Positions 1 through 64,000 of a stretch of DNA of 64,000 nucleotides are shown piece after piece; positions within the stretch are counted from its first letter, which is position 1, and the number at the start of each line of letters is the position of its first letter. The notes under the pieces are model-generated. The model saw only the letters and a program-made list of their open reading frames with translations. It made no database searches and was not told the DNA's origin. The stretch covers positions 46,249-110,248 of the IMG/VR virus record IMGVR_UViG_3300047444_000617. One strand, given 5' to 3'. The translations under genes were made by a program, and so were the position numbers. The DNA is from a virus.

Positions 1-261
1 CTCCTCGTAGACGCGGCGCTTGCGTGCGATGGCCTGCACGCGCAACTCCAGGCGCTTGGTCCACTCCGCCACTTCGGCGGGAGCGACTACGCCGATCTCG
101 CACTGGCGTAGCCACAGCACAGGGTCGAATCGCTCGCTGGTACCGGTGAGTGCGTCGGCGATGTCGAAGGCGAGGGCGCGGCGGGCGTCCCTGTCCACAT
201 CAGAGTCGGCGATGGCTGCCGACAAGGTCTCGTAGTCGCCTCGGTTCATACCGCTGGCCAT
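1..261 (-). CDS. hypothetical protein (3' end outside window)
   Basis: ATG at 261 after AGGAGG RBS; MASGMNRGDYETLSAAIADS..., open to window edge. Confidence 0.7.
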   Translation of the reverse strand, partial: MASGMNRGDYETLSAAIADSDVDRDARRALAFDIADALTGTSERFDPVLWLRQCEIGVVAPAEVAEWTKRLELRVQAIARKRRVYEE

Positions 262-360
262 GATCTACCTCCTGGTGTGGGGTGCGTTTGCGTGGAGAGT
301 ACTACGGGCCACCTGACCGTGTTGCAGTGGTCAGGTGGCCCGCTGGGGGTGCTGGAAGGG

Positions 361-1218
361 TCAGGCGGCGATGCCCGTGCGCTGGCCGCCGATGGCCTTG
401 TTGCTGCCCAGACGGGCGGAGCGGGCAGCGTCGTCACCGGCGGAGCGCGCGCTGTAACTGGTCGACGACGTCGGCTTGTAGCCCTTCCAAGAACCCCTGG
501 CGGTGGAGTGCTCGGTGTAGTAGCCGTTGATCTCCGCCTTCTTGTCCATCAGGACCAGCTCGGCGGACACCTTGACCTCCTGGGCGGTGCCGTCGGCCGC
601 CTCCTCGTGGATGGTGACGGTGGAGTTCTTGGCCGCCTTCAGTGCCTCCTCGCGGGCCTCGCGCAGCCGGTAGGCGATGCGCTGGGTGAAGGAGTCGTAG
701 AAGTTGGCGCGGGCGGTGCGTCCGTCCACCGGCCGCTCCTCGTAATCCGTGTAGACGTCGCCCCAGTAGTCGCGCTTCTTCACCGCGCGGCTGACCGTCT
801 CCTTCTTGTACTCGCCCTTCTTCAGCCACGCGGTGGCGGCCTCGGTCATCTGGAAGAGCAGGGAGGCGTACAGCACCTCGACGACCTCGATGTCGGAGGG
901 CATGCCGAACGCGATGACGTAGGTGGAGTTCTGGGCGATGTTGATCGTCAGGTCGTTGTTGCGTGAGACGGCGTGGAAGAGGTTGACGAGCCGGGCGTTG
1001 TTGTTCTTGCGGACCTGCCCGATGGTGATCGTCTTGTGGGTAGGCTGCTCGCGCTGCTCCTTCTTCGCCGTGTGGCGCCGGGCAACGGCCAGGTCGATGC
1101 TGGTCTGCGTGGCGAGGGCCTGCGCCTTCCTCATGGCCGCGTCGGCTTCCTCGGGGGTGCCCGCGTTCTCGGCCTGGTTGAGGATCTTGGCCAGCTTGTC
1201 GAGCATGCGGTCGCTCAT
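361..1218 (-). CDS. DUF2786 domain protein (Rv0184-like)
   Basis: N-terminal LDKLAKILNQAE...EEADAAMRKAQAL pattern; strong RBS. Confidence 0.8.
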   Translation of the reverse strand: MSDRMLDKLAKILNQAENAGTPEEADAAMRKAQALATQTSIDLAVARRHTAKKEQREQPTHKTITIGQVRKNNNARLVNLFHAVSRNNDLTINIAQNSTYVIAFGMPSDIEVVEVLYASLLFQMTEAATAWLKKGEYKKETVSRAVKKRDYWGDVYTDYEERPVDGRTARANFYDSFTQRIAYRLREAREEALKAAKNSTVTIHEEAADGTAQEVKVSAELVLMDKKAEINGYYTEHSTARGSWKGYKPTSSTSYSARSAGDDAARSARLGSNKAIGGQRTGIAA

Positions 1219-1258
1219 TGGGTGCTCCTCCTGGTGTGGGGGCTTAGTGGTGAGTGGA

Positions 1259-1693
1259 TCAGGCTTCGACGTGCTCGTGGATGTCGAGCAGGTTCTCCGG
1301 GAGGGTCTCGGTGTACTTCACCCTCGGCGCACCCTTCCTGGCGTCGTCCCAGTTGCTGGAAGCGGTGGAGAACGACCTGCGCTCGAAGAGGGTCACCAGG
1401 CGCTCGCGGAGGACTTTGGTGCCCGCCGCGCCCTCGTTGCGACTGACGAGTTTCTGGGCCTCGTAGTAGTCCATGTGGCGGGCCAGCTCGGCGATGACGT
1501 CCACCCGGTTCATGGCCTGCACGCGAGCCCGGTAGCCCGGGGCCTTCTCGGTCTGCATGTCCTTGAGGGCGTTGCGTACTGCGCGCGTGTGGGCGTTGCC
1601 GAGCTGCTGCTGCGTGCGCTTGCCCTGCTCGGTTCGGATGACCCGCTCTTCGCCACATACGCGGATCGTGGTCTCGCGGTAGTTCCTGTCCAC
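1259..1693 (-). CDS. hypothetical protein
   Basis: ORF with repeated RBS cassette and upstream promoter. Confidence 0.7.
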   Translation of the reverse strand: MDRNYRETTIRVCGEERVIRTEQGKRTQQQLGNAHTRAVRNALKDMQTEKAPGYRARVQAMNRVDVIAELARHMDYYEAQKLVSRNEGAAGTKVLRERLVTLFERRSFSTASSNWDDARKGAPRVKYTETLPENLLDIHEHVEA

Positions 1694-1735
1694 GGGGACC
1701 GCTCCTCCTGGTGTGGGGGCTGGCTGATGAGGACG

Positions 1736-1765
1736 AATCTACGGGTCACTCTTACCGATTGTCAA
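1736..1765 (-). promoter_or_regulatory. sigma70/HrdB-type promoter TTGACA-18-TAGATT
   Basis: -35 at 1760-1765, -10 at 1736-1741; AATCGGTAA in spacer. Confidence 0.75.
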
Positions 1766-1779
1766 GCGGTATCGCCAAA

Positions 1780-2115
1780 TTACTTTCTGGGCTGTCCACC
1801 GCTGGGGATGCTGATCACGCGCTTGCCCCGGCGGTGGTCGAACCGCATCTCCTTGGCCCGGTCGGCAGCGATCTCGTCGTAGATCTCGTTCACCGCCTTG
1901 ACGGCGTCATTGATGGTGGTGAACGGCCCGCCGGTGCGCTCGGTCAGCCGAGGGGTGTGCAGGTCGAAGTACCAGCCGACGTCCTCGGCCGTGATGTCAT
2001 CCTCGGTGGGGTTCTCGACGACCTGGTCGGCAGTGACGCGCCAGATGGCCCCGAGGCGCCCGAACTCATCGGTGGGGTAGATGATGCCTTCGCCGCCGAC
2101 CTTGAGGGTGAGCAT
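1780..2115 (-). CDS. hypothetical protein
   Basis: ORF with AGGAG RBS. Confidence 0.7.
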   Translation of the reverse strand: MLTLKVGGEGIIYPTDEFGRLGAIWRVTADQVVENPTEDDITAEDVGWYFDLHTPRLTERTGGPFTTINDAVKAVNEIYDEIAADRAKEMRFDHRRGKRVISIPSGGQPRK

Positions 2116-2157
2116 GGGGTGTTCTCCTGTCCAGAGGGTGGTAAGCGGTACTTGCGG

Positions 2158-2370
2158 TCAGCCGTGGTGCTTCAGTGCGTCCATGGCGGCCTGGGCGTCC
2201 TTGAACGCGCTGTTTCGGATGGTCTTGATGACCTCCCACACGAAGAGGTCGTCGGGGTCGACGGGGAACATATCGTCGGTGACTGCCTTATCCCGCAGGC
2301 CCGCATTGATCAGGCGCGCGACGGCGTTGCGCAGCCGGGCCTCGCGGTTCGGATCCATGGGTGCGGTCAT
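2158..2370 (-). CDS. hypothetical protein
   Basis: short ORF following the metallohydrolase; start uncertain (2370 or 2385). Confidence 0.55.
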   Translation of the reverse strand: MTAPMDPNREARLRNAVARLINAGLRDKAVTDDMFPVDPDDLFVWEVIKTIRNSAFKDAQAAMDALKHHG

Positions 2371-2381
2371 GGTGCGGCCTT

Positions 2382-2900
2382 TCATATGTTGGCGAGGGCG
2401 CCGAACGAGACACCGTGGCGGGTGAAGGAGTCGGTCAGTAGCAGACCGATCTCCGGCCCCATGACCTCGCGCACCATGTGCAGGAAGGTGCTGGCGAACA
2501 CGGCGTCGTGATGCTCTCCGCGCGGCGCGAGGTGGTGGCTCAACTCGTGCAGGATTACCAGTTCCCGCATAGCCCAGGATGACTCACCCGGCTTGTGGTC
2601 GGGGATGGCGAACACCTGGCCCAGCGACTCGTAGTGGGCGAACCGGTCGCCCTTGCGCTGGCGGACGCGGACAGGCAGGACAGTGCGCTCCGGCCAGGTA
2701 CTGCGGACCCAGTTCAGGGCCAGCACGGCGTCGATGTAGCGCTGGATGCTGTCCAGGTCGCCGAACTTGCGCTCCCGGGGAACGAGGAGGCTGGATCCGT
2801 AGAAGTCGAAGGTGGGGACGTCGACACCGGCGAGGGAGTCGAGCGTGCGGCGGACCATCTTCTCGGCCTCGTAGACCTTGGACTTCTGGTTGTCGCGCAC
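2382..2900 (-). CDS. HEXXH metallohydrolase, TIGR04338/Rv0185-like
   Basis: RDNQKSKVYEAE N-terminus; LVILHELSHH...HH..F zinc motif. Confidence 0.8.
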   Translation of the reverse strand: MRDNQKSKVYEAEKMVRRTLDSLAGVDVPTFDFYGSSLLVPRERKFGDLDSIQRYIDAVLALNWVRSTWPERTVLPVRVRQRKGDRFAHYESLGQVFAIPDHKPGESSWAMRELVILHELSHHLAPRGEHHDAVFASTFLHMVREVMGPEIGLLLTDSFTRHGVSFGALANI

Positions 2901-2902
2901 CG

Positions 2903-3253
2903 TCAGGACTCCTTGCCAGTGAGAGCAAAGATGACCTTGCGCTTGGCCTCGGCGTAACCGAGCTTGAAGCCCTGCTCCTTGGCCGCGTTGACCAGGTTCT
3001 CGGTGTGGGAGCGGGCGCCGCGCTCGGAGGTGCCACTACCCATGATCAGGACGATGTTGTCGGAGATCTCGTACTCCAGTGGACGGCGAGGGTGCTCGAT
3101 GACGGGGCCCTTGTCGCGGCCCGCGTTGTAGATGCCGTCCAGGGCGCGGCGCAGGTCGTCAATGTTCAGGTCCGCTCCCTGGCCGACCAGCTCGATGACG
3201 GCCGCGTACTTCTTCTCAAGGGCAAGGTAGTCGCGGACGCTGTTATCGGTCAT
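2903..3253 (-). CDS. hypothetical protein
   Basis: ORF with repeated RBS cassette and upstream promoter. Confidence 0.7.
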   Translation of the reverse strand: MTDNSVRDYLALEKKYAAVIELVGQGADLNIDDLRRALDGIYNAGRDKGPVIEHPRRPLEYEISDNIVLIMGSGTSERGARSHTENLVNAAKEQGFKLGYAEAKRKVIFALTGKES

Positions 3254-3298
3254 GGTGTGCTCCTCCTGGTGTGGGGGCTGGTCTTGGTGACGAGAGAT

Positions 3299-3326
3299 AC
3301 GGTACTCAGGAATCGGTAGCTGTCAA
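3299..3326 (-). promoter_or_regulatory. sigma70-type promoter TTGACA-16-TACCGT
   Basis: -35 at 3321-3326; flank TGTCAAGCSGTATC shared with the 1760 promoter. Confidence 0.6.
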
Positions 3327-3344
3327 GCCGTATCCCAAAGAGAC

Positions 3345-3378
3345 AGGCCGCGAGCCGCTGACATGCGACTCACGGCCT
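3345..3378 (-). terminator. intrinsic terminator-like hairpin
   Basis: AGGCCGCGAG...CTCACGGCCT imperfect inverted repeat after the 3396 stop. Confidence 0.55.
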
Positions 3379-3395
3379 GGGGGAGGCTGCAGGAA

Positions 3396-3785
3396 TTACT
3401 TCGTGGCGGTCGGAGTTACGTCCGTCGTGTCCTTCGGGCACGGAATGGTCACGTGCGCGGAGTGGGTGTACTTGAGTCCGTTCACGACCGCGTAAGGCGT
3501 GTCCGTGGATGTGGGCGCCGGGGACGGACCGACCACGAAAGTCACCTTGCACAATCCGCCGGGATTCTGCGTCGCAGGTGCCTTTACGTACTTGATGACC
3601 GTGCGCGTAGGTTCCGGCGAGACGTCCGAAGAGAAATCCGATACGGATCTGGTGGTCTCCTGTACAGAAATTCCGATATGAAGTCCGCCAGAAGTCTGGT
3701 TCGGAATGCTAGCGATTCCGACTGCGGGAATGGCGACGAGAACTGCTGCGGCTGCTGCGGCCTTCAGGCCGTGGGGTATGGGCAT
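3396..3785 (-). CDS. secreted/membrane-anchored protein
   Basis: signal-peptide-like KAAAAAAVLVAIPAVGIA; S/T/P-rich; start likely MPIPHG at 3785. Confidence 0.6.
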   Translation of the reverse strand: MPIPHGLKAAAAAAVLVAIPAVGIASIPNQTSGGLHIGISVQETTRSVSDFSSDVSPEPTRTVIKYVKAPATQNPGGLCKVTFVVGPSPAPTSTDTPYAVVNGLKYTHSAHVTIPCPKDTTDVTPTATK

Positions 3786-3835
3786 AATCCGACTCCAATA
3801 TCCTGCGGAAGAGTGAGAGGTACCTGCGGTATTTT

Positions 3836-3991
3836 CTACCCGCCGAGAAGCACCGTACCGAAGCCGTCGCAGTGCACGCAGTCGGCCCTGTCGCGGTCCT
3901 CCCCCGTGCCGTGGCACCGCTTGCACTCGACCTCGACGTCAGCGTCCTCGTCGCTGTCGGCGGAAGACACTGCATTCACGTACGTGCTCAT
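3836..3991 (-). CDS. small DnaJ-type zinc-finger protein (51 aa, not in ORF track)
   Basis: MSTYVNAVSS...CKRCHGTG...CVHCDGFG, two CxxCxGxG repeats. Confidence 0.7.
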   Translation of the reverse strand: MSTYVNAVSSADSDEDADVEVECKRCHGTGEDRDRADCVHCDGFGTVLLGG

Positions 3992-4000
3992 GAGAAGTAC

Positions 4001-5542
4001 TTACTCTCCCTGTTCGTTGAAGAAAGTTGGTACATCGACGACCTCAGCGTCGATGAATCCGCTCGACTGCTCGATCATCCGGTCCGCTGACATCGGACGG
4101 TCGAGCGTTGTCATCTGCTCCCCCGCGTCCCGCCCGAAGATCCGGCTGATCATCCCCGCCTGGGCGCCGTTCCCCTTGGCTTCCAGTTTCACGGAGAAGC
4201 CCTCCTGCTCCAGTTCGGTCTTGACCTTGACCAGTTTCTGAAGCCGGTCGATCTCGCCGGACAGGTTCGGATCCGCGTATCCGCCGGTCATGTCCTCGAC
4301 CATCTTCATGAAGAGCACCCGCTGCGCCTGCATCTCGATGAGCGAGTTCTGCAGCGACTGCATCTGCTGCTTGCTCTTCACCTGTACCGGGATGTCGTAC
4401 GCGCAGTTGCTGTGCTGGTCGTACGCCGGGCACTTCGAGGACAGGAAGCAGGAGGAGCACTGCCGCATGGACTGGCTGCGCACCGTGACCAGGGGGACGT
4501 CACGTTCCTTGTTGAGCCCGTCCTCGGGGTCGGTGTAGGTCTCCTTCTCCTGCACCAGGCCGATGACCGGCAAGTTGGTACGCGGCCGGTCCTTCCTGGG
4601 CATGGGAGTTGATACGCCGTTGAGCGGTTCGGAGTCCGCCGTACCAACTTCACCCCCCTGCAATTGAGCGAAACCGGAAAGTAGCCCGGAGGGGGAGGTA
4701 GTAACTGCTTCGGGTGAGTTCGGGCGGTGCTGCTCGATGGAGGCCGCCAACTGCTGCCACGACCAGATGGTGAAGCGCAGGACCTCGTCGTTGTCGCCGT
4801 CCTCGATCTTGTCGGCGTCGAAGCCCGCTTCTATGAATAGCGTGCGGTGCCTCTTTCGTGCCTGCTCCTTGTACTTCTTCGGGTAGCGCTTCAATTCCCG
4901 GCCGGTCCACACAATGGTGTCCCCGTATTGGCTGGGGGAAAGCCAGGAGGTCGACGCCACGCTGTCCCAGGTGACGGCTGCCATTTCCGCTGGCTTCGTC
5001 ATGGCGACGCCGTGGAGCAGCGTGCCGTATTTCCTGGTGATCTCGTTGAGGACCGGTGTGAGATTCCGTCCGTCGAGATCCGTCTGGGTAACTCCGACGC
5101 GCTTGTATCGCTGGGCGAGGCGGTCGAGTTCTTCGACTCCCCATTCCGCGTGCCATATGGGAAGGAATTTGTCTTCCGGGATGTCCTCCCAGAAGTCCTC
5201 CCGCATTGCGGCTATCCATTCGCGTCCGAGAACGACCGCGTCGAACTCGGACACCATATGAAGCGAGTCGATGTTCTGCTGGACGAACGCCATGTAGTGC
5301 GCGGCGATTTCCTTCAGTTCAGCGACGGAGTACTTGTCGTCCTCGGCCTTGTTCACCGTGTAGGCGCCGGAGTCCAGGAACACCTTCTGGTTGGGCAGGT
5401 AGTGGTCCTGGATCAGCCAGGGCCTGGAGAACTTGGTGCGTCGCCGCAGCCCCATGTACGACAAGGAGACGTTCTCCACGCCTTCCTCGGCCAGCATCTT
5501 CCGCCAGCCTGGAATCTCAGAGCCTCCCAGAAAGAGGTGCAC
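4001..5542 (-). CDS. TGT/DpdA-like TIM-barrel protein with C-terminal Cys-rich domain
   Basis: FLDSGAYT, LPIWH, LHG, DSVASTSW motifs; CxxC-x5-C-x8-C cluster. Confidence 0.5.
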   Translation of the reverse strand: MHLFLGGSEIPGWRKMLAEEGVENVSLSYMGLRRRTKFSRPWLIQDHYLPNQKVFLDSGAYTVNKAEDDKYSVAELKEIAAHYMAFVQQNIDSLHMVSEFDAVVLGREWIAAMREDFWEDIPEDKFLPIWHAEWGVEELDRLAQRYKRVGVTQTDLDGRNLTPVLNEITRKYGTLLHGVAMTKPAEMAAVTWDSVASTSWLSPSQYGDTIVWTGRELKRYPKKYKEQARKRHRTLFIEAGFDADKIEDGDNDEVLRFTIWSWQQLAASIEQHRPNSPEAVTTSPSGLLSGFAQLQGGEVGTADSEPLNGVSTPMPRKDRPRTNLPVIGLVQEKETYTDPEDGLNKERDVPLVTVRSQSMRQCSSCFLSSKCPAYDQHSNCAYDIPVQVKSKQQMQSLQNSLIEMQAQRVLFMKMVEDMTGGYADPNLSGEIDRLQKLVKVKTELEQEGFSVKLEAKGNGAQAGMISRIFGRDAGEQMTTLDRPMSADRMIEQSSGFIDAEVVDVPTFFNEQGE

Positions 5543-5605
5543 GGTTGGTTTCTCCGAATCTTGTTCGTTGGTCCGGCAAGCCTATCCATTCAAGGCCTTT
5601 GCCTA

Positions 5606-6286
5606 TTACTTCTTGAGCGGCTTGACGGCGCTCGCGGGGAACAGGCCGGGCTGGGTGACGCGCGGCTTGCGGGCGGCCGTCGACTTCGGCTTGACCGCCT
5701 TGGGGCCCTCGCTGGCGGCCAGACCGAACTGCTGTGGGGCGCGGACCTGGCTCGGGCCGAACAGACCCTTCTGCACGGCGCGCTGCGGCGCCTTGGGAGC
5801 AGCCGGTGCCGGAGCCGACGGCTTGGCGGGGGCGGAGTACGGCTTGTCGAACTCGCGCAGGTCCTGCACCTGCGAGGGGTGCGGGGCGGCCATCGGTGCG
5901 CTGGTGTGGGTGCTCGGCCGGTTGAAGGCGTTGTGGAAGTCCTCCCACGCGCCGCCCGACGGCTTGCTCTGCGCCTGGATGGAGTCCATCCGGGCGTTGA
6001 AAGTATGAAGGAGGTCGGAGGCTGCGGCGCTGTGCTTGGCCTGCCAGGTGTCGGCGGAGCGGCTGAACGACTTGCCGACCTTCTGCACGTCGCCGCTGGG
6101 GGTCGAGGAGGGGGCCTGGGTGGGCGCCGGGGAACCCTTCGGGCCCGGTCGGCGGCTGGGGGTCCTGGCAGGGTTCTCCAGGGCGCTCAGGCGGTCCTCG
6201 ACGGAGCGCTTGCCGTGGAACTGCAGCGGGTGCAGGTAGCGGTCGCGGAACTGGGTGGCTATGGAGTGGAAAGCGAAGGCGCTCAT
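5606..6286 (-). CDS. hypothetical basic P/A/K-rich protein
   Basis: start MSAFAF overlaps upstream stop (ATGA). Confidence 0.65.
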   Translation of the reverse strand: MSAFAFHSIATQFRDRYLHPLQFHGKRSVEDRLSALENPARTPSRRPGPKGSPAPTQAPSSTPSGDVQKVGKSFSRSADTWQAKHSAAASDLLHTFNARMDSIQAQSKPSGGAWEDFHNAFNRPSTHTSAPMAAPHPSQVQDLREFDKPYSAPAKPSAPAPAAPKAPQRAVQKGLFGPSQVRAPQQFGLAASEGPKAVKPKSTAARKPRVTQPGLFPASAVKPLKK

Positions 6287-6582
6287 GGTCGGGTGTCCCT
6301 CCGGACGAAGTAGAGGTAGCGGTGTCCGGCCAGGAAGGAGGCGAGGAAACCGACGTTGATCAGTGACCGCGCCGAGGTGGCTGAGGTCAGGAAGACCGCC
6401 GTGAAGGCGACGACGTTGGCGCTGTAGACGAACAAGGTGGCGGCCAGCCACTTCTCCGCCCGGCCCAGCCGGTACCAGACGGGGAGGTTCGCGCGCAGCA
6501 GCAGTGCCGCGAAGGACGCGCCGGTCAGGACGGCGAGGATGCGTGCGATGGCGATGACGACGAGGTATCCGTAGGTGCTCAA
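6283..6582 (-). CDS. small 3-TM membrane protein
   Basis: TTG start overlapping upstream stop; three hydrophobic segments. Confidence 0.65.
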   Translation of the reverse strand: MSTYGYLVVIAIARILAVLTGASFAALLLRANLPVWYRLGRAEKWLAATLFVYSANVVAFTAVFLTSATSARSLINVGFLASFLAGHRYLYFVRRDTRP

Positions 6583-7073
6583 AGGATCTCCATGTGTGGG
6601 CGCTGGTCTTCTTCGCGCAGTGCTTGCTGACGCTCCACCTCCTCGCGCAGTACCGACCAGGGGGTGACGGTTTCCTTGTAGTCGGGCCGGAACCTGGGGG
6701 ATGCGTAGTTGGGGTGGAGGTAGTTCAGGACCGCTACGCCGTGGGCCATCACGTGCGCGGCGATGGTGGGGTCCGGCTCGATCAGCAGCTCGACGCTGCA
6801 CCCGGCCTGGCGGAGACGGGAGATCTGCTGCATCCGGCGCTCTCCGGGGTCTTCGGGGTCGCGGAGTTTCGCAGGGGTGATGTAGGGGTGCTTGTTGAAG
6901 CCGTTGACCCGCAGCCAGTAGTTGACCGGCTCGATGTCGGTGTCGTCGGTGATCAGGGCGACCTTGTAGGTCTCCATCAGGCCCCAGTACAGGCGCTGGC
7001 CCTGGTGGATGACGGCCTGTCCGACCTCCTTGGCCAGTACCCCCTCGACGACAATGGCGACGGTGGCGGTCAC
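6579..7073 (-). CDS. HAD-fold protein with degenerate motif I
   Basis: VAIVVEGVLA resembles hhhDhDGVL; ALIT motif II; GTG start coupled to NTase stop. Confidence 0.5.
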   Translation of the reverse strand: MTATVAIVVEGVLAKEVGQAVIHQGQRLYWGLMETYKVALITDDTDIEPVNYWLRVNGFNKHPYITPAKLRDPEDPGERRMQQISRLRQAGCSVELLIEPDPTIAAHVMAHGVAVLNYLHPNYASPRFRPDYKETVTPWSVLREEVERQQALREEDQRPHMEIL

Positions 7074-8065
7074 TGGCCACCCCGGTAGGGGGTGTTCCAC
7101 AGGGCGGCCTTGGCAAGGGCGGTGGCTGCGTCCTCCAGGGGAGCGCCGTACAGGTCGATCTCCTGGGCGCTGCGGGCTTCGACGTCCATGCTGGCCAGCG
7201 TGTCCAGGGCCTGTACGGTCCCGGCCTCCTTGTGCGACTGCCACCGGAAGTTGGCGTAGTCGCCGTATCCCTCGCCGGTGGCGGTGAACGCCGCGCGTCG
7301 GCCGAGGTGTATGTCGTCGAACATGGCCTTGGCCTGCTGTACGACGATCTTCTGCGAGGACAGGGCGTTCTTCCAGCCCGGGGAGTTGTGGGTGAACGTG
7401 GCCGCCTGGGAGCGCAGCCGCTTGTACCGCTCGACCATGCGCCGCACGTCGAGGCGTTCGGCCTCGATGGCGTCCCGCCATTCCTTCGGGTACAGGCTGC
7501 GCGGGTCGTCCGGCAGCTCGGGCGGCCGGATGTCCCAGCGGTTGGCAGTGAGGTTGTAGGCGGCATAGGGGTGGATCGCCGCGATCGAGGACGCCGTGGT
7601 GCCGGGGTTGAGGTAGTAGGTGACCTCGTACGTCTGGCCGTGGAAGTCTGTTTGGGCGGTGTGGGGCCAGAGGTTCTTCTTGAGGTCGGAGTTGAGCAGG
7701 TCTGCGAATTCGCTCTCCGGCATCCCCTGGTAGGCCGGATTGGCCTGGCAGAACTTCGGGTAGTCGACGCCGAAGAGAACGTCGAGATCACCGTTTCCGC
7801 GATCTCCGGCCCACTGGTAGGAGATGCCGGATCCGGCCAGCCACACTCCGAGCCAGGAATTGCGCGCTCTGTACCGGGTGTCGAGGAATCCGCTCAGCAC
7901 GCCGAGTATGTGGTCGCGGACGTCGGGCTTGATCTGCTGCCCGTTGAAGATGTGCGGGTCCAGTCCGTGCTGGGGTGCGCTGAAATACCCGGAGGCGCCC
8001 GTATGAATGTCGGGCTGCTCTCTCTGGGCCACCGCGCGATTGAGATAGAACTCGTATCCGGCCAT
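7070..8065 (-). CDS. Pol-beta superfamily nucleotidyltransferase
   Basis: LAGSGISYQW...GDLDVLF (GS...DxD) motif; TAGAAT 7 nt before ATG suggests a leaderless mRNA. Confidence 0.7.
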   Translation of the reverse strand: MAGYEFYLNRAVAQREQPDIHTGASGYFSAPQHGLDPHIFNGQQIKPDVRDHILGVLSGFLDTRYRARNSWLGVWLAGSGISYQWAGDRGNGDLDVLFGVDYPKFCQANPAYQGMPESEFADLLNSDLKKNLWPHTAQTDFHGQTYEVTYYLNPGTTASSIAAIHPYAAYNLTANRWDIRPPELPDDPRSLYPKEWRDAIEAERLDVRRMVERYKRLRSQAATFTHNSPGWKNALSSQKIVVQQAKAMFDDIHLGRRAAFTATGEGYGDYANFRWQSHKEAGTVQALDTLASMDVEARSAQEIDLYGAPLEDAATALAKAALWNTPYRGGQ

Positions 8066-8090
8066 GACAACGATTCTAGCCGGAAATGGT

Positions 8091-8126
8091 AATCCCCCCG
8101 ATTCCGAGTGGGGAATCGAGGGGATT
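8091..8126 (-). terminator. intrinsic terminator hairpin
   Basis: AATCCCCCCGATTCC / GGAATCGAGGGGATT inverted repeat. Confidence 0.65.
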
Positions 8127-8143
8127 TCTAGTTGGTATTTCTC

Positions 8144-8530
8144 TTACATCTTGAGGGCGGCGCGGAGCCGGGCCTCCTCGGCCTGCCGCTGCATGGCGGC
8201 GCCCGCCATGATCATCTGCTGCTGGGTGCGCTGGGCGGTCTCCATGGCCTGGATGTCCTTCTGCACCACGGAGGCCGCACCGTAGATGTCGTCGAAGGTG
8301 GCGCCTCGGTCCAGCACCAGGTCGAGGGCGATGGCGAGGTTGGCGTCCGCCACGACGGCGCCGTCCTTGCCGACGACGACGAGGAACGCGGTGGTGACGC
8401 GGGTGCCCGTCTCCTCGGCGGTGGGCGGGTTGTCCTCGGCCATCTTGGCCAGGGCCTGCTTCTGCTCGTCGGTGAGGTCGGTATGAAGCGGGGTGCTGGT
8501 GGTCTGGCCGAGGATCGGGATGTCAGTCAT
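8144..8530 (-). CDS. hypothetical protein
   Basis: ORF with GGAG RBS. Confidence 0.7.
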   Translation of the reverse strand: MTDIPILGQTTSTPLHTDLTDEQKQALAKMAEDNPPTAEETGTRVTTAFLVVVGKDGAVVADANLAIALDLVLDRGATFDDIYGAASVVQKDIQAMETAQRTQQQMIMAGAAMQRQAEEARLRAALKM

Positions 8531-8564
8531 GTGATGCTCCAGGTTGGGTTCGGGTGGTACCGGG

Positions 8565-9050
8565 TTACTTGTAGAGACCGGCCTTCGCGCGGGCGGCGGT
8601 CACGACCAGCGAGTGGACGGGGCAGAACTCGCACAGGTAGCGGTCCTGGGCGCTGCGGTACTTCGGCAGGCCTGCCGCCTTGCGCTCGGCGGCCGTGTCG
8701 GGGGTGAGCCGCTTGGAGCCGGTCTTGTAGTCCGAGCAGGCGGGGTTGCGGTTGTGCGACTTCCAGCAGGAGTGCGCGTCTTCCTGGAAGGTGTTCTTGG
8801 CGTTGTAGAACGCCGGGTCCAGGCCGGTGTGCCCCGTCTTCTCGCGTATCTGCGCGATGATCGACTTGCGGGTGCTCTCACTGTCCCAGTGCTTCTTCTC
8901 CACCCGCATCAGGGGGTGGGCGATGTGCTCGGGGTGCTTTTGCACCAGGGCTTCGAGGAGGAAGTCGTTCTCGGGCCTGCCCTCGTAGTCGGGCAGTTCC
9001 TCCAGCGACCCGCAGGTCTTGCAGAGGAGCAGTCGTACGTGCTCGGCCAT
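8565..9050 (-). CDS. zinc-binding hypothetical protein
   Basis: CKTC...H..H and C..H...C...CEFC motifs. Confidence 0.65.
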   Translation of the reverse strand: MAEHVRLLLCKTCGSLEELPDYEGRPENDFLLEALVQKHPEHIAHPLMRVEKKHWDSESTRKSIIAQIREKTGHTGLDPAFYNAKNTFQEDAHSCWKSHNRNPACSDYKTGSKRLTPDTAAERKAAGLPKYRSAQDRYLCEFCPVHSLVVTAARAKAGLYK

Positions 9051-9089
9051 GGTGTCCTTCCGAATCAATGCCAGGTGGCGTACAACATA

Positions 9090-9128
9090 GCATCCCTGTT
9101 ACCGCATTGGAAACGGTAACAGGGATGC
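9090..9128 (-). terminator. terminator hairpin after endolysin
   Basis: perfect 15-bp stem GCATCCCTGTTACCG / CGGTAACAGGGATGC. Confidence 0.75.
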
Positions 9129-9147
9129 GTTTACTGAGGGATGAGGG

Positions 9148-10146
9148 TTACTTGCCGGTGGCCAGGTAGCGGCCGAGCAGGACGTAGGAGTCCCCGCCCG
9201 TCGCGCCCTGGATCGCGACCTGCTTGCCGTTGATGACGACCTGGCCCGCCTTGGCGTGCGTGTAGCCCAGGGCGGCGTTGGCCGGACCGCCGACCGCGAC
9301 GACGACGTCACCGGCAGCCAGAGCCGCCTTGGCCACGTCCACACGGCCGGTCGAGACGGCACCCTTGGGCTGGAAGGCGTCGGTTGCCGCCGCTGCCGTC
9401 AGGGTGTCGACAGCCTCGCCGAAGATGACCATGGTGTACGCCTTCGTGGGAGCAGGGGTAGGTGCGGGAACGGGCTTGGGGGTCACGGGGATGACCACCG
9501 GCGGCTTGTTGATGACCGGGACCGGGACGGGCTTCGGCTTGGGAGCCGGAATGGCCAGGGCGGCCCAGGTATGAAGGTCACCGTTGAACATGTCGTTGTC
9601 CAGGCCGCCGACGATGCCGTACTGGTGCAGCGTCCACACCTTCCACGGCCCGATCCTGGGGTGGCCCGCCGGGTTGGCCGGGTCGGCGATCCACAGCGGG
9701 TAGGACGTCAGGACGGCCTTGTTGGCCGCCGAGCACGCGGCGTAGACGTTGGTCATCCAGTACTCGTTGACGTACAGGATGGGAGAGGCACCGGTCTTGG
9801 CCTTCACGTGCGCCAGCCACCGCAGTGCGTACTCCGCCCGCTGGGTCCACGAGCCCTGATCCCACTCCAGGTCCAGCACCAGCACATCGCCGATGACGGC
9901 CTTGGCCTTGGACAGGAAGTAGTCGGCTTCCTTGATCGGGTCGTTGGCGGGGTGCGCGAAGTGGTAGTGCCCGATCGCCTTCTTCGCCTTGCGCGCCGCA
10001 GCCACGAACGTGTCGTGGTCCGGGTCGTGGAAGGTCAGGCCCTCGGTCGCCTTGGCGACGACGAAGGCGTTGCTGCTGCTGGCCACCGCAGCGAGCACCG
10101 TCTTGGAAGCGTTGACGTTCGCGACGTCGACACCGTGGAGAGACAT
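9148..10146 (-). CDS. GH25 muramidase endolysin with Pro-rich linker and C-terminal binding domain
   Basis: GVDVA, KATEG, GHYHFA, LDLE, LWIA, LHQY, LDNDMFNG motifs. Confidence 0.9.
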   Translation of the reverse strand: MSLHGVDVANVNASKTVLAAVASSSNAFVVAKATEGLTFHDPDHDTFVAAARKAKKAIGHYHFAHPANDPIKEADYFLSKAKAVIGDVLVLDLEWDQGSWTQRAEYALRWLAHVKAKTGASPILYVNEYWMTNVYAACSAANKAVLTSYPLWIADPANPAGHPRIGPWKVWTLHQYGIVGGLDNDMFNGDLHTWAALAIPAPKPKPVPVPVINKPPVVIPVTPKPVPAPTPAPTKAYTMVIFGEAVDTLTAAAATDAFQPKGAVSTGRVDVAKAALAAGDVVVAVGGPANAALGYTHAKAGQVVINGKQVAIQGATGGDSYVLLGRYLATGK

Positions 10147-10151
10147 CTGAT

Positions 10152-10400
10152 TCAGAATCCTGCCTGCGCTGGAGGGGTCGGGACGTAGTTGGGGGTGTGC
10201 ACCGGCTTGCCGTCGGGGCGAACCTTGATCTCCTCCTCATGCCTCCCGTACCAGACGTCGTTGAGGTCGACGCGGGTCCGGGAGGTCAGGGAGTCGGTCA
10301 CGCCGATACCACCGCGCTCGGCGATGATCTTCTTGTACTTGCCGTCGGTCATTCCCTCCGACAATTCGGCGTTCATGCTCCGGGATGGGGCGTATGCCAT
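10152..10400 (-). CDS. hypothetical protein
   Basis: translationally coupled ORF chain. Confidence 0.65.
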   Translation of the reverse strand: MAYAPSRSMNAELSEGMTDGKYKKIIAERGGIGVTDSLTSRTRVDLNDVWYGRHEEEIKVRPDGKPVHTPNYVPTPPAQAGF

Positions 10401-10567
10401 TACTTCGCTCGCTTTCCGCTACCGTTCGACCCGACGCGCCGGTCGTTGAAGATCGCCAGCGGCTTGGCCGACCCGGTGGAGCCGTGCCGGGCAACGTGGA
10501 CGACGTTGTCGCCGAATCCGGGACCGCGCTTGTCGTCGGCGCGGCGTGCCTTCTTGTGCTTGGACAT
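10400..10567 (-). CDS. small basic protein (55 aa, not in ORF track)
   Basis: MSKHKKARRADDKRGPG...; TGATG and TAATG overlaps on both sides. Confidence 0.6.
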   Translation of the reverse strand: MSKHKKARRADDKRGPGFGDNVVHVARHGSTGSAKPLAIFNDRRVGSNGSGKRAK

Positions 10568-10860
10568 CAGAACCCCCCAATCGTCGGCCTTGAGGTTCCA
10601 GAATATCCTCCAAGGCTGCCTGTTCCGTTAGTCGGCCCAGGGTAGTAACGGTTTATGTTGAGCACGGCCTGAATACTCAGGGCCGTGGTCTTGTATCCGA
10701 ACCTCGGAGGGAACAGAGGGCGGACAACCTGGGGTGGCGGGCTCTGGAGTGCAAGCACGTCACCTGGAACATCTGCAATGCCGAGCGCGTCCGTGAGAAT
10801 CCGCTCAGGAAGAGAGGCCCACGGACGCGTGCGGTCGTACACGGAATCCGGCTGCTGCAT
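10567..10860 (-). CDS. hypothetical protein
   Basis: start MQQPDS just after upstream stop. Confidence 0.6.
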   Translation of the reverse strand: MQQPDSVYDRTRPWASLPERILTDALGIADVPGDVLALQSPPPQVVRPLFPPRFGYKTTALSIQAVLNINRYYPGPTNGTGSLGGYSGTSRPTIGGF

Positions 10861-10862
10861 GA

Positions 10863-12116
10863 TCAGAACAACCTCTGCTGGCCCGGGTGGACCTCGGTAT
10901 GAAGCCCGTTGCCCTTTCCGTAGGAGTTCAGGGAGGAGTCGTGGTTGTCTCCCCGTCGGCGCTTTTCCTCGCTCCACTGCGCGGACTGCATGTTGGTCAG
11001 CGAATTGAGGCCGCGCTCCGTCATCACCTTGCGGGCGACGTGGTCGTGGAAGGCGTGGATTCCCTTGATGCCCATGTAGGCCTCCTGGGACTCGCTACCC
11101 TTCTTGCTCTCCAGGTGCGGGGCGAAAGCGCCACCGCCGGAGTGCGTGTCGGATACCCAGAACTGCGACGAGCCGTGGGGGTCGACCCACGAGTTGTGAT
11201 AGGCGGAGACCTTCTCACCGGCTGTCGGCTTCCACGCGTCGGACAACTTCTCGCCGCCCAGGACCTTGTGCGTGACGTCGATGGCCAGCGCGTGGTTTCG
11301 CGGGTAGCCGTTGGCCGGGTACGCGCGGGTGTCCCCTTCCTTCTTCTCCAGTTTCGTGAACTGCTTGCCGCTGCGGGCGGTGACGGTCTTCTCGACCTTG
11401 TCCTCGCGCGGGACGTAGTAGTCGGGGTGGTAGTGGTACTCCTCGCCGGTGCGGCCCGACTTCGCCCACTGAATCGCGTGGGTGGCTGCCTCGTCGTTGG
11501 GGTAGACCGCCCTGCCCGTCTCCTTGTCCGGCCGCACGAACACGTTCTGCGGGGACGTGATGGCGTTGGCGGCGGCCTGCACACCGAACGGGACGCCGTT
11601 GTTCTTCGCCGACGTCTTCAGCCGCGCACGCGGGCTCAGGGAGCCGTTGCGGGTGTGGTCCTCGGCCGGGCTGTAGAAGGAGTCGTGGTGCCCGCCCTCG
11701 TGGTCGTACGCGCGGTCGACCTGGGCACCCAGAGCGCGGTGAGCCGACTCGGGGGTGACGCCGAACTTCGCGGCCGAGCGCAGCACGCGGGCCTGCTCGT
11801 GCGGCGCGAAGTCCTCCCACCGGCGATTGACCGGCATCATGTCGCGCGTGGGGTTCATGGTGTGCTGGCCGTGCCACACGTCCGACCCCTCCGGCCCGGC
11901 CAGTTCCATCTGGCCGTGCAGGTTGGGAGCCTTGTCGGTGTTGCCCATGAGCCGGTACGACTGCCGTGGGCTGGCGGCGGCCCCCGGCTTGTCCTGGATG
12001 GTCTGGAAGCGCTCGGGGTGCGCGCCCTCGAAGGACACGCGCTTGACGGTGGCGTCCTTGACCGTCTTGTTGTAGACGCGGGTCTCGGCCGCCTTCTCCG
12101 CTGGGGTCTTGGCCAT
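10863..12116 (-). CDS. phage protein, DUF7178/HhH-glycosylase-like
   Basis: AITSPQN...KVSAYHNS...VSDTH...MQSAQW pattern. Confidence 0.4.
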   Translation of the reverse strand: MAKTPAEKAAETRVYNKTVKDATVKRVSFEGAHPERFQTIQDKPGAAASPRQSYRLMGNTDKAPNLHGQMELAGPEGSDVWHGQHTMNPTRDMMPVNRRWEDFAPHEQARVLRSAAKFGVTPESAHRALGAQVDRAYDHEGGHHDSFYSPAEDHTRNGSLSPRARLKTSAKNNGVPFGVQAAANAITSPQNVFVRPDKETGRAVYPNDEAATHAIQWAKSGRTGEEYHYHPDYYVPREDKVEKTVTARSGKQFTKLEKKEGDTRAYPANGYPRNHALAIDVTHKVLGGEKLSDAWKPTAGEKVSAYHNSWVDPHGSSQFWVSDTHSGGGAFAPHLESKKGSESQEAYMGIKGIHAFHDHVARKVMTERGLNSLTNMQSAQWSEEKRRRGDNHDSSLNSYGKGNGLHTEVHPGQQRLF

Positions 12117-12226
12117 CAGCCGCCCACTCCCTGAGTCTTCTTGGCAGCCTGCATGGACTGCACGGGGTTCTTCGGTGAGGCCTTCTTGATGGCGTCGAGC
12201 TGGCCCCGGAACTCCTGGGTGCGCAC
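12116..12226 (-). CDS. small basic protein (36 aa)
   Basis: GTG start, MRTQEFRGQLDAIKK...; TGATG coupling to next gene. Confidence 0.5.
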   Translation of the reverse strand: MRTQEFRGQLDAIKKASPKNPVQSMQAAKKTQGVGG

Positions 12227-12228
12227 GG

Positions 12229-12777
12229 CTATCTCCACTGGTCCGGTGAGTTGCGAGGGGAGGCGGAAGGAAGCAGCTTCTTCAGCCGCTCGGAGCGCAC
12301 CGGGTCGATGTCCGCCATGACCTCGGCCACGCCGTACTTCTCCTGCAAGGCGCCCATCTCCGCCGGGGACAGGGCTGCGTTCTTGCCCATATGCGCCAGG
12401 CGCTCGGTGACGTCACCCTTCTGCGTCCACTTCAGGCCCCGGGCCTGGTAGACCAGCCCGGCCTGTGGGTTGACCCCGCCGACGTCCGGCCACTCGTAGT
12501 CCGAGTTGTCGATCTTGTCGCCCTTGTGGACGCCCCTTTGGTAACTCCGCTCGGTCAGGCGCTTTTGCACGCCCTGCAGGACTCGGTCCTGCCTGCGGTC
12601 GTTGATCGTTCCGAGGTAGCCGTCGGGGTACTCCGCCGAGGGGACGCGTGCCCCCATGCCAGCGCGCCGGGCGTCCAGTGAGTCGCGGAAGTTCAGGGCG
12701 TCGGTTCCCGCCCCGCCGTTCGCGCGCACTATGGAGCCCGGCTGTCCATCGGCCAAGTACTGCCAGTTGCTGGACAC
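12229..12777 (-). CDS. hypothetical protein
   Basis: ORF in chain, phage-like codon use. Confidence 0.65.
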   Translation of the reverse strand: MSSNWQYLADGQPGSIVRANGGAGTDALNFRDSLDARRAGMGARVPSAEYPDGYLGTINDRRQDRVLQGVQKRLTERSYQRGVHKGDKIDNSDYEWPDVGGVNPQAGLVYQARGLKWTQKGDVTERLAHMGKNAALSPAEMGALQEKYGVAEVMADIDPVRSERLKKLLPSASPRNSPDQWR

Positions 12778-12795
12778 TGCTGCCTACTTACTGGG

Positions 12796-13134
12796 TTACG
12801 CGCCCTGGCCGTACTGGCGCTTGAGCCAGAAGTCCCGGTTGCCGACGGCGGAGGGGACGGTCACGGTGTTGCGCTGGACGTCGTTCGCGCAGGCCGCGTT
12901 CGCCTCGTACAGGACGGCGGTCGGGTGCAGGGAGGCGCCGTTGCGCTCCAGGATGTTCGGGCGGTGGGCGGCCGTGGCCGACTCCAGGAAGCCGCCCTTG
13001 GCCTGGTTCTTCTTCGGCACCGACCGGCCCTTGATCGGCTTGGCCACGTTGCCGACGTTGGACGCCGAGGTGCCCATGGTCGGACGCAGCGACGGGTTGT
13101 CCGTCGTCACGTTGCTGTTCTTGTTCTTCGCCAC
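12796..13134 (-). CDS. hypothetical protein
   Basis: GTG start MAKNKNS after AAGGAG RBS. Confidence 0.65.
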   Translation of the reverse strand: MAKNKNSNVTTDNPSLRPTMGTSASNVGNVAKPIKGRSVPKKNQAKGGFLESATAAHRPNILERNGASLHPTAVLYEANAACANDVQRNTVTVPSAVGNRDFWLKRQYGQGA

Positions 13135-13144
13135 TGCAGGCTCC

Positions 13145-13363
13145 TTAGCCGCCGATGGTTCGGTACGGGTTCTTGTCGATCCACAGCCGCTGGTCGTAGG
13201 TGTTCGACGAGGAGCCGTTCTGCGAAGGGGCGGAGCCGCCACCGATGCGCTTGCGTTCGTAGTCGTCGCTCGACAGACCGTTGCTGGATCCGCGCACCTG
13301 CGTCTCATCGAAAACCGAGGTCGGCGTGAAGTGGGTCTGCGCCGTCGGGTACTTCGTTTCCAT
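13145..13363 (-). CDS. hypothetical protein
   Basis: start METKYP after GGAG (alternative start 13411). Confidence 0.55.
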   Translation of the reverse strand: METKYPTAQTHFTPTSVFDETQVRGSSNGLSSDDYERKRIGGGSAPSQNGSSSNTYDQRLWIDKNPYRTIGG

Positions 13364-13469
13364 TGCTCCGGAAGAAAAGGACCCATTTCGTCCGCTCGAC
13401 ACGCCGTTCATTTTCCCTCCACAGGATCATTCCAAGTGTAAAGACGGGAGCGCAGCGGATTGGAACTGA

Positions 13470-13769
13470 TCAGTGGACGAGGATCCGCAGAAGCAGGGCG
13501 CTGATTTCCCCCGCGTCCGGTGTGGTCACCGTGGTGAAACCGGGTCGGCAGTCGAGGACGATTCCCCTCGGAGCCACGAAACTGTTCGCGATGGCGATAG
13601 CCTTCATGGCCTGGTTTACCGCGCCTGCACCGATGGCCCGCAGGGTCACCCGCTTACCGTCGTAGACGGCGTGCGAGATGGCGCTGGCCAGGCTGGCGGC
13701 GGACGACGAACTCTTCACCCGGAGGATAGCCTCGTTACTGGCTACCTCGTCGTCGAACTGAACTCCCAT
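13470..13769 (-). CDS. spoVS: stage V sporulation protein S family (Alba-like fold)
   Basis: LRVKSSS...LASAI...RAIGAGAVNQAMKAIAIA...PGF signature. Confidence 0.85.
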   Translation of the reverse strand: MGVQFDDEVASNEAILRVKSSSSAASLASAISHAVYDGKRVTLRAIGAGAVNQAMKAIAIANSFVAPRGIVLDCRPGFTTVTTPDAGEISALLLRILVH

Positions 13770-13840
13770 TGGTGTCTCCTGTTGCTCCGATTTGCGTCAC
13801 AAATCGAGAATACGGAGCAGCAGGATTCTTGTGTTAATGA

Positions 13841-13880
13841 CAGCAGGCCCCGGGGCTCTATCCCCACCCGGGGCCTGCTG
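13841..13880 (-). terminator. terminator hairpin
   Basis: CAGCAGGCCCCGGG / CCCGGGGCCTGCTG perfect stem. Confidence 0.75.
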
Positions 13881-13892
13881 CGTATTTAGTTG

Positions 13893-14240
13893 TTACTCTT
13901 CAGGAGCCTTGGGGTATACGAGGTCGAGGAACGTGCCGACCTTCATGGTCGCGTACTGCTCGCGGGGGTCTGTGACCCCGCGCTTCTTGTGGAAGACCAC
14001 CCCGTGAGGCACGCCCGCGTTCTCGGCCTCGACGGTGGCCTCCTTCAACCAGCCGGACAGGCTCATGGCCTTCTCGTTCTTCGCCTCGATGACGAAGCGG
14101 CCCTCGCCGGGGACGTAGAAGTCGCCCTTGTCGGCCGCGCCGTTCAGCACCCGGCGCTCGGCCAGGGGCTGCTTGGCCTTGATGGCCGGGAGCAGGCTGG
14201 TCTCGAACGAGGTGCCCTTCTGCTTGGACTTGTTCGTCAC
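13893..14240 (-). CDS. Hjc-like Holliday junction resolvase
   Basis: NKSKQKGTSFE...DKGD...VIEAKN PD-(D/E)XK motifs. Confidence 0.8.
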   Translation of the reverse strand: MTNKSKQKGTSFETSLLPAIKAKQPLAERRVLNGAADKGDFYVPGEGRFVIEAKNEKAMSLSGWLKEATVEAENAGVPHGVVFHKKRGVTDPREQYATMKVGTFLDLVYPKAPEE

Positions 14241-14587
14241 CGGTCGTACTCCCGATCACCGTAGAGAGGCATGCGGACACCCTCGGGGATGAGTCCGTGC
14301 TCGGGCTTGTCCACCAGAACCCCTCGCACCGACCAGTAGCAGTTGTCCATCGGGGCGAAGGTCCGGCTGTGGAAATCGCGCAGCACCACGGTGTCGACGT
14401 GGTGGTAGTGGATGGTCGGCGGGATGAGCCAGTCCGTGGTGTCATTCCCGTGCCGGTCCAGCATCTCGTTCAGCGCCGCGATCTTCTCCTCGGGAGCGGG
14501 GTGGCCCTTGTGGACCCAACCCACTGCGTACCCCTTGGTGGATCCGCCGTTGGCGATGCCCTTGTACGCGGTCATGTATCCGTCCAC
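14237..14587 (-). CDS. hypothetical protein
   Basis: coupled ORF. Confidence 0.6.
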   Translation of the reverse strand: MDGYMTAYKGIANGGSTKGYAVGWVHKGHPAPEEKIAALNEMLDRHGNDTTDWLIPPTIHYHHVDTVVLRDFHSRTFAPMDNCYWSVRGVLVDKPEHGLIPEGVRMPLYGDREYDR

Positions 14588-14590
14588 CGC

Positions 14591-15193
14591 TCAGGCCTGG
14601 GCCAGGATCTCGTGCACCTTGGTATGAAGGTCCTGGAGGTCCCCGTCGTTGACCAGGTGGGAGTCGAACCACTTGTCGGGCAGTTCCTTCTCCGACTTGT
14701 GGTCGTTGACGGCGCCGTAGCCGGGCCGGGTGATCTTGATTAGCAAGCCCAAGCGAGAGTCGATGGCCTGGTGCTCGTTCTCGAACCGCAGGTCGGTGAA
14801 GACGTAGCGCTTGCTCTTGTCCAGGCCCTTAAATGCGGCCTCGACCCACACGTCCTGGCTGATCATCTCCCGGCCGACCTCGGTGCCCAGCACCTGCAGC
14901 ATGCGGCGGATCTCGTCGTAGGTGCGCTTGGCGTCCTCCCAGCCGATCTCGTCCACGATCTCCTGCAGCCGGAAGTCCCGGCCGTAGGAGTCGGACAGGA
15001 TGACGGGGTTGAGGACGTACAGGGCCTCGCGGAGGGTATCGGCGAAGGCGACTCGCTCGTACCCGTACTCGGTCAGGATCCGGGCGACGGCGTCCTTGCC
15101 GGTTCCGGGGTATCCGTGGAGGCCGATGAAGCCGGGCAGCCACTCCAGGATGACCTGGGGAAGCCTGTCGGTGGGGGAAAGCGTGGTGCTCAC
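14591..15193 (-). CDS. deoxynucleoside monophosphate kinase (T4 gp1-like)
   Basis: GYPGTGKD P-loop, FADTLRE, RRMLQVLGTEVGR, TDLRFENE. Confidence 0.85.
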   Translation of the reverse strand: MSTTLSPTDRLPQVILEWLPGFIGLHGYPGTGKDAVARILTEYGYERVAFADTLREALYVLNPVILSDSYGRDFRLQEIVDEIGWEDAKRTYDEIRRMLQVLGTEVGREMISQDVWVEAAFKGLDKSKRYVFTDLRFENEHQAIDSRLGLLIKITRPGYGAVNDHKSEKELPDKWFDSHLVNDGDLQDLHTKVHEILAQA

Positions 15194-15570
15194 TTGGTCT
15201 GGTCCTCTACTTCGATGGTGGTTGCGAGGGTGTTGTCCCTGATGTACTCGACCATCAAGGGGATGGTCCACAGAGCCCGCCGGGCGGCGACGACCTGCTC
15301 GTTGCGCCGCTTCTCCATGCGCTGCAGGGTTTCGAACTGGCCCTTCCAGCGGCCGGTCATCCAGTCCGTCTGGGCGATCAGCGGGGTGACCTTGTCGATG
15401 AGGTTCCGGGCCTGGTCCTCCGTACTCCACCGCCGCTTCCGCTCGGCGATGAGTTCGTCGGTGGTGCGGTCGAGTTCGGCGCGCACGGCGATCAGCGCGT
15501 GGGCGGTGTACAGGAGGAGCCCGACGAATACGGCGGCGATCACCAGCGCGGTGATGGTTCCGGCGCTCAT
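15190..15570 (-). CDS. membrane-anchored coiled-coil protein
   Basis: N-terminal TM, ATGA coupling. Confidence 0.6.
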   Translation of the reverse strand: MSAGTITALVIAAVFVGLLLYTAHALIAVRAELDRTTDELIAERKRRWSTEDQARNLIDKVTPLIAQTDWMTGRWKGQFETLQRMEKRRNEQVVAARRALWTIPLMVEYIRDNTLATTIEVEDQTK

Positions 15571-15746
15571 CGGTGCATCAGGCACCGCGCGGGCACATCC
15601 TTGACGGGCTGCCAGGACCACCAGGAGCAGGGGGCGGAGGTGCGTATCCACACGCCCCCCACGAGGAGCGCACCGAGCGCGAGGCCCACCAGCGCACACG
15701 TTACGTAGAAGGGCAGTTCTCGGCGGAGTCTGCGGAAGCGGTTCAC
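15567..15746 (-). CDS. small membrane protein
   Basis: MNRFRRLRRELPFYVTCALVGLALG...; GTGA coupling to thyX stop. Confidence 0.55.
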   Translation of the reverse strand: MNRFRRLRRELPFYVTCALVGLALGALLVGGVWIRTSAPCSWWSWQPVKDVPARCLMHR

Positions 15747-16447
15747 GGGGCGACCCTTCCCCAGCCCACGAAGGCCTGGTATGTCAGCGGGAAGTACTCG
15801 GCGAAGGCGGCTTCCATCTCCAGCGCCACCTTCTCGATCTCGTACTGCGGGAAAGAGGCGAAATGGGCGCCGGGGTTCTTGGTGCGCAGGGACAGGAAGT
15901 GCATCAGCGAGCGCGGGTTGCAGGTGGCGTAGAACGCGGTGTAGGTGCCGACCGGCAGTACGTTGCGTGCGACCTCCTTGGCCACGCCCGCCTTCAGCAT
16001 GCGTTGGTAGGAGGACCACGCGGCGCGGTAGACGCTCTCGTGCTCCCAGCGCGTGATGCCGAAGTGCTCGTGGGTGCCGGGGACGAACGTGTACTGGCCT
16101 GGCTTGCCCTCCTGCACCAGCGGGCGGTCGTGCGTCGGGACGTAGAAGTGAGGCTCCAGTTCCCGGTACCTGCCGGAGGTCTCGTTGTAAGACCACCCGG
16201 CCCTGTGCCTCATGAACTCCCGAGCCACGAAGATCGGGGCCTCGATGAGGAACGACAGCGAGCCGTGCTCGAAGGGGCTGCCGTGCCGGTTCTCCATGAG
16301 GTAGTTGATCAGGCCCCCGGCCTCCCCCGACTCCGCCGCAGCGGAGCCGAGGGTGGACACGCGAGCCGCCTGGCAGATCTTCGCGTCGGACCCGGCCAGG
16401 TTGTCCAGGTCGAGCGTCGCGGAGAGGTCTGAGCGGAGGGTGGTCAC
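15743..16447 (-). CDS. thyX: FAD-dependent thymidylate synthase
   Basis: HGSPFEH, RHRxxxSYNETSGRY, KEVARNVLP motifs. Confidence 0.93.
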   Translation of the reverse strand: MTTLRSDLSATLDLDNLAGSDAKICQAARVSTLGSAAAESGEAGGLINYLMENRHGSPFEHGSLSFLIEAPIFVAREFMRHRAGWSYNETSGRYRELEPHFYVPTHDRPLVQEGKPGQYTFVPGTHEHFGITRWEHESVYRAAWSSYQRMLKAGVAKEVARNVLPVGTYTAFYATCNPRSLMHFLSLRTKNPGAHFASFPQYEIEKVALEMEAAFAEYFPLTYQAFVGWGRVAP

Positions 16448-17154
16448 TTGGACTTCACCACCGACTTCGGCGACTCGTCGTTCTTGAGGGTGGCCTTGAA
16501 GTAGGTACCGGCCGCGTCGTGGTAGACGACGACACCCTCGGGGTCCATGAAGCCCGGCGCGATCAGGGAGCCCTCGGACTCCAACGTATGAAGCGCCTCG
16601 TCGACTGCTTCGTTCAGCCACTTGCCGTCGATGACGGAAATGACCGGCACCACGGTGACGATATCCGGGGCGGGCTTGGCCTTGGGGAAGGTCTGCAGGT
16701 AGTGCTCGGTGATCTCCGGGTCGTTCGAGTCGTACCAGCGCTGGGTGTTGAACAGGGCGAAGCGCTTCTCGTCGAGCCCGTAGCCGGACTGGATGCCCTG
16801 GCCGAACCACTCGCCGTAGTGCTTGCCCTCGCCGAGCCCGGCCAAAGCGACGGCGTTCTCCCACACCCACGCAGCGAACTGGAAGTTGTCGTTGCCGGGG
16901 GTGAGCCAGCGGTTCCGGCTGCCCGCCCGGACGATGAAGCGCTCGTAGCGGTTGTCGGTCTCGTTGAACAGCGTGACACCGACTCCGGTCGTACCCTCCA
17001 GGTACTGGGGGTCCATCAGGGGGACGGCGTCGGGGAGCCGGGTGACCTCGATCAGGCCGTTGGTGCCGTTGATCTTCTCGGTGATGACCACACGGCGGTG
17101 CAGTCGCGGGATGGGCCGGAACTTCGGGTAGTCGCTCGCCTTGAGGACGGTCAT
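16444..17154 (-). CDS. ATP-dependent RNA ligase (Rnl2-like)
   Basis: TEKINGTN motif I, YGEWFG, EGVVV. Confidence 0.8.
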   Translation of the reverse strand: MTVLKASDYPKFRPIPRLHRRVVITEKINGTNGLIEVTRLPDAVPLMDPQYLEGTTGVGVTLFNETDNRYERFIVRAGSRNRWLTPGNDNFQFAAWVWENAVALAGLGEGKHYGEWFGQGIQSGYGLDEKRFALFNTQRWYDSNDPEITEHYLQTFPKAKPAPDIVTVVPVISVIDGKWLNEAVDEALHTLESEGSLIAPGFMDPEGVVVYHDAAGTYFKATLKNDESPKSVVKSK

Positions 17155-17160
17155 GTGGTG

Positions 17161-17583
17161 TTAGTCCCTTTCGTGGGCCGAGTATGCGCTGAGTGGGATG
17201 CCGTAGCGGGGGCCGTCGTCCGTCTCGATGAGTCGTACTGTAGTTACCGCTTCTTTCTTACCGATACGAAACACTATCTCGCGGCGGTTGTCAACGTATT
17301 CGAACCACTCCGCAATGTGACCCACGGCCTCCCACTCGAAGGCGTCGTACATCACCAGCCCGTCCTGGACGGCCGACTGCTCGCTGATGCCCGTGTGCTG
17401 GTAGAGCCGCAGCATGTAGTCCAGCCGCCCCGCCAGGAAGCCGCGACCGCGCCGGTCGACGTACACCGGCACCTTGTGGTTGCTCAGGCAGGTGCGAGGA
17501 GCCCCGGTGGACCACTCCTCGCGCCACGTCCATGGCGGGCGGGGCTGCATGAGACGGGTCACCTTGCGCTGTACGAGCCTCAT
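17161..17583 (-). CDS. hypothetical protein
   Basis: ATGA-coupled start MRLVQR. Confidence 0.55.
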   Translation of the reverse strand: MRLVQRKVTRLMQPRPPWTWREEWSTGAPRTCLSNHKVPVYVDRRGRGFLAGRLDYMLRLYQHTGISEQSAVQDGLVMYDAFEWEAVGHIAEWFEYVDNRREIVFRIGKKEAVTTVRLIETDDGPRYGIPLSAYSAHERD

Positions 17584-17780
17584 GAGCCCTCCGAACGAAG
17601 AAGGACGACGACGGGGCCGTAGTTTCCAGCGACCTTCGTCCAGGACTTTGGGCCACCATGACCATCCATGCGCACCCAGTAGCAACCGAGGTTGGCCCAC
17701 TGGACACCGTTACAGGTGCTCTGTACTACCGAGCCCGCCGGGGGTGCTGGGTCTGCGGACGTAAGCGTCGGGCGCTTCAC
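17580..17780 (-). CDS. hypothetical protein
   Basis: coupled at both ends. Confidence 0.55.
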   Translation of the reverse strand: MKRPTLTSADPAPPAGSVVQSTCNGVQWANLGCYWVRMDGHGGPKSWTKVAGNYGPVVVLLRSEGS

Positions 17781-18286
17781 GCGCTCATCCGTCCTGCGCG
17801 CGCCTCACGGTCCCCCCGGCCGACCCGCCGGGTCAGTTCACGGCTCAGGAGCGTGTTCTTCCGCTCGGCGGAGTCATGGACGGCCTGCAGGAGTTTGCGG
17901 TACGCGTAGGCCCGGGTCTTGGCCTCCTGGGCCTCCAGGTACTCCGGGTCCTCGTACGCCCGAGCGCGGGCGGCCGTCACTGTCTTCTCGGAGGCGTTCC
18001 TGACGGCGGATAGGGCCTTATGCCTTTCGAGTGTGTCGACGGTGGACTTTTCGTCCACCTCCGCTGCCGCCAGCCGGGAGCCTGTGTACTCCACCCACGC
18101 CGTCGTCCTGGTGAACAGCGTCATCAACTCGCTGTCGCTTAGCGCGGTGGGATCCTCCGGCAGTTCGGGCACGTCGCCGTCCGGCTTCGGGGGCAGTGGC
18201 AGGTCCTCCCTGGCCAACTGCCGGGTCGCTCTCTCGCTGGGCGTCTGTACCGCTTCCCAGCCCTTGCGCACTACCGCTCGTGTCAT
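17777..18286 (-). CDS. UvsY-like recombination mediator / helical phage protein
   Basis: KTVTAARARAY.DPEY...LLSRELTRR; located in the RecA/exonuclease cluster. Confidence 0.5.
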   Translation of the reverse strand: MTRAVVRKGWEAVQTPSERATRQLAREDLPLPPKPDGDVPELPEDPTALSDSELMTLFTRTTAWVEYTGSRLAAAEVDEKSTVDTLERHKALSAVRNASEKTVTAARARAYEDPEYLEAQEAKTRAYAYRKLLQAVHDSAERKNTLLSRELTRRVGRGDREARAGRMSA

Positions 18287-19202
18287 TGGTGGTGGTCTCC
18301 CAGCAGGCGTTGAAGAACGGACATTCCTTGCAGGTCTTCTTGTCCTGGCCGCAGAAGTCCGGTCGTGGTGGTGGCTTGCCCTTCTTCAGGGCGTATTTGA
18401 TGTCGAGCGCGGAATCCAGCAGCGGCTCGGAGATCTCCGAGTTGTACTTGACGACGAACTCCTTGGTCGCCTGAGTCGCCTTGTACTCGTAGAGGAAGAT
18501 CACCTGGTCGAACGGCAGGCCCATCTCCTTGCACAGCGCGAGATAGATCTGGGTCTGCCGGATGTGGCTGCCGAACGGACGGCGAAGCGCCTTCCACAGC
18601 CCGTCGGTGTCGATGACGGTCTTGCCGTCCTCGGTCTTCACGGTGAACTGCCGCAGCAGCTTGGGGTCATCGAAGCGGACGGTGCCGTTGCCTATGGACT
18701 TGATCTCGACAAGGGCGTTCAGGTCCTCTACGGCCCCGTCCTCGTGTCCCGCGATGAGGTACTTCTCCTCGGCCTCCAGGGGCACCTCGTGGTAGTCGAG
18801 AGCGAACCTGCTCACGTCTCCGTAGCCGTCGAGCGCGTTGTAGCAGTTGGCACATGTCGGCTGCCCGCCGGTGCCGAGCCAGGCGTGCCCGCACAGACGG
18901 CACACCCACTTGCCATACAGCCGCCCCATGTCCTGCAGCCACTTCTGCCACTTCGCGTGGATCATGTGGCCCTCGGCAAAGACCCCCTCCAACTGTGCGG
19001 AGAAGTTCCGGCTCTTCTCGGGGGAAACCCCCGCCAGCCTGTAGTAGGTCTGACGGGGGCACCAGTCGCTCTTGGCCATCTCGGAGGGGTGGATGATGTC
19101 CTGCCGCCGGTCGGTCGGCTTGTCGTGCTCGGAGAGCAGGTGCTTGTGGATGTCACCCAGCAGCAGCGAGGAGGTCTTCTTCGTCTCCGCCAGGCTCGCC
19201 AT
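18018..19202 (-). CDS. Cas4-like PD-(D/E)XK exonuclease
   Basis: HPS...CPR, GHMIH, GHEDG, EIKS, Q-x-Q-x-Y, C-terminal CxxC-x5-C; start 19202 or 19286. Confidence 0.85.
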   Translation of the reverse strand: MASLAETKKTSSLLLGDIHKHLLSEHDKPTDRRQDIIHPSEMAKSDWCPRQTYYRLAGVSPEKSRNFSAQLEGVFAEGHMIHAKWQKWLQDMGRLYGKWVCRLCGHAWLGTGGQPTCANCYNALDGYGDVSRFALDYHEVPLEAEEKYLIAGHEDGAVEDLNALVEIKSIGNGTVRFDDPKLLRQFTVKTEDGKTVIDTDGLWKALRRPFGSHIRQTQIYLALCKEMGLPFDQVIFLYEYKATQATKEFVVKYNSEISEPLLDSALDIKYALKKGKPPPRPDFCGQDKKTCKECPFFNACWETTTNDTSGSAQGLGSGTDAQRESDPAVGQGGPATAPEAGRRRARTAGGSHRAKRQRVDDAVHQDDGVGGVHRLPAGGSGGGRKVHRRHTRKA

Positions 19203-19590
19203 CCTCCCCGTCGGCTTCGTCGTCGTCGTAGTCCGACGGGATGCGGTCCGGCCAGACGGCTTCGAGGTCTTCCCGGCTCGGGGCACTTGCGAATCTCCAG
19301 TCCTTCTTGGGTACGAACCTCCGGATGTAGGCCCGTTCCAGGACGCTCAGACCGCCCCAGATTCCGTAGTGCTCGTTGTTGACGAGCGCGAACTTCAGGC
19401 ACTGTTCTCGCAGCGGGCACACCCGGTCGGTATAGGTGCCGTTGCAAACGTGCTTGGCCTGCGACCGGCTTCCTGTGCCGTCTCCGAAGAAGTCGTCGTG
19501 GTCCCTGGTCGGCCGGAACTTCCGGCAGGAGGCCTCCTTTTCAGGCTTGCCTCCGCCATCCCACTCCGGTGCATTGATACGCAGGTGCAT
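19153..19590 (-). CDS. whiB: WhiB-family transcription factor
   Basis: C...FF...AKHVC...CP...C...AL....GIWGGLS..ER. Confidence 0.85.
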   Translation of the reverse strand: MHLRINAPEWDGGGKPEKEASCRKFRPTRDHDDFFGDGTGSRSQAKHVCNGTYTDRVCPLREQCLKFALVNNEHYGIWGGLSVLERAYIRRFVPKKDWRFASAPSREDLEAVWPDRIPSDYDDDEADGEDGEPGGDEEDLLAAAG

Positions 19591-19934
19591 TACCACGGCA
19601 GGATCTCCTCGGCTTCCGCACTCGGGTGCGCCAAGGTATGAAGCGCGAGAAATGTCTCTTCGGACATCGTGATCCAGTTCCTTCCACTGGCCATCTGAGT
19701 GCCGAAGAGCATTTCCCTGCCGTCGATCAGGGCCTGCTTCTCTGCGGTTATCAGTTCTTTGTCCTTCAGGGAGTACGAGCCCTTGCTGGTGACTTTGTAC
19801 TCGATGGAGTAGTCGGGGGTCCTGACATCGTTCTTCCGGACCCAACCATTTCCACTACCGGCGTTCACCGTCCCGCCGAGAAGTTTCGCTCCTCGCCTCT
19901 CCTGCGCCTGGCTCTTCTTCAACATGTCCGCCAT
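19590..19934 (-). CDS. resolvase-like PD-(D/E)XK nuclease
   Basis: SQAQERR...GSGNG...KNDV...IEYK. Confidence 0.7.
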   Translation of the reverse strand: MADMLKKSQAQERRGAKLLGGTVNAGSGNGWVRKNDVRTPDYSIEYKVTSKGSYSLKDKELITAEKQALIDGREMLFGTQMASGRNWITMSEETFLALHTLAHPSAEAEEILPW

Positions 19935-20070
19935 ATGCGGCCTCCAGGAGATTCGCGAGGAGATTGAACTTCTCGTGGGCCCTGCCCTGGCGCCGGGAAT
20001 ACCGGACGCCGAGGAACAGGATGTAAACGGCCGCGACCAGCAGGAGCAGCAAGGCGATCAGGGCCACCAT
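19855..20070 (-). CDS. small membrane protein
   Basis: MVALIALLLLLVAAVYILFL; TGATG coupling to recA stop. Confidence 0.55.
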   Translation of the reverse strand: MVALIALLLLLVAAVYILFLGVRYSRRQGRAHEKFNLLANLLEAAYGGHVEEEPGAGEARSETSRRDGERR

Positions 20071-21254
20071 CAGGCGGCCTGGGTATGAAGCCCGTCGGCT
20101 TCCTCGGCCTTGGGCCTGCGCGACACCTTCTTGGTGCCCGCGCTCTCGGCGGTCTCCAGGTCCTCCTCGGAGATGCTGCGCTCGTCGGCACGGGTGGATG
20201 CGGCCAGGACCTTCTGATAGATGCTGGCCAGCAGTTCGGGGTCCTCGCGCAGGCCGGTCAGCAGGGCGTCCTTGCCCTGCCAGCGCAGCACCGGCTTGCC
20301 CTTGGCGTCGTACTGTCCGTTGTCGATCTCGAAGAAGGCGCCCTTGCGCTGGATGACGTCGAAGAGAATGCCCATGGTCTGGATTTCCTTGGCGGTGTCG
20401 TACGCACCGCGCGGGAAGTTCAGGTAGGGCGCCGCCCGGAAGTAGGCGTCGATGGTGGCGATCTGCTGCGGGGCCGCCGACTTGTTCTTGATGGTCTTCA
20501 CCTTGACGACCTGGCCGACATTCACCTTGCCCTTGCCGGGCCGGGCCTCCTGAATCCATTCGTCGCGCCGGACCTCGACTCTGGTGTAGAAGGCGTAGTT
20601 CTTGGCGTTTCCGCCGGGAGTCGTGGTCGGCGTGCCGTGAGGGCTGAACTTGCCGATGGCGTCGCGGTACTGGTTGATGACGATGCCCAGCATCGGGCGG
20701 TCGTCGGGGTCGGTCATGCTGCGCTTGGTCGCGGCGCCGGACTTGCGGAAGAACTTGCCGGTGAGGCGGGCGCCGAGCGCCATGGTCGCCTCGTCCATGT
20801 CCTTGGCGGACTCCTCGTCCGGGATGAGTGCGGGGTAGGAGTCGAGCACGATCATGTCGACGGAGCGGGAGGCGGCGAAGTCCAGCATCGTCTGGTAGGC
20901 GAACTCCATCTGCTGGGTGGGGACGACCAGGACGCGGTTGTTGTCGACGCCCAGGGCCTCGGCCTGGTCGACGTCGTAGTGCTCGGCCGCGATCCACAGG
21001 GCGCAGAAGTTCGGGTCGAGTGCCTGGTTGGCGGCCAGCGTCTTGTAGACGATGAACGTCTTGCCGTGAGACTCCCGGCCGATCACCTCGACCCACTGAT
21101 TGCCTGGCCAGCCGCCACCGAGGGCGATGTCCAGGGACAAGGAGCCGGAGGTGAAGCGCTTGGCCACCTTCATCTCCGAGGCGAAGCAGATGGCCCCGGG
21201 GATCTCCTTGTTGACCTTGGCGATGAGTGCGAGGGCTTCCTTGTTGACGGTCAC
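20070..21254 (-). CDS. recA: RecA/UvsX recombinase
   Basis: SGSLSLDIALGGG, GRESHGKT Walker A, IVLDS, INQ.R, TPGGNA. Confidence 0.93.
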   Translation of the reverse strand: MTVNKEALALIAKVNKEIPGAICFASEMKVAKRFTSGSLSLDIALGGGWPGNQWVEVIGRESHGKTFIVYKTLAANQALDPNFCALWIAAEHYDVDQAEALGVDNNRVLVVPTQQMEFAYQTMLDFAASRSVDMIVLDSYPALIPDEESAKDMDEATMALGARLTGKFFRKSGAATKRSMTDPDDRPMLGIVINQYRDAIGKFSPHGTPTTTPGGNAKNYAFYTRVEVRRDEWIQEARPGKGKVNVGQVVKVKTIKNKSAAPQQIATIDAYFRAAPYLNFPRGAYDTAKEIQTMGILFDVIQRKGAFFEIDNGQYDAKGKPVLRWQGKDALLTGLREDPELLASIYQKVLAASTRADERSISEEDLETAESAGTKKVSRRPKAEEADGLHTQAA

Positions 21255-21283
21255 GGGCAGCCCCCGCAGGTATGAAGTGTCAT
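21251..21283 (-). CDS. 10-aa mini-ORF MTLHTCGGCP coupled to recA
   Basis: AGGAG RBS upstream; TGA overlaps recA GTG; contains CTTCATAC in LHT frame. Confidence 0.55.
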   Translation of the reverse strand: MTLHTCGGCP

Positions 21284-21401
21284 GTGGTGTTGTTTCTCCT
21301 GATCGCGTAACGCAGAACCGGTAGCCCCCATACCATATCTGGCAGGGAACTACCGGTCCAGCGATGTATCAACTAGTCAGACGAAGATCTTTTGATCAGT
21401 G

Positions 21402-23366
21402 TCAGGCGGTCACGAGGTCGACGTCCTCGCAGCCGCCAGCCGCCGAGCAGGCCAGTGACTGGCTGCCCTTGGTCTGGTCGTACGTCTCGTAGAACGCCAG
21501 GTCCGACCACTCCACCCGCTGGTTCTTGGACACCAGTTCCTCGTACTCCTCCTGCGTGCACTCCTCGTACGGGGCCTGCACGTAGGTGTGGTCGGAGTAG
21601 GGGAGGAAGGAGACGCCGGAGATCTCGTCGAGGCGGTCCAGAACCCAGGCGCCCACGTCCTTCCACTCCTCCTCGCGGACGGAGATCGTCACCGACGGTT
21701 TGTGCTCGCACCAGAAGGTCTGGTACGTCATCCACAACGCGAGGTGCCGCAGTGCCGAGACGTCGTCACGCACCAGGGCCTCCTCCCCGGCCCGCTGGGC
21801 GAAGGTGAACACCCACGCGGCGGAGTTGTAGGCGTCCTCCTCGTACGGGATCCCGGCGTCGATCAGCACGAACGCCACGGGGTCCTTCTTGTCCACGCGG
21901 ACCCGGCGCCGGTAGAAGCGGGCATGCTTCGGGTGGAGCCCGGACTCGCAGTCAACCAACTGGGACACCGTCCCCGAAGGCTTCACGGTGGTGGTCGCGG
22001 CGCTCTCAGGGATGCCGAGCCGGAGGGCTTCCTGCTTGTTGGCTTCCCGCACCACGATGCGCAGGTTGGCCAGCGCCAAGGCGGTCAGCCCTTGCCCCTT
22101 GCTCCCGTTCAGGTGCGGGTTTCCGAACACGCCGGTCAGGCTGACGCCCAGCAGCCGCTCCTCCTCCGCGTTCTGGCGCCACTCCTCCCGCAGGTACGGG
22201 TAGTCAGTCAGGGTGGCCTGCCAGGTGCCGAGGATGGTGGCCAGGCGGGCCTTGCGCGTCAGGTCGGCGACGGTGTCGTCCGGGCGGACCACGACCTCGG
22301 AGAGGTTGCAGAACGAGAACGGGCGCAGAATGATCTCGCTGCAGGGGTTGGTCCCGTAGTCGGTGTCCTGCGACCGGCGGCCGAACCTGGCGGCCTGCCG
22401 CTGGGCAGCACCACGGTGGAAGATCCCCCGCTCGCCGCTGCCGGAGGCGACCAGAGAGTCCCACTCCTGGTCGAACTCCTCGACGGTCGTCCTGTCGTCG
22501 TAGACGGCCGAGATGTTCGCCAGCGCGCGGTAGGGGTGCTCGACCCACCACTCCCCCGACTTCGCCTCGGCCATCTCGCGGTCGTCGAGGTCGGAGAGGC
22601 TGATCATGGCGGAGCGGCGGACGCCACCGACGACCACGACGGAGGCGATCTTGCACGCGATGTCGTGGACCTCGATCGGCCGGAACTTGCGACCGGCCGC
22701 CGCCTTGAACTTCTCCACGGTGAACTCGAAGAGGGAGTTGAGTGGTTCGGGGCCGGAGGCTCGCCCTCCGAAGGTATGAAGTCGGCTACCGGCCGGACGG
22801 ATCTCGGACAGGTCCCAGGTGGGGATCGCGCCGACCCGCAGATGCTTCAGCAACTCGCGGTAGGCCAGGCCCCAGCCCTCCTTGGAGTCCTCCACCTTGA
22901 TGACCACGGTGGGGACCTCCTCCAGCCGCTCAGCGACGCTGGGCAACTGGTCGACGTACCGCTTCTCGACGCTGTAGCCGACACCCGTGCCGTTCATGAG
23001 GATGTAGAGCAGTTCGTCCAGGGCGAGCGGGTCCTTCAACGGGAGGTACGAGCAGTTGAACCCGGCGATGTTCGATCGGTCCAGGGCGGGACCGGCCGTC
23101 ATCACCGCGCGCATGGACGGCATCACGTCGTGGTTGAGGATGGCCTGCCGGATCTCGAAGAACAGGTCGCCGTCCGGGGCGTATCGGTGCTTGTCCCGCA
23201 ACTGCACCTTCATGAACGTCATGTAGCGGTCGACGGTTTCCGTCCAGGTCTCGCGACGGTTCTCCTCCTCCAGCCACCGGCTGTAGCGGCTCTTCGCGAT
23301 GAAGGAACGGTAGGGGTCGGCGATGTCGCCGGAGAGGGTGAGCAAGGAGGTCACCAGTTGATCCAT
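21402..23366 (-). CDS. nrdJ: class II (adenosylcobalamin) ribonucleotide reductase
   Basis: PSMR, FNC, GTGVG, GGVRRSA, TNPCSEI, TVKPSGTVS, EHKPS. Confidence 0.92.
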   Translation of the reverse strand: MDQLVTSLLTLSGDIADPYRSFIAKSRYSRWLEEENRRETWTETVDRYMTFMKVQLRDKHRYAPDGDLFFEIRQAILNHDVMPSMRAVMTAGPALDRSNIAGFNCSYLPLKDPLALDELLYILMNGTGVGYSVEKRYVDQLPSVAERLEEVPTVVIKVEDSKEGWGLAYRELLKHLRVGAIPTWDLSEIRPAGSRLHTFGGRASGPEPLNSLFEFTVEKFKAAAGRKFRPIEVHDIACKIASVVVVGGVRRSAMISLSDLDDREMAEAKSGEWWVEHPYRALANISAVYDDRTTVEEFDQEWDSLVASGSGERGIFHRGAAQRQAARFGRRSQDTDYGTNPCSEIILRPFSFCNLSEVVVRPDDTVADLTRKARLATILGTWQATLTDYPYLREEWRQNAEEERLLGVSLTGVFGNPHLNGSKGQGLTALALANLRIVVREANKQEALRLGIPESAATTTVKPSGTVSQLVDCESGLHPKHARFYRRRVRVDKKDPVAFVLIDAGIPYEEDAYNSAAWVFTFAQRAGEEALVRDDVSALRHLALWMTYQTFWCEHKPSVTISVREEEWKDVGAWVLDRLDEISGVSFLPYSDHTYVQAPYEECTQEEYEELVSKNQRVEWSDLAFYETYDQTKGSQSLACSAAGGCEDVDLVTA

Positions 23367-23391
23367 TCAGTAGCGGTAGGTAAGGGGGACG

Positions 23392-23838
23392 TCAGCGAAT
23401 GACGTCTACGATGTGGCTGGGGTCGTAGTTGCTACGGCCCCCCGCTCCCCCGCTGGCGATCTGTCGGGCTGGCGTCGAGGGTGTCGACTTGTCACCGGAA
23501 GGGAGCCCGGCAGCGGTCTGCTGGAAGCGGGAGTTGTAGCCGCACGTGTAGCACTGGGCCATGGCCTGCGGCTGGCCATGCGGCTTGAAGAAGTCGTCGC
23601 CGCCGCAGTCGGGGCAGTGGGTGTTCTGCTTGGCGACCATGGCGCGAGCCGGGGCCTTCCCCGGCTGGGGAACTGGCACTGTCTGCTGAACCTGCTCGGG
23701 CGCGGGGTATGCCTGCTGTTGCTGGCCGGGGGATGCCCACCAGGGGCCACCGGTCGGCTGCGGCTGAGGCTGAGGGGCCTGGGCGGGGGCAGCCTGCGGA
23801 GGCGCCGCCCCCAACTTGTTTGCCCAGAAGTTACTCAC
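23392..23838 (-). CDS. Zn-ribbon protein with P/Q-rich N-terminus
   Basis: CPDC...CYTC. Confidence 0.65.
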   Translation of the reverse strand: MSNFWANKLGAAPPQAAPAQAPQPQPQPTGGPWWASPGQQQQAYPAPEQVQQTVPVPQPGKAPARAMVAKQNTHCPDCGGDDFFKPHGQPQAMAQCYTCGYNSRFQQTAAGLPSGDKSTPSTPARQIASGGAGGRSNYDPSHIVDVIR

Positions 23839-24289
23839 CGAACTGCGCTCCTTCCGTGTACGTGATGATGCCCATGTCGAAGAGGTTCGCGAGGATCGCG
23901 CCCACCCCGGCTTGGAGGACGAGGGAATGGTGACGCTGGAGTGACACCGCAGAATCCTCGTCCACCGAGACGCCCGAGTTAATCAGCATAGCCGAGGCGG
24001 TAATGCCTGAAACAAGCGGCGTGAGCAGTGCGAGAATTTCCCCCAGGGGTATCACCGCAGCCATTCTTTCGTGGCTGGATCGGTGCTCCATGTCGCGGAC
24101 GTCCGGGCTTTCCGGAGAGAGGTTCATGAGGGGCATCATCCCCTCGACGTCAGAGCAGGGCACGAGATCCCACAGCAGCCGCTTGGTGAGCATCTCCGGG
24201 GTGTACATGGTCACGCCCGAACCCTCGAACGAGTCGATGTCCTCGGGATTGTCCGAGTCGTCATTCTTTCGGTTGAAGAATCGCACTAC
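23831..24289 (-). CDS. hypothetical protein
   Basis: GTGA-type overlap region after polA; helical protein. Confidence 0.6.
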   Translation of the reverse strand, partial: VVRFFNRKNDDSDNPEDIDSFEGSGVTMYTPEMLTKRLLWDLVPCSDVEGMMPLMNLSPESPDVRDMEHRSSHERMAAVIPLGEILALLTPLVSGITASAMLINSGVSVDEDSAVSLQRHHSLVLQAGVGAILANLFDMGIITYTEGAQFGE

Positions 24290-26268
24290 TTCGCCTCCGA
24301 CCAACGGTCTACGATCTTGACGTCCGACGAGAGAGGGACGCGCAGGAGTTTCTGGATGTCCTCGCCGAGCATGGCCTCCTTGACCAGCGCGGCTGCTTCC
24401 TGTGCCCGGTCCTCCGGCGCGAGCACGACCAGCTCGTCGTGCACGGAGAGGATCAGGCGGATGTCGTCCGGCAGGAGGTTGCTCAGCCGGATCATCGCCA
24501 ACTTGATGAGGTCGGCCGCCGAGCCCTGGATGAGGCTGTTGACGGCCTGGCGCTCGGCACCCATACGCAGACCGTTGTTCTGCGACAGGATGAGCGGCAG
24601 GCGCCGCTTGCGGCCTAGCAGAGTGCGGATGTGCGGAGGGCGGCGGGATCGGCAGACACGGACGACGTCGTTCTTGAAGGCGTAGATCTCGGGGAACATC
24701 TTCTGGTGGATCTCCAGGAAGCGCTTTGCTTCCTTTACGGAAATTCCAGCCATCGAAGCGACCTTGTCCGGGCCCGCTCCATATACGACGGCGAAGTTGA
24801 TTCCCTTTGCCACCTGCCGAAGGTTGATGGCCTCTCGGTCACCGGCCTTGACGCGGGCCATGAATTCTTGCGGATCCTGGCCGATAAGGGCTGCGGCAGT
24901 GGCCGAGTGCGGGTCCACACCGTTGTGGAATCCCCGGTACAGCGCACCCTTTCCGATGAAGTGCGCGAGCACCACCAGTTCGATCTGCCCATAGTCGGCG
25001 ACGACCAGCTTGTAGCCGGACGGTGCGATGAACAGTCCTCGGATCCGCTTACCGAGTTCGGTGTCAGGTCGTGGGATATTCTGCAGGTTGGGTTCCCGGC
25101 AGGAGAATCGTCCGGTCACCGTTCCGTACTGAACGAAGTCGGCGTGAATGCGGCCGTCGAATATCCGGCAGGGCTTATCGGGGTCGCCCTCGACACCCAG
25201 GTATGCCAGCGGGTACCCGAGCAGCTTGGCGACTTCTGCGTAGTCGGCCAGGGCCTTGACGACCGGGTTGTTGGGGTGCGCTTCCAGGGAGTCGGAGTCG
25301 GTGGAGTAGTCGGCGAAGGTGAGGGTCTGCCCCGCGTCCCTCTTCTTCTTCCCGCCGTCGGTGGGCTTGAGAGGCTTGAGGCCCTGGCCGCCCTCGGACT
25401 TCGGGGCGTACAGGACAGCGGCCTTCTGCGCGGGCGCGTTGAGGTTGAAGCGCTGACCGGCGGCCCGGTAGATGTTGGCCTCGATGTCCACCAGCCGGGC
25501 GGACATGTCGCGGACCAGCTCCTCCATCGCCTCGACGTCGACCGGGGCGCCGGTGATGCCCATGTCGAGCAGCACGCCGAGCACATCCATCTCCAGGCGG
25601 CGGACGTGCGTGAGGTTCTGCTCCTCGATCCGGCGTTGGAACTGCTTCCACAGCAGCCAGGTGTACTTGGCGTCCATGTAGGCGTAGTGGGCGACCTTGG
25701 AGAACGTGAACTTCTCCACGCCGTTCTTGCCGACGTTCTCCTGGTCGTAGTCGACCTTGTAGTACCGCTTGACGAGTTCCTTCAGGCCCTTCTGCTTCAT
25801 GTTCTCGTCGAGCAGCCACTGCAGCACGATGGTGTCGGAGTAGTCCGGCGGTGCGATCTCGCCCCAGTACTTCGCGGTGCTGATCAGGTCGAAGGTCGCG
25901 TTGTGGGCGATCTTGATCTTGTCCTCGGCCCAGAACAGCGGCTTGAGGATGCTGAACACCTCGCTGGGCAGCATCTGCTGCGGCGGAGCGTCGAACACGG
26001 CCGGGATGGGGTCGAACTTCCCGGTGGCCTTGTTCTTCTTCTTCGTGGCCCTGGAGATCTGGACGTCGCCGTTGGGGTGGCCGAAGGGGATGGCGTAGGC
26101 CATGCCGTCAGTGGCCAGCGACATCCAGTTGGCGACGTTCTGGGTCGGGACGTTGCGGTTCTTGCCGATCGTCTCGATGTCGAAGGAGAAGGCCGGACGC
26201 TCCATGAAGCGCTCGACCACGGTATGAAGTCGGTCGGGGGTCAAGATGACCGAGTCGCGGATGATCAT
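24286..26268 (-). CDS. polA: family A DNA polymerase with 3'-5' exonuclease
   Basis: FDIET, HNATFD, YAYMD, TGRFS..PNLQNIP, ADYGQIE, KGINFAVVYG, IQGSAAD, VHDEL. Confidence 0.95.
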   Translation of the reverse strand: MIIRDSVILTPDRLHTVVERFMERPAFSFDIETIGKNRNVPTQNVANWMSLATDGMAYAIPFGHPNGDVQISRATKKKNKATGKFDPIPAVFDAPPQQMLPSEVFSILKPLFWAEDKIKIAHNATFDLISTAKYWGEIAPPDYSDTIVLQWLLDENMKQKGLKELVKRYYKVDYDQENVGKNGVEKFTFSKVAHYAYMDAKYTWLLWKQFQRRIEEQNLTHVRRLEMDVLGVLLDMGITGAPVDVEAMEELVRDMSARLVDIEANIYRAAGQRFNLNAPAQKAAVLYAPKSEGGQGLKPLKPTDGGKKKRDAGQTLTFADYSTDSDSLEAHPNNPVVKALADYAEVAKLLGYPLAYLGVEGDPDKPCRIFDGRIHADFVQYGTVTGRFSCREPNLQNIPRPDTELGKRIRGLFIAPSGYKLVVADYGQIELVVLAHFIGKGALYRGFHNGVDPHSATAAALIGQDPQEFMARVKAGDREAINLRQVAKGINFAVVYGAGPDKVASMAGISVKEAKRFLEIHQKMFPEIYAFKNDVVRVCRSRRPPHIRTLLGRKRRLPLILSQNNGLRMGAERQAVNSLIQGSAADLIKLAMIRLSNLLPDDIRLILSVHDELVVLAPEDRAQEAAALVKEAMLGEDIQKLLRVPLSSDVKIVDRWSEAK

Positions 26269-26513
26269 GCGACGACTACCTCGCTGGTGGTCTCGATCCA
26301 GACGTGGGCGCCGCAGTCGAGCGGCTGGTCCGGGCGGTAGACGACGCGGGCCACGACCTTGCCGTCGGCGTCGAGTACCGTGACGTCGTTGCCCTTGCGG
26401 TTCTGCTTGTAGTCCTTGGCGGTGATGACCGGCAGGCGCTCCTCCCCCGGCCCGGCCTTTCGATTCGCCTTGATGTGGTGCTGGTTGATGTGGATGCGGG
26501 TGGTGACGGCCAC
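26265..26513 (-). CDS. conserved phage protein
   Basis: IHINQH.IKAN...PL.CGA.VWIET; ATGA coupling to polA. Confidence 0.7.
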   Translation of the reverse strand: MAVTTRIHINQHHIKANRKAGPGEERLPVITAKDYKQNRKGNDVTVLDADGKVVARVVYRPDQPLDCGAHVWIETTSEVVVA

Positions 26514-26549
26514 GACGGGCTCCTGTGGTGGTGGCGGATGGGAAAGCTG

Positions 26550-26583
26550 AGGGGAGGCCCCAGCTCGGTGCTGGAACCTCCCC
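26550..26583 (-). terminator. terminator-like hairpin
   Basis: GGGGAGG..CCAGC / GCTGG..CCTCCCC. Confidence 0.55.
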
Positions 26584-26594
26584 GTCGGAGCCGG

Positions 26595-27398
26595 TCAGTC
26601 GTTGAGGATCTCGCGGGCGATCTGCTTGAGTTCGCTGCGCGAGTTCACCTTGAAGATCGTCTCGTCGTAGGCGTCGGCCTCCAGGGCGTCCAGGTCCACG
26701 TCGTCGGGGTCGACCTCCCAGTCGTCGTAGATGTCCCGCTCCTTGACCGGGATGATGTAGTAGTTGGTCTTGTTGTTCTTGGTCTCCTTGCGGGCGGAGA
26801 AGTACAGGTCGTCCCGGTTGAGGGGCTTGGTCTTGTCGCTCTTGGCGAAGTTCTTGAGGATGTCGGCGACCATCGGGCCGACCTTCCACACCTTGACCTT
26901 GGGGTCCTGGGGGTCGGTGAAGTCCACGACGTTGAAGCAGACCTGCTGCGAGGGCTTGTCACCGGCGTCGTCGCACAGGGGGCAGCGGACCTCCAGGCAC
27001 GTCCAGGATCGCTTGCCCTTGCGCTCGATCCAGTGCTGCAGGTAGACCCAGAACGGCTCGTCGTCGAGGAACTTGAACAGCACCTCGTCGCCGGTGACCT
27101 TGAAGTCGTCGGGGAAGGAGGAGGTGGCCTGCTTGGTCTTCTCGTACGAGCCCCATCCCCGGCCGCCGACGCTCGGTGAGGGCTCGTCGTCCTCCTCCTC
27201 GTCCTTGGCCGGACGGCGGGAGCGGCGGGAGGCGGGGGCCTCCTCGGTATGAAGCGACTCGCGGCGCGAGCCACGTCGCGAGCCCCTGGCGGGACGCTCG
27301 TCCTCCTCGTCGTCGTAGCGCTCGTCCTCCGGCTCCTCGGCCGGGCTGTACGCGTCGGTGCTGCGCGGGGCGCGACGGCGGGTGAGGGTACGGGCCAT
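26595..27398 (-). CDS. single-stranded DNA-binding protein (gp32-like)
   Basis: KFLDDEPF..Y.QHW, C...CPLC Zn site, acidic tail; start MARTL. Confidence 0.7.
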   Translation of the reverse strand: MARTLTRRRAPRSTDAYSPAEEPEDERYDDEEDERPARGSRRGSRRESLHTEEAPASRRSRRPAKDEEEDDEPSPSVGGRGWGSYEKTKQATSSFPDDFKVTGDEVLFKFLDDEPFWVYLQHWIERKGKRSWTCLEVRCPLCDDAGDKPSQQVCFNVVDFTDPQDPKVKVWKVGPMVADILKNFAKSDKTKPLNRDDLYFSARKETKNNKTNYYIIPVKERDIYDDWEVDPDDVDLDALEADAYDETIFKVNSRSELKQIAREILND

Positions 27399-27637
27399 CA
27401 GTTGTTCTCCTGCTTGTAGAGGTGGATGTAGGACTCGTCCTCGGCGGTGTTCAGCCGGGACTCCTCGATGTCGTTCGCCAGCGAGTCGTGGATGTAGTCG
27501 ACCGCGATCTTGTGCAGGTCCTTCAGGGACTTGGCGTTGGGGAAGTCGTCGCTGTCGATCTCCACGGACTCGGAGAACTCCACCCACTCGAAGTTCCCCA
27601 TGGACACGTGGTGCTTGGCGCTGCGGATGATCTTCAC
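27398..27637 (-). CDS. hypothetical protein
   Basis: GTG start MKIIRS, coupled on both sides. Confidence 0.6.
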   Translation of the reverse strand: MKIIRSAKHHVSMGNFEWVEFSESVEIDSDDFPNAKSLKDLHKIAVDYIHDSLANDIEESRLNTAEDESYIHLYKQENN

Positions 27638-28161
27638 TGCTCGGCCAGCCTCTTGAAGAGGTCGACGACGCGGGCGGTGAAAGCGGTCGACTTGATCGGC
27701 TTCTGGTGAGACACCAGGATGCCTTCCTCCTGCGCGATGCGGACGATGCCCTCGATCTGCTCGCGGGTGTACAGCCGCCGCCGTCCACGCGGGTCGTCGT
27801 CCCGGCCCGGGGACTGGTACGTGGACTTGGGGATGATCCCCTCGCGCTCCCACTTGCGGATGGTCACCGACTGGCGGCCGAGTGCCTGGGCGAGGTTGCC
27901 GAGGGTGTAGAACTCGGTCTCGACACCGGCCACGACGTACTTGCGGGGCTTGGCATCCCAGCCTCCCCAGTACCCTCCCGGCTGATGGGACTTGGCGTAT
28001 CCGGGGTTAAGCCAAGGTCTTCCCGTGTTGTCGGCCGCTCCATCGGCGGCCTCGGTATGAAGCCGGTTGGGGTGACGGACGATGGGGCGGGTGGAGCCGG
28101 GGTAGAACTGCTCCCCGATCTGCGCGAACTCCTGATCCAGGGCGTCTGCAGAGGCGGTCAT
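27634..28161 (-). CDS. MerR-like HTH DNA-binding protein
   Basis: YTLGNLAQALGRQSVTIRKWEREGIIP...RRLYT. Confidence 0.8.
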   Translation of the reverse strand: MTASADALDQEFAQIGEQFYPGSTRPIVRHPNRLHTEAADGAADNTGRPWLNPGYAKSHQPGGYWGGWDAKPRKYVVAGVETEFYTLGNLAQALGRQSVTIRKWEREGIIPKSTYQSPGRDDDPRGRRRLYTREQIEGIVRIAQEEGILVSHQKPIKSTAFTARVVDLFKRLAEQ

Positions 28162-28171
28162 GTGGTGGGTC

Positions 28172-28552
28172 CTATCCGTAGTGAGTGGCGAGAAGCCAGC
28201 GGGGCTCTCCCTGCTCCGGAGTGATACCGAGGGTCTTCAGGGCCAGGGCCAGGTGCTCGCGGTGCTTGTCGGTGATCTCCGGGATCTCGATCTCCGCGAC
28301 CCAGTTCCTGCTCAGAGACGTTCCGGCGAGCAGAAGGTCTCCGGTGTAGCCCCGGCTGAGATTGCCGTAGGTCTGGAAGTGGACGTTGGGCAGTCCGAGC
28401 ACGTTCTCCAGGTGCTGCTCGGCGGACGTCTTCAGGCCCAGGTCCATGTCGTACCAGGGGAGTTCGTCGATGTCCTCACGGATCTTGTACTCCCCCTCGT
28501 CCCCGCCGAGGTCGTAGCCGTAGCCGAGGCGCGCGTAGGCGTGGGAACCCAT
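28172..28552 (-). CDS. hypothetical protein
   Basis: ORF with good codon bias. Confidence 0.65.
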   Translation of the reverse strand: MGSHAYARLGYGYDLGGDEGEYKIREDIDELPWYDMDLGLKTSAEQHLENVLGLPNVHFQTYGNLSRGYTGDLLLAGTSLSRNWVAEIEIPEITDKHREHLALALKTLGITPEQGEPRWLLATHYG

Positions 28553-28553
28553 G

Positions 28554-29036
28554 TCAGCCCCTGATCGGCTTGAAGGCGAAGGCGACGTCCTCGGTGAACA
28601 GGCCGTCCAGTTCCTCGTCGGACAGGAGCCCCTCCTGGTTGAGCACGTACAACTCCTGCTGGTCCAGGACCTCGGTGGTGACCGGCTTGAAGACGCGGTC
28701 TCGCAGCCCCTTGGCGGTGAGCAGCACGTCGGCGGCCTCCGCGTCCAGGCCGATGGAGACGCGGCGCTCTCGCTTGACCTCGGTGAACTTCTGGCCGTTG
28801 ATCTCGATGGGGGACGGCAGGGTCCAGAACTTGGATCCCTTTTCGTCGACCTCGCCGATGTTGTCGACGTAGACGGAGATCTCGTCGCGCAACTTGTTCT
28901 TGCGGGTGACGATCTGCGTCTCCTGGAACTTCAGCGCCAGGAACTGCCGGGTCTTCTCCATCGGATCGTTCTCGATCTGGAGATTGATGGGCTTCTCAGG
29001 AACCCGGCGGGTGTTGCGGCGTTGGACTGTAGCCAT
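28554..29036 (-). CDS. conserved phage protein
   Basis: AAGGAG RBS; upstream promoter. Confidence 0.7.
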   Translation of the reverse strand: MATVQRRNTRRVPEKPINLQIENDPMEKTRQFLALKFQETQIVTRKNKLRDEISVYVDNIGEVDEKGSKFWTLPSPIEINGQKFTEVKRERRVSIGLDAEAADVLLTAKGLRDRVFKPVTTEVLDQQELYVLNQEGLLSDEELDGLFTEDVAFAFKPIRG

Positions 29037-29083
29037 AGAGCGGATGCTCTCCTTCTACTGGGTGTTGGGCTAGGCAAGTAGTG

Positions 29084-29112
29084 ACTCTACACTACCGTTT
29101 TCGAGTTGTCGA
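29084..29112 (-). promoter_or_regulatory. promoter TCGACA-17-TAGAGT
   Basis: AAACGGTAG operator-like motif in spacer. Confidence 0.6.
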
Positions 29113-29119
29113 TTCTTGG

Positions 29120-29464
29120 TTACCGCTTCTTGTGGGTGCCCTGCTTGGCCGCATACCTCTTGGCGTCACGGTCGGTCTGGTCCCGGCGCACGGCGGTCTC
29201 GACGACGTCCTGGTAGACGGTAACGACACGGTGCTCGGCGGGGTCGACGACGGCCACAAGGTCTCCGCGCACGTGGCGGACCTGTCCGGGAACCCTCGCA
29301 GAGGGGTAGGTATGAAGCGGCTCGTTGGCCGCCAGCAGGACGTCCTTGCTGGTCCACCCCTTGGCGGCGGCCTGCTTCTGTGCGTGGTAGGTCAGTTTGT
29401 AGTTCGGGGCCTCCGCGACGGAGGTGCCCCAGTCGATCCCGAGAGCTTCAGCGATGGTGGTCAT
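29120..29464 (-). CDS. DUF4258-like (BECR/RelE-fold) protein
   Basis: LTYHAQKQAA.KG....DV...LVAVVD....VVTVY. Confidence 0.65.
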   Translation of the reverse strand: MTTIAEALGIDWGTSVAEAPNYKLTYHAQKQAAAKGWTSKDVLLAANEPLHTYPSARVPGQVRHVRGDLVAVVDPAEHRVVTVYQDVVETAVRRDQTDRDAKRYAAKQGTHKKR

Positions 29465-29509
29465 GCGGGCCTCCTGTGTTCGAGCCTTGTTCGAGCGGCT
29501 GATGAGGAG

Positions 29510-29538
29510 ACTTTACGGCCCACCTAGCAGGTCGTCAA
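29510..29538 (-). promoter_or_regulatory. promoter TTGACG-17-TAAAGT
   Basis: followed by CTCATCAGCC as in the 1760 promoter. Confidence 0.7.
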
Positions 29539-29569
29539 TGGATCTGACAAACCTGCTTGCGATATGCGG

Positions 29570-29701
29570 TCACCAGTCGAGAACGGCACCCCTCAGAGCC
29601 AGTCGAATGGGAGCAATGTCCCAATCCTCCTGCTCTTCGGGAGGGCGTATGACATCCTCCAGCCCCTCGCGGAGCAGGACGTCGAGTGGTTCTTCTCGCA
29701 T
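29570..29701 (-). CDS. small acidic protein (43 aa, not in ORF track)
   Basis: MREEPLDVLLREGLEDVIRPPEEQEDWDIAPIRLALRGAVLDW. Confidence 0.4.
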   Translation of the reverse strand: MREEPLDVLLREGLEDVIRPPEEQEDWDIAPIRLALRGAVLDW

Positions 29702-29766
29702 ATCTGCATACTCTCATGCAGTTACCGATTTAGAACCACTCGACGTCCCGGGTGAGATCCTGGAAG

Positions 29767-31410
29767 TTACGCCGCTTCCAGCGCCTGCGTGAGGGAGACC
29801 AGGTCGTTGTCGATGCGGCCGTTGTCGTCGGCGCCTCGGCCGTCGGTGATGGCCGACCCCACCCGGCGCTTGTGCGCGAGCATGGCCAGCTTGCGCGGCT
29901 CGGTGGTGGCCGCCGTGATGGCGTTGAGGATGTAGATGTCCTTGAACTCACTGCTCGCGCGGTTGTGCCGGGCGTTGATCTGATCCTGCTTCCCGGACGA
30001 CCAGGCGAGGTCGTAGTTGATCAGGTAGTTGGCCATGTACAGGTCGGTGCCGAACGCCCCGGCGTGGCTGGACAGGAAGACACGACACTGTCCATCGGTC
30101 TCGAACCTCTGGGCGGCATAGGCCTTGGCTGCCGAGGACATGCGGCCGGTGTATGTAACCGCGCAGCCATCAGGCAGCCGGTCGGCCAGCAGGTCGAGCA
30201 TGTCGGGGTTGACCGAGAAGATGATCACCTTGTTGCCGGGGACCGCGAGGATGTCCTCGACCGCAGAGACCACCGCGTCCAACTTCGGGGTCGTGGTGAC
30301 CGCATCCAGTACTCCCGACTGCCACACCTCGTAGGCGTACTTCGATCCCGGCCAGGTCTTCTTCTGCACCCCCGACTGCCTCGACTCCTGGCTCTCCTCG
30401 TAGCGCTGCCCGGACCGCACGATGAGGTCCGGGTGGTTGAGCAGCATGTCCAGCGCCTGCATCCGCGCCATGATCTTTCCCTTCTGACTGTTCTCGTTCG
30501 GGGTGTCCCCTCCGTGGTAGTGGGCGAACAGGTCGAACGACTCCGTGTTGGGGCCGAGCGCGCGCAGCTCGGAGAGCAGTTCGGTGGAGATGTGCTTGTA
30601 GGCCTTGCGGGTGTGGGTGTCCAGCACGACCGGGATGACGCTCTCCTGTACGCGGGGCAGGAACGGCTTGACGTCCGGGTCCAGGCGCGTCTTCCGCACC
30701 ATGACGTCGGCCAGCTTGGCGTGAAGGAGTGGCAGGTTCCGGTACTGCTGCACACCGCCGAAGCGGTTGCGGACGATGTAGGTCTTGTCGAACAGGTCGA
30801 AGCGCCCCAGCACCTCGTCGTCCACCCACTGCATGATCGAGAACAGTTCCTCGGGTTTGCCGTTCTCCACCGGGGTGCCAGTCAGTCCGAAGCGGAACGG
30901 GGCCGTCAGCCGCTTGATCTTCCGCGTGCGCTGCGCCCGGAAGGTTTTGATCGCGGTGCACTCGTCCAGGACGATGCACTCCGGCTTGATGCGGCGGACG
31001 AAGTTCCAGTCGTTGACGACGTTCTCGTAGCCCAAGATGACGTAATCGGGCCGGTACGTCTTCACCTTGACGTACTGGGCGGCCCGCTTCTTGGCGTCAC
31101 CGTCGATCAGTACGCAGTAGTCCTCCGTCGGGACGGTGATCTCCTGCACCATCCCGTCCTCGCGCACCTTGACCGAGCGGGTGGCCACGTCGGTGAGGCG
31201 GGCGATGGACTTGGCCCACTGGTACTTGAGGTTGGCCGGGACGACGATCACCGTCGTCTCGACCTCCTCCCGCTCGATCAACTCCTCGATCGCAGCCAGG
31301 GCGATGACCGTCTTGCCCAGGCCCATCTCGTAGGCGATCAGGAGGGAGCCGCGCTGCACCGCACGGTCCACGGCCTCCTCCTGGTAGGTATGAAGGTCGA
31401 CGGTCAGCAC
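29767..31410 (-). CDS. SNF2-family DEXD helicase
   Basis: Q motif, EMGLGKT, LDEC, LTGTP, helicase C motifs; GTG start 31410. Confidence 0.9.
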   Translation of the reverse strand: MLTVDLHTYQEEAVDRAVQRGSLLIAYEMGLGKTVIALAAIEELIEREEVETTVIVVPANLKYQWAKSIARLTDVATRSVKVREDGMVQEITVPTEDYCVLIDGDAKKRAAQYVKVKTYRPDYVILGYENVVNDWNFVRRIKPECIVLDECTAIKTFRAQRTRKIKRLTAPFRFGLTGTPVENGKPEELFSIMQWVDDEVLGRFDLFDKTYIVRNRFGGVQQYRNLPLLHAKLADVMVRKTRLDPDVKPFLPRVQESVIPVVLDTHTRKAYKHISTELLSELRALGPNTESFDLFAHYHGGDTPNENSQKGKIMARMQALDMLLNHPDLIVRSGQRYEESQESRQSGVQKKTWPGSKYAYEVWQSGVLDAVTTTPKLDAVVSAVEDILAVPGNKVIIFSVNPDMLDLLADRLPDGCAVTYTGRMSSAAKAYAAQRFETDGQCRVFLSSHAGAFGTDLYMANYLINYDLAWSSGKQDQINARHNRASSEFKDIYILNAITAATTEPRKLAMLAHKRRVGSAITDGRGADDNGRIDNDLVSLTQALEAA

Positions 31411-31703
31411 TGGGAGTACTGCCGATCGAACTGCGACGAGGTCTTGACCCTGGGTGCGTACACGGCACGCGGGGTGTACTTGCCCTCGGCTATGTGGTCG
31501 GGGTTGACGCACTTGGCCCTGTAGCAGGAGCGGTGGCGCTGCGCGGCGGCTCCCGAGCCGACGAGGTAGGACAGCAGCGTCTTGCCCTTGTAGGAGGGAC
31601 TGAGGGACTTGGTCTGGTAGATGAGGCAGGAGGAGTCCGGGTCGGGTTCGACGCGGTCCCAGAAGAGCGCGTCCAGGTGCTCGTAGCCTTCGGGGGCGTT
31701 CAT
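31404..31703 (-). CDS. degenerate HNH endonuclease-like protein
   Basis: FWDRV....SCLIY...HRSC...CVNPDHI. Confidence 0.55.
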   Translation of the reverse strand: MNAPEGYEHLDALFWDRVEPDPDSSCLIYQTKSLSPSYKGKTLLSYLVGSGAAAQRHRSCYRAKCVNPDHIAEGKYTPRAVYAPRVKTSSQFDRQYSQC

Positions 31704-32671
31704 GAAAACCTCGCTATGACGGATGGGTAGGAGTTGCGCACGGCGAAGACGACCTCGGCGTCGGTCATGTCGCCGGGGTCCTTGGCGGAGGTGCCGGAGT
31801 AGTCCAGGAACTTCAGGGCCAGGCCCCGCCGGGACCACTCCTGCCGCAGCCGCTCGGAGTGCTTGGCGCCGTCCACGTCGTTGTCGAGCGCGACGATCAA
31901 CGTGTCGAAGTGGTCGCGGATCAGGGACATCTGCGCGTCGGAGACGCCCGCGCCGAAGGACGACAGGCCCGCTGGGAATCCGGCCGCGCGCAGCCGCACG
32001 ACGTCCAGAGGGGACTCGACGAGGATCGCCGTGTCGCCCTCGTAGGTATGAAGCCCGAACAGCGTCTTGGACTTGGTCATGGAGTTGGGACGGTTGCGGA
32101 AGTAGCGGGCGTTCTTCTCCTGCCAGCCCCACAGCACGCCGGTGTCGGGGTCACGGACGGGAACGATCCACATCTCCCGGTCGGTGTCCCACAGCACCCC
32201 GCAGACGTCGGCATCCTCGGGGGTGAAGTGCCGCTTGGCACACTCCTCCTCCGGCGGGGTCACCCACAGAGCCAGCGAGGCCTCGTTGATCTGCGTGGTG
32301 GTGTCGACCTTGGTGGGGTCGACCGACTTCTTGGCCAGGAACTTCTTGACCCGCTCGATTCCTCCGCGCTTGCGCACCCACGCGACAGCATCCGCGTACG
32401 GAATTTCGAGGACGTCTTTCACCAGAATCACGAACACACCGTGGTATCCGCAGGAAAAGCAGTTGAACTGACCGACCCCGGAATGCACGGAGAACGACGG
32501 GTGCTTGTCCGCCTTTCCTGTCCGCGCCTCGTGCATGGGGCAGGGCATGTGGAGTTCTTCGCCGTACTCCTTGAACTCCAGTCCGAGTTCGTCGAGGCAG
32601 GCCGCGACGTTACCAGGGACGGGCGCACTTCCTGCGGCATCCCACCCACTTCGCTTTACTTTCCGCATCAC
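31700..32671 (-). CDS. DNA primase (CHC2 zinc finger + TOPRIM)
   Basis: CPMH...PSFSV...CFSC; LVESPLD; ALDNDVDG. Confidence 0.9.
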   Translation of the reverse strand: MMRKVKRSGWDAAGSAPVPGNVAACLDELGLEFKEYGEELHMPCPMHEARTGKADKHPSFSVHSGVGQFNCFSCGYHGVFVILVKDVLEIPYADAVAWVRKRGGIERVKKFLAKKSVDPTKVDTTTQINEASLALWVTPPEEECAKRHFTPEDADVCGVLWDTDREMWIVPVRDPDTGVLWGWQEKNARYFRNRPNSMTKSKTLFGLHTYEGDTAILVESPLDVVRLRAAGFPAGLSSFGAGVSDAQMSLIRDHFDTLIVALDNDVDGAKHSERLRQEWSRRGLALKFLDYSGTSAKDPGDMTDAEVVFAVRNSYPSVIARFS

Positions 32672-32910
32672 TGCCTCCCTTCCAGATATCGGAGATACAC
32701 ACTCATCTCGGGCCCGCGAGGGTTCATGTAGTAGGTGCCGTAGCGGACGACGTGCACCTTTCCCAGCCCCCGGATGTGTCGCGGTTCGGTCGCGAATACC
32801 AGATTCCGGTCACGGGGATTCCTGTCGTTCTCCCGGCACCAGAACTGGAACTCCCGGTAGTTGCCCGCGAGGACGACAGTCTTTACGTCAGAAGCCTCCC
32901 TGCCAGCCAT
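32668..32910 (-). CDS. hypothetical protein
   Basis: short ORF between dnaB and primase. Confidence 0.55.
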   Translation of the reverse strand: MAGREASDVKTVVLAGNYREFQFWCRENDRNPRDRNLVFATEPRHIRGLGKVHVVRYGTYYMNPRGPEMSVYLRYLEGRQ

Positions 32911-34156
32911 CGGTGTTCTCCTCCTTGGCGTCGGCGAAGGGGTCCTCGTTCAGTTCCTCGAACTTCCCCGTCTCCCAGTCCCATTGGCAGTACGTCTCCA
33001 GGGGCGGGCAGTTTCGGGCCAGGACGACCTTGATCTTGTTGATGTTCTCGTCGTCGGTTCGCTCGACGCCGAGAATCACGTCGGAGTCCTGGGCGAATGA
33101 GGAGGAGTACCCGATGGAGTCGGAGGTGATCCCCTTCTTCTTGTTCATCTTCCATTCCAGGACCTGCGTGGAAATGACCATGGGGATCTGCAGGTTCTTC
33201 GCCATGCGCTTGAATCCCCGGGTGAGATTGGTGAGCGCCTGACTGGATCCCTGGGCCTCTCCGAGTTCGTCCTGCATCATGTAGATGCCGTCCACGAATA
33301 CGATCGTCGGCCGGATGGTGTCGATCTTCGACTGCACACCGGTCAGCGTCGTGGCATTCATGGAGTCCGAGGAGAGGAAGAAGGAGGGCATTGCCTCCAA
33401 TTCCCGCAGGGCCTTTTCGAGTTTGTCCCACTCGGTCTTCTTGAGGGTGCCGTTCCGCAGCCGGGCGTGGGAGATCCCCGCGCGGATCGCGTCGAACCTC
33501 TCCTCCTGCTCCTCGTTGCTCATCTCGAAGCCGACGAACAGCGGGCGCTCGCCGAACAGGTGCGCTGCCATGGCAGCCAGCAGCAGCAGGGTCGACTTAC
33601 CGGCCTTCGGGGGACCGACGAAGGTGACCAGTTGCTCCTTCTGGAGGCCCTGGGTGGCCCTGTCGATCGTCGAGAAGCCGGTGGGGATGCCCCGGAGCCC
33701 GTCGGGCAGGTCCTTCAGCGACAGGTACCGTGCAAGGCGTTCCTGGCCGGTCTCCGTCAGGTCGGTGTCCCGGGAGTTGGGCACGGCCGAGGCGATGTTG
33801 GCCAGCGTGCGCGACAGCGCCTCGATGGCGGCGTTGGCGTTGTTCTCCTCGTGTGCGTCGACCGAAGCGGCCAGGCCCTCTTCCAGGAGGGCCAAAGTAT
33901 GAAGTTCCCGCAGCCGGTCGGTGAGGACCTGCATGGGGTCCTCGACCTTGACGAACTTGTAGGTCGGGAAGTCGGTCTTGATGGTGGCCAGCGAGGGCAC
34001 CTGGCCGTAGGTGCCCTTGTGCCGCAGGATCGCCTTGAAGACGGCCCTGTTGTCCGCGTCCTGGAAGAAGTCAGGCGTCACGCCTGCATCCGCGACTTCT
34101 GACAGGTCCTTGTCCTGGATGACGCGGGAGACGAGCAGCCGCTCGAAGTCCGCCAC
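32888..34156 (-). CDS. dnaB: DnaB-like replicative helicase
   Basis: GIPTGF..ID, GPPKAGKS, FEMS, FVDG, STQ, QDSD; GTG start 34156. Confidence 0.92.
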   Translation of the reverse strand: MADFERLLVSRVIQDKDLSEVADAGVTPDFFQDADNRAVFKAILRHKGTYGQVPSLATIKTDFPTYKFVKVEDPMQVLTDRLRELHTLALLEEGLAASVDAHEENNANAAIEALSRTLANIASAVPNSRDTDLTETGQERLARYLSLKDLPDGLRGIPTGFSTIDRATQGLQKEQLVTFVGPPKAGKSTLLLLAAMAAHLFGERPLFVGFEMSNEEQEERFDAIRAGISHARLRNGTLKKTEWDKLEKALRELEAMPSFFLSSDSMNATTLTGVQSKIDTIRPTIVFVDGIYMMQDELGEAQGSSQALTNLTRGFKRMAKNLQIPMVISTQVLEWKMNKKKGITSDSIGYSSSFAQDSDVILGVERTDDENINKIKVVLARNCPPLETYCQWDWETGKFEELNEDPFADAKEENTDGWQGGF

Positions 34157-34599
34157 TACAGTGCTCCGATCAAGGTGGTGGGGACAGCCGGGAGCATGCG
34201 CCCCTTGCTGCCGTAGATCAGGTGGTGTTCGTTGTCGTAGACGGCGGCCACGTCCGGCATGAGAGCCAGGCGGCGGGCCAAGCGCTGGGGGTTGTCCGCC
34301 CACACGCGGCCGACAGGAAGGCCCTCGACGTCCAGGCGCCACTCCACTGCCTCAGCGAAGTCCTCACCGAGGTAGGTGATGACGTCGACCGAGTAGCGGT
34401 AGCGCCAGACGGTGTCCCAGATGACCCGGGCCAGTGGCTCGTTGATCTCGTAGGCCTTGACCGCGCGCTTCCACTGGCGGGCCTTGCGGGCGAGTGATTC
34501 GCCAGCTCGTGCGCGCGGCGTGGGCAGAAGGCCCAGCAGTCCCTCGTAGACCAGGACCAGGCGAGGGGAGACTTCGTTGCTGATGTCCCCGCCCTGCAT
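34156..34599 (-). CDS. HAD-fold protein with degenerate motif I
   Basis: LVLVYEGLLG; VDVIT; resembles the 6579-7073 protein. Confidence 0.5.
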   Translation of the reverse strand: MQGGDISNEVSPRLVLVYEGLLGLLPTPRARAGESLARKARQWKRAVKAYEINEPLARVIWDTVWRYRYSVDVITYLGEDFAEAVEWRLDVEGLPVGRVWADNPQRLARRLALMPDVAAVYDNEHHLIYGSKGRMLPAVPTTLIGAL

Positions 34600-34658
34600 C
34601 AGGTGCGCTCCGCCGTCGTGCGGAGCCGGGTATGAAGCGCGCGTTGCTCATGCGGCAC
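34599..34658 (-). CDS. 19-aa mini-ORF MPHEQRALHTRLRTTAERT
   Basis: GGAGGAG RBS 6 nt before GTG; TGATG overlap with next gene; CTTCATAC in LHT frame. Confidence 0.55.
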   Translation of the reverse strand: MPHEQRALHTRLRTTAERT

Positions 34659-35307
34659 GGCGGTCTCCTCCGACAACCTTCAGGTGCGTGAAGGCCCCCT
34701 GGATGAAGGAGCCCATGGAAGGGTTGTAGATGTCGCCCCACTTGACCGGCGGGACGTTGGAGGTGACCAGGGTCGGCCGGGCCTCGCGGTGTCGCAGGCG
34801 CAGCAGGTCGTCCAGCAGTCCCTCGGCGTAGCCGGTCTTGGTCTTGTGCTCCTTGCCGACGTCGTCGAGCAGCAGGACGGGTGCCTTCTCGGCCGAGACG
34901 ATCTGGTCCTGCACGGCCCACCAGCGGGCCACGGCCTCGGGCTCCTTGCGGTCCTGCAGGGTCATCCGCTCGATGTTCAACTTCACGTAGTCGGAGTAGG
35001 CCAGCCAGGCGACCGGCAGGCGGCGCTCGAAGTAGACGTCCATCAGCGTGGAGGTGGCCAGGGTGGTCTTTCCGGTTCCGGGAGGACCGACGACCAGCAG
35101 GCCCTTGCCGATCTGGGACCAGTCGGCCGGGTACTGGTCGATGGGCCGCTTGTCGGTGACGTAGTGGTCCTGGAGGTTGTCGACGAACTTCTGGCAGATC
35201 TCCTTGTGGGGAGAGTCCGCCAACGTATGAAGCCGCAGGTGTCGGTAGTGCGGTGGGATTCCGTACTCCTTCAGCCGGAGCGCGTGGACCCGGGGGTCGG
35301 TCGCCAT
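34648..35307 (-). CDS. DnaC/IstB-like helicase loader
   Basis: GIP..Y, GPPGTGKT, LLLDDVGKE, PTLVTSN, GGDRR. Confidence 0.88.
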   Translation of the reverse strand: MATDPRVHALRLKEYGIPPHYRHLRLHTLADSPHKEICQKFVDNLQDHYVTDKRPIDQYPADWSQIGKGLLVVGPPGTGKTTLATSTLMDVYFERRLPVAWLAYSDYVKLNIERMTLQDRKEPEAVARWWAVQDQIVSAEKAPVLLLDDVGKEHKTKTGYAEGLLDDLLRLRHREARPTLVTSNVPPVKWGDIYNPSMGSFIQGAFTHLKVVGGDRRAA

Positions 35308-35342
35308 GTGCGGGGTACCTCCTGTGGTGGGTGGACGATGAG

Positions 35343-35364
35343 CAGGCTAACACAGTTACCGTTT
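35343..35364 (-). promoter_or_regulatory. extended -10 promoter TGtTAGCCT with AAACGGTAA operator-like site
   Basis: followed by CTCATC like the other promoters. Confidence 0.55.
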
Positions 35365-35428
35365 CCTGAATACCTGCTGAAAATGCGTAAGGGGCGAGCC
35401 GCGCAAGCAGCCCGCCCCTCCGGGTCGG

Positions 35429-36469
35429 TCAGGTCCAGTAGTCCTCGTTGTACCTGTTGGCCTCCACCTGATCGGCAGCGTCCGACTTGCCGCGACGCTG
35501 GGTCAGCAGTCCCCTGGCGGCCAGGAAATCCCTCCAGGCGGGGACGTTCTCCGATCGCTGCCAGGAAGGCGACCAGTAGGTGATGATCATCTTGGTGATC
35601 TCCTCCTTCGTGGTGCCCTCCCGCATCCACCGGCCGAAGTTCCCGGACAACGCTCCGAAGTTGACAGCCCCTGGCACCGGATGGCCGACCTCCTGAGCCC
35701 GCTTTTCGAAGAAGGAGGCCAGTACCTCTGACGGCCTCGTAGACCGCCTCTCACGACGTTGGCGGACCGGAGGGGCCAGGTCTCCGTCCGAAGCCGGGAG
35801 ATCGCCGTACAGGGTGAACGACGGGGTGTTCTCTTCGAGAGACTGAGCCACCACATACGCCGGGTCCAGTTCCCTCTCCGCCTGGGCGGCTTCCTCGGCC
35901 TCCTGCCTCCGGGTCTTCTTCCGGCCGCCCTTGCGCGGAGCGCGTACCGCATCCCAGCCCTTGCCACCCGGCCTCGGGAGGGCCTCCTCAGCATGGTCGG
36001 GATCTGACCGCGCCGACCGGCGCGGTGGAAGAGACGTAGTCTCTTCTATTTCTCCTACTACTAGTTGGTTACTAGGGTTGGGTGAAAAATCTGCAGGGTG
36101 CAGATTCTGCAGGGTGGGATTGTCCGGGTTTGCATCATGCAGATTCTGCATGTCAACTACCTGCGGGACCGGCTCTTCCACCCACTCCGAAACGGGACGA
36201 ATCCGGCGCACGACGGAGGCGTAGAGAGCCGCTTCCGGGGGTGCCTTCTCCTTCGGGACGGACTCGATGATGCCCCGCTCTTCCAGGCTCTTCAGGCAGG
36301 CGTAGACGCCACGCTCGGACATGCGGGTGCGCTTGGCCAGGGTCTTGACGGACTCCCACATCATGCGGTGGTCGTCTCCGGCCGCGTCAGCGATACGCAG
36401 CAGGACCAGCAGGTCACCCTTGCCCACAGGCGCGTACTGCCAGACCTCGGACATGATCAGGATGCTCAA
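35429..36469 (-). CDS. replication initiator (N-terminal winged HTH)
   Basis: MSEVW...LVLLRIADAA...W.SVKTLAKRTRMSERGV...LKSLEERGII; precedes DnaC/DnaB. Confidence 0.8.
   Translation of the reverse strand: MSILIMSEVWQYAPVGKGDLLVLLRIADAAGDDHRMMWESVKTLAKRTRMSERGVYACLKSLEERGIIESVPKEKAPPEAALYASVVRRIRPVSEWVEEPVPQVVDMQNLHDANPDNPTLQNLHPADFSPNPSNQLVVGEIEETTSLPPRRSARSDPDHAEEALPRPGGKGWDAVRAPRKGGRKKTRRQEAEEAAQAERELDPAYVVAQSLEENTPSFTLYGDLPASDGDLAPPVRQRRERRSTRPSEVLASFFEKRAQEVGHPVPGAVNFGALSGNFGRWMREGTTKEEITKMIITYWSPSWQRSENVPAWRDFLAARGLLTQRRGKSDAADQVEANRYNEDYWT
36040..36150. repeat. putative replication origin: palindromic iterons plus AT-richer tract inside the initiator gene
   Basis: TGCAGATTCTGCA at 36099-36111 and 36138-36150; degenerate copies at 36083 and about 36122. 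Confidence 0.55.
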
Positions 36470-36513
36470 TTGCCCGCCCTGCCAAGGCGGTAAGTATGAA
36501 GCGGTAGCGGCAT
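36466..36513 (-). CDS. 15-aa leader mini-ORF MPLPLHTYRLGRAGN coupled to the initiator
   Basis: TGA overlaps TTG start (TTGA); CTTCATAC in LHT frame. Confidence 0.5.
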   Translation of the reverse strand: MPLPLHTYRLGRAGN

Positions 36514-36563
36514 GATATGGTCTCTCTCATCTCGGGGTTTGTGGTGGGCCTCCGGGTGTGGTG

Positions 36564-36624
36564 GCCAAAGGCCCCCGGCAGTGAATTGAGGTCTCGAACC
36601 TCTTCAATGCCGGGGGCCTTTGGC
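36564..36624. terminator. long hairpin (17-bp perfect outer stem), possibly bidirectional terminator
   Basis: GCCAAAGGCCCCCGGCA / TGCCGGGGGCCTTTGGC with an inner stem. Confidence 0.75.
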
Positions 36625-36628
36625 GTTT

Positions 36629-37795
36629 CTACTCCCCGTCGATGTCGAGGCCCTTCTCCTCGATCTCCGCCCGGGTCAGTTGGACGACCTTCTGTCCGGC
36701 CGGGATACGGCCACGGCCGCGTCGGCTGTAGTTGCCCTTCTCGTCGACCAGGAACGCGAAGGTCTTGGACTCGTCACGCGGACGGCCACGGCGACGACGT
36801 CCCGTGGGCTCCTCCTGCTCCTCCTCGTCCTTCTGCTGGGCCGCCAGGGCCTTGTAGCCCTCCCCCTTCGCCGGGTCCTCCCCGAGCGTATGAAGGGCCT
36901 TGCGCAGCAGTTCGGTCAGCGGTCGCTCGCGCACGTCGGCCTGGTTGATCACGGCGTTGCGCTCGTCCTCCAGGCGCAGGACGGTGTAGGCCGCCTCCAG
37001 AGCGGCGCGGACGAGCGGGAGGTCGATCTCCGTCTCGGAGGACGGGGTGGCATCCCGCTGGGCCTTCTGCGCGGCGCGGTTGACCTGCTGCTCCAGGTCC
37101 TCCTCGACCGGGTCCACCTCGGGCTCGGGCTTGCGGCTGCGACGGCTGCGCTTGGGGGCAGGCTCGTCCTTGGGCTCCTCCGGCTCGTCCTCGGTGAGCG
37201 GCTCCTCCTCCGGCTGGGCCTCCTCCGGCTCGGCCCGGCGGCCACGACGGCGACCGCGCTTGGGCTCCTCCGGCTCGGGCTCCGGCTCGGGCTCCGGCTC
37301 CTCGGCGGCCTCGGGCTCACCGAAGGAGATGTCGTCGAGCCCAGCGGTGAGGTCCTTGGCCTTGATACCCACCTGATCGGCGGCGTCCAGGAGGAGTTCG
37401 GCCTCCTCGCTACCGTCCTCGCCCCACAGCAGTACGAGGTACTTCTCCCCCTCGGCCGCCTCCAGCAGGTCGACGACCTTCGACGTGACGTTGCTGGCCG
37501 TGGCCGTGGAGTCGGCGGCCCGCAGGATCTTGTCGAGCGCCCGGGACTTCTCGCCGTCGGTGACCGCGACGAACGGCAGGTCCACGTACTCGGACCAGTT
37601 CAGCACGGCCTCCAGGCCGTCGGACAGGTGCGTCTTGGTGATCGGGAAGATCAGGTTGATCTCGCGGTCGGAGGGGGCGGGGTAGCCGTCGGCGTCCTCG
37701 TCGCCGAAGCCGAGCCAGTCGTTGAGCAGAGCCTTGATGTTGTCGAGGTCCACGTCGGCCGAACCGGCGAAGGCGAGGGTGATGGGCTTACTCAA
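36629..37795 (-). CDS. acidic protein with C-terminal AT-hook/Lsr2-like motifs
   Basis: alpha/beta N-domain, EP-rich linker, RRGRPR and RGRGRIP motifs. Confidence 0.6.
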   Translation of the reverse strand: MSKPITLAFAGSADVDLDNIKALLNDWLGFGDEDADGYPAPSDREINLIFPITKTHLSDGLEAVLNWSEYVDLPFVAVTDGEKSRALDKILRAADSTATASNVTSKVVDLLEAAEGEKYLVLLWGEDGSEEAELLLDAADQVGIKAKDLTAGLDDISFGEPEAAEEPEPEPEPEPEEPKRGRRRGRRAEPEEAQPEEEPLTEDEPEEPKDEPAPKRSRRSRKPEPEVDPVEEDLEQQVNRAAQKAQRDATPSSETEIDLPLVRAALEAAYTVLRLEDERNAVINQADVRERPLTELLRKALHTLGEDPAKGEGYKALAAQQKDEEEQEEPTGRRRRGRPRDESKTFAFLVDEKGNYSRRGRGRIPAGQKVVQLTRAEIEEKGLDIDGE

Positions 37796-37842
37796 GTGTG
37801 CTCCCGTGTGGTGTTGTTACCGCCTCTTCGGCGGCGATGAGT

Positions 37843-37871
37843 ACGTTACAGGTTACCGATTCTAAAAGCAA
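37843..37871 (-). promoter_or_regulatory. promoter TTGCTT-17-TAACGT
   Basis: AATCGGTAA in spacer; CTCATC downstream. Confidence 0.65.
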
Positions 37872-37914
37872 GAAACCCCCACTAAGAAAGCGAGGGTTTC
37901 AAGTCGTTTGACAA

Positions 37915-38202
37915 TCAGGGCAGGTCAGGCACCCTGCGCCCGGTTGCCGGATGCCTGCGCGGGATGCGCAGCGGGGGTGCTTCCACCACTCCTCCGCGCA
38001 CCGCCGTGTGCAGCAGGGCCACAGCACCGGCTGCCGCCACCGCCAGCAACCACCGCCCGGGAAGCCGTTGGGCCTCGTAGCCCAGGGCCACCACAGCGAG
38101 TGGCTGCAGCCAGGCGGGGAGGGAGAAGGGGAGCGTGACGGCCACCCACTCCCACGCGGTGAAGGTAGCCAGCGAGATCAGCAGCAGCCGGAACCAGTCC
38201 AT
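37915..38202 (-). CDS. membrane protein (lysis-associated?)
   Basis: hydrophobic segments, next to holin-like gene. Confidence 0.6.
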   Translation of the reverse strand: MDWFRLLLISLATFTAWEWVAVTLPFSLPAWLQPLAVVALGYEAQRLPGRWLLAVAAAGAVALLHTAVRGGVVEAPPLRIPRRHPATGRRVPDLP

Positions 38203-38205
38203 GGG

Positions 38206-38697
38206 TCAGACCGTGGCCGGGGCAGGCTGGGCGACGTCCACCGGCGGCTCGGGGGCAGGCTCGGGGGTGGGCTCCGTCGTCTCGTCGGGGACCGCGTCGG
38301 TGCTCAGCGGGAAGTTGTTCGACGGGCCGGACTCCTCAGCCTCCAGCGCCTGCTCGAAGTCCGAGGTCAGTTCCTCGACGGGACGGATATGAAGCGTCTT
38401 CGCCTCGCGCACCAGCGCGTTCTGCAGCCAGCCGAACCAGCCGTACTTCTTGAGCAGGGAGTGGTAGAAGACAGTGCCGGTCAGCCAGGCGAGGAACGCG
38501 GCTCCCAAGGCTGGTGCCCAGGTGTAGTTCTCCGGGTCGCCCTGGCGTACCGCCGCGAAGCCGGTAGCGGTGGCCAGGACGGCGTGCGCGAAGCCCTTGA
38601 TGGTCGGGCTGGTCGAGGGCCTGGTGAACACCGCCACGATGGCGGGCAGCACCAAGCCGAGGGTGAGGGCCGCCACGTCGGCGTAGTTAGTAGGCAT
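38206..38697 (-). CDS. holin-like membrane protein
   Basis: three TM segments, acidic tail; AAGGAAG RBS. Confidence 0.55.
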   Translation of the reverse strand: MPTNYADVAALTLGLVLPAIVAVFTRPSTSPTIKGFAHAVLATATGFAAVRQGDPENYTWAPALGAAFLAWLTGTVFYHSLLKKYGWFGWLQNALVREAKTLHIRPVEELTSDFEQALEAEESGPSNNFPLSTDAVPDETTEPTPEPAPEPPVDVAQPAPATV

Positions 38698-38763
38698 TTT
38701 CTTCCTTACGGATTGAGTGTTACGGGGTGGCACAAACCATTCAACCGGTTCTCGGAGTTGGGT

Positions 38764-41496
38764 TTAGAAACGGCGGATCGTTCGCAGCGTCGTCGCGTAC
38801 GTTCCGGTGCCGTTCAGCGTCGAGTTACCCCCGAGGTCGGACATCGTCGGACCGTTCGCGGTCTTCCGGCTGGAGATGAACCGGGGGTTGCCGCCGGAGT
38901 CCGTGCCGAGGTAGATGCCGGTGTGGTCCAACTGTCCGGACACGGCCTCTCCGCTGTCCGCGTCGAAGGACACGATGTCTCCGACCTGGAGGGCGGTCAG
39001 GCTCGGCGCTGAACTGGTGCCGGATGCTACGAGGATGCCAGGACCGGACGGACCGATGTCCCGGCTGCGTCGTGGGATGTTCAGTCCGTCGAAGGACTGG
39101 TCGAACGTCATGGGCAGGCCCAGGAACCGTCCGTAGACCGTGCGGACGAAGCCGGAGCAGTCCATGCATCCCGAGATCGTGATCGACCCGTGCGGGAAGT
39201 TCTGGGTCTCGCCGTCGGCATACGTCCAGGACAGGCCCAGGTAGTCGCTCCAGTCGGAGAATTCGATACGCGTGCCGTCTGTGGCGAGTGGACCGTACTG
39301 GGCCTGCCCGACTGCCCGCCCGTCCGATCCGGTGCCCGAAGCGGCTCCGGTGATGAACTTCATCGCGTATGCCAGGGCGTCGTCGGAGGTGTCCGTGGAC
39401 CAGGAGGCGATCTGCATGGCCAGGTCGGACGTCCAGGATCCGTCGAACGGTGCGTCCAGGGTCCGTACCCAGGTGCTGTGGGTGACGGACGGAGGGTGAG
39501 CCCACACGCCGGAGTCGAGGGCGACCTGCTCGACCAGGACGTGTATGGGCAGGGCGGTGTTGCCGGTGAACGGGAACCCCCGCAGGCCGATACGCCCGGT
39601 CGGGTAGGTGGCATCGGCGACGGAGAAGGTCCAGGTGCCCGGCTCGCTGGTGCCGTCCTTCCAGGCCCGGCACATGATGTTGCCGCCACTACGCGACGTG
39701 CGCATGTGCCACAACTGGTTCGCGGCGAAGCCGGTGCCCACCGTGGTCGTGGTGCCCAGCGTCGTCGTCGAGCCGCCGACGACCTTCTCCAGGGAGAACT
39801 GGATGTCTCCGGTCGTGGTGACGGTCAGCCGTGCTCGGTAGTGGTTGGAACTGTCCGTGTATCCGAACGTCATGCCCGCCGAAACCGACGCGCCGGTGGG
39901 CACCTTGTCGAAGGTCAGCGCAGCAGCGGCGGAGAAGTCAGAGATATCCCCGTCGTTGAGCGAGCAGTACCGTCCGACGTTCGCGGTGTCCAGCAGGATC
40001 ACGCCCTGAGATCCGTTCACCGAGAAGTTGGCGTTGGTGCCGGTCAAATTGAGCCAGGTCCCACCGGCCGGGGACATACCGAAGCCATTGGAGTAGGTGC
40101 GGTTGAAGTCGTCAACGAAGGTCCGCTTCTGCTCGGTGAAGGTCCTCGGCAGGCCGCGCATCGTCACCGTCTTGGATCCTACGGTGAGCGACGCCAACTG
40201 CCCGGAGGCGTCATTGACGACGAGCCGGTTGGGGTTGGCGAGCGACTGGTAGGTGAGGCCCTTGGCGAGGGTCACCTCCGGGAGCACGGCGTACTGCGGA
40301 GCGTTCGCGGTGATGCCCAGGGGGGTGTTCTCGTTGAGCAGGGTCTGGACGAGGAAACTGCGCTCGACGCGGTTCTCGTAGTAGTAGGAGCGGGTCAGGT
40401 TGGCGACGCCGTCGGTCTCCCACAGGTAGTCGTCGCCCTGGTTGCCATCGAAGTACTCGCGGACCGCTTGGCCTTCTTCCACGAGCACACCGTCGACCCA
40501 GAAGATGCTGGCCGTGCTGGGGGCCATCGTGCCGTGGATGACGCTCAGCCCGAGGTACACCTCCGACTGCGCAGCGGTGAAGACGACGGAGAGCGTGCGC
40601 CAGCGCTTGTTGGAGGCGTCCAGGGTGTCGGCCGCCTGGGTCCACTTCACGCTGCTGACCTGTGTCGTCTGGGTGCCGGACCATGGCGCGATGTCTCCGC
40701 AGCCGAGGGCGATGGCGACCTTGGCGCTCATGGTGTAGGTGCGCCCCGGGATCAGGCCGGACACTCGGAAGTTGCTGCCGGAGTCGGCCGGGGCGCCCGC
40801 AGGCACGGTGACCTTGAGGCTCTGGCTGCCCTTCCAGAAGAACGAGGTGTCCAGGTCCAGCGTGGCGGAGGCGACAGGGTAGTAGCCGGTGATACCCGAC
40901 TCCATGTTGGGGTTGTTCGCGTAGTTCAGACGGGTCGGCTTGACGATGGTCTGGATCTCGCGGGCGTTCTCGTAGGCGCTCGGGGCGGCGGCCGACAGCG
41001 GCAGCGGCTCGAACTGGATCGCGTCCAGGATCTGGTGCTGGTTGGCCGTCATCGACGCGAACTTGAACCCCACGGACGCGTACGCAGCACGCTTCCAGGC
41101 GTAGCCTCCTCCCGATACCGGGTAGTCGTTCGGCCCGGTGAATGCCGCGTACTGGCGCGCGTAGGAGCCCGCAGCGGCCGAGGTCAGCGCACCGCTGTTG
41201 ATGCCTGTCCAGGCCATGGCCGGGTCGACGCCCTGGTAGGGGTAGTGGGAGAAGTCCTTGAACGCCGAGGCCGGTGCGCTGACTCCAGCGTTGAGGTCTC
41301 CGCCGACGGTGAACTGCCCGGCCAGCGGGGTCAGCGGGCGCGGGCGCGGGATGCTGATGACCAGGGCGCCATCGACGGTGAACGCGCCGTCCATCGTCGG
41401 GCTGATCACCCGGAAGGTGCGGCCCGTGATCGTGCCGGTGATGCCCAGCGTCGGGGTGAAGTCGTCATCGTTGACGAACGTGACGTTGATCGTCAT
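38764..41496 (-). CDS. tail fibre/baseplate protein with CBM-like domain and C-terminal NlpC/P60 domain
   Basis: NPNMESG CBM-like start; MDCSGFV...GDIV.F...DHTGIYLG. Confidence 0.75.
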   Translation of the reverse strand: MTINVTFVNDDDFTPTLGITGTITGRTFRVISPTMDGAFTVDGALVISIPRPRPLTPLAGQFTVGGDLNAGVSAPASAFKDFSHYPYQGVDPAMAWTGINSGALTSAAAGSYARQYAAFTGPNDYPVSGGGYAWKRAAYASVGFKFASMTANQHQILDAIQFEPLPLSAAAPSAYENAREIQTIVKPTRLNYANNPNMESGITGYYPVASATLDLDTSFFWKGSQSLKVTVPAGAPADSGSNFRVSGLIPGRTYTMSAKVAIALGCGDIAPWSGTQTTQVSSVKWTQAADTLDASNKRWRTLSVVFTAAQSEVYLGLSVIHGTMAPSTASIFWVDGVLVEEGQAVREYFDGNQGDDYLWETDGVANLTRSYYYENRVERSFLVQTLLNENTPLGITANAPQYAVLPEVTLAKGLTYQSLANPNRLVVNDASGQLASLTVGSKTVTMRGLPRTFTEQKRTFVDDFNRTYSNGFGMSPAGGTWLNLTGTNANFSVNGSQGVILLDTANVGRYCSLNDGDISDFSAAAALTFDKVPTGASVSAGMTFGYTDSSNHYRARLTVTTTGDIQFSLEKVVGGSTTTLGTTTTVGTGFAANQLWHMRTSRSGGNIMCRAWKDGTSEPGTWTFSVADATYPTGRIGLRGFPFTGNTALPIHVLVEQVALDSGVWAHPPSVTHSTWVRTLDAPFDGSWTSDLAMQIASWSTDTSDDALAYAMKFITGAASGTGSDGRAVGQAQYGPLATDGTRIEFSDWSDYLGLSWTYADGETQNFPHGSITISGCMDCSGFVRTVYGRFLGLPMTFDQSFDGLNIPRRSRDIGPSGPGILVASGTSSAPSLTALQVGDIVSFDADSGEAVSGQLDHTGIYLGTDSGGNPRFISSRKTANGPTMSDLGGNSTLNGTGTYATTLRTIRRF

Positions 41497-43547
41497 CAGG
41501 TGACCGCCATTCCGACCTTGGTGGCGGTGCTGAGTGCCGAGTTGGTGATGGTGAGCACCTGTGTTCCGTTCCGAGAGATGGCGATGTTGCTGCCGGAGAA
41601 GGCGGCGGTGATCCGGTCACCGTCCTGGAAAGACTGCGAGTAGGTGTAGGTGCCGGTTACCGCGCCTGACTGGATCAGGTGCAGGGCTGTGCGCCCGGCC
41701 CGCCAGTAGTTGCTGGAGTCCTGCAGCCGGAAGGTGATGCCCTGCTTGAGGGTGTTACCGGGGTTGGTCAGGAACGTCGCCGACACCGTGCCGTCCGCGT
41801 GCCCGGGGATGGTGGCGATGGCTGCGGAGGCCCCGACCGGGTAGGCCGCGCCGCCCGAGTAGCCTCCCGAAGTCCACTGACCCACCGTCTCGGTCCAGGA
41901 CGCGGAGCCGAGGTCGGTGGTGCGCGTGGTCCAGTCGGACCAGTTCTCGCTGAAGGAGTCCAGGACGTTGTACGCGGGCAGGGCGTCGGAGTACAGGGCA
42001 GTGATCAGGGATCCGTGGGAGTCGTAGTACTCCACGAACGGATACACCGCGACCTGCTGCCCGGAGTAGGCCTGCGTGTAGCCGGACAGGCACATCTGGA
42101 CGCGCTCGTCGTAGCCCAGCGGCGTCCACTGGGCGTTTGCGGCGGTCGGAGAAGATGCTGCAGTTCCCCCGTAAGGCCCCTGCCCGTAGGAACCCTGCCC
42201 GAAGCCGACCGCGTCGATGACGGGAGGCAGTGCGTTCAGGCTGGCGGTGAGCGCCTGGTAGACCCGGCCGTGGTACAGCACCAGGTCACCGGGCTGGTAG
42301 TAGGTGTCAGCGTCCCACGCCTGATAGGCGTAGGGCAGCGGGATGCCCCACAGCACCGGCTGCTGCGGATCCATGGACGACTGTCCGGAGAGCCTGGCCA
42401 CCGAGCGCACGGCCATCGTCGCCGTCGTCCCGCCGGAGTTGGTGTTGCGCACCCACAGGGCGTTGCCCGCCTTGTCGTCGGGGTCGGTCGGGTTCTGCAC
42501 ACCGATACCCACCAGGACGCCGCCGGTACCTGGAGTGACACCTGCGGTGAAGGAGATCTCCTCCCACCCCGCGATGTTCCCGTTGGCGTTCACCAAGGTG
42601 GTGTCGGTGCCGTAGACCACGGCGGACCAGTAGGCGTTTGCACTGGCGGTACCGCTCGGAGCCTGGGACTGCCCGTACGCGCCGCTGGAACCGGCCTGGT
42701 ACAGGTAGGACCCGAACTCCACGCGCTCTCCGGAGGCGTAGTTCACCCCGGCGTCCCACTGCGGGTAGGTGGGGTGGTCGAAGTCGGCCTGGTCGTCGGA
42801 GAGCATCAGGTTGCTGCCGGGCAGCAGCTCGACGTCGTAGCCGGTGGTCTCGGAGATGACGCTGCGGATCTGTTCCAGCGTTCCCCGCTGCCGTCCCAGC
42901 GTCGCGGCGTCGCGCACCCGCTGGCGGAACAGGTAGGCCGGTGCCGACGCCTCGTACTGGATCCCGAACTGGGTGGCCAGCTCGGCGATGTTGTCGAAGT
43001 GCGTGCGCATCGCGTCGTTGGTGTAGCGGTTCGAGTCGAAGTAGCTCTTCACGATGTCGAAGCCGAAGCCGAAGATCGACAGGAACGGAGCCAGGTCGGT
43101 GTTGATCGTGTTGGTGTCGTCGGTGAGGTTGTTCCCGGGCTTGGTGTTGACCTTGTAGTAGTCCGGGACAAGGGAGTACAGCAGCTCGCCGTACCCGTTG
43201 TTCTTCGGCATCAGGGTCGAGACGGTGCCCGCACGGCTCCACTGGCCGGAAGCACTGATGAAGATCGTGTAGTACAGCCAGTGCCCTCCGGCCACACCCT
43301 GGTCCACGAACGACGTCGCGGTGTAGTTCTGGTCGAGCAGGATCTCCCCGTCGTTCTCGTTGACCGCCCAGCCGTAGCGGTTGCGGATCAGCCTCAGGGT
43401 GTCCCATGAGCCAGCCGGGGACTTCCAATCCAGCAGCACGGTGGAGTAGTCCGCAGGCGTGGCTGTGAAAGGGCTGACGTCGAACTCGGGGCGGACGTCC
43501 GCGCCGTAGGTCGCCAGTCCGTAGATGGATGAGCCATAAGTTCCCAT
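41496..43547 (-). CDS. baseplate wedge/tail protein (gpI-like) with CBM5/12-like repeats
   Basis: LYSLVPDYY...RGTLEQI...TGY; WDAGVNY..GERV, WDADTYY.PGDLV.Y.GRVYQA. Confidence 0.7.
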   Translation of the reverse strand: MGTYGSSIYGLATYGADVRPEFDVSPFTATPADYSTVLLDWKSPAGSWDTLRLIRNRYGWAVNENDGEILLDQNYTATSFVDQGVAGGHWLYYTIFISASGQWSRAGTVSTLMPKNNGYGELLYSLVPDYYKVNTKPGNNLTDDTNTINTDLAPFLSIFGFGFDIVKSYFDSNRYTNDAMRTHFDNIAELATQFGIQYEASAPAYLFRQRVRDAATLGRQRGTLEQIRSVISETTGYDVELLPGSNLMLSDDQADFDHPTYPQWDAGVNYASGERVEFGSYLYQAGSSGAYGQSQAPSGTASANAYWSAVVYGTDTTLVNANGNIAGWEEISFTAGVTPGTGGVLVGIGVQNPTDPDDKAGNALWVRNTNSGGTTATMAVRSVARLSGQSSMDPQQPVLWGIPLPYAYQAWDADTYYQPGDLVLYHGRVYQALTASLNALPPVIDAVGFGQGSYGQGPYGGTAASSPTAANAQWTPLGYDERVQMCLSGYTQAYSGQQVAVYPFVEYYDSHGSLITALYSDALPAYNVLDSFSENWSDWTTRTTDLGSASWTETVGQWTSGGYSGGAAYPVGASAAIATIPGHADGTVSATFLTNPGNTLKQGITFRLQDSSNYWRAGRTALHLIQSGAVTGTYTYSQSFQDGDRITAAFSGSNIAISRNGTQVLTITNSALSTATKVGMAVT

Positions 43548-43560
43548 GTCAGTTCAGCCC

Positions 43561-44232
43561 TTAGAACGGCACGACGACGGGGGCACCGATCTGCTCCCGG
43601 ATCATGGATGCGCTCAGGTGCAGGGATTCCACTGACAGGGTCTTGTTCAGCAGTGGGTGGTAGATGCGCATGTCGATGGTCCTACCGGCGGACACCCATC
43701 CCTGCCAGCCGATGTGCATGTGGGAGTTGCCGTCCGAGATCGGTGGGAGGTCCTGCGTCATGACGTCCTGCCCGCTGATGTTGATGGACAGCATGCGGTC
43801 CGAGCCGGTGGCGTTGGAACCGGTGGCGTTGGTCCATATGCAGCGGCCGAAGACCACCCACCAGCCGGGGCGGTTGGTGGTGATGCTGTGCCCGTTGAAG
43901 AGACCCTCGGGGTCGCTGAGAGCACCCGGCGCGGGCCAGGAGATGGTCTTCATCGGCACGCCGACGGCGGCCTTGTAGGAGTCCGAGGACTTGGTCAGGT
44001 AGATCACAGGCATACCGGCGCCGCGCTGCATGGCGTCCAGTCGAGCAGACACCGAAGGCCAGGTGTTGGTATGCATCTTCAGGCTGGTGTCCCGGTGGGG
44101 GTTGAGTCCCAGGGTCTGCTGGATGGCCAGGACCTCGTCCTGCAGGTTGTTCACGTGGGAGGCGTCGATGTCCTCCACCAGGTTCTTGTGGATCGTGAAA
44201 CTCTTGTACTGCTTGGGGTAGACGGCGGCCAT
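43561..44232 (-). CDS. minor tail protein
   Basis: IDASHVNNLQDEVLAIQQTLG; position in baseplate operon. Confidence 0.65.
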   Translation of the reverse strand: MAAVYPKQYKSFTIHKNLVEDIDASHVNNLQDEVLAIQQTLGLNPHRDTSLKMHTNTWPSVSARLDAMQRGAGMPVIYLTKSSDSYKAAVGVPMKTISWPAPGALSDPEGLFNGHSITTNRPGWWVVFGRCIWTNATGSNATGSDRMLSINISGQDVMTQDLPPISDGNSHMHIGWQGWVSAGRTIDMRIYHPLLNKTLSVESLHLSASMIREQIGAPVVVPF

Positions 44233-45710
44233 CAGCCGATCCCTCCGGTCATGGTGATGTTGGTGATGTTTCCGACCTTCGGGATCTCCCAGGCGCGGAA
44301 TACGACGTCAGCGGTGCCGGTCTGCGCGGCGTCCGCGCGGGCGATCATGGGAATGTCGACGTAGCGCACTCCGTCCACAGCGAGCAGGGCCTTGTAGAAG
44401 TCGGACAGGGTCAACCGCATGCCGAAATCGACGTTGGAGAAGCCGAGCATGTTCTTCAGGGCCTGCTGCACGTCGTAGAGCACGGAGGCGCGCGAGTAGC
44501 GGGGCCAGCATTCGACTGTGACCGGGGTGGTGCTGTTGCCGATGTTCACGCCGACTACTGAAGGGCCTGCCACGGTGACGGTGACGCCTGCCAGTGCCTT
44601 GCCCTGGAGGGTCTGCAGCACGGCGGCCAGCACCGCGCTGCTGGGCTGACCACCATCGGATCCGATGACATACACCGTGACGGAGGTGTAGGTGGCAGCG
44701 ACCGCGTTCGCCCGCACGATGCCGGGTACGGTCAGCGCCAGGTCGGAGAAGTCGGCGAGGGTGACGCAGCGGTCCTGGGTGCGGAAGATGCGGGGTGCGT
44801 TCGAGCGGATCTGGTCGTTGGTCTCGGGGTCCGCTCCGCCGGTCATGGCCGAGGAGATCGCGCTGCCGTCGCTGTCCTGCGCCAGCGTGACGCCGGGCAG
44901 GTTCGCGCTGGCGATGGATGTGACGACGCCCGCGTTGACGTTGCCGATGGTGCCGCCACCCACGCGGTAGGTGGCGTAGATGGTCAGTTGGTTGGTGGGG
45001 ATGGCGCCGTTGAGGTTGTCGCCGAAGCGGATCCAGGTCGCGCCGGAGTCGTCGAGGTAGGTGGTGAAGACCCTGTCCTGGGGATCGGCGTCCACCAGGT
45101 AGGTGATGTACGTCCACTCGGTAAGGGTGTCGACGTCGTCCACGTAGACCTGAACCGTCCCGCTGATGACGGGTACGTCCGGCAGCCGGAACTCCTGCAC
45201 CGGCAGGCCGGTCGACGTACCGACGTTCACCTGGGTGCGTGTGACGCCCTGGGTGACCGACACCGTGGCGGTGCCTCCGTTGATGGGGACCAGGATGTCG
45301 GAATCGGTTTCGTAGGTGACGGGGCTGTCGATGGTGTCCAAGTACTCGGTGACCACCTGGGTGCCTGCGGGCACCAGTACGGCCGGGCCGGGGTTGGATG
45401 TCTGGAAGGTCACCGTGCCGGTGGCAGGCACCCCGTTGCTCGGGCTGTAGCCGAGCAGGTCGGCGATCTGCAGCAGTGACATGCGCTGCGTGGCGGTCGG
45501 AAGGAAGGACTCCTGCTGGAGGCGGTCACCGTAGTAGGACAGGTTGTCTCCGAGGTAGGAGAACAACTCCACCATGAGTACACCGAAGTCCCCCTCGGAG
45601 GAGGGCACCCATTGCGGGTAGGCGCGCGAGGCGAAGTCCAGCAAGGAGGACTTGAAGCCCTCGTAGTCGCGGCTGGTGTAGTCGATAGCCGGTGGCGTGG
45701 GGGTACTCAT
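44232..45710 (-). CDS. baseplate J/gp6-like wedge protein
   Basis: IDYTSRDY, GGADPET..IR, RCVTLADF. Confidence 0.9.
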   Translation of the reverse strand: MSTPTPPAIDYTSRDYEGFKSSLLDFASRAYPQWVPSSEGDFGVLMVELFSYLGDNLSYYGDRLQQESFLPTATQRMSLLQIADLLGYSPSNGVPATGTVTFQTSNPGPAVLVPAGTQVVTEYLDTIDSPVTYETDSDILVPINGGTATVSVTQGVTRTQVNVGTSTGLPVQEFRLPDVPVISGTVQVYVDDVDTLTEWTYITYLVDADPQDRVFTTYLDDSGATWIRFGDNLNGAIPTNQLTIYATYRVGGGTIGNVNAGVVTSIASANLPGVTLAQDSDGSAISSAMTGGADPETNDQIRSNAPRIFRTQDRCVTLADFSDLALTVPGIVRANAVAATYTSVTVYVIGSDGGQPSSAVLAAVLQTLQGKALAGVTVTVAGPSVVGVNIGNSTTPVTVECWPRYSRASVLYDVQQALKNMLGFSNVDFGMRLTLSDFYKALLAVDGVRYVDIPMIARADAAQTGTADVVFRAWEIPKVGNITNITMTGGIG

Positions 45711-46126
45711 CCGCTGATGACCTCGCTTACGGTGCCGCCCACGCTGACCACGGCGGTGTTGGTCTGCTGCGCGAGGCTGCTCGGGGAAGCCCCGGCCTCA
45801 CGGCGTATGTAGTCGACCTCGATTCGCGCGAGGGACATCTGCGAGGCGTCAGGAATAGGGGTTGCCTTCTGGAGTACAACGCCGGGCTCATAGGCGGTGA
45901 ATGCAGCGGTCACGGCACGGCTGATTTCCTGCGCGACAAAGGACGCGTCAGGGTCGAAAAGCAGATCCGCCACAGGCACCCCGTAGTTCGGGAGCATGAC
46001 TCTCTCCCCCGGCTGCGTGCCGACGAGAGCATTCACGTGCTGGGCGATCTGCCTGTCCGGATTCGTCTCGACGGCGATTGTCCCGTCGGGAGCTAGGCGA
46101 AAAGGAATGGCGATCTCGGTAGGCAT
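45707..46126 (-). CDS. baseplate GPW/gp25 protein
   Basis: TQPGERVMLPNYG...LLF...YEP. Confidence 0.9.
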   Translation of the reverse strand: MPTEIAIPFRLAPDGTIAVETNPDRQIAQHVNALVGTQPGERVMLPNYGVPVADLLFDPDASFVAQEISRAVTAAFTAYEPGVVLQKATPIPDASQMSLARIEVDYIRREAGASPSSLAQQTNTAVVSVGGTVSEVISG

Positions 46127-46186
46127 GCTTGCATTCTCCCAGGGCGGAAGAATTGCTTGTTAGCGCCTACCGAGACCGCCGGGAGA

Positions 46187-48046
46187 TCAGACGAGGTTGC
46201 CGATCGGGATCTTCGCGTTGATCATGAACGTGTCGTTCACCGCGATCGTCGGCAGCCCCTGACCCCGGAACTCGCCACTGCTGTTCACGTAGGTGGCGAT
46301 CGACGCCGTGGCCGTGGACATCCGGATGGCACCACCCGCAGGACTGACGTCACCCCCGAGGCTGACGCCGGGAAGGCCGGTGGCGATCAGAGCACTCGGA
46401 GAGGTGCTGGTGGCATGGAAGACGCCGACCAGGTGGATGTTGTCCTCCCCGTCTCGACGCCACCGGAGGTTCGGGTAGGCACCACCGATGCCTGTGCCCT
46501 GCGCCCATCCGGTACCCATGACCGCGTCGGTCCAGGACTCCGCGTTACCAGAGAGGTCGGCCTTCACCACCGCGCCGCTGACCAGCAGGTTGGCCGCGTA
46601 GGTACCGGTGCGCTCGGTCACCGTTACGCTCGGCGGGAGGGGGAGTGTCGAGTCCCCTTCGGAGATGGTGAGCCGCGCCGCGAGGTTGGGGCCGCCACCT
46701 CCCTCGAAGCCGGAGTCCACCCGGACAGCACCTGGGCCGTCGCTGATCATGGTCGACGAGGCGCCGGTGTTGTTCGCTCCGGCGTCGGTGAAGACCAGTC
46801 CGCCACCAGACAGAGAGGTGGTGGACGTGCCACTGGTCGTGGAGATGTCCCCGTTGGCGCCACCGATGTCGGCCGTCACGGCGCCCGTCGAGTCGTACAC
46901 CTTCATGCTGTTGTCACCCGCCTCGTTCAGCGTGATGCGCTCGCCGGACGTGGCTGTCTGGATGGTGGATCCGGTGATCGTCTTGCCGTCGATGGCGGTC
47001 GCGGACAACTGGGATGCGGAGATCGTCCCCACCGTGATCTTGGTGGCGTCGATGCTGGCGATGACACCACTCGACGCGGTGATCGTCCCGGCCGCCATCT
47101 CGTTGGCCGTCACAGAGTTCGCCGCGATGTCACTGGTACCTGCCTGCTTGGGAGTGTCGGAGTTCGCGCCCGAAGGGGCGGAGGCGATGCCGACCTTGGA
47201 GTACGCGATCAGCCGGTAGTTGTAGGAGTTGGCGTAGTTCTGCACCGAGTCGTAGAGGAAGTCCGGGCCGGTCAGGGTGCCTACGACCACCGGGGCGGGG
47301 AACGCCGGATCCGTGTCGCGCTCGACCTGGACGTGGGAGAAGATCAGTGGCATCGCTGTGCCGGTGTGGTCCAGCCCGTCCCAGGTAACGCGCAGGCCGC
47401 CCAGGACACCCAGGACTGCGGGCGTGGAGGGGACCGGCGGCGGAGTCGTGGAGGACGCGGTGGTGATGTCCGTGGAGGACCACAGGGAGGCGTTGCCGGA
47501 GTTGTCGAGGGCCTGGACGCGGACGAAGAAGTCCACGCCGGTATGAAGGCCGTCGAAGACGACGAGGGTGTCCTCAGTGATCTGGCCGCCGGACCAGTTG
47601 GTGCCGTCGTAGGAGGTCTGCACGACGTAGTGCGACAGGTCGACGAGGTTGGTCCCGTCCTGGTTCTCCGTCGGCGCAGTCCAACTGGCCGTCACGTGCG
47701 CCCGCGTGCTGCCGTCGTCGGCGATGTACTGCACGGTCGACAGTGTCAGCGCGGTCGGCTGCTTGGGAGGCATCGAGTCGTACTCAAGACCCCCTACCTG
47801 GTCCTGTACTTCCTTGATGCCCAGCGGGGAGTACACCGGCTGGGTGACGTCACCACCGGAGAACTGCACCCACACGTTCTGTCCGGCCGCAGGCACGGTG
47901 TTCGTCGGGGAGGCCGGAACCGCCCAGGCGCTCTCCGCTCCGCCCAGGATCTGAGGTATGAGCAGGGTGACGCGGGCCTCCTTGAGGGGGTCCACGTTGT
48001 TGGCAACCGTCCCTGGATACATGCCAAGAACCGGGTCAGACGACAT
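46187..48046 (-). CDS. baseplate spike (gpV/gp5 OB-fold) with FN3 and beta-helix repeats
   Basis: DPL...RV...P...WA.P...VWVQF.GGD...P. Confidence 0.8.
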   Translation of the reverse strand: MSSDPVLGMYPGTVANNVDPLKEARVTLLIPQILGGAESAWAVPASPTNTVPAAGQNVWVQFSGGDVTQPVYSPLGIKEVQDQVGGLEYDSMPPKQPTALTLSTVQYIADDGSTRAHVTASWTAPTENQDGTNLVDLSHYVVQTSYDGTNWSGGQITEDTLVVFDGLHTGVDFFVRVQALDNSGNASLWSSTDITTASSTTPPPVPSTPAVLGVLGGLRVTWDGLDHTGTAMPLIFSHVQVERDTDPAFPAPVVVGTLTGPDFLYDSVQNYANSYNYRLIAYSKVGIASAPSGANSDTPKQAGTSDIAANSVTANEMAAGTITASSGVIASIDATKITVGTISASQLSATAIDGKTITGSTIQTATSGERITLNEAGDNSMKVYDSTGAVTADIGGANGDISTTSGTSTTSLSGGGLVFTDAGANNTGASSTMISDGPGAVRVDSGFEGGGGPNLAARLTISEGDSTLPLPPSVTVTERTGTYAANLLVSGAVVKADLSGNAESWTDAVMGTGWAQGTGIGGAYPNLRWRRDGEDNIHLVGVFHATSTSPSALIATGLPGVSLGGDVSPAGGAIRMSTATASIATYVNSSGEFRGQGLPTIAVNDTFMINAKIPIGNLV

Positions 48047-49187
48047 TTATGTCCTCCAGAATGCTGCTCTCCCAAAACTGCTTATCGCGCAGTACAGCCG
48101 GGACAGCGTTGAATTTGAAGCGCTTGTTCGCATCGCTTTTAAAGGTTACCGTGTACGGCTGGTCTCTTTCTGCATCCACGGTGGTGGTGAAGAGCAGGCC
48201 GGAATTCGAGGAGGACCGGTTGATTATGTGCTTCGTCCCGGTAACCATCCATCTGCCTGAACGGTCGGAGGACACCGCTGTTCCGCCAATGCCGATAAGC
48301 GTCCCCGGCGACACCTTGGCGGTGCCGTACAGTGTGGCTTCCATCGTGATCCAGCCACGCGAGGCGAGAGTCCGCGCCTGCGCAATGGCCTGTGCGTCCG
48401 CATAGTTGGTGACCGACCGGGAGGTGTTGATGGTGTTGAGGAACGTCGTCGTTCCCGCGTCGGCGCCCACGGATGCCTTGATGACCTTTCCGGTCTTGGC
48501 GTCCAGCCCGGAAATAGTCGATGTGCCAGTCGTTCCATTTGACCGGGGCACCATTGTCCCGGTGAGGATCGACATATCCTGGAGGGTGTCGAATACTCCA
48601 GGGGTCTGACTCTTGGAGAATACCGGAATGTCCTGCGACTTCTGCCCGAGCAGGAGAATTCTGGGGTCAAGGAAGTAAAGGGTCGCCCCTTCGACCCAGA
48701 AACGGAATCCCGTCTCGTCGGCAAGGTCCTGCACCAGTTTGAAATCCGACACGCCCGCCTGGGCCCAGTACGTCAGCCGTCGCAGGCTCGGTGAGATGAC
48801 GGTGCGCAGCCCGTTCTCGCGGGCCACCTGCCGCACGATCGCGGTGGGCGAGGTGTTCTTCCACGAGCGCGTGCGCTGGGTGTTCATGGGCAGCGTGGTG
48901 CCGATGCACACGTAGCGGGTCGTCACGCTGCGACCGCCGGAGGACGCCAGGGCGCTGGAGTGGTGGACGTAGCCGTACCAGCGCGCGGTGTCCTGGGGAG
49001 CGCGCCCGTAGTCCAGCACCACGGGGGTCAGCTCCGCGTAGGCGGCGTTCTTGGTGGGAGGGGTGGACACGTCGAGCAGGGCCATCGAGTGCACGCCGAA
49101 GGCCTCCCGCACCTCCAGGCGCGAGAGGTACCCGGTGACCTTCTCACCGCGCATGGACAGGTTCGCGAACGGCGTCTGCTCAGACAC
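48036..49187 (-). CDS. baseplate hub (gpD/gp27-like)
   Basis: Q..SDFKLVQDLADETGF; synteny. Confidence 0.75.
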   Translation of the reverse strand: MSEQTPFANLSMRGEKVTGYLSRLEVREAFGVHSMALLDVSTPPTKNAAYAELTPVVLDYGRAPQDTARWYGYVHHSSALASSGGRSVTTRYVCIGTTLPMNTQRTRSWKNTSPTAIVRQVARENGLRTVISPSLRRLTYWAQAGVSDFKLVQDLADETGFRFWVEGATLYFLDPRILLLGQKSQDIPVFSKSQTPGVFDTLQDMSILTGTMVPRSNGTTGTSTISGLDAKTGKVIKASVGADAGTTTFLNTINTSRSVTNYADAQAIAQARTLASRGWITMEATLYGTAKVSPGTLIGIGGTAVSSDRSGRWMVTGTKHIINRSSSNSGLLFTTTVDAERDQPYTVTFKSDANKRFKFNAVPAVLRDKQFWESSILEDINVV

Positions 49188-49452
49188 TGGGGATCCTGAT
49201 GATCTGCCCGGGGGTCAGGACCGTCCAGTCCATGACCTCCGGGTTGGCGTCGGCGATCTCCCACCACAGCCGGGCATCCCCGTAGTACTGCTGCGCGAGC
49301 AGGTCGATGCGGTCGGCCGACGTCAACTGGTGGTAGGTGAACCGGAAGGCCCACTCACGCTGCTGGGACGGCACGACAGTCAGGTTGGTACCGCGCCCGG
49401 AGGAGACCAGGTTCAGCGACGACTGCGCGTACCGCGAGTTGCTGGTGATCAT
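49180..49452 (-). CDS. LysM/gpX-like baseplate protein
   Basis: DRIDLLAQQYYGDARLWWEIADANP...PGQIIRIP. Confidence 0.85.
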   Translation of the reverse strand: MITSNSRYAQSSLNLVSSGRGTNLTVVPSQQREWAFRFTYHQLTSADRIDLLAQQYYGDARLWWEIADANPEVMDWTVLTPGQIIRIPSV

Positions 49453-50207
49453 CGCCCGCCCTTTCCACTCGAACCACCGGCGAAGGAGTCCGGAGTCACA
49501 CCGGCAGGCAGCGAGCCGAAGGCCTGGAACTCGCTGTTGCCCTTGGGCTTCGGGAGCAGTTGCAAGGTGATGGACACCTGGCAGCGGGACGGAATCATCT
49601 GCTGGGTCCAGTGGGTGTACTGGATATCCAGTTCCTGGATGACCCCGTAGTAGTTCAGCGTGTCGCCGATGATGACGTACACGGGGACATAGAGCATCGG
49701 CCCGGCCGCGTCGAAACTGAACTGCCCCTGCCGGAACGACTTGGAGGAGTCTCCTGTGGCCGCGTTTCCCGTGCCGGTCACGTCCACGGAAGCGGAAATA
49801 CCCGTGATCTTGTAGAGCAGGGAGATGTCCCACCCGACACCGAGCGCCGGAACGAATACGCTTTCCGCGCCCGACACCCGCGAGGAGTCCCACAATTCGT
49901 AGGTCCGGTCGAAAAGCAGGTCGAACTGCACCGTCTGCTGCAGAGGCATCAGGTAGTCCTGCGCCGTCACGTCATTCGGGTTGATCGCGTTTTCGTCCGC
50001 CAGCACCGCCGGGTTCACGGAATGGGAGGCGGCCAGGACGCTCGGGTTGTAAAGGAAGTTGCAGCGATAGCGAACCCCGCCGACCGGCTTCTCCTGAATG
50101 ATGAAGCCGCGACTGAGTGTCTTTCCGCCACCGACCAGAGACTGCAGGCCCGGCAGTTTAGTTATCCTGGGGTCGAACTTTCCGTTGTCCTGAATAACCG
50201 TAGCCAT
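49449..50207 (-). CDS. tail tube initiator (CIS tube-like)
   Basis: FLYNPS...F.LLFDRT...YTHW...P.R; start MATVIQ. Confidence 0.7.
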   Translation of the reverse strand: MATVIQDNGKFDPRITKLPGLQSLVGGGKTLSRGFIIQEKPVGGVRYRCNFLYNPSVLAASHSVNPAVLADENAINPNDVTAQDYLMPLQQTVQFDLLFDRTYELWDSSRVSGAESVFVPALGVGWDISLLYKITGISASVDVTGTGNAATGDSSKSFRQGQFSFDAAGPMLYVPVYVIIGDTLNYYGVIQELDIQYTHWTQQMIPSRCQVSITLQLLPKPKGNSEFQAFGSLPAGVTPDSFAGGSSGKGGR

Positions 50208-50293
50208 CAGGCACCCACCGCAGCAGAGACTCGGTGAGAGTTTCGGAAGTGGGGCCCAGGGCCCCACGTATGAAGTCGGTCAGTGATAGCCAT
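50207..50293 (-). CDS. 28-aa bridging mini-ORF MAITDRLHTWGPGPHFRNSHRVSAAVGA
   Basis: TAATG overlap with tape measure stop and TGATG overlap with next start; CTTCATAC in LHT frame. Confidence 0.6.
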   Translation of the reverse strand: MAITDRLHTWGPGPHFRNSHRVSAAVGA

Positions 50294-53262
50294 TAGTTTC
50301 CTGCCGCGATGAGATTGATTCGGTCGTCCTCGGCGATGGCCTGGATGAACTTCTGTGCGGCATCTCGGGCCGACTGCTGGTCCATGGCACCCTGCACCTT
50401 GACCACGACCGAACCGGCGTGGAAGTTGAGGGTGGGCGTAGCGCCCTTGGTATGAAGCCCGCCGACTCCCCCGGTAAGCGGCGTGTTCGACGCCAGCGAC
50501 TTGCGGAGAGCCTCGGCCTGGTAGGCGGGGATGATCATCTCGCCCTTGTGGACGCGCGCCGTCTGGTCGACGTCGATGTTCGCCGAGCCGACCGCGTACC
50601 CCTTGTAGGATCCGCCGTTGGCCATGCTCTTGATACCGGGGGCGTTGGCCAGGGAACCGTATCTGGATTCCTCGTACCGCACTCCGGCGATGATGTTGTC
50701 GACCGGGTTCCAGATGTTCTTGTGTCCCGGAAGTGCGTATGCGTTGAACGTGGAGTCGATCGTCTGCATGATGCCCTTGGACGGGTGTCCCGCCTTGGCG
50801 TTGGCATCGGTGTTGTTCTGCGAGCGGGGGTTTCCCCCGGACTCGTGCATGGCGATGGTGTTCACATACCGCTCATTCGCGGGCGTGTCCTGCTTCAGAA
50901 TTCCCAGGGCGCTCTTGATCCACGTCTTGAGGTTCCCGCTAGGCAGCGGGCCGGAGGCGGTCGAGCCGTTGTCAGTGTTGCGGGAGGAGTGCTGCCCGGC
51001 GCCGACACCGGACGTCAGGTTCGCTGCGCCGATCGTGGAGATCCCGGCCGCGATAGCGTCGACCTCCTCGGTGGACCCGTAGTTGCCGACGTCCCCGCCG
51101 AAGCCCATGGTGGACAGCCGGTTGGATGTCGACCCTGCGGTGTCGGAGTTGTCGTTGGCCTGGTCGTTCATGTTGCCGACCGAGCCCAAAATCCGGCGGG
51201 CGTTGGTGAACTCGCCGGGGCTGAAGGAGCGGATACGGACCGAGGCGCCTGTGTGCGGGGCTTCCAGGCACTTGCCATTGCCGATGCACAGCACCACGTG
51301 GTGCGCGGGATTGCCGACGAACATCAGGTCGCCTGCACGCACCTGGTTCATCGGGACGGCCTTGCCGACTTTCTGCTGCTGGGCAGCGGTACGCGGCAGG
51401 CTGACACCGATCTGCTTGAAGGCGAACTGCATCAGGCCCGAGCAGTCGAAGCCGGTCTGCGGGCTGCCACCGCCCCACTTGTACGGGGTGCCCAGGTACT
51501 TCTCGGCGATGCGGATAACGGCGGCTGCGGTCTTGCCAGCACCCTGGGTGCCTGTGGCAGCGGCCCCTCCCCCGCCCGCGCCGGTAGCAGCAGCGGCATT
51601 GCCGCCCGTTCCGCCACCGAAGATGCCCGCGAGCGCGCCCACACCTGCACCGATTCCCGCGCCGATACCGGTTCCGATGACAGGGACGACCGAGCCGATG
51701 GCGGCACCGGTGAGCGCGCCGGTCGCGGTGTCCACCCCGACGTGCGCCAGCTTGTTGCTGGTCTTGCCCTTGACGTGCTTGTCGATGACCTGGTTACCGA
51801 AGTGGTGCACACCCCATGCGCCCAGCCCGTACGCCCCGGCCTTGCCGAGGGTGCTCATGGACAGGTTCAGCATCCCCCCGCCTGCCCCGCCGGGCATTCC
51901 GAGCAGTCGGCTGGCCGAGCCCAGACCCCGGGCGATCCCCAGGGCGCCGAGGCCTCCGCTGATGCTGGATCCGAGCAGCGACCCCGCGCCCCCGGCCCAG
52001 CCCATGATGCCGTCCGCGCCGGACACCTGGAGTATCTTCTGCAGCGACGTGGAGAAGGCGTCCAGCGCCTTGGTGGCGCCCTGAAGCCCTTCGGTGAAGG
52101 CGTCGTTGATGTTGACGTCCTGGTTCCGCAGGGTGCCCGCACGGGTCATCAAGGTGTTGGCCGTCGAGCCGCCGATACCCATCTTGCCGAGGGCGGACTG
52201 GGCGGCGTTCTTCTGCTGCTGCGTCTTGCCGTTGTCACGCTGGTTGGCCAGGTTGGTGTACGTCTGCGCGGTGCCACCGTGCACCTGGGCCAGCAGCATG
52301 CCCTTGAGTTCGCCCTTGACCAGTTCCAGGGTGTTGGCGTCCAGGCCCCACGAGTTCAGCGACTGGTTCAGGCCGGACGCGGGGTCGTCGAGGGTCGCCG
52401 ACAACTGTGCGGCGGTCGTGACCCGCTTGAGTTCGGGGAAGCGCTGGTAGATCTGCTGGGCGATCTGGCGGGGGGTCTGCTTGCTGCCGTTCTTGATCGT
52501 CTGGATCCCGAAGCCGCGCAGGGTGTTGTAGGTGCCTGCGTTCCATGCTGCGGCCGTGCCCTGGGCGCGCTGCGCCTGGGACATCCCCGGGTTCACGTAG
52601 CCGGAGGTGCCCTTGATGTAGTTCCACTGGGTGTTGTACGCGGACGTGCCCGGCGACAGGCCCATCTGGGCCATGATCGAGTACGCCTGCGCGGCGTCCT
52701 GGGTGGACTGGGCGGTGAAGTTGTTCTTGAACGCGGCGTCGCGCAGGTTGTGCCAGGACTGGGAGGAGTACTGCGCTGCCTGATAGGCGGTGGTCTGCAT
52801 CGTGACCTGGTCGGGCAACTCCTTCTGACCCCACTTGACGATGCCCTGCAGGCCGCTCTTGAAGGTGGGTCGGCCGCCGTTGTTGGCCGCGCCCCCACCC
52901 ATGCGCCGGGTACCGGGCCCGGAGCCGCCGGAGCCTCCCTGCCCGCCGTTGTTGCCACCGCCGGTGTTGCCCACCAGGGTCAGGGAGCCGGAGGTGAAGC
53001 GGTACGTACCGCCGTTGCCGAAGCGCGAGCCTCCCTGGCCGCCGTTGGGCTGGGAGTTGGCGAAGTTGCTGGTGCCGTTCCAGACGTCTCCCAGGGCGAG
53101 GCCGATGCCCCGGGCACGGGAGACCTGCCCGATGCCGGTGTTGACCCCCTGGAGCCCGCGCGTGAGGTCGTTGATGGTACGCGTCAGGGCAGAGATCGAA
53201 TCCTGGGCCTGATTGAACCCAAGAAGCGAGCCCTGCCCTGCTACGGTGCTCTCGCTAGTCAT
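50293..53262 (-). CDS. tape measure protein with NlpC/P60 and lytic transglycosylase domains
   Basis: LGTPYKWGG...FDCSGL; HESGGNP...KGIMQTI. Confidence 0.88.
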   Translation of the reverse strand: MTSESTVAGQGSLLGFNQAQDSISALTRTINDLTRGLQGVNTGIGQVSRARGIGLALGDVWNGTSNFANSQPNGGQGGSRFGNGGTYRFTSGSLTLVGNTGGGNNGGQGGSGGSGPGTRRMGGGAANNGGRPTFKSGLQGIVKWGQKELPDQVTMQTTAYQAAQYSSQSWHNLRDAAFKNNFTAQSTQDAAQAYSIMAQMGLSPGTSAYNTQWNYIKGTSGYVNPGMSQAQRAQGTAAAWNAGTYNTLRGFGIQTIKNGSKQTPRQIAQQIYQRFPELKRVTTAAQLSATLDDPASGLNQSLNSWGLDANTLELVKGELKGMLLAQVHGGTAQTYTNLANQRDNGKTQQQKNAAQSALGKMGIGGSTANTLMTRAGTLRNQDVNINDAFTEGLQGATKALDAFSTSLQKILQVSGADGIMGWAGGAGSLLGSSISGGLGALGIARGLGSASRLLGMPGGAGGGMLNLSMSTLGKAGAYGLGAWGVHHFGNQVIDKHVKGKTSNKLAHVGVDTATGALTGAAIGSVVPVIGTGIGAGIGAGVGALAGIFGGGTGGNAAAATGAGGGGAAATGTQGAGKTAAAVIRIAEKYLGTPYKWGGGSPQTGFDCSGLMQFAFKQIGVSLPRTAAQQQKVGKAVPMNQVRAGDLMFVGNPAHHVVLCIGNGKCLEAPHTGASVRIRSFSPGEFTNARRILGSVGNMNDQANDNSDTAGSTSNRLSTMGFGGDVGNYGSTEEVDAIAAGISTIGAANLTSGVGAGQHSSRNTDNGSTASGPLPSGNLKTWIKSALGILKQDTPANERYVNTIAMHESGGNPRSQNNTDANAKAGHPSKGIMQTIDSTFNAYALPGHKNIWNPVDNIIAGVRYEESRYGSLANAPGIKSMANGGSYKGYAVGSANIDVDQTARVHKGEMIIPAYQAEALRKSLASNTPLTGGVGGLHTKGATPTLNFHAGSVVVKVQGAMDQQSARDAAQKFIQAIAEDDRINLIAAGN

Positions 53263-53429
53263 TCCCCGCCTCAGCAAATCGTCTGTGTCGCTGCGCTCTG
53301 AACCACGTCATCCAGTGAATGCGTTCGCGCACGGTCAACCGGCGAATTTCGCTGAGGCTCCACGCCGGACTTAGTTCGACTAGTTGCTCGTATTCAAAGT
53401 ACGTGTCGTGATAGTTACAGGCCCTGAAA
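53255..53429 (-). CDS. tail assembly chaperone frameshift extension
   Basis: +1 frame reads ...YFEYEQLVELSPAWSLSEIRRLTVRERIHW..., no usable own start. Confidence 0.65.
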
Positions 53430-54278
53430 CAGGTCCCCCGCCGAGATCATCAGGGGGACCTCCTTACCGCACGAATCGTGCAGGAACTTGACATCATTGT
53501 ACTGAGGGCCTGGCTGCTTTTCCTCAATGGCGTCGAGGATTGAACGGCGGTCGACGATGCCCAGCGAACGCGCGAATTCCGGGTTTCCGGTCACCGCGTT
53601 CTCCGTGCCGTCGGCCTCGACGACCGAGATCAGGCAGCGCGAGAGCAGGAGGGTGTTCTGCTCGGACTCGGTGGCACGGTCGACGACCGCGAGGATCGCC
53701 TTCTGGTCGGAGCCCACGGGAAGACGCACGAAGGCCTTCCGGTTCCGGCGCAGTTCCACCTCGAAGACACGCTGGGAAGGATCCTCCAGGCGCCGGATCG
53801 GGATCTCGTCGAGGGTGACCGCCAGGCGGAACTCGTCGCCGCAGAACGGGCAGGTGTAGCGCTCCCAGACGATCTCCTCGCCGTACGTGGCGCGGCGGAT
53901 CTCCAGCAGCAGCATGTCGCGGTCGCCGAGCAGGAGGTTGTCCAGGACGGTGGGACCGGAAGGCTCGTCGCCGACGGTTACGGTGCCACATGAAAGCAGC
54001 GTGGTGATGAATGTGCCGACGCCACCGGAGCGCGCCTTGGTGATGGCTTCCTCGTCGGCCCCGGTCAGTTCACGTACCTCGGCGTCGTAACGCGCGTTGG
54101 TGAAGTCGCCGCCCAAGACGTAGCCCCCCGGCAGGCGGAACATGCCTCCTGCCGGGGGTGCGATCTCGGGCTTCTTGACCTCTTCGCCCCCGGCAAGCAT
54201 TGCCGCGATGGCGGCGTTGGCTGCAACAGGGTTGCTGAGGGGGTTGACGTACCCCTCGGTATGAAGGTCGTTAGCCAC
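53415..54278 (-). CDS. tail assembly chaperone (T4 gp26-like)
   Basis: VRELTGADEE, GDR..LL..IR..TYG, CPFC...H.SC. Confidence 0.8.
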   Translation of the reverse strand: MANDLHTEGYVNPLSNPVAANAAIAAMLAGGEEVKKPEIAPPAGGMFRLPGGYVLGGDFTNARYDAEVRELTGADEEAITKARSGGVGTFITTLLSCGTVTVGDEPSGPTVLDNLLLGDRDMLLLEIRRATYGEEIVWERYTCPFCGDEFRLAVTLDEIPIRRLEDPSQRVFEVELRRNRKAFVRLPVGSDQKAILAVVDRATESEQNTLLLSRCLISVVEADGTENAVTGNPEFARSLGIVDRRSILDAIEEKQPGPQYNDVKFLHDSCGKEVPLMISAGDLFQGL

Positions 54279-54317
54279 AGGTATTGCTCCTAGTCGATTC
54301 GGGTGCTTCCGCCGCTA

Positions 54318-54869
54318 TTAGAAACTAACGGAAGACGAGCCGACGCTGTTAGCCAACTTCATCTCGAACCCCTCATGCGCGAGGGTCATTTGCTGAACGA
54401 TGATCGCGTTGGCACCGGCGTCCAGGTCCGAGAAGGCGACCGCTGTGGGCCAGGCGTTGTAGATGCGGAATGCAGCCTTGGCAGGGGTCGTGCCGGTGGT
54501 GACCGGGTGGTCGAGGACCTTGACGTCCACGGTGTGCCGGAATTCCGAACCAGCCTTCCCGTTACCGGTGCCCTGGATGACGGTGAACAACTGCCGCATC
54601 CAGTCCATCATCTGCGAGTCGCCGACGGCGAGGCCCTTGGAGAGGGTGATGGGTGCGAAGTCGGACTGACCAGGCATTTTCTGGGTAGTTGTGTTCATAC
54701 CGCCTTCGCGGTACGGAATCACCTCAGTCGTGACGTTCAGTCCCGAAAGGGACATGAAGCCCATGCGGGCGAACCCCTTGATGTCCGGGTGCTGGATCTG
54801 GACCTGGAACTTGAAGTTCCTCAAGGGATCCGAGGCGATGTGTCCGATGCTGGACGTGGTCGTTGCCAT
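54318..54869 (-). CDS. tail tube protein (gp19-like)
   Basis: DPLRNFKF, YREGG, PG...ITL.KG, NAWP, L.HEG. Confidence 0.92.
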   Translation of the reverse strand: MATTTSSIGHIASDPLRNFKFQVQIQHPDIKGFARMGFMSLSGLNVTTEVIPYREGGMNTTTQKMPGQSDFAPITLSKGLAVGDSQMMDWMRQLFTVIQGTGNGKAGSEFRHTVDVKVLDHPVTTGTTPAKAAFRIYNAWPTAVAFSDLDAGANAIIVQQMTLAHEGFEMKLANSVGSSSVSF

Positions 54870-54883
54870 CAGTGGGTTACCTC

Positions 54884-56428
54884 TCAGGAAGTGGTCGTGC
54901 TGTCGGTGGCGGAGGAGCCCCCGCTGTACTGGCCGATCTCGATGACGATGAACTCGGCGGGGGTCTGCGTGGCGACGCCGACCTGGACGTTGACCACTCC
55001 CGCAGCCACGGAGGCCGGGGTGTTGTTGGTCGCGTCGCAGACCACGAAGTAGGCCTGGGCCGGGGTGGATCCGGCCAGCACGCCCGTCTGCATGAGCGTC
55101 AGCAGGTAGGCGGAGACGACGGCACTGACCTGGTCCCACAGGATCTGGTCGTTGTCATCGAAGGGCGCGAACTTGGTCGCGTCGAGGATCCCCTTCTTGA
55201 TCAGCATCAGGGACCGCCGGACCGAGACGTAGCGGTCGGGGGTGCCTTGCGAGAGGGTGCGCGCACCGTAGATCACGAAGCCGGTGCCGGGCAGCGACTT
55301 GATGACGTTGATGCCCGCCACGTTCAGCGTGTCCTGGTCGGCGTTGGAGAACCGGAACTGCACGTCCAGCACGCCCCGCAGGACGGTGTCGATACCGGCC
55401 GGAGGCTTCTGCACACCGCGCGAGGCGTCGGTGCGGCTGAACTGCCCCAGCACCGCGCCGCCGGGAGGCAGCAGCCGGGCCGAACCGGGCGTGGAGGTCG
55501 ACGGGTCGTTGACGATCAGCCACGGGCCGTAGACGGCCGCGTAGGACGAGGCGGTGATCGCCGAGCCGCCGGTGGACATGCCCTGCAGGGACAGCGCGTA
55601 GGAGTGGGCGTTGTCCGCCGAGGAGGCCTTGACGCCGTCCACGACAACGAACACCGTTCCCAGGCCCTCCGCCCACGCGATGACGGGGTTGAGCACGGTG
55701 GAGTCGGTGACGCCGGGCAGGTTCAAGATGAGGTTGTCCTCGATGACCTCCAGGCGCTCGGCCGCTGCACCCAGGTCCACCGTGGCCGACCCGTCCGCGC
55801 CGCCCGTGAGGGGAGTGCCGGTCTGCACCGCCGGGGCGTGCGTGACGTCCCAGGCGGAGGTCAGCAAGGAAGTGATCTGGACGAACTTCGAGCCGGTGAC
55901 GGGGCTGTTGATCAGCGCCTGCGCGTTGCGGGAGTCGGCCGGGTCCAGGGAGACGTCGGCGAAACGCTCCCGCAGGAACGCGGCCGTGGAGCCCCCGACG
56001 TAGACGTACAGGTCGAAGCGACCGGAGCCGGTGCTGGAGGCGACGACATCGACGTACACCGTGTTGCCCCACACCCCGGGGGATATCGCGGTGATCTTCA
56101 GCGTCCCCTCGGGAGTCGCCTCGGTGTCCTCCAGGGTGACCGAGGCAGCGACCGCGTCGGAGGCAGCCGCACGCACGATGTATGCGCTGTTCCCGCCGTT
56201 GTTGAAGTACTGGTAGACGGCGTACGGCAGCAGGTCCGAGGTGTCCCCGAACGAGCCGTAGGTGGCGACGTACTGGGCGAAGGACGACACCAGGGTCGGC
56301 GCCAGCGGGCCACCCTGCTTGCAGGTGCCGACGAAAGCCGCAACGGACTCGCCGGGAGTCGTCGCGGTCTGCGCCAAAGGCGCCAGCGTCTCGTCGATGT
56401 AAACACCGGGCCGCTTGTAAACGGTCAT
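54884..56428 (-). CDS. contractile tail sheath protein
   Basis: PGVYI.E, YF.NGG, RGV.K.PA, YGARTL, YV.VRR, PAEFI. Confidence 0.95.
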   Translation of the reverse strand: MTVYKRPGVYIDETLAPLAQTATTPGESVAAFVGTCKQGGPLAPTLVSSFAQYVATYGSFGDTSDLLPYAVYQYFNNGGNSAYIVRAAASDAVAASVTLEDTEATPEGTLKITAISPGVWGNTVYVDVVASSTGSGRFDLYVYVGGSTAAFLRERFADVSLDPADSRNAQALINSPVTGSKFVQITSLLTSAWDVTHAPAVQTGTPLTGGADGSATVDLGAAAERLEVIEDNLILNLPGVTDSTVLNPVIAWAEGLGTVFVVVDGVKASSADNAHSYALSLQGMSTGGSAITASSYAAVYGPWLIVNDPSTSTPGSARLLPPGGAVLGQFSRTDASRGVQKPPAGIDTVLRGVLDVQFRFSNADQDTLNVAGINVIKSLPGTGFVIYGARTLSQGTPDRYVSVRRSLMLIKKGILDATKFAPFDDNDQILWDQVSAVVSAYLLTLMQTGVLAGSTPAQAYFVVCDATNNTPASVAAGVVNVQVGVATQTPAEFIVIEIGQYSGGSSATDSTTTS

Positions 56429-56461
56429 GAGTTTTCTCCTGTTGAAAGTGAGTTCCTGGGG

Positions 56462-57118
56462 TTACGGATTGCTGCTCCAAGGAATGCCGTCGGTTACGTC
56501 GTCCGTGTAGTATTCGAGGTCCAGCGCGACGCTCTGCGCCTTCACGTAGGTCTGCGCGACACTGCTCGTCATTTCGCTGGACACGGAAATCAGGTACTCG
56601 CGACGGAACAGGCGTTTTCCGTTCTCGTCGCGGGTGTCGACCAGTGCGGGACCGCCCAGGAGATCCAGTCGGCGAACGGTGCCGTCCTCGGGAATCTCCA
56701 GGAATCCGAAGCGCGCAGGAATCCGGTCGGTCTGCGCCAGGGCTGCGGCCAACGCGATGTCGTGGTTGGAGGTGCGGGTGAATACCAGGACCCGGTAGCG
56801 GAGGTCATATGGGATCGGGTACTCCACCAGGTACGGGGACTCGGTGACGTCGTAGGACGTGGCGCCGTCCGCCCACCACGCGGGGGATCCCTCGGGGGCG
56901 TAGGGAAGCCTCACCCAGCCCCGGTGTTCCCGGTCGTCGGCCTTTTCGATTCCGCTGTGCTCGATGACGACCAGCGGGAAAGTCTGCTTTGCCAGCTCGC
57001 TCTCGGGAACGCGGTAGCGCACCGGGACATCTCGTCCGGCGGGGGCGTTCGCGTCAGTAACGGTGAGGCCCTGTAGTTTTGCCTTTACGGCGCGGTCCTC
57101 GTTGATGAGCCATGGCAT
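56462..57118 (-). CDS. tail terminator/completion protein
   Basis: position upstream of sheath; PIPYDLRY motif. Confidence 0.6.
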   Translation of the reverse strand: MPWLINEDRAVKAKLQGLTVTDANAPAGRDVPVRYRVPESELAKQTFPLVVIEHSGIEKADDREHRGWVRLPYAPEGSPAWWADGATSYDVTESPYLVEYPIPYDLRYRVLVFTRTSNHDIALAAALAQTDRIPARFGFLEIPEDGTVRRLDLLGGPALVDTRDENGKRLFRREYLISVSSEMTSSVAQTYVKAQSVALDLEYYTDDVTDGIPWSSNP

Positions 57119-57218
57119 GCAGCGGGCCTCGCGAGATCTTGAAAATGCGGAAGGGTTCCGCCATTCAGGATCTCAAGAAGCCCGCTGGAATTGATAACAC
57201 AGAAGCGGTATCAGCGTC

Positions 57219-58022
57219 TCACTTGAGGCCGTACCACTGGGATCCCCAGCCGCCGGTGATGAGAGTCGTCGTCATGGTGCTCAGGTCTATTGACGAAGGC
57301 AGCGAGGTCAGCCCGGAAAGCATCGACGCGAGAGTGAGATGCGGCGCGGCCAGACCGGAATTCGCGGTGACGCCACCGCCGCAGGACTTGAACTGCAGGC
57401 TTGTGGTGAAGGTGCCGTTCAGGAGAAGCGCGATGAAGTACTCCCCGGCAGGAGCGGCGTATGCGCTGGTGAAGTTCACGCTCTTCGGCGTTGCGGAACT
57501 CATGAGCGTGGAGGAGATGTCAGCAGTGGCCGCGCGAAGCGTCCCGGTGCTGTCGTAGACGCCCAGGTAGGAGTTCGTGACCGGACCGGTCGTATCGACG
57601 GCCGACAGTCCGAACAGGATGCTGTTGAGGGTGGCCGCGTGCCGCAGCAGCGCGCGGTGCAGGGTGAGTTTGCCCGGCGCGTTGGCGAGGCTCGGTGTGA
57701 CGCTGGTTCCCGCGTTGAGCGGGTTGTAGTTGGCCCACACCAGGTTGTTGTCGTCGGGCATCCAGTTGCCCACGGTATGAAGGTGCCCGGCGTCCGCGTA
57801 CAGGCCGGTGCTTCCGGCGCTGGACACGGGACCTACCGCAGTGGTCGACGTGCCGACGGCCGACTTGGCCAGGTAGGTGGCGGCGTTGGTGGTGGCAGCC
57901 GCCGCGAGGTCTGCAGCCTCCTGGGTTGCGTCGATCTTGCCCGTGTTCAGGGCGGTGAGGTCCGCGTTGATCGTCGGACCCCAGTTCTGGTCTCCGACGT
58001 TGGGGAGCGTGACGCTGGTCAT
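57219..58022 (-). CDS. virion structural/fibre-like protein
   Basis: LPNVGDQNWG.TIN..L N-terminus; beta-rich. Confidence 0.55.
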   Translation of the reverse strand: MTSVTLPNVGDQNWGPTINADLTALNTGKIDATQEAADLAAAATTNAATYLAKSAVGTSTTAVGPVSSAGSTGLYADAGHLHTVGNWMPDDNNLVWANYNPLNAGTSVTPSLANAPGKLTLHRALLRHAATLNSILFGLSAVDTTGPVTNSYLGVYDSTGTLRAATADISSTLMSSATPKSVNFTSAYAAPAGEYFIALLLNGTFTTSLQFKSCGGGVTANSGLAAPHLTLASMLSGLTSLPSSIDLSTMTTTLITGGWGSQWYGLK

Positions 58023-58042
58023 TCCTTGCCTCCGTAGGGTGC

Positions 58043-58564
58043 TTAGTTGTTGGCCTGGGACCAGTGCGCGAACTGCGCGTCGTTGACCAACTCGTCGCCC
58101 TTCATCTGCACGCACTCCATGCCGACGATGAGGTCCCGGTTCTGGATCTGCCCGAGCACGGCAATGGAGGTGACGCGGAACACCGAGTCGTCGTAGATGA
58201 TCCGGTCGGTGAGGTACTTCTCGTGGTCGATGTCCTGGTCGGTGAAGCCCATCCTGCGCAGCGAGTCGAAGCTGGCGGTGATGTGCAGGTTGTCGACGGT
58301 GTACAGGCCCTGCGTGGTGTCGTCGGCCGGACCCTGGTTGTGGATGACGTGCAGAGCGGGCACGCGGAAGGGGCCGGTGAAGATCTTCCCCTGGCCCGTT
58401 CCCTCGTCGTACAGGTCGTCCCCGGCAGGATCGGTGTGGGAGAAGCGGTAGTACTCCACCCTCTCGCCGACCTCGGTCTGCCTCCCGCGCAGGACCCCCA
58501 TGATGTCGGTGGTCTCGTAGTTGGCGTTGAAGCGGCCGTGCGTCTTCCAGTCCAGGCGGCCCAT
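58043..58564 (-). CDS. head closure/neck protein
   Basis: DDLYDEG motif; synteny. Confidence 0.6.
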   Translation of the reverse strand: MGRLDWKTHGRFNANYETTDIMGVLRGRQTEVGERVEYYRFSHTDPAGDDLYDEGTGQGKIFTGPFRVPALHVIHNQGPADDTTQGLYTVDNLHITASFDSLRRMGFTDQDIDHEKYLTDRIIYDDSVFRVTSIAVLGQIQNRDLIVGMECVQMKGDELVNDAQFAHWSQANN

Positions 58565-59376
58565 CAGAAGTACCCGTAGAAGTTCTGCGAGGGCAGGCCG
58601 GACTCGTCGTCGTTCTGGTGGCCGGGCCCTATCGGCGGCAGGATCCGCTGGGGCAGCGAGTAGTCGTCGTACTCACGCTCGCGGTACAGCGGCACCAGGC
58701 GGTTGGTGGTGCGTGAGACGCGGCGCAGGTTGGTGACCTCGATGGAGTACAGGCCGACGCCCAGCTTCTCGCAGAGCGTCTTGTATCGGTCGGTCGCGGC
58801 AGCGATCTGCGTCTGGATCTGGTCGAAGCGCTGGCCCCGGTCGACGTGGGTACCGTCGGAGGTCTCGACGTTGATGTCCGTGGACGCGTCGGTGGCCATC
58901 TTCCACAGGCACTCGATCGACGCGAGCATGGACACCAGGGACTCCTCCACATCCGGCAGGGTGGCCAGGCTCACCGGCACCTCGTCGTAGTGGATGAAGC
59001 CGTTGGAGTCCATGTACCGGGTGGAGGCGGTGCGGCCCTGGGTGTGGTGCAGCAGCGCATCGTTGATGTAGGTGTCCAGCTCGTCGTCGGCGAACAGGCC
59101 GTAGGAGGAGCCGGAGACCAGCAGCAGGGAGTCCAGCGGCAGCGGAGTGGTCAGGTCGAGGATGCCGTCCACGGAGTCCACGGTGTAGTCGGCCGGGGTG
59201 TTCAGCGCGGTCTGGGTGGTCCCGGTGATCTGGATGACCTCCAGGCCGGTGACGTTGTTGGCGCTCAGTTCGTACTGGGAGACGTCCCCCACGCCCCGGA
59301 TGGTGTCGCGGAACGGCTGGAGCCGGTCGCCCAGCTCGTTGCGCACGCGCGTACGCAGATCTGCGATGGTGGCCAT
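58564..59376 (-). CDS. head-tail adaptor/neck protein
   Basis: RVR.ELGD...F.D.EL..YI; synteny. Confidence 0.6.
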   Translation of the reverse strand: MATIADLRTRVRNELGDRLQPFRDTIRGVGDVSQYELSANNVTGLEVIQITGTTQTALNTPADYTVDSVDGILDLTTPLPLDSLLLVSGSSYGLFADDELDTYINDALLHHTQGRTASTRYMDSNGFIHYDEVPVSLATLPDVEESLVSMLASIECLWKMATDASTDINVETSDGTHVDRGQRFDQIQTQIAAATDRYKTLCEKLGVGLYSIEVTNLRRVSRTTNRLVPLYREREYDDYSLPQRILPPIGPGHQNDDESGLPSQNFYGYF

Positions 59377-59391
59377 TCCGCGACCTCCCTG

Positions 59392-59811
59392 TCAGGCGTT
59401 GAGCGTCAGCGCGCCAGCGGCGATCTGAAGCGATTCGTTGGTGACGGCCAGCAGCGGGGAGTCGATCGGCCACACGTAGATGACGTCACCGGTGGTCCCG
59501 GAGGCCGAGGTGACCAGCGCGGCGAAGACGGCGGCGTCCGTCATGTCGGAGGTGAAGGGGCCGTAGAACAGCAGCGCGTTGTTGGCCGTGGTCACGGGGC
59601 TTCCCGCCGGGGCCGTCCACACCACCTGCTGGCGCGCGTAGCCGGGCGTGGAGACCTCCGGAAGCGTGGTCATGTCGACGCTGCCGTCTTCCCCGACGGG
59701 GTCGGCGATCAGCAGTGCGAGGTAGGTCGAACGCGGCGCGGTGTAGGCCACGGCGCGGCCGGTGAGGAAGTCCAGGGCGTTACCGGCCCAGGTCGGGGTG
59801 GAACCGGCCAT
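59392..59811 (-). CDS. virion structural protein
   Basis: YLAL...DP...EVS..GYARQ.V pattern. Confidence 0.6.
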   Translation of the reverse strand: MAGSTPTWAGNALDFLTGRAVAYTAPRSTYLALLIADPVGEDGSVDMTTLPEVSTPGYARQQVVWTAPAGSPVTTANNALLFYGPFTSDMTDAAVFAALVTSASGTTGDVIYVWPIDSPLLAVTNESLQIAAGALTLNA

Positions 59812-60110
59812 CAGGAGTCAACCTTCTTGAACAGGCGCTGGAAGTCCGACAGGTGCACGGAGAACCGGCGCATTGCGGTGCCGGGCGCGTGCTGGCCGCT
59901 GTCGGTGATCACGTGGGTGTCGTGCTCGTACTCGACGAGGACCGAGTGCTCGGCTGCGTGCCCGACTCCGGCAGTTCCTGCCGGGAAGACGTCGACCACG
60001 GCGACCGGGGAGCCGGACGGGATGTGCCCCAGCCCGGCTCCGTGCCCCTCGGCGTTCTCCAGCACGTACGTCTCGCCCGGGGAGGGGACGAGCGGGGCGG
60101 GAGTAGTCAT
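59811..60110 (-). CDS. hypothetical protein
   Basis: AAGGAG RBS; coupled ORF. Confidence 0.6.
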   Translation of the reverse strand: MTTPAPLVPSPGETYVLENAEGHGAGLGHIPSGSPVAVVDVFPAGTAGVGHAAEHSVLVEYEHDTHVITDSGQHAPGTAMRRFSVHLSDFQRLFKKVDS

Positions 60111-60131
60111 GGGATAGGTCTCCTTGGACCG

Positions 60132-60512
60132 TCAGTGCCAGATGTAGCCGAGGGTGTCGAGGTGGTCGTAGAGGGCCTTGGGCGCCTTGTAGCGCACGCC
60201 CTCCTCGAAGTCGTAGTGGTTGCCGTGGCCGTAGGTCATGTTCTCCAGCGAGGTGTTCACGCGGAACTCCCGCAGGGGCGTCTCGACCTCGACGGCATCG
60301 GACACCTCGATGGCGGCCGGAGCGGGCGCCGGGCGCAGGTCCTTGGGGATGACCTCGTGCACGGTGTCGTCGCGCTCGGCAGCGGCAGCGGCGTTGATGA
60401 GGGCGATCTCGCTCTCGCGGGCCTTCAGTTCCTCGGCGTGCTCCTTGGCGAGAGCGGCCTTGTTGCGGCCGGTCAGGTCACCGGGACGGGCAACGTTGCG
60501 TGCAGCAGGCAT
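60132..60512 (-). CDS. hypothetical (post-capsid) protein
   Basis: start MPAARN after GGAG. Confidence 0.6.
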   Translation of the reverse strand: MPAARNVARPGDLTGRNKAALAKEHAEELKARESEIALINAAAAAERDDTVHEVIPKDLRPAPAPAAIEVSDAVEVETPLREFRVNTSLENMTYGHGNHYDFEEGVRYKAPKALYDHLDTLGYIWH

Positions 60513-60566
60513 TTCATTCTCCGGGTTCGGGACTCGTTTATGGTGTAGCGGTACTACTCTAACGAC

Positions 60567-60607
60567 GAAGGGGAGGGGCTCTGGTAATCCCAGAACCACT
60601 CCCCTTC
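60567..60607 (-). terminator. terminator hairpin after capsid gene
   Basis: GAAGGGGAG.GG..CTGG / CCAG..CC.CTCCCCTTC. Confidence 0.7.
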
Positions 60608-60650
60608 CCGCGCGACTACCAACTCAGCGCAGGGACCGTGGTCCCTACAA

Positions 60651-61634
60651 TCAGTTGGTCTCCGCGATCAAAACGGCCTGGTCCGTGATCAAGCCGAGGC
60701 CCCAGATCGCATACCAGGCAAGGGCGTGCTCACGCCCAAAGTCGAGAATGCCGCCGTCCCTCAGTTCGACCGGCAGCGAGATCGCGTGGCCGAATGCGTT
60801 GTCGCCCAGGAAGATGCTCTGGTAAACCGTCTTCCCGCCGGAGTTGACGACCTGCTTGACCTGGGTGGTCTCGATGAAAACGACGTCGTTGAGGCGTCCG
60901 ATCTCACCCAAAAGGAAGTTCCCCGGGGCCGCGTACTTGGTCACCTCGATGAATTCGGGATCATCGCGCAGGCGGCGGGACTGGTGCGGGTGGACGAAGG
61001 ACACATAGGTGTCCCCGAGGCGCGGGACGTTCTTGGTCGCGAGTGTTTCCACCGCGTCCTTGACGAGGGCGGCGGTGAAATCGAACGTGCCGTCCAGGGC
61101 GTCGGTTCCGGTGGCGGCGGTGCCGTGGTCGTACGGCGAGATCGCGGTACGCGCGGTGAGGGCGTACTTGTTGTAGCCCCAGATCTTGCTGGACGCCTGC
61201 AGCAGGGTGTCCCTCGCCGACTGGTCCAGGTAGAGAGCCATGTTTCGACCCAAAAGCCGCGAAGCGGACGCCATCACGTCGTCGAACGAGGCGTTCAACA
61301 GCAGTTCGCTGACGGCCACGGCGTAGCCGTGCTCGGCGACGGTGATGCTGAACTGGGAGGCGGAAAGGGCGTTGGTCTGCATCCGAACGCCTTCGACCAA
61401 CTGGCTGGCCGAACCGAGGTTGTTGTACCTCATGAAATTGATCGTGAGGCCGGGCTGGACGCCGAGTTCGGTCTTCTTCACGGCGAATTGTTCGAAGCGA
61501 AGGATCGGCATCGACTGGAACAAGATTTCCTTGCTCCAGATGGTCTGGATGGCAGCACCAAGGGTGCTGTTGGCGCCCGAGTAGTTCGTCGGAGAAGCCG
61601 ACAGGTTCGGGGTACCAGTGATCGCGCTTGGCAT
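60651..61634 (-). CDS. major capsid protein (N4-gp56 family)
   Basis: RF.QFA, G.TINF.RY, L.EG, HP...LR.DP, GEIG...V.FIET. Confidence 0.88.
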   Translation of the reverse strand: MPSAITGTPNLSASPTNYSGANSTLGAAIQTIWSKEILFQSMPILRFEQFAVKKTELGVQPGLTINFMRYNNLGSASQLVEGVRMQTNALSASQFSITVAEHGYAVAVSELLLNASFDDVMASASRLLGRNMALYLDQSARDTLLQASSKIWGYNKYALTARTAISPYDHGTAATGTDALDGTFDFTAALVKDAVETLATKNVPRLGDTYVSFVHPHQSRRLRDDPEFIEVTKYAAPGNFLLGEIGRLNDVVFIETTQVKQVVNSGGKTVYQSIFLGDNAFGHAISLPVELRDGGILDFGREHALAWYAIWGLGLITDQAVLIAETN

Positions 61635-61669
61635 ACTTGGATTTCCTTAGTTACGGGTACTCGACCGGA

Positions 61670-62533
61670 TTACGAGTACAGTCCACGCTGGTTCTGGGCT
61701 GCCTGTCCGACGCCCAACTGGCCCCGAATCTTGGCGTACTCCGACATCGGCATCGCCGAAAGGTCGGCAAGGGAGTACGACTTGTGCCCCGGATCGGTGT
61801 CCATCGGTCCCGTGGTGGAATAGCCCGTGGGGCTCACACCGCGCATTGAGGCCCGCTGCTGAATAGCGGCCTGCTGGACCGATTCCAGGATAGCCTGGGT
61901 CTTTTCCTTTACGGTATTGATGCTCGATTCGACCTCGGCCTGGGTGTTGCCGGTGACGAAATCGAGAAGTTCCGGAGCGATGTTTTCCTGCTCCTCGCCG
62001 ACGCGGCGCTGGATGTAGGACTGCAGGGCGTTGAACTCCTGCTCCTTGGCGAAGAGCGCCCGCTCCTGTGCACGCTCCTGCTCGAACTGGGTGAACCTCG
62101 CAGTCCACTCCTGCTCCTTCTGGGCCAGGAGGTCCTTGGCGGACATGTCAGCCTCGGCCAGGGCCTTGGCCTGCGCGGCGGCTTCCTGACGGCGCTGCTC
62201 CTCCTCGGCCTGGGCGGCCTCGCGGGCGGCGCGCTGCTGCTCGATCTCGTCGAGGAACTTCTTGTTCTGGGTCTCGACGGACTCCAGCCGCTTGTACAAC
62301 TTGTCCTTCTCCTCCTGCCGCGCCCGCTGGATGTCCTCGGCGGTGAACCGGGGCTCTGCGGGGGCCGGAGGGGTGGTCGGCTCGACGACAGCGGCCGGGA
62401 TGGTGATGACGGGGTCGCCACCCTCACCAGGCTGCGGAGCGCCACCGGCGATGTTGTAGATCGGGAAGCCGTTCTTGCGGTGGCCCAGCACGGTCATGGC
62501 GGGCAGCGAGATGCCCTGGGTATGAAGCGACAT
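61670..62533 (-). CDS. capsid scaffolding protein
   Basis: coiled-coil between portal and MCP; start MSLHTQG after AGGAG. Confidence 0.75.
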   Translation of the reverse strand: MSLHTQGISLPAMTVLGHRKNGFPIYNIAGGAPQPGEGGDPVITIPAAVVEPTTPPAPAEPRFTAEDIQRARQEEKDKLYKRLESVETQNKKFLDEIEQQRAAREAAQAEEEQRRQEAAAQAKALAEADMSAKDLLAQKEQEWTARFTQFEQERAQERALFAKEQEFNALQSYIQRRVGEEQENIAPELLDFVTGNTQAEVESSINTVKEKTQAILESVQQAAIQQRASMRGVSPTGYSTTGPMDTDPGHKSYSLADLSAMPMSEYAKIRGQLGVGQAAQNQRGLYS

Positions 62534-62546
62534 GCGCTCTCGACTC

Positions 62547-64000
62547 CTAGTCGGTGTTGGTGTCCGGGTCTCGGCGTAGTCCGGCCCGAGGGCCATACGC
62601 CTGTGTCACGATTTCGTTAGTCATCTTCTGAATCTCAGGCGCTGTGATGTTGCCGAGGTCGACACCACCGGGAAGCGTCACCGGATTCGGACCCGCAGGA
62701 GGATTGACGGGGTTCCCATCTGCATCCGTCTGCGGTGCAGGCGCCTCCGCCCCTTCAGGCGGCATTCCCGTCAGTTGCAGGATAGTAGAATCTATCTGCG
62801 CCTTTAGCATTCGCAGTGCGCCCTGCTGCTTGGCGTCCTCGATCTGCTCTTCGAAGATCTCCCTGACCTTCTCGTCGGGGAACTCCTCGCCGAGATCGTG
62901 GAGTGCTCCGCGCATGGACTCCAAGCCCATCGACATCTTTGCCTGGATTTCGTTCAACTTGATGAGCGTGTCGACGGGGAGAGGCGCGGGCCATTCGCAC
63001 TCGGTGAAGTAGGCCATGGGGTCGAGGACGTCGACCATAGGCGGCTGGTCGTCCTTCATGATGCCCTCGGTGGCGGGGTCATACAGCCGGGTCTCCGGCT
63101 CGAAGGTGAACAGCGTCTTGAGGATGAGTTCGTTTATGCCCTGCAGGCCTACCGAGTACTGCATCTTCTTCTGGTCGTACCGGGACATCATCGGCCTGTA
63201 CATGATGGCCAAAGCCACGCCCGACGTATTGCTCGCGGGCTGCATCTGGCCGAGCGCGGTTTCGGGAACGCCGGTGATCTCGTGCATGGCACGCTTGATC
63301 ATTTCGAGGTACTGAAGGGGTCCGGCGAGGTCTACGCCGTTCTCCAGGTTGAATACCTGGGCGTCCTTGGGCAGTCCGCCCCACACCTTGCGAGGACCCT
63401 TCTCAAGGTTGCTCGCTTTCGCGCCCGTGATGATGGTCACGGGGGCCGCGTGGTAATTGATGATGTCGCTGATGTCGGTGGCCTTCTCGTTGTACTCACG
63501 ATTCAGGCTGACGATGTCGGCGATGTCGGACAGACCCCACGGGGAGCCACTGACCTGGCTGTTTGCGATGTGCTTGACGGGGATTACGCCCAGCGGATTC
63601 GGCCGGGAGTCGATCAACTCGTCATTCAGATACTCCTCGATCGTGGAATCCGTGAGGACCTCGACGTACGTGTAGACACTTCTGGTCCCGTCTTCGCCGG
63701 TGGCCCAGAAGCGGTACTTGAGTTTGAACCTGATGAGCCTGTCGCGGTCGTGCGGGTGCCACTCCGGAAAGCAGAAGGCACTGTTGAGCGGAAGAATGCG
63801 AACGCGGCCGGGCTGCTGCTGTCCCAGATCATCTACGAATGCCGGTGCGTATGCGACCTTCACAAAGCAGTCGCCGGAGACGCCGCCTTGCTGGCCCATC
63901 TCCCAGAGCAACTGCTCCTTGCGGTTGTCCACCTCCCAGGCACGCTTCAAAAGCGCCGGGATGATGTGCTCGTACTGCTTCACGCTCTTGAAGTGGACGC
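62547..64000 (-). CDS. portal protein (SPP1 gp6-like; 5' end outside window)
   Basis: GDCFVKV, NPLGVIPV.H..N, WG.SDI, SGVAL. Confidence 0.88.
   Translation of the reverse strand, partial: VHFKSVKQYEHIIPALLKRAWEVDNRKEQLLWEMGQQGGVSGDCFVKVAYAPAFVDDLGQQQPGRVRILPLNSAFCFPEWHPHDRDRLIRFKLKYRFWATGEDGTRSVYTYVEVLTDSTIEEYLNDELIDSRPNPLGVIPVKHIANSQVSGSPWGLSDIADIVSLNREYNEKATDISDIINYHAAPVTIITGAKASNLEKGPRKVWGGLPKDAQVFNLENGVDLAGPLQYLEMIKRAMHEITGVPETALGQMQPASNTSGVALAIMYRPMMSRYDQKKMQYSVGLQGINELILKTLFTFEPETRLYDPATEGIMKDDQPPMVDVLDPMAYFTECEWPAPLPVDTLIKLNEIQAKMSMGLESMRGALHDLGEEFPDEKVREIFEEQIEDAKQQGALRMLKAQIDSTILQLTGMPPEGAEAPAPQTDADGNPVNPPAGPNPVTLPGGVDLGNITAPEIQKMTNEIVTQAYGPRAGLRRDPDTNTD

Follow-up and report, generated by a model that had tools for sequence, protein, structure and literature searches.

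The window, by which we mean the whole stretch of 64,000 nucleotides analysed here, belongs to a family of temperate Streptomyces phages in which the same octamer, followed by a small hairpin and held in one reading frame, occurs in about 40 genes. The phage is temperate and was found integrated in a Streptomyces genome. The window has a GC content of 65.0%, lower than the value of about 68% in the preliminary description. Gene identities were checked in part; these were the GH25 lysin, RecA, class II RNR, PolA, the DnaG-type primase, DnaB, the SNF2 helicase, the DnaC-like loader, the tape measure and the baseplate hub. The octamer is CTTCATAC in C-type genomes such as this one; close relatives, called A-type, have CTTAATAC (Leu-Asn-Thr) at the same sites, and the two are never mixed. 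The copies in the window, with the primase gene, are as follows (an element is motif plus hairpin).

3644..3683 (-): doubtful variant copy CTTCATAT, motif 3676-3683; outside gene calls, weak hairpin
5222..5263 (-): variant element CTTCATAT, codon 79 of TGT/DpdA-like gene (phrog_887), motif 5256-5263
5967..6010 (-): element, codon 93 of 226-aa gene, motif 6003-6010
8465..8488 (-): element, codon 15 of 128-aa gene, motif 8481-8488; weak predicted hairpin
9553..9576 (-): element, codon 191 of GH25 lysin, motif 9569-9576; linker after catalytic domain
10880..10904 (-): element, codon 405 of 417-aa gene, motif 10897-10904
14585..14629 (-): element, codon 189 of 200-aa gene, motif 14622-14629
16548..16593 (-): element, codon 188 of 236-aa gene (homologue of BRock 'RNA ligase' gp77), motif 16586-16593
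19608..19643 (-): element, codon 98 of 114-aa gene, motif 19636-19643
20059..20090 (-): element, codon 389 of 394 of recA, motif 20083-20090; TGATG stop/start overlap within hairpin loop
21251..21283 (-): leader mini-ORF, 10 codons (MTLHTCGGCP, stop), motif 21270-21277; TGA overlaps recA GTG start
22746..22781 (-): element, codon 192 of class II RNR gene, motif 22774-22781, hairpin 22746-22772
26191..26229 (-): element, codon 14 of DNA polymerase I, motif 26222-26229; stem sequence very different in one relative
27226..27254 (-): element, codon 49 of 267-aa gene, motif 27247-27254, hairpin 27226-27246; compensatory stem variants among orthologues
28033..28062 (-): element, codon 34 of 175-aa gene, motif 28055-28062, hairpin 28033-28051; one compensatory and three U-G stem changes among orthologues
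29293..29317 (-): element, codon 50 of 114-aa gene, motif 29310-29317; C-type only
31368..31395 (-): element, codon 6 of SNF2 helicase gene, motif 31388-31395; a recent gain
31700..32665 (-): DnaG-type primase gene, CHC2 zinc finger and Toprim
32008..32053 (-): element, codon 206 of primase gene, motif 32046-32053; C-type only, A-type retaining L-H-T coded CTGCACAC
33874..33904 (-): element, codon 85 of DnaB helicase gene, motif 33897-33904, hairpin 33874-33893; C-type only, Asp-to-Ala change perfects stem
34599..34658 (-): mini-ORF (VPHEQRALHTRLRTTAERT, stop), motif 34630-34637, hairpin 34607-34626; GTG start after GGAGGA, stop overlaps next ATG
35191..35232 (-): element, codon 26 of DnaC-like loader gene, motif 35225-35232
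36466..36513 (-): leader mini-ORF, 15 codons (MPLPLHTYRLGRAGN, stop), motif 36494-36501, hairpin 36474-36490; upstream of replication-initiator-like gene
36870..36895 (-): element, codon 301 of 388-aa gene, motif 36888-36895, hairpin 36870-36887
38359..38394 (-): variant element CTTCATAT (L-H-I), codon 102 of 163-aa gene, motif 38387-38394
47516..47548 (-): element, codon 167 of 619-aa baseplate hub gene, motif 47541-47548, hairpin 47516-47539
50207..50293 (-): bridging mini-ORF, 28 codons (beginning MAITDRLHTWGPGP), motif 50268-50275, hairpin 50249-50267; overlaps upstream stop and downstream start
50434..50457 (-): element, codon 936 of 989-aa tape-measure gene, motif 50450-50457, hairpin 50434-50446
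54237..54266 (-): element, codon 5 of 287-aa gene, motif 54259-54266, hairpin 54237-54257
57752..57782 (-): element, codon 81 of 267-aa gene, motif 57775-57782, hairpin 57752-57774
62501..62527 (-): element, codon 3 of 287-aa gene after portal, motif 62520-62527, predicted hairpin 62501-62516

All 27 positions previously listed for GTATGAAG proved exact and lie on the plus strand of the window, the other strand having none, and the three CTTCATAT variants at 3676, 5256 and 38387 are also present. GTATGAAG is the top-ranked 8-mer of the window by frequency, and the reported enrichment was confirmed, with an expectation of about 0.5 copies (dinucleotide shuffles: mean 0.49, maximum 3). The gene-sense strand of the whole 110-kb phage holds 35 copies, against 6.2 on average and 10 at most when synonymous codons were shuffled within genes and the protein was kept. 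The LHT tripeptide was seen 33 times with about 4 expected, coded 30 times as CTTCATAC and three times as CTGCACAC. The octamer is under nucleotide-level selection and is conserved at orthologous sites, in agreement with the earlier claim of a dedicated cis-signal tracking the direction of transcription. Weaker preferences were observed in its flanks (G at -1, C at +8, T/G at +9). Motif orientation equals gene orientation throughout, including the single copy-bearing reverse-strand gene: the one opposite-strand copy of GTATGAAG in the whole phage is in frame inside a lone small divergent gene. Each of six complete genomes has one such copy, always in frame and at one of codons 6-12 in a small reverse gene, and these genes form two unrelated families; the gene adjoins the integrase, away from the initiator gene. 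Sites of shared orientation number 31-39 per genome, spaced in some regions at about one per 1-3 kb, and there are stretches of 17-22 kb without any copy. No gene in this window carries more than one copy, as had been stated; those in the tape-measure gene and the adjoining mini-ORF are 182 nt apart. Among in-ORF copies, 55 of 147 lie within 15 codons of an ORF end (21 expected).

The single reading frame noted in the preliminary description extends beyond the window. Every copy within its minus-strand gene calls reads CTT-CAT-AC, and across four genomes 126 of 126 in-gene copies do so in frame 0. The four copies between gene calls of the window are in frame in mini-ORFs, and the only copy with no ORF call is the variant at 3676. 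At least seven different mini-ORFs, predicted to be translated, hold 'intergenic' copies in frame, with an SD sequence, a start and a stop overlapping the next start; cistron junctions also carry copies, as do 5' leaders preceded by gaps of 125-260 nt. For the 8-mer core, frames 1 and 2 would be cheaper at the protein level, yet they are never used: peptides compatible with them (3-11 per genome) never contain the motif, and no hairpin accompanies the frame-1 near-cognates. A classical frameshift site was rejected, since no off-frame ORF or stop pattern was found 3' of the motif.

The predicted stem begins 2-3 nt (about 3) 3' of the motif, with a peak of stem starts at +11, and the hairpin is 5-9 bp long. 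The predicted fold of the 40 nt 3' of the motif is -14 to -15 kcal/mol, compared with -10 for controls (z-score against shuffles -1.2, and 0 for controls), and is favoured on the sense strand. Compensatory and U-G stem changes occur among orthologues. Because compensatory changes maintain the hairpin after the motif, the element has two parts, an in-frame CUU-MAU-AYC and then a hairpin, where M is C in this phage and A in the sister lineage. It matched no Rfam family, no description was found in the literature searched, and we know of no dedicated factor for it.

The C-to-A change is concerted across orthologous sites. The two types differ at one base only, the first of the middle codon, so CAU and AAU are both NAU codons read by G34 tRNAs; in the host, G34 is presumably unmodified, since no TGT match was found in the host assembly. 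A conserved phage tRNA-His(GUG), an odd gene, was found in 10 of 14 C-type contigs and none of eight A-type contigs, an association that may reflect one or two evolutionary events; a tRNA-Asn gene is present in all of these contigs. The phage of this window has no tRNA-His gene. When 9 unique A-type and 9 unique C-type sequences were compared, the primase showed 28 fixed A-versus-C amino-acid differences in 313 columns, 16 of them within residues 1-112, around the zinc finger, and its neighbours showed 1/416 (DnaB), 0/567 (PolA) and 1/380 (RecA). Within its 26-kb neighbourhood, no gene is linked to motif type as strongly as the primase gene; this linkage is only a lead, because genes for a HicA-like protein, Pnkp and small membrane proteins have a similar share of fixed differences. 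Two beta-4 DnaG specificity residues are absent from the fixed differences; they are Y-F in nearly all sequences shown and Q-F in this phage. The type-linked HicA-like protein has an a-b-b-b-a fold (1WHZ, probability 0.97) and, with Pnkp and Rnl1, is a candidate RNA enzyme linked to type, although its allele is not strictly coupled to motif type. An Xre-type candidate repressor has zero fixed type differences. Four things go beyond the preliminary description: the hairpin, a sister motif in A-type genomes, a temperate lifestyle, and the links with primase and tRNA genes.

We favour the reading, at a probability of roughly one in three (0.35), that the element acts on the mRNA, where the translating ribosome would meet it as a pause gate dependent on one tRNA species. 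A ribosome reading CUU-MAU-AYC and the hairpin would hold CUU in the P site and, in the A site, a His (CAU) or Asn (AAU) codon read by wobble. The stem would then start at a distance of 11 nt from the first P-site base, at the position of the mRNA entrance and helicase. Codon word and stem together would produce a programmed pause or gate, and passage would turn on the supply or state of tRNA-His in C-type and tRNA-Asn in A-type phages. Support for a ribosome-read gate comes from the exclusive use of frame 0, the in-frame copies in SD- and start-bearing mini-ORFs, the agreement of motif with gene direction, reverse-gene copies included, and the energy, +11 start, stem changes and sense-strand preference of the hairpin. 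Of the four candidates put forward earlier, a ribosome-read codon switch fits best, because the motif keeps strictly to one frame, occurs in mini-ORFs predicted to be translated and is followed by a hairpin at the distance seen in recoding signals. A tRNA reader is supported by the retention of NAU codons and the confinement of tRNA-His(GUG) to C-type contigs; the idea is weak for this phage, which lacks the gene, and the association may rest on one or two events only. The ribosome alone leaves unexplained the uniform middle codon within each genome and the joint switch of all sites, so a type-specific reader is needed. CUU, AY and the less strict flanks resemble a nucleic-acid binding site, and a pause gate does not predict the primase linkage. 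In bldA/TTA control in Streptomyces, expression of a gene set hangs on one codon and one tRNA. A tRNA-dependent gate would share this dependence and the host genus, but its unit is three codons plus a hairpin, and His and Asn tRNAs are essential general tRNAs. In Cluster K mycobacteriophages, translation of some of the phage genes is likewise linked to repeated short words of set orientation, the start-associated sequences; these contain the ribosome-binding site and directly precede start codons, whereas this element is translated and may lie anywhere in an ORF. Programmed frameshift sites and bacterial SECIS elements also have an in-frame codon word in coding sequence with a stem a few bases on, whose sequence varies while the structure is kept, and CUU is the classic shift-prone P-site codon of +1 frameshift sites (PMC5009743). 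Unlike these recoding signals, the element lacks an alternative-frame product or stop pattern, has about 40 copies per genome in unrelated genes and is of switchable type.

We regard it as rather unlikely, but possible, that motif and hairpin are a single-strand DNA priming signal recognised by the phage DnaG-type primase. The element would form on the template of the lagging strand (the gene-sense strand, provided that forks move in the direction of transcription), and leading-strand synthesis would begin at the one reversed copy. In the complementary-strand origin of phage G4, stem-loops and an adjoining start site recruit primase. A co-evolving protein would account for the concerted one-base switch, and one-strand polarity, exactly one reversed copy per genome and the sense-strand fold also fit. 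Primase sites share the short template word and the zinc-finger primase, and primase zinc-binding domains set template specificity and can shift it (PMC2978363), which suits the excess of fixed differences in this primase over DnaB, PolA and RecA and their position near the zinc finger; for T7 primase, 10 nt flanking the site are reported to add to binding as well (PMC12839067). Priming leaves the frame-lock and in-frame mini-ORFs unexplained, however, as well as the long copy-free gaps; known DnaG-type words are 3-5 nt long and not frame-locked, the beta-4 specificity residues do not separate the types, other genes are similarly differentiated, and the reversed copy sits in frame in an integrase-adjacent gene, not at the initiator gene. 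A transcript site for a type-specific RNA-binding protein or endoribonuclease also has, in our estimate, a low though not slight probability. It might serve to process or stabilise long polycistronic mRNAs, to terminate or antiterminate transcription with the help of a factor, or to silence transcripts and so determine the immunity type of the prophage, the frame-lock being a by-product of coding constraints. Sites for proteins or RNases typically have this design, a single-stranded AU-rich word displayed before a hairpin; the element is confined to the sense strand, also in the reverse gene, and copies occur in leaders, at cistron junctions and in excess near ORF ends; the two exclusive types of this temperate phage resemble immunity groups, and candidate RNA enzymes are linked to them. 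Against this, the cheaper frames are never used, the HicA-like allele is loosely coupled, the Xre-type repressor has no fixed difference and Rfam offers no match.

A double-strand DNA operator of the stoperator kind, an asymmetric repressor site that blocks RNA polymerase in one orientation and silences the prophage, appears improbable. To our knowledge, stoperators have not been described as tied to a reading frame or a hairpin. The earlier suggestion of such a site agrees with the polarity, the copy number and the type-switching: stoperators of Cluster A mycobacteriophages are 13-bp asymmetric repressor sites, present in temperate actinobacteriophages in tens of copies, nearly all of which face one way relative to transcription, with a motif that varies among related lineages (PMC6550527). 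It conflicts with the frame-lock and with the hairpin, whose compensatory and U-G upkeep points to a single-stranded fold; moreover, the core is just 8-10 bp, the sites lie within ORFs and mini-ORFs, not between genes, and the Xre-type regulator is unlinked to motif type. Nick sites in one strand, of the kind known from T5 and tf-like phages, or a Chi-like recombination signal are, finally, very improbable. The polarity, the local spacing and the phage-encoded RecA and exonuclease would suit them, but the octamer is not the host Chi, having about 3.4 copies per Mb per strand in the Streptomyces host genome with no enrichment or strand bias, and the frame-lock, mini-ORFs, hairpin and reversed copy within a reverse gene would go unexplained.

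The element looks like an undescribed, switchable control signal. If it acts as a tRNA-dependent pause gate, one switch would tie together about 40 replication, recombination, lysis and virion genes and the genes coupled to leader mini-ORFs, and the phage may use it for lytic gene timing or for prophage silencing.

The + strand of the window contains 27 copies of the octamer GTATGAAG and the - strand none; every copy lies at exactly the position claimed in the preliminary description. The octamer was the top-ranking 8-mer by count in the window (65.0% GC), and dinucleotide shuffles of the same sequence gave a mean of 0.49 copies. The window forms the right-hand part (64 kb) of a phage contig of 110,248 bp, in which this strand carries 35 copies and the opposite strand one, at genome position 5374. 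Codon-usage gene calls placed 156 of 167 genes on the - strand, so that the word as read on the mRNA is CUUCAUAC. The tripeptide Leu-His-Thr was observed 33 times against approximately four expected; 30 of the 33 were encoded as CTTCATAC and the other three as CTGCACAC, close to the chance number. Of the 82 CAT codons, 36 directly followed CTT. Enrichment persisted against codon-preserving controls, in which synonymous codons were shuffled within genes: 35 sense copies compared with 6.2 on average and never more than 10. A variant, CTTCATAT (CTT-CAT-ATC), contributed five to six further in-frame copies per genome with hairpins similar to those of the main form, and weak flank preferences lengthened the word to g-CTTMATAC-C-(T/G)-a-G-G, where M is C or A. 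Stretches of 17-22 kb were without any copy. Six complete or nearly complete genomes, including this phage, each carried a single antisense copy beside 31-39 in the sense orientation. The lone antisense copy sat in a reverse gene, which bears out the earlier proposal that orientation tracks transcription; it was in frame at codons 6-12 of a small reverse-strand gene between two recombinase genes, and this small gene belonged to either of two unrelated families depending on the genome.

About 40 contigs in IMG/VR encoded a DNA polymerase I (PolA) 84-88% identical to that of this phage. Each contained either CTTCATAC (C-type) or CTTAATAC (A-type), with a density near 7 per 10 kb and every copy on the sense strand, and the two forms were never mixed in one contig save for one stray copy. 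Site-by-site BLAST mapping showed that the A and C forms share orthologous positions, with at least 27 of this phage's sites present as the A form in A-type genomes, where the encoded His becomes Asn; the T-ending variant switched likewise, from CTTCATAT to CTTAATAT. Where A-type phages retained His, for example as Q-H-T or L-H-T in DnaB and primase, it was encoded by ordinary codons and the motif was absent, which indicates that the nucleotides are selected and not the peptide. In the PolA tree the A-types were nested among the C-types, an arrangement explicable by a single change, and an outgroup with a 63% identical PolA was also C-type, at lower density. At one locus of the relative G004 (sense positions 63013 and 63037), and in G007 and G008 too, the A-type element formed a doublet with members 24 nt apart.

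All copies within called genes read CTT-CAT-AC, as the single-frame claim had it: frame 0 was found for 126 of 126 in-gene copies in four genomes. This result was taken from the gene calls, GC3 periodicity having proved a noisy proxy for frame (466 of 532 sites). The peptides F-I-[LPHQR] and [SPTA]-S-Y, which could carry the word off frame through synonymous changes (3-11 per genome), never did so, and no hairpin accompanied frame-1 near-cognates such as CTTCATCC. Codon rarity was rejected as the cause of the frame-lock, since outside the motif ATA (42) and TCA (50) were about as frequent as CAT (46). TTA codons were absent from the gene calls of the whole genome. The A-type word reads TTA in the +1 frame and TAA in the +2 frame, and frame 0 alone is therefore viable for this type. 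Copies falling between genes were in frame as well, within tiny ORFs having a ribosome-binding site, a start codon and a stop that overlapped the next start.

Tiny ORFs carrying intergenic copies of the word
Before recA: MTLHTCGGCP*
Before the initiator-like gene: MPLPLHTYRLGRAGN*
After the tape-measure gene: a 28-codon bridge
In relatives: MRLHTRAVA*, VTLNTCPREGDPR* and VRRLNT*

Sites were concentrated towards ORF ends: 55 of 147 were no more than 15 codons away from one, where 21 would be expected. Rickettsia palindromic elements are mobile palindromes inserted in frame. Mobile insertion of an in-frame palindrome was rejected here because outgroup sequences aligned without gaps and the sites appeared as substitutions in existing sequence; at the PolA site, for example, LTPDRLHTVV aligned to LTPDRLEEVV in the outgroup.

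In each of four genomes, the 40 nt 3' of the word had folding energies of -14 to -15 kcal/mol, compared with -10 at random positions, and z-scores against same-base shuffles were -0.85 to -1.3, compared with approximately 0 for in-gene controls. The first stem started most commonly at +11 (31% versus 11% in controls), which is 5 nt past the MAU codon. Orthologues kept the stem while its sequence changed, from GGAGG/CCTCC to GAAGG/CCTTC or GGACG/CGTCC; in addition, one G-C pair was replaced by C-G and three C-G pairs by U-G, and at the PolA site one relative had a wholly different stem. The alignment fold of site 27247 mis-registered one-codon insertions, and its zero compensatory pairs thus fall below the by-eye count. 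At the DnaB site, an Asp-to-Ala change in the motif-bearing lineages perfects the stem (-23 versus -15.5 kcal/mol). The sense-strand fold was favored by about 0.9 kcal/mol relative to controls. From this preference and the compensatory changes, it follows that the element, comprising the word and its downstream hairpin, is a single-stranded structure of the sense strand, either as RNA or as the sense DNA strand. No Rfam family matched in the window at the gathering score, and a scan for promoter and terminator consensus sequences gave nothing beyond shuffles.

The phage is a myovirus, with genes for a tail sheath, a baseplate hub and an SPP1-type portal. Its replication genes encode DNA polymerase I, a class II RNR, RecA, DnaB, a DnaG-type primase, an SNF2 helicase and a DnaC-like loader, and it also carries a GH25 lysin, four tRNA genes, a TGT/DpdA-like gene, a tyrosine integrase, a large serine recombinase and an RNA-repair set (Pnkp, Rnl1 and RlaP). 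The ends of the contig (genome 1-100 and 110149-110248) repeat one another, implying that the assembly either is circularly permuted or carries terminal repeats; direct terminal repeats are listed in IMG/VR for three relatives. When 24 kb were compared by megablast with the phage collection, no near-identical match was returned, and the nearest named phages were those of the BRock group, which infect Streptomyces, at about 50% protein identity. The motif was not enriched in the first 50 kb of BRock (53% GC), and a polar AT-rich word of comparable kind was not found in distant relatives with 45-54% exonuclease identity. As a probe for further relatives Pnkp returned one locus only, and the exonuclease was successful.

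A relative with an 87% identical PolA was found on a 203-kb contig of Streptomyces sp. NPDC002088, with a homologous span of about 103 kb, a fall in GC at each border (about 0.72 to 0.65), and 40 sense copies and one antisense copy of the word. This prophage is a complete relative and occupies approximately 76-183 kb of the contig (C18 of that assembly, G006); its junction falls in the space that separates the serine-recombinase gene from the small reverse gene with the lone antisense element. Given this integrated relative, the phage is temperate and its host is a Streptomyces. Outside the prophage, the NPDC002088 genome contained about 3.4 copies per Mb per strand without bias (about 35 and 37 copies in 10.6 Mb).

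The uniform middle codon of each type and the concerted switch between types need a type-specific reader. Fixed A-versus-C protein differences were scored in 26 kb around PolA, using nine unique sequences per type, and a second scan followed.

Positions of genes compared between motif types
Window 31700-32665 (-): DnaG-type primase
Window 4001-5542 (-): TGT/DpdA-like gene, 513 aa
Genome 10029-10238, outside the window: HicA-like protein, 69 aa
Genome 14208-15261 (+), outside the window: reverse-strand Xre-HTH/DUF5753 regulator, then a small gene (phrog_10815)
Genome 24458-28494, outside the window: RNA-repair module of Pnkp, T4 Rnl1-like ligase and RlaP nucleotidyltransferase, near the tRNA array
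L112:5259-5344, L115:9329-9414 and L106:12645-12730 (contigs of relatives): tRNA-His(GUG)

In the primase, 28 of 313 columns were fixed differently in the two types, and 16 of these lay among the first 112 aa, the zinc-finger region. The gene formed a sharp island of linkage, with one fixed difference in 416 columns of the adjoining DnaB, none in 567 of the nearby PolA and one in 380 of RecA. Primase zinc-binding domains set template specificity, two beta-4 residues being decisive (PMC2978363); these residues were not among the fixed differences. In the second scan, a like share of fixed differences was seen in the HicA-like protein, Pnkp, Rnl1 and some small membrane proteins, and the linkage of primase to motif type is thus a lead and not proof. 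Pnkp and Rnl1 differed consistently between the types. The Xre-HTH/DUF5753 gene, a likely lysogeny regulator, had no fixed differences. The HicA-like protein was rejected as reader because its coupling to type is not strict, an A-like allele being present in one C-type genome. Its model has an a-b-b-b-a arrangement with 1WHZ as the best PDB match, and the variant element forms the last three codons of its gene (…GLHI* in C-type, …GLNL in A-type); no HicB-like partner was recognized, the next gene resembling a membrane protein. Type-linked proteins of 105 and 114 aa were set aside since both resemble membrane proteins. The TGT/DpdA-like gene was outside the set of most type-linked genes; its product matched phrog_887 ('queuine tRNA-ribosyltransferase', E 4.5e-78) and did not match the Pfam TGT model.

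A phage tRNA-His(GUG) gene was confined to C-type contigs (10 of 14, against none of eight A-type contigs), while tRNA-Asn(GUU) was present in all contigs of both types. The tRNA-His(GUG), of 86 nt, is unusual: it has C73 and an encoded G-1, and its variable arm is long, like that of class II tRNAs. It is conserved with compensatory changes. The TGT family, matched in 14 of 14 control genomes, had no match in the Streptomyces host assembly, so that G34 in the tRNAs reading NAU codons is presumably unmodified. A tRNA would fit as the type-specific reader, given the anticodon change from GUG to GUU. We infer such a reader in agreement with the distribution of tRNA-His, a case weakened by the absence of the gene from this phage.

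Frame-lock, translated mini-ORFs, the following of gene direction and the geometry of the element together point to the ribosome as reader, and we give a ribosome-read gate, a form of which had been among the earlier proposals, a probability of roughly one in three. With the wobble codon for His or Asn in the A site, CUU would occupy the P site and the stem would begin 5 nt past the A-site codon, as it does in recoding sites. CUU is a classic shift-prone P-site codon, and CUU_N resembles known +1 sites (PMC5009743). An in-frame word with structure a few bases downstream has the features of frameshifting or recoding. A classical frameshift site was nevertheless rejected: stops in the +1 and -1 frames were neither in excess nor in deficit, and the ORFs continue in frame 0. 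With no second-frame product evident, a pause or gate at the element is preferred over a frameshift. It is a more speculative step, and one we consider rather doubtful, that about 40 genes stand under a switchable translational code, in which a three-codon word with a hairpin would make translation dependent on one tRNA species and the whole set would have been re-keyed from tRNA-His to tRNA-Asn by one base per site.

Other readers were weighed against the same features. If the element were a signal read by the phage DnaG-type primase, the polarity and the type switch would be accounted for, as would the lone reversed copy, while frame-lock, mini-ORFs and the gaps of 17-22 kb would be left unexplained; we regard this as unlikely. 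Similarly improbable is a site for an RNA-binding protein or RNase, possibly setting immunity types of this temperate phage, which would explain both architecture and switch but not the frame. The many asymmetric, co-oriented sites (31-39 sense against one antisense in six genomes) recall the stoperators raised in the preliminary description. A stoperator (PMC6550527) is a site in double-stranded DNA that is not known to be tied to a fold or a frame, whereas this element has a hairpin with compensatory and U-G changes and a single frame in 126 of 126 copies, which makes such a site very unlikely. Nick sites or Chi, proposed at the same time, are the least probable of all, and the NPDC002088 chromosome, having neither over-representation nor strand bias of the word, speaks against a Chi-like signal.

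Searches of the literature library returned no description of the word; the matches listed were apparently primer or construct sequences in unrelated papers. To our knowledge, no system has been described in which a codon word in frame is joined to a conserved hairpin, recurs about 40 times across unrelated genes and switches type by one base throughout the set. Whether ribosome or primase is the reader, the question can be tested directly, since nature supplies two clean alleles, C and A, over more than 25 sites in common, and a Streptomyces lysogen is on record; the element would also be a compact, portable means of expression control in high-GC actinomycetes. Reading by the primase would make this the first long dedicated DnaG-type priming word, together with a natural specificity pair. 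A re-keyable tRNA code would amount to a tRNA-gated checkpoint or immunity type for temperate Streptomyces phages, acting at the ribosome. Should the ribosome be the reader, this would be, as far as we know, the first virus to mark a large gene set with a codon-plus-structure word, and the first case of such a word re-keyed set-wide during evolution. The element would then constitute an extra layer of phage gene control or prophage immunity, to which gene annotation is blind because the signal is hidden inside ordinary coding sequence.

Follow-up and report, generated by a model that had tools for sequence, protein, structure and literature searches.

Stoperators are known from the temperate actinophages L5, Bxb1 and R4/phiJoe as dozens of short asymmetric words oriented with transcription (PMC6550527, PMC9283540, PMC10276819). 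Close relatives differ in consensus, and a co-evolving trans factor is presumed. The phage described here shares these features, with differences in detail. Its word has 8-10 nt instead of 13-14 bp, and every copy falls within a reading frame, always with the same codon phase. A gp71-type repressor was not found, and the sole co-varying gene appears to encode an RNA-binding HicA protein. The nick sites of T5, phiKMV and tf are a further parallel, being a word of 7-9 nt with 10-20 copies confined to one strand, at positions conserved in relatives (PMC3517423). In tf these sites keep to the top strand throughout although the genes converge (PMC3517423). In contrast, the one opposite-strand gene with the word in the present phage has it in frame and in its own sense orientation.

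Among translational systems, leader attenuation of ermC and cat involves a short, independently initiated ORF that ends on the next start, and a hairpin past the critical leader position, part of which coincides with the ribosome-binding site or start codon of the next gene. A similar layout is predicted here. However, the shared element is a fixed nucleotide word common to approximately 37 long-gene sites and not a stalling peptide, the hairpins are short and for the most part lack statistical significance, and there is no known inducer. The bldA/TTA control of Streptomyces depends on a single rare codon and a dedicated tRNA. It is similar in that rare codons occupy selected genes in a high-GC actinomycete, where expression could hinge on decoding. 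It differs from the present case of three codons with fixed wobble bases and flanks, no tRNA for CUU and a middle codon switched at all sites. No HicA protein is known to have an 8-10 nt specificity, frame awareness or target sites cultivated in its own genome. HicA mRNA interferases, which have a dsRBD fold, are prophage-borne like the candidate gene g104 of this phage, and are described as translation-independent and loosely sequence-specific (PMC10865869). A reader of that type would not explain the frame lock described below. Furthermore, g104 falls below the Pfam cut-off for the family, and no HicB neighbour was found.

The window, that is the whole 64-kb stretch of DNA analysed, belongs to a 110-kb phage genome, numbered G000 here; G001 onwards are other genomes. 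A megablast search of 20 kb against cultured phages gave no match; among these, BRock, GiJojo and similar phages come nearest, with 47% RecA identity. The phage is temperate and Streptomyces-type, encoding a tyrosine integrase and a serine recombinase, and its relative G003 is flagged as a provirus. In the window, CTTCATAC occurs 27 times against 0.41 expected, always on the minus strand. Long genes contain 23 of these copies and mini-ORFs four, all 27 in the frame CTT-CAT-ACN. Under the wider definition CTTCATAY, the whole genome has 41 sense copies in a single frame, with approximately 37 sites inside long genes. Around 400 sites were counted in 11 genomes, all in frame 0 of a gene or short ORF and none outside an ORF, so the frame lock is total in this set. 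The flanks are also constrained. Position 9 is C in 37/37 copies of G003, G is favoured at -1 and AY is fixed. No -35 or -10 element is conserved as a partner within +/-30 nt of the motif, and a literature search on four octamers returned nothing relevant.

In each complete genome exactly one copy is reversed, and it is found in frame within a small divergent gene beside the integrase gene. This copy varies with the motif type of its genome (G000-G003 and 15 further loci). As it is both in frame and co-varying, the motif follows the transcript and not one DNA strand. The 41 copies along the main strand are thus joined by one sense copy on the lone divergent motif-bearing gene, which rules out a Chi, pac or nick-type polarity. 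The reverse copy, GGUAUGAAGCG on the main strand, was also considered as the source of an anti-motif small RNA, and this was rejected as the copy belongs to a conserved divergent protein gene with a GC3 of 0.8.

Related phages fall into two types. In sister lineages, CTTAATAY (A-type) is present at the homologous positions of approximately 27 of the 41 sites, and CTTCATAY (C-type) and CTTAATAY are mutually exclusive between related phages. At least two switches are needed on the RecA tree. Outside repressor-operator systems it is rare for one base to change at around 27 homologous positions, as has happened here at least twice, and the switch makes co-evolution of word and reader directly testable. 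The outgroups G016 and G017 show an excess of the in-frame codon pairs CTT-CTA or CTT-CAT. In G004 and G005 neither an enriched strand-specific word nor a rare-codon-pair excess was found.

An earlier note on this DNA had held that the four non-genic copies sit in frame inside tiny ORFs coupled to the next gene. This was confirmed, each ORF having its own start and the motif as CTT-CAT-ACN. Coordinates, peptides and stop/start overlaps also agreed, except that the start downstream of the bridge ORF is 50207 and not 50210. The features are listed in Table 1.

Table 1. Leader mini-ORFs, motif copies, neighbouring genes and predicted hairpins (window positions unless stated otherwise).
Feature	Position	Strand	Details
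recA leader, 10 codons	21251..21283	(-)	MTLHTCGGCP; ATG ACA CTT CAT ACC ... CCG TGA
Motif copy CTTCATAC	21270..21277	(-)	recA leader codons 3-5
Predicted hairpin, 5 bp, GCGGG/CCCGU	21253..21267	(-)	3 nt after recA-leader motif; not significant against shuffles
recA, 394 aa	20070..21254	(-)	Pfam RecA, E = 2.7e-40
19-codon ORF VPHEQRALHTRLRTTAERT	34599..34658	(-)	bridges DnaC-like loader gene and next gene
Motif copy in 19-codon ORF	34630..34637	(-)	CTTCATAT in G001/G002, CTTAATAC in G003
GC-rich hairpin, 7 bp	34607..34626	(-)	3 nt after motif
147-aa gene	34156..34599	(-)	no internal motif copy
Initiator leader, 15 codons, MPLPLHTYRLGRAGN	36466..36513	(-)	TGA overlaps initiator TTG at 36469 (TTGA)
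Motif copy in initiator leader	36494..36501	(-)	CTTAATAT in G003
Hairpin, 7 bp, CCGCCUU-GGC-AGGGCGG	36474..36490	(-)	3 nt after motif; ends 4 nt before TTG
Replication initiator (HTH_36; O-like / DnaD-like)	35429..36469	(-)	Pfam; no internal motif copy
Bridge ORF, 28 codons, MAITDRLHTWGPG...VGA	50207..50293	(-)	tape-measure-like gene (TAATG) to tail-tube-like gene (TGATG)
Motif copy in bridge ORF	50268..50275	(-)	
Hairpin, 8 bp, GUGGGGCC-CUG-GGCCCCAC	50249..50267	(-)	directly after bridge motif
Tail-tube-like gene	49449..50207	(-)	weak CIS_tube match; no internal motif copy
Tape-measure-like gene	50293..53262	(-)	NlpC/P60 and SLT domains; motif copy 50450-50457
Other 23 CTTCATAC copies	6003..62527	(-)	sense strand, CTT-CAT-AYN frame, long genes
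Further motif copies CTTCATAT	38394, 5263, 3683	(-)	sense, in frame CTT-CAT-AYN, long genes
g104, 69-aa HicA-like protein	10029-10238 of genome, outside window		

The ATG of the recA leader is preceded by AGGAG at a distance of 12 nt, and the leader TGA overlaps the recA GTG at 21254 (GTGA). This GTG start is supported since position 30 of the Pfam RecA profile aligns with residue 31. The 19-codon ORF has GGAGGAG 6 nt ahead of its GTG and a TGATG overlap with the ATG at 34599. No family match was obtained for the 147-aa product downstream in Pfam and PHROG profile searches. A weak Shine-Dalgarno-like GAGAGAG precedes the ATG of the initiator leader, and PHROG replication-initiation profiles align with the initiator from residue 1 of the TTG start. 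The bridge ORF starts by a TAATG restart at the stop of the tape-measure-like gene and ends in a TGATG overlap with the ATG at 50207. The whole genome contains 11 Shine-Dalgarno-led short ORFs of at least 10 codons that end in a stop overlapping a long-gene start. The motif is present in frame in four or five of the 11, against approximately 0.3 expected from motif density, an enrichment of about 15-fold.

The earlier note had also suggested that the leaders could place genes that lack an internal copy, or need tighter control, under the same switch. Three of the four downstream genes lack an internal copy; recA is the exception, with an internal copy at 20083-20090, six codons before its stop.

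A predicted hairpin follows the motif in all four leaders, and in two of the four its 3′ arm lies over the downstream start or Shine-Dalgarno site. For recA this arm includes the GUG, and for the gene at 34599 the arm GCGGAGC includes its GGAG Shine-Dalgarno. In the bridge region the leader start also pairs with the tube-gene start. The folding of this 106-nt region has a z of -3.99, with 0/200 shuffles as good. The other three leader folds have z values of +1.3 to -0.6 and are not significant against shuffles. At genic motif sites (n=20) the mean z is -1.06, versus -0.36 in 20 control segments. The hairpin signal across sites is modest, and a search for a consensus RNA structure over the motif sites found none.

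Conservation of mini-ORF and frame in related phages, put forward in the earlier note as a check, was borne out, with frame and length kept in up to 11 genomes despite sequence change. Leader insertions and deletions preserve the frame (-6 nt, +189 nt). The recA leader has 10 codons in all C-type relatives examined (loci L001-8, 19, 21, 23, 29, 30, 42; genomes G001, 2, 11-14), and the overlap of stop and start is preserved in relatives in the form GTGA or TTGA. A-type relatives have the equivalent ATG-x-CTT-AAT-ACC joined in frame to recA with no separate leader, G003 having CTTAATAC at the position homologous to the recA-leader motif. Homologues of the 19-codon ORF have 22 aa in G003 and 29 aa from stop to stop in G009. 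In G001 and G002 the length is 82 aa, with the same N- and C-termini flanking an in-frame insertion of 63 codons. The initiator leader has 15 codons and a variable peptide in G001, G002, G003, G010 and G012. In G009 an in-frame 6-nt deletion leaves 13 codons. Its stop overlaps a GTG or TTG start in every relative compared.

The tape-measure/tube junction is more variable. The 28-codon bridge is conserved in G000 and G012 with a diverged peptide in G012, and begins with a duplicate of the tube start, ATGGCTA. In G001 a different bridge of nine codons, MRLHTRAVA, was gained where the motif copy of the tape-measure gene had decayed to CTTCATGC. Two unlike motif-bearing bridges have arisen at one junction. 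G002 and G003 have no bridge ORF, the two genes meeting directly in TAATG or TGATG.

The meaning of the frame lock depends on the cost of other frames. The earlier note had assigned the four in-frame copies a probability of 1/81. This value is not valid, because three frames are open in GC-rich DNA, the recA case comes from an in-frame N-terminus and CTTAATAY is barred from two frames. In one of these it contains TAA, and in another it requires the near-forbidden TTA-ATA, TTA being used twice in 26,000 codons. As the A form can be coded in frame 0 alone, much of the frame lock is explained. Codon cost is rejected as the cause for the C form, with 0.02, 0.13 and 0.02 copies expected in frames 0, 1 and 2. 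A peptide-level motif is also rejected, as LHT is encoded by other codons three times, which is the chance level. Coding constraint does not explain the sites specific to C-type phages or the outgroup codon pairs CTT-CTA and CTT-CAT. At least eight C-type-specific sites are known, all in frame 0, while around 19 positions in other frames are convertible by synonymous change; cheaper frame-1 and frame-2 positions exist. G017 has its CTT-CAT excess in frame, and the same hexamer 32 times in the Phe-Ile frame at no cost. From sequence comparison, these gains and codon pairs still favour a frame-aware reading. The claim of the earlier note that the signal is read during translation is therefore supported only in part. 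The C-type gains and the outgroup pairs speak for it, coding constraint and inheritance at around 27/41 sites weaken it, and a DNA-level system resembling stoperators remains as a rival.

The comparisons support the four ORFs as real, conserved mini-genes, predicted to be translationally coupled leaders or bridges. They probably pass mRNA-level control on to the next gene. The preferred explanation, rated at a little short of an even chance, is an mRNA-level signal that would be read with or beside translation, relayed by coupled leaders and recognised by a phage-encoded reader co-evolving with its sites. The cis signal would be (G)CUU-[C/A]AU-AY(C), usually with a hairpin 0-4 nt later, acting on mRNA in translated regions. 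Each leader would provide one copy of this phage-wide signal ahead of recA, the initiator, the 147-aa gene and the tail-tube-like gene. It is proposed that these genes depend on ribosomes finishing the leader, since their own Shine-Dalgarno sites are weak or masked by hairpins. An event at the motif, such as binding, cutting or pausing, would set whether the leader is read through; read-through would open the hairpin and the next gene would be made. What the sequences show directly is the layout of the ORFs and its conservation, the sense orientation, the frame lock, the concerted switch between C and A and the correlation of g104 alleles with motif type; the RNA-level action, the identity of the reader and the logic of the coupling are what we infer from these patterns. 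If leaders do relay a frame-registered mRNA signal, then replication, recombination and tail genes would be under a dispersed code evolving with its reader, and the leaders offer simple experimental handles on motif function.

What looks like reading by the ribosome could also stem from a sequence-specific protein that binds or cuts mRNA, or from a DNA-binding repressor. The main rival is a DNA-level system similar to stoperators. Here the word would be an asymmetric dsDNA site bound by a phage repressor that stops RNA polymerase and determines immunity specificity. Coding constraint plus inheritance would account for the frame lock, with mini-ORFs just keeping coupling across inserted sites. 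The temperate character of the phage, its roughly 40 asymmetric sites oriented with transcription and the restriction of CTTAATAY to frame 0 are all in keeping with this. So are the enrichment of motif sites at both protein termini, as if sites settle where change is tolerated, and the absence of any copy from opposite-strand genes likely to be expressed in lysogeny (XRE/DUF5753, LuxR-like). Co-occurring relatives with distinct consensus sequences are also seen in Cluster A mycobacteriophages and R4/phiJoe (PMC6550527, PMC10276819). However, the L5 gp71 query had no match in the genome at E <= 10, although a distant analogue is possible, and no DNA-binding gene tracks the motif type. The XRE/DUF5753 and other opposite-strand regulators were rejected as readers for this reason, the XRE protein being 66-88% identical among C-type phages versus 75% in A-type. 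The lack of sites outside ORFs is unlike the intergenic stoperators reported in R4-type Streptomyces phages, and the C-type gains in frame 0 and the in-frame excess in G017, set out above, also count against it. The rival is regarded as unlikely. If true, it would extend stoperator-type silencing to a new group, the Streptomyces-type phages of approximately 100 kb, and show coding constraints shaping such sites.

A further alternative, the strict form of the idea in the earlier note, dispenses with a dedicated sequence-specific protein: three codons, CUU-NAU-AY, would be read by the ribosome itself. A pause or abort, tuned by the supply of phage tRNA-Asn and tRNA-His, would result from two G:U-wobble codons in succession ahead of a hairpin. 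With CUU in the P site, a hairpin base lying approximately 11-12 nt from the C of this codon would stand at the mRNA entrance. The total frame lock agrees with this, as does an in-frame CTT plus rare-codon pair common to all four lineages (CTT-CAT, CTT-AAT, CTT-CTA). A tRNA-Asn(GTT) is carried by the phages, and an unusual tRNA-His(GTG) is found in 3/5 C-type and 0/3 A-type genomes. Yet G000 has the CAU-type motif without tRNA-His, CUU is read by no phage tRNA and a concerted switch from His to Asn codons at around 27 sites is hard to achieve by tRNA supply. Bases fixed outside the two codons, at the wobble position and beyond, argue for a nucleic-acid word, and decoding by itself is considered rather improbable. 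The likelihood is equally low that the mini-ORFs are ordinary small genes or relics with no relay. The recA leader corresponds to the in-frame start of the A-type RecA protein and could be taken for a frameshift relic, and the G000/G012 bridge for an insertion that duplicated the tube start. The ORF at 34637 resembles a small gene in reaching 82 aa in G001 and G002, the tape-measure/tube junction works without a bridge in G002 and G003, and stop/start overlaps are common among phage genomes. Against this are the approximately 15-fold enrichment in coupled mini-ORFs, the two different bridges at one junction (that of G001 placed where the tape-measure copy had decayed), an initiator leader with constant length, start and stop but a variable peptide, and the hairpins predicted over downstream starts. 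Programmed frameshifting was rejected: G CUU CAU is not -1 slippery, +1 re-pairing of tRNA-Leu is available in the C form (UUC) only and not in the A form (UUA), and the sites lie within essential genes. No phage sigma factor or single-subunit RNA polymerase was found, the control search with RNA_pol being uninformative, and scans for promoters and terminators near two of the leaders gave nothing.

Within the preferred mRNA-level explanation, the best candidate for a reader is the product of g104, putatively an RNA-binding or RNA-cutting protein. Its identity is 67-71% within a motif type versus 39-41% across types, with an additional 14-aa insertion. Among approximately 115 genes this sharp type-specific split is seen for g104 only, and its allele agrees with the motif type in 19/19 loci with flanks. 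The link rests on essentially one tree branch plus two outgroups, and toxin-like genes turn over fast in prophages. Several weak lines support a HicA fold. The top Pfam match is HicA_toxin, at 14.1 bits against a gathering cut-off of 27 (E = 0.052). The AF2 model (pLDDT 75) has the order alpha-beta-beta-beta-alpha (H9-20, E24-28, E32-36, E42-47, H53-65). Its top Foldseek match is 1WHZ (probability 0.97, 33% identity), with other HicA chains among the matches listed, and the protein Atlas gives a TM of 0.77 to HicA clusters. The homologues share an invariant TGGNH, and one of them bears a HicA-type JGI name. No HicB partner was found, the 114-aa gene downstream having no informative match. In its strongest form, the proposal would be a post-transcriptional switch of an undescribed kind, a three-codon word plus hairpin in one frame across some 40 core genes and leader mini-genes, read on the translating messenger by a small HicA-like RNase that changes in specificity together with its sites. 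This form is possible but doubtful. If true, it could serve as an RNA-level counterpart of immunity repressors, and RNA repair by the phage's own PNKP and Rnl1 might make the cuts reversible. G004 and G005, without the motif excess, have no HicA-like, Rnl1 or PNKP genes. All three genes are carried by G016 and G017, along with the codon-pair excess.

The viral record, 110,248 bp in length, carries direct terminal repeats, and the window covers its bases 46249-110248. The window has a GC content of 65% and nearly all of its genes lie on the minus strand. The closest cultured relatives are the Streptomyces phages BRock, GiJojo and Alone3 (RecA identity ~47%), and many uncultured relatives were found. 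Judging by its genes, the phage looks temperate: it encodes both a tyrosine integrase and a large serine recombinase, and a close relative, G003, which comes from an isolate genome, has a provirus flag.

Within the window the word CTTCATAC occurs 27 times against 0.41 expected, on the minus strand only. Long genes with high GC3 contain 23 of these copies and mini-ORFs the other four; all are read as CTT-CAT-ACN. Across the genome the word is CTTCATAY (35 copies ending in C, six in T); none of the other variants with one mismatch is enriched genome-wide, and weak flanks widen it to sG-CTTCATAC-C. A peptide-level motif was rejected: Leu-His-Thr written in other codons is found three times, which is chance level, and the motif thus behaves as a nucleotide word rather than a peptide. 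Codon usage was likewise rejected as the source of the frame, with 0.02, 0.13 and 0.02 copies expected in frames 0, 1 and 2. The 22-kb early region, whose genes have a CCCCACACCAGGAGG ribosome site, contains no copy of CTTCATAY. This extended site precedes many early-region genes (window 1-3300, genome 38-50 kb), among them those starting at window 1218, 261, 3253 and 1693, and is similar to the start-associated sequences of Cluster K mycobacteriophages (PMC3203893).

In every complete genome precisely one copy is reversed. It is in frame and close to the N-terminal end of a small, conserved divergent gene adjoining the integrase, and it varies together with the motif type of its genome. The motif therefore tracks gene direction. 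This differs from phage tf, where nick sites occupy one strand (PMC3517423); one-strand nick sites of that type were rejected because the divergent gene bears its own reversed, in-frame copy. In ordinary genes, sites are enriched in the first 13 codons (5/28, p = 0.02) and the last 13 codons (6/28, p = 0.004), a pattern which fits either regulatory placement or mere tolerance of change at protein ends.

The earlier note had described four short motif-bearing ORFs whose stops overlap the next start, and a check of the sequence bore this out at the positions claimed (see table). The recA start agrees with the Pfam RecA profile, of which position 30 aligns to residue 31, and the initiator TTG agrees with the PHROG initiator profiles, which align from residue 1. 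Among coupled short ORFs of at least 10 codons genome-wide, 4-5 of 11 contain the motif against ~0.3 expected. The bridge ORF is formed by an 84-nt insert whose first bases duplicate the start of the tube gene, ATGGCTA.

Coordinates of the motif-bearing mini-ORFs and of other features discussed
Feature	Position	Strand	Details
recA leader	window 21283-21251	minus	10 codons; ATG 12 nt after AGGAG; GTGA overlap, recA GTG at 21254
34658 ORF	window 34658-34599	minus	19 codons; GTG 6 nt after GGAGGAG; TGATG overlap, ATG at 34599
Initiator leader	window 36513-36466	minus	15 codons; ATG, weak SD; TTGA overlap, initiator TTG at 36469
Bridge ORF	window 50293-50207	minus	28 codons; ATG within TAATG; TGATG overlap, downstream ATG at 50207
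Tape-measure-like protein	window 50293-53262		both NlpC/P60 and SLT lytic domains
69-aa protein gene	genome 10029-10238		outside the window
XRE-HTH/DUF5753 gene and DUF397 partner	genome 14079-15261	plus	outside the window; WhiJ/AbaA-like pair typical of Streptomyces
RNA-repair cassette	genome 24458-28494 (L084:4458-8494)		outside the window; T4-type RNA ligase 1, polynucleotide kinase-phosphatase, RlaP nucleotidyltransferase
tRNA-His (anticodon GTG)	76989-77074 of relative G001	sense	86 nt, long variable arm; also in relatives G002 and G012

Among close relatives there are two classes that exclude each other, one with CTTCATAY (C-type) and one with CTTAATAY (A-type). Polarity is identical in both, with ~40 copies per genome, and A-type genomes have CTTAATAY at the positions homologous to ~27 of the 41 sites of the genome that contains the window (the reference genome). 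The RecA tree shows a monophyletic motif clade and requires a minimum of two switches. At type-specific sites the other type encodes the same amino acids with normal codons: the A-type counterpart of C-type-specific sites is (L/Q/H)-H-T, e.g. TTGCACAC, and the C-type counterpart of A-type-specific sites is L-N-T, CTGAACAC. Nearly every A-type locus around the 69-aa protein gene (L149-L159) retains a single CTTCATAY copy close to the end of the genome, which is CTTCATAC where read (G006), at a site shared with G001 and G002. This lone copy may be a relic, or else a cross-type site.

Every C-type genome has a recA leader of 10 codons that ends in a variable stretch, with an overlap of the form NTGA. 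The same SD-ATG-x-CTT-AAT-ACC forms an in-frame RecA start in A-type genomes, from which it follows that the C-type leader is probably the former RecA start, severed by a frameshift and retained as a ribosome delivery site. The initiator leader has 15 codons and a variable peptide in six genomes, and 13 codons in G009 following a 6-nt deletion. The 34658 ORF encodes 19, 22 or 82 aa, both ends being constant. At the tape-measure/tube junction, the reference genome and G012 have the 28-codon bridge. The bridge of G001 is unrelated and has 9 codons, MRLHTRAVA; here the motif copy in the tape-measure gene has decayed, to CTTCATGC. In G002 and the A-type G003 the two genes overlap directly, with no bridge. 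A-type genomes have an additional mini-ORF, M-T-R-L-N-T-C-P-R..., upstream of an SNF2 helicase.

Across 11 genomes or long contigs, each of the ~400 sites occupies frame 0 of either a gene or a short ORF. Much of this lock is attributable to coding constraint and inheritance. Of the alternative frames of CTTAATAY, one contains TAA and the other reads TTA-ATA, TTA being a codon used twice in 26,000; frame 0 is thus forced in A-type genomes, and inherited sites bring it into C-type genomes. The chance figure of 1/81 that the earlier note gave for four of four copies in frame is undercut by this. Coding constraint leaves three features unexplained. At least eight sites are C-type-specific and every one is in frame 0, while roughly 19 positions in the other frames (Phe-Ile, [SPTA]-Ser-Tyr) are convertible by synonymous change. 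C-type genomes gained two distinct bridges with the motif, each in frame 0. More distant relatives, used as outgroups, have frame-registered rare-codon pairs akin to the signal: G016 has 37 in-frame CTT-CTA pairs against 1.3 expected, in most cases with a G next, and G017 (L166-L171) has 13 in-frame CTT-CAT pairs against 0.3 expected, with the third codon not fixed; in G017 the hexamer also occurs 32 times in the Phe-Ile frame without cost. Taken together, the C-type-specific sites, bridges and outgroup codon pairs are moderate evidence for a role of codon phase as such. An excess of in-frame GAT-CTA and CAT-CTA is also present in G016 (L161-L165).

The structural signal near the motif is suggestive only. 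A GC-rich hairpin is predicted to begin 0-3 nt past the motif in all four leaders. In two of them the 3′ arm contains the recA GUG or the SD of the 34599 gene, and the initiator-leader hairpin ends 4 nt before the TTG. The predicted fold of the bridge region, which pairs the start regions of the bridge ORF and the tube gene, has z = -4.0, and the remaining three leader folds are not significant. Mean z and energy are -1.06 and -16.6 kcal/mol for 20 genic sites, against -0.36 and -14.0 kcal/mol for 20 control segments taken from the same genes. Across all sites, bases 12-16 from the motif start are paired more often than background, with an unpaired value of 0.2 against 0.4. No consensus RNA structure was found across sites.

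A comparison of ~115 genes between four C-type and four A-type genomes revealed a sharp split by motif type in one gene only, encoding a 69-aa protein with 67-71% identity within and 39-41% across types; a 14-aa insertion sets the A-type version apart. The genes around it do not divide in this way, and it is the candidate reader of the motif. A HicA-like identity is indicated by several observations: the best Pfam match, although below threshold, is HicA_toxin, one homologue bears the JGI name of a YcfA/HicA-like family, TGGNH is invariant among homologues, the structural model is alpha-beta-beta-beta-alpha with 1WHZ as its best Foldseek match, and the protein Atlas agrees. No HicB partner was found. 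The C-terminus itself carries the motif, as ...AGLHI (C-type) or ...KGLNTRP (A-type G003). The allele agrees with motif type in 19 of 19 typable loci, a correlation comprising few independent events in a class of toxin-like genes which turn over fast. Diverged HicA-like genes occur in the outgroups G016 and G017, each of which shows an in-frame CTT-pair excess of its own; G004 and G005, which have no motif, show neither the gene nor a codon-pair excess. Presence or absence by itself does not single out this gene, as G004 and G005 also differ from the others by a block of integrase, Rnl1 RNA ligase, PNKP and RlaP.

From sequence comparison, the four ORFs are most likely translated leaders or bridges. 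These would set an mRNA-level signal and hairpin ahead of coupling-dependent genes, and the signal would co-evolve with a factor encoded by the phage, for which the HicA-like protein is a possible candidate. The action of HicA proteins is, however, described as independent of translation (PMC10865869). The main rival is that the motif is read at the DNA level by a stoperator-like system, which would likewise have dispersed, oriented and lineage-specific sites (PMC6550527, PMC10276819). Such a reading explains neither why the sites are so strictly limited to a single frame of translated sequence nor why no DNA-binding protein co-varies with them. The XRE-HTH/DUF5753 gene, encoded on the other strand, lacks the motif and does not vary with motif type.

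The RNA-repair cassette occurs in every genome with the motif and in both outgroups, whereas G004 and G005, without the motif, lack it. The unusual tRNA-His(GTG) gene occurs in three of five C-type and none of three A-type genomes; tRNA-Asn(GTT), Leu(CAA) and Pro(TGG) occur in all of these genomes, and Phe(GAA) in all but G011. An in-frame CGA-CGA pair is over-represented in the coding regions of the reference genome, G003 and G004 (11-13 against 1.3-1.8 expected), and is separate from the motif, as it is present even in the motif-less G004.

Follow-up and report, generated by a model that had tools for sequence, protein, structure and literature searches.

A conserved leader ORF and a predicted antisense RNA precede the lambda-O-like initiator gene of a large temperate actinomycete phage

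We found that the replication initiator gene of a large temperate phage stands behind a compact cassette, which on balance probably serves as a conserved post-transcriptional control of this lambda-O-like initiator, acting through translational coupling to a short leader ORF and through a predicted antisense RNA. The elements of the cassette, their conservation and the covariation in its long hairpin are seen directly in the sequences of the phage and its relatives.

Results

Genome and gene order

The window, by which we mean the whole 64,000-nucleotide stretch of DNA that was analysed, is the last 64 kb of a complete viral record of 110,248 bp with direct terminal repeats. It has a G+C content of 65%, and its minus strand carries nearly all genes. 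With ~60% identity to its counterparts in Streptomyces phage BRock and phages like it (~113 kb), the portal protein is the only protein by which the annotated phage collection links the genome to BRock-like phages. In this collection neither 34–38 kb of the window (megablast) nor the initiator (tblastn) found a match. The phage is temperate and its host is a soil actinomycete. The complete genome encodes a tyrosine integrase (Phage_integrase, 2.4e-15) and a large serine recombinase (630-aa ORF; Resolvase, 9.2e-14), it has no match to ParB_N or to CbiA/ParA, and a relative of 105,651 bp, G001, is classed as a provirus. The earlier note had proposed to look for partition genes and for the absence of an integrase elsewhere in the genome; across the 110,248 bp the opposite was found.

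On the minus strand, baseplate and tail genes are followed by a T-rich terminator, the gene of a 388-aa protein and then the cassette, with a hairpin, a C/A-rich spacer and a 15-codon ORF; the 346-aa initiator gene and a second hairpin come next (Table 1). Beyond the second hairpin lie the genes of a DnaC-like loader (219 aa; PHROG, 3.4e-18), a 147-aa protein, DnaB, a primase and an SNF2 helicase. The 388-aa protein matched no Pfam or PHROG family, and a search of bacterial genomes gave no relative. The promoter of its gene directly follows the T-rich terminator, and its –35, 17-nt spacing and TAnnGT –10, as well as the TTG start of the gene, are all retained in 9 relatives. Since this promoter is conserved, no sigma-70-like sense promoter is seen between the hairpin and the leader, and the loader gene has an extended –10 of its own, we infer a two-gene message; the promoter of the 388-aa gene is thus where the sense transcript running into the initiator gene is likely to start.

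Table 1. Positions of the cassette elements and neighbouring features in the window
Feature	Position	Strand	Remarks
T-rich terminator	37900-37872	-	follows the baseplate/tail genes
Sigma-70-type promoter of the 388-aa gene	37843..37871	-	-35 TTGCTT, 17-nt spacer, -10 TAACGT
Gene of the 388-aa acidic protein	36629..37795	-	upstream of the cassette in all relatives
Long hairpin SL2	36564..36624		17-bp lower, 4-bp middle and 5-bp apical stems
Predicted 5' hairpin SL1	36531..36556	+	in the predicted antisense RNA
Extended -10 box TGaTATGGT (TGATATGGT)	36513-36521	+	predicted antisense promoter; predicted RNA start ~36528-36529, end ~36630
Leader mini-ORF	36466..36513	-	15 codons and stop; ATG 36513-36511, TGA 36468-36466
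Octamer CTTCATAC	36494..36501	-	Leu-His-Thr, leader codons 5-7; one of the genome-wide copies
Replication initiator gene	35429..36469	-	346 aa, N-terminal winged helix, lambda-O-like; TTG start 36469-36467
Hairpin with T-rich tail	35380..35419	-	3' of the initiator gene
Extended -10 promoter TGTTAGCCT of the DnaC-like loader gene	35352-35344	-	next after the 35380..35419 hairpin

We collected relatives of the cassette with three queries. The initiator protein gave 12 homologous loci in viral contigs, and a 16-mer of the spacer gave 63 stretches in viral contigs; the whole cassette is present in 36, as 27 distinct versions. The 388-aa protein added a distant clade (L089/L136, 25% identity), which retains the hairpin, the spacer, the leader and the TTG start. 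Many of the gathered relatives are close kin, and, as they were collected in part with the spacer 16-mer, the conservation of the spacer itself says little. The same 16-mer has at least 120 matches in bacterial genomes, with the hairpin in none among the matches listed. Although the cassette is retained, the initiator behind it is a mosaic protein in which four or more distinct N-terminal domains occur.

The leader ORF and the initiator start

The initiator matched Pfam HTH_36 (5.8e-06) and the PHROG replication-initiation and O-like families (down to 2.6e-12), with an alignment that begins at residue 1. Homologous initiators start with GTG in most relatives and with ATG in two versions (L036 and L043). 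The codons between the NTG start and an internal ATG (36454 in the window) are conserved as protein among relatives, and this ATG is missing from L042 and L043; the TTG start is therefore well supported.

The TGA of the leader and the TTG of the initiator overlap as TTGA. In 21 of the 23 aligned versions used for comparison of leader and promoter, an ATG-opened ORF of 12, 13, 14 or 15 codons ends at a TGA overlapping the initiator start, mostly as GTGA, as ATGA in two and as TTGA in the window. As the leader always runs from an ATG to this TGA across four lengths, all changes in its length are multiples of three, while the peptides diverge widely between versions outside a four-residue core. 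Coupling of the TTG-started initiator to a 15-aa leader, as suggested in the earlier note, thus appears well supported in silico. The leader's own ribosome site is weak and purine-rich. In L022 the leader ATG is displaced by 3 nt, and in L065 a 95-codon ORF has grown from the first 14 codons of the leader. L060 lacks the leader ORF; its place is taken by a gene that has a strong ribosome site and whose stop abuts the initiator start, and the next start codon lies roughly 50 nt past the predicted 5' end of the antisense RNA.

A hairpin over the ribosome site and start of the initiator covaries in the LHTY class of relatives (CTCGG/CCGAG versus CCTGG/CCAGG). We considered a structure that masks the initiator ribosome site and rejected it, as the hairpin of the window was no better than shuffles (z = -0.1) and the covariation is confined to one class.

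The predicted convergent promoter

The start of the leader is overlapped on the plus strand by an extended –10 box, the T at 36513 being the complement of the A in the leader ATG. This box was noted earlier as an antisense promoter, and the comparison of relatives strengthens that reading. The five defining bases of TGnTAnnnT are invariant in 23 of 23 aligned versions, among which are 11 different 9-mers that vary at the four free positions. In the sense-oriented alignment of the stretch from spacer to leader, the sole invariant columns are one A and A...TA.CA, the latter being TG.TA...T on the opposite strand. The box is retained both in L022, where the leader ATG is shifted, and in L060, which lacks the leader, and so is not a by-product of the leader start codon. 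The L089/L136 clade has no extended –10 at the equivalent place.

TGnTAnnnT is depleted in the window (7 copies observed versus 24.2±4.7 in shuffles, 3.5-fold), and the whole genome has only 12 copies, which fits a host polymerase that uses this motif. The box, the only plus-strand promoter noticed in the earlier note, is not the sole plus-strand match, since 13891 and 53239 match too; these matches, which provide an internal control, are not conserved in G001. The element CTCATC (36526-36531, plus strand) is indeed common to two minus-strand promoters (at 35352 and 37848), but relatives do not retain it, be it on the plus strand or at the promoter of the 388-aa gene. Of AAGCGGTAG (36499-36507), called operator-like in the earlier note, only the first three bases are conserved, and these are the end of an octamer found genome-wide (see below).

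We also considered that the conserved bases might form a –10 on the sense strand. One candidate, TAnCAT over the leader ATG, is broken in both L022 and L060, and transcripts made from it would lack the beginning of the leader; the other, a CATACT within the leader, does not hold in L022 or L065 and is really the octamer.

Structure of the predicted RNA

The long hairpin SL2 was found as described in the earlier note: its 17-bp stem is perfect (36564-36580 pairs with 36608-36624) and encloses a second small stem. Only 4 nt separate it from the stop codon of the 388-aa gene. The RNA of 36528-36632 (plus strand) folds with –63.1 kcal/mol (z = -7.0), and the consensus fold of the antisense strand consists of two helices. 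Of the 24 pairs in SL2, seven show compensatory change, with both partners altered (25 cells). The proportion of cells that pair was 97.6% in SL2 and 97.8% over the whole structure, versus 39–58% when the partners were slid, and 0 of 500 shuffles reached the observed covariation score. The U-rich tail of SL2 is better on the plus strand, and the hairpin of L089 has its U-tract on the antisense side only. The lower stem ends in A/T pairs, and SL2 could thus terminate transcription in both directions; it is predicted to be the terminator of the antisense RNA as well as a terminator or attenuator of the 388-aa gene transcript.

On the sense strand, SL1 corresponds to the C/A-rich spacer, in which a CCACCACA-type repeat occurs twice. 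SL1 folds with –12.7 kcal/mol (z = -1.85), in contrast to only –4.5 for its sense counterpart, which is essentially unstructured. Half of its pairs are G·U, and SL1 can therefore form only in plus-strand RNA. The changes that relatives carry in SL1 are one-sided only, with the pairing kept in all. Together these features point, weakly, to SL1 as a predicted part of the antisense RNA.

We rejected a small-protein gene in the plus-strand RNA, as indels in the hairpin loop (+1 and +4 nt) would disrupt every reading frame. A permissive-threshold Rfam search of 36000-37000 gave only microRNA models (E ≥ 0.18), far below their gathering scores. In a search for targets in trans with the 5' part of the RNA, the best non-self duplex was with one 'extended ribosome site' of an early gene, and just 2 of 9 such elements ranked high.

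The 36 related loci support a convergent antisense promoter whose candidate transcript ends at the hairpin, and an antisense RNA of ~100 nt with two hairpins appears well supported in silico. The earlier note had this RNA antisense to the initiator leader region. The hairpin and the box that it invoked are present and conserved, but the target would be the untranslated stretch in front of the leader ORF rather than the ORF itself, the RNA being complementary, on our reading, to the intercistronic part of the two-gene message.

An in-frame octamer in the leader

The genome-wide octamer CTTCATAC occurs in 35 copies on the gene strand versus 1 on the other, and the frame that reads it as L-H-T is open at 41 of 41 sites, the –AT variant included. 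The sister lineage G001 has CTTAATAC instead, with a strand bias of 37:1; between the two genomes this C-to-A switch is found at 25 orthologous sites. The leader octamer of G001 has undergone the same switch and ends in T instead of the usual C (the –AT form). Octamer copies number 31–39 in relatives with an LHTY leader and none in relatives with an LNIN leader, and the leader of L089 is without the octamer.

In the window's genome as in G001, the lone opposite-strand copy lies in the reading frame of a divergently transcribed gene, close to its start. The octamer thus follows expression and not DNA polarity, and these in-frame copies rule out a DNA-polarity signal such as Chi or a packaging signal. 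The lock to one frame is partly trivial: of the two remaining frames of the A-form, one contains TAA and the other TTA and ATA. What is not trivial is the concerted C/A switch, together with the existence of octamer mini-ORFs. Four of these in the window's genome have stops that overlap the start of the next gene, which encodes the initiator, the 147-aa protein ahead of DnaB, a RecA-like protein or a tube-like protein, and G001 keeps such mini-ORFs. The leader may exist mainly as a carrier of the octamer.

Seen from the plus strand, the leader octamer occupies about –35 to –28 of the antisense promoter. We rejected the octamer as a –35-like element of antisense promoters, as an antisense –10 at this distance is missing from all other copies. 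A search of the phage for a sigma factor gave no Sigma70_r2 match and only sub-threshold r4 matches.

Discussion

A model for control of the initiator

The sense message would most likely start at the promoter of the 388-aa gene and read through the long hairpin into the unstructured C/A-rich leader. The initiator, whose start is weak (TTG; GTG in most relatives) and whose own ribosome site is poor, would be translated mainly by ribosomes that finish the leader ORF of 12–15 codons. The convergent extended –10 would give rise to the RNA of ~100 nt, with the G·U-rich 5' hairpin, the long hairpin and a U-rich tail. This RNA would pair perfectly with the part of the message that begins at the stop of the 388-aa gene and ends ~15 nt short of the leader ATG. 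From this arrangement we infer that the RNA is made and that pairing, convergent transcription or both would reduce leader translation or message integrity, leading to less initiator. The dose of the RNA may rise with the number of genome copies, or the RNA may persist in the prophage.

Comparison with known systems

In plasmid R1 the end of the leader is coupled to the start of the initiator gene, and a two-stem-loop countertranscript of ~90–100 nt has its target just before the leader ribosome site; CopA blocks translation of the leader rather than initiation at the initiator itself. This arrangement of CopA antisense RNA, tap leader peptide and repA in R1 (IncFII) was reportedly described by Blomberg, Nordstrom & Wagner in 1992. 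In our cassette the stop of the leader ORF lies on the initiator start, from which coupling may be read, and a predicted countertranscript of ~100 nt with two stem-loops would have its target just upstream of the leader ribosome site. Since the antisense RNA is predicted to have its 5' end at the edge of the leader ribosome site, ~15 nt short of the ATG, the predicted geometry matches that of CopA/tap, given that the ~15-nt distance of the duplex assumes an antisense start 7–8 nt after the box. However, the initiator here is lambda-O-like (its matches being HTH_36 and the O-like PHROGs only) and not an IncFII RepA, and the cassette resides in an actinomycete phage of high G+C content that has integrases. 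The long hairpin would also serve the upstream gene as its terminator, the leader carries a genome-wide motif, and no gene of a CopB-like repressor is seen here.

The pO promoter of lambda depresses transcription from pR and has an effect on replication (PMC3985674), and the oop RNA ends at the tO hairpin terminator (PMC5869508). The cassette resembles this system in having a predicted backward promoter at the start of an O-type gene, from which a short RNA would run to an intrinsic terminator, convergent with the initiator transcript. In contrast, oop overlaps cII by 52 bases and regulates it (PMC5869508, PMC3985674), whereas any overlap with the upstream gene here is a few bases at most. Furthermore, lambda O is without a leader ORF, and the cassette gave no sequence similarity or Rfam match.

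The I-complex plasmids combine an antisense RNA (Inc RNA or RNAI) with a RepY leader and a pseudoknot, and translation of the leader opens a structure over the initiator ribosome site. A predicted antisense RNA and a leader peptide occur together here as well, but the RNA has two hairpins and a different target position, and the hairpin over the initiator start covaries in one class and is not significant in the window. In phage P22, sar is a small cis-antisense RNA whose promoter lies inside the leader of a phage gene and is convergent with the promoter of that gene. Our predicted RNA is likewise cis-antisense, from a convergent promoter in a leader; sar, however, covers the ribosome site of ant directly and is linked neither to replication nor to a leader ORF. 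Work on the control of R1 (CopA/tap) and of the I-complex (IncI, IncB, IncK, IncL/M) is cited in PMC10724649. The closest analogues of the cassette are R1 CopA/tap and lambda oop/pO, and it belongs to neither family.

Alternative explanations

The R1-like reading is the best single model, with lambda-like action as a strong alternative and the octamer as an added layer. In a mode like that of oop/pO, the RNA or its promoter would act on transcription, on message processing or on transcription entering the origin, be it by interference with the incoming transcript, by double-strand-specific cleavage or by control at an origin inside the initiator gene, and leader coupling would be a separate, constitutive matter. 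The position at the start of an O-like gene of a temperate phage is the same as in lambda, as are the backward direction of the promoter and the end of the predicted RNA at a hairpin beside the upstream gene. In addition, L060 keeps the promoter and the hairpins without a leader ORF, its next start codon lying well beyond the antisense 5' end, and leader blockade therefore cannot be the sole mode of the RNA, which makes lambda-like action a serious alternative. As the main explanation it nevertheless seems unlikely to us, because the predicted RNA halts at the upstream stop codon while oop reaches into cII, because no sequence or Rfam similarity was found, and because in every version except L060 the promoter, the leader ATG and the leader ribosome site stand as close together as a translational block would require. 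It is also conceivable, but quite improbable, that there is no antisense RNA, that the hairpin does no more than terminate the 388-aa gene and that A...TA.CA serves as a protein site or as context for the leader ribosome site. The closeness of the hairpin to the stop codon, the A/T stem ends that allow termination both ways, the weakness of SL1 with its one-sided changes, and the L089 clade without the box all agree with this. Yet over 11 versions conservation and variation divide exactly as in an extended –10, between its defining bases and its free positions, the CA is kept even where it does not adjoin an ATG, and the sense-strand TAnCAT fails in two versions and would start transcription inside the leader.

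A further reading, somewhat unlikely in our estimate, makes the leader chiefly a carrier of the octamer: a reader of the motif would gate the initiator through the coupling, and the antisense promoter would be secondary or incidental. The leader core is the octamer and has followed the genome-wide C-to-A switch of the sister lineage, three more octamer mini-ORFs end on the start of the next gene, and such mini-ORFs are kept in G001. However, the motif reader is a hypothetical factor, the L089 leader is without the octamer, the leader copy of the sister lineage ends in T and not C, and no account is given of the conserved antisense box, a feature peculiar to this octamer copy. Copy control of the R1 or IncI kind, as proposed in the earlier note, stands as far as the leader coupling and the convergent promoter appear supported in 36 loci; its extension to an extrachromosomal phage-plasmid is very unlikely. 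The architecture does resemble plasmid rep control, and the record is complete with direct terminal repeats. But with two integrase-type recombinases, no ParB_N or CbiA/ParA match, a relative classed as a provirus, and a virion module of the Streptomyces phage BRock-like myovirus type, the phage-plasmid lifestyle is unsupported.

Significance

Enterobacterial plasmids are the textbook case of initiator control by a countertranscript and a leader, and lambda is that of oop/pO; to our knowledge neither design has been described for large temperate actinomycete phages. If the RNA exists, the cassette would be a natural hybrid of the R1 and lambda designs, with its 27 sequence versions as a mutational series, and would offer a handle on how replication is held down in the prophage or paced during infection. 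The link to the octamer matters more, as it ties one regulatory cassette to a genome-wide signal that has been rewritten base-for-base in two lineages. It is conceivable, though rather unlikely, that the leader is a sensor in a phage-wide translational code, in which a hypothetical lineage-specific factor would read the octamer CTT-[C/A]AT-AC on the ribosome and be wired, by way of the coupled octamer mini-ORFs, to four genes including that of the initiator, while the antisense RNA would be a second, copy-dependent input at the initiator alone. The reader of the octamer is approachable experimentally through a single small leader-initiator' reporter. If true, the octamer code would amount to an mRNA signal of a new kind, global and in frame, relayed through leader peptides.

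Octamer copies and octamer-bearing mini-ORFs

The octamer CTTCATAC, which also forms the core of the initiator leader, favours the gene strand 35:1 across the window's own 110,248-bp genome (G000), and the Leu-His-Thr frame is open at every copy. Its longer consensus is gCTT[C/A]ATACC.aGG, and in the whole-genome distribution no copy falls within one early region of about 22 kb. The counterpart in the sister-lineage relative G001, a genome classed as a provirus, is CTTAATAC, with a strand ratio of 37:1. As well as in the leader, the swap of one octamer for the other, which replaces His with Asn, was seen at 25 sites orthologous between the two genomes. Some copies are found only in the window, with ordinary Leu-His codons at the matching place in G001; DnaB, primase and SNF2 are examples where G001 has plain Leu-His codons.

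Besides the leader, further mini-ORFs carry the octamer, two of the three having strong ribosome sites of their own. In both G000 and G001, the small gene that holds the lone opposite-strand copy lies in the integrase region and is divergently transcribed.

Coordinates of features (window positions unless stated; negative values lie in the genome outside the stretch)
Feature	Position	Strand	Remark
388-aa protein	36629-37795		upstream of cassette; own conserved promoter; TTG start
Octamer copies (examples)	62527, 54266, 36501, 35232, 33904, 31395, 22781, 21277		
Octamer mini-ORF, 19 codons	34658-34599		stop overlaps start of 147-aa protein gene before DnaB
Octamer mini-ORF, 10 codons	21285-21251		stop overlaps start of RecA/UvsX-like recombinase gene
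Octamer mini-ORF, 28 codons	50293-50207		stop overlaps start of tube-like protein gene
Extended -10 match	13891-13899	+	gene boundary
Extended -10 match	53239-53247	+	gene boundary, within first codons of tape-measure gene
Tyrosine integrase and large serine recombinase	genome 4254-4817 and 6519-6929		about 1.7 kb between
Single octamer, G000	genome about 5381 (window -40867)	opposite	codons 10-12 of small gene
Single octamer, G001	about 2306	opposite	codons 6-8 of small gene

Surroundings and variants of the initiator cassette

In the 388-aa protein, a folded N-terminal part is followed by a long low-complexity acidic/basic linker and an Arg-Gly-rich C-terminus; the protein matched no family in Pfam or PHROG. 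The first half of the spacer (36541-36563, minus strand) looks like the 'extended ribosome site' that recurs in this phage, a C/A-rich run plus GGAGG, and is followed by no start codon. Given this likeness, the predicted antisense RNA is nearly complementary to the sites of this type that early genes carry; its best trans duplex is at window position -4148.

In the relative L065/L128 (IMGVR_UViG_3300047321_000518), a 95-codon ORF is inserted before the initiator and fused to the leader's first 14 codons, and the initiator has an N-terminal domain of another kind. A distant clade (L089, L134 and L136) keeps this cassette layout: stop, A-rich run, 12-bp G+C hairpin with a U-tract in the antisense direction only, C/A-rich spacer, 12-codon leader ending 12 nt upstream of the initiator's TTG start. 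The cassette of these three loci contains neither the octamer nor an extended -10.

Extended -10 avoidance and the recombinase region

The extended -10 box TGnTAnnnT is strongly avoided in the window (7 observed versus 24 expected, both strands), with 12 copies in the 110-kb genome. Neither of the two tabulated plus-strand matches is kept in G001. The scarcity of the box suggests that stray extended -10 promoters are selected against. Several plus-strand genes lie near the tyrosine integrase and large serine recombinase, a region that is probably a lysogeny module.
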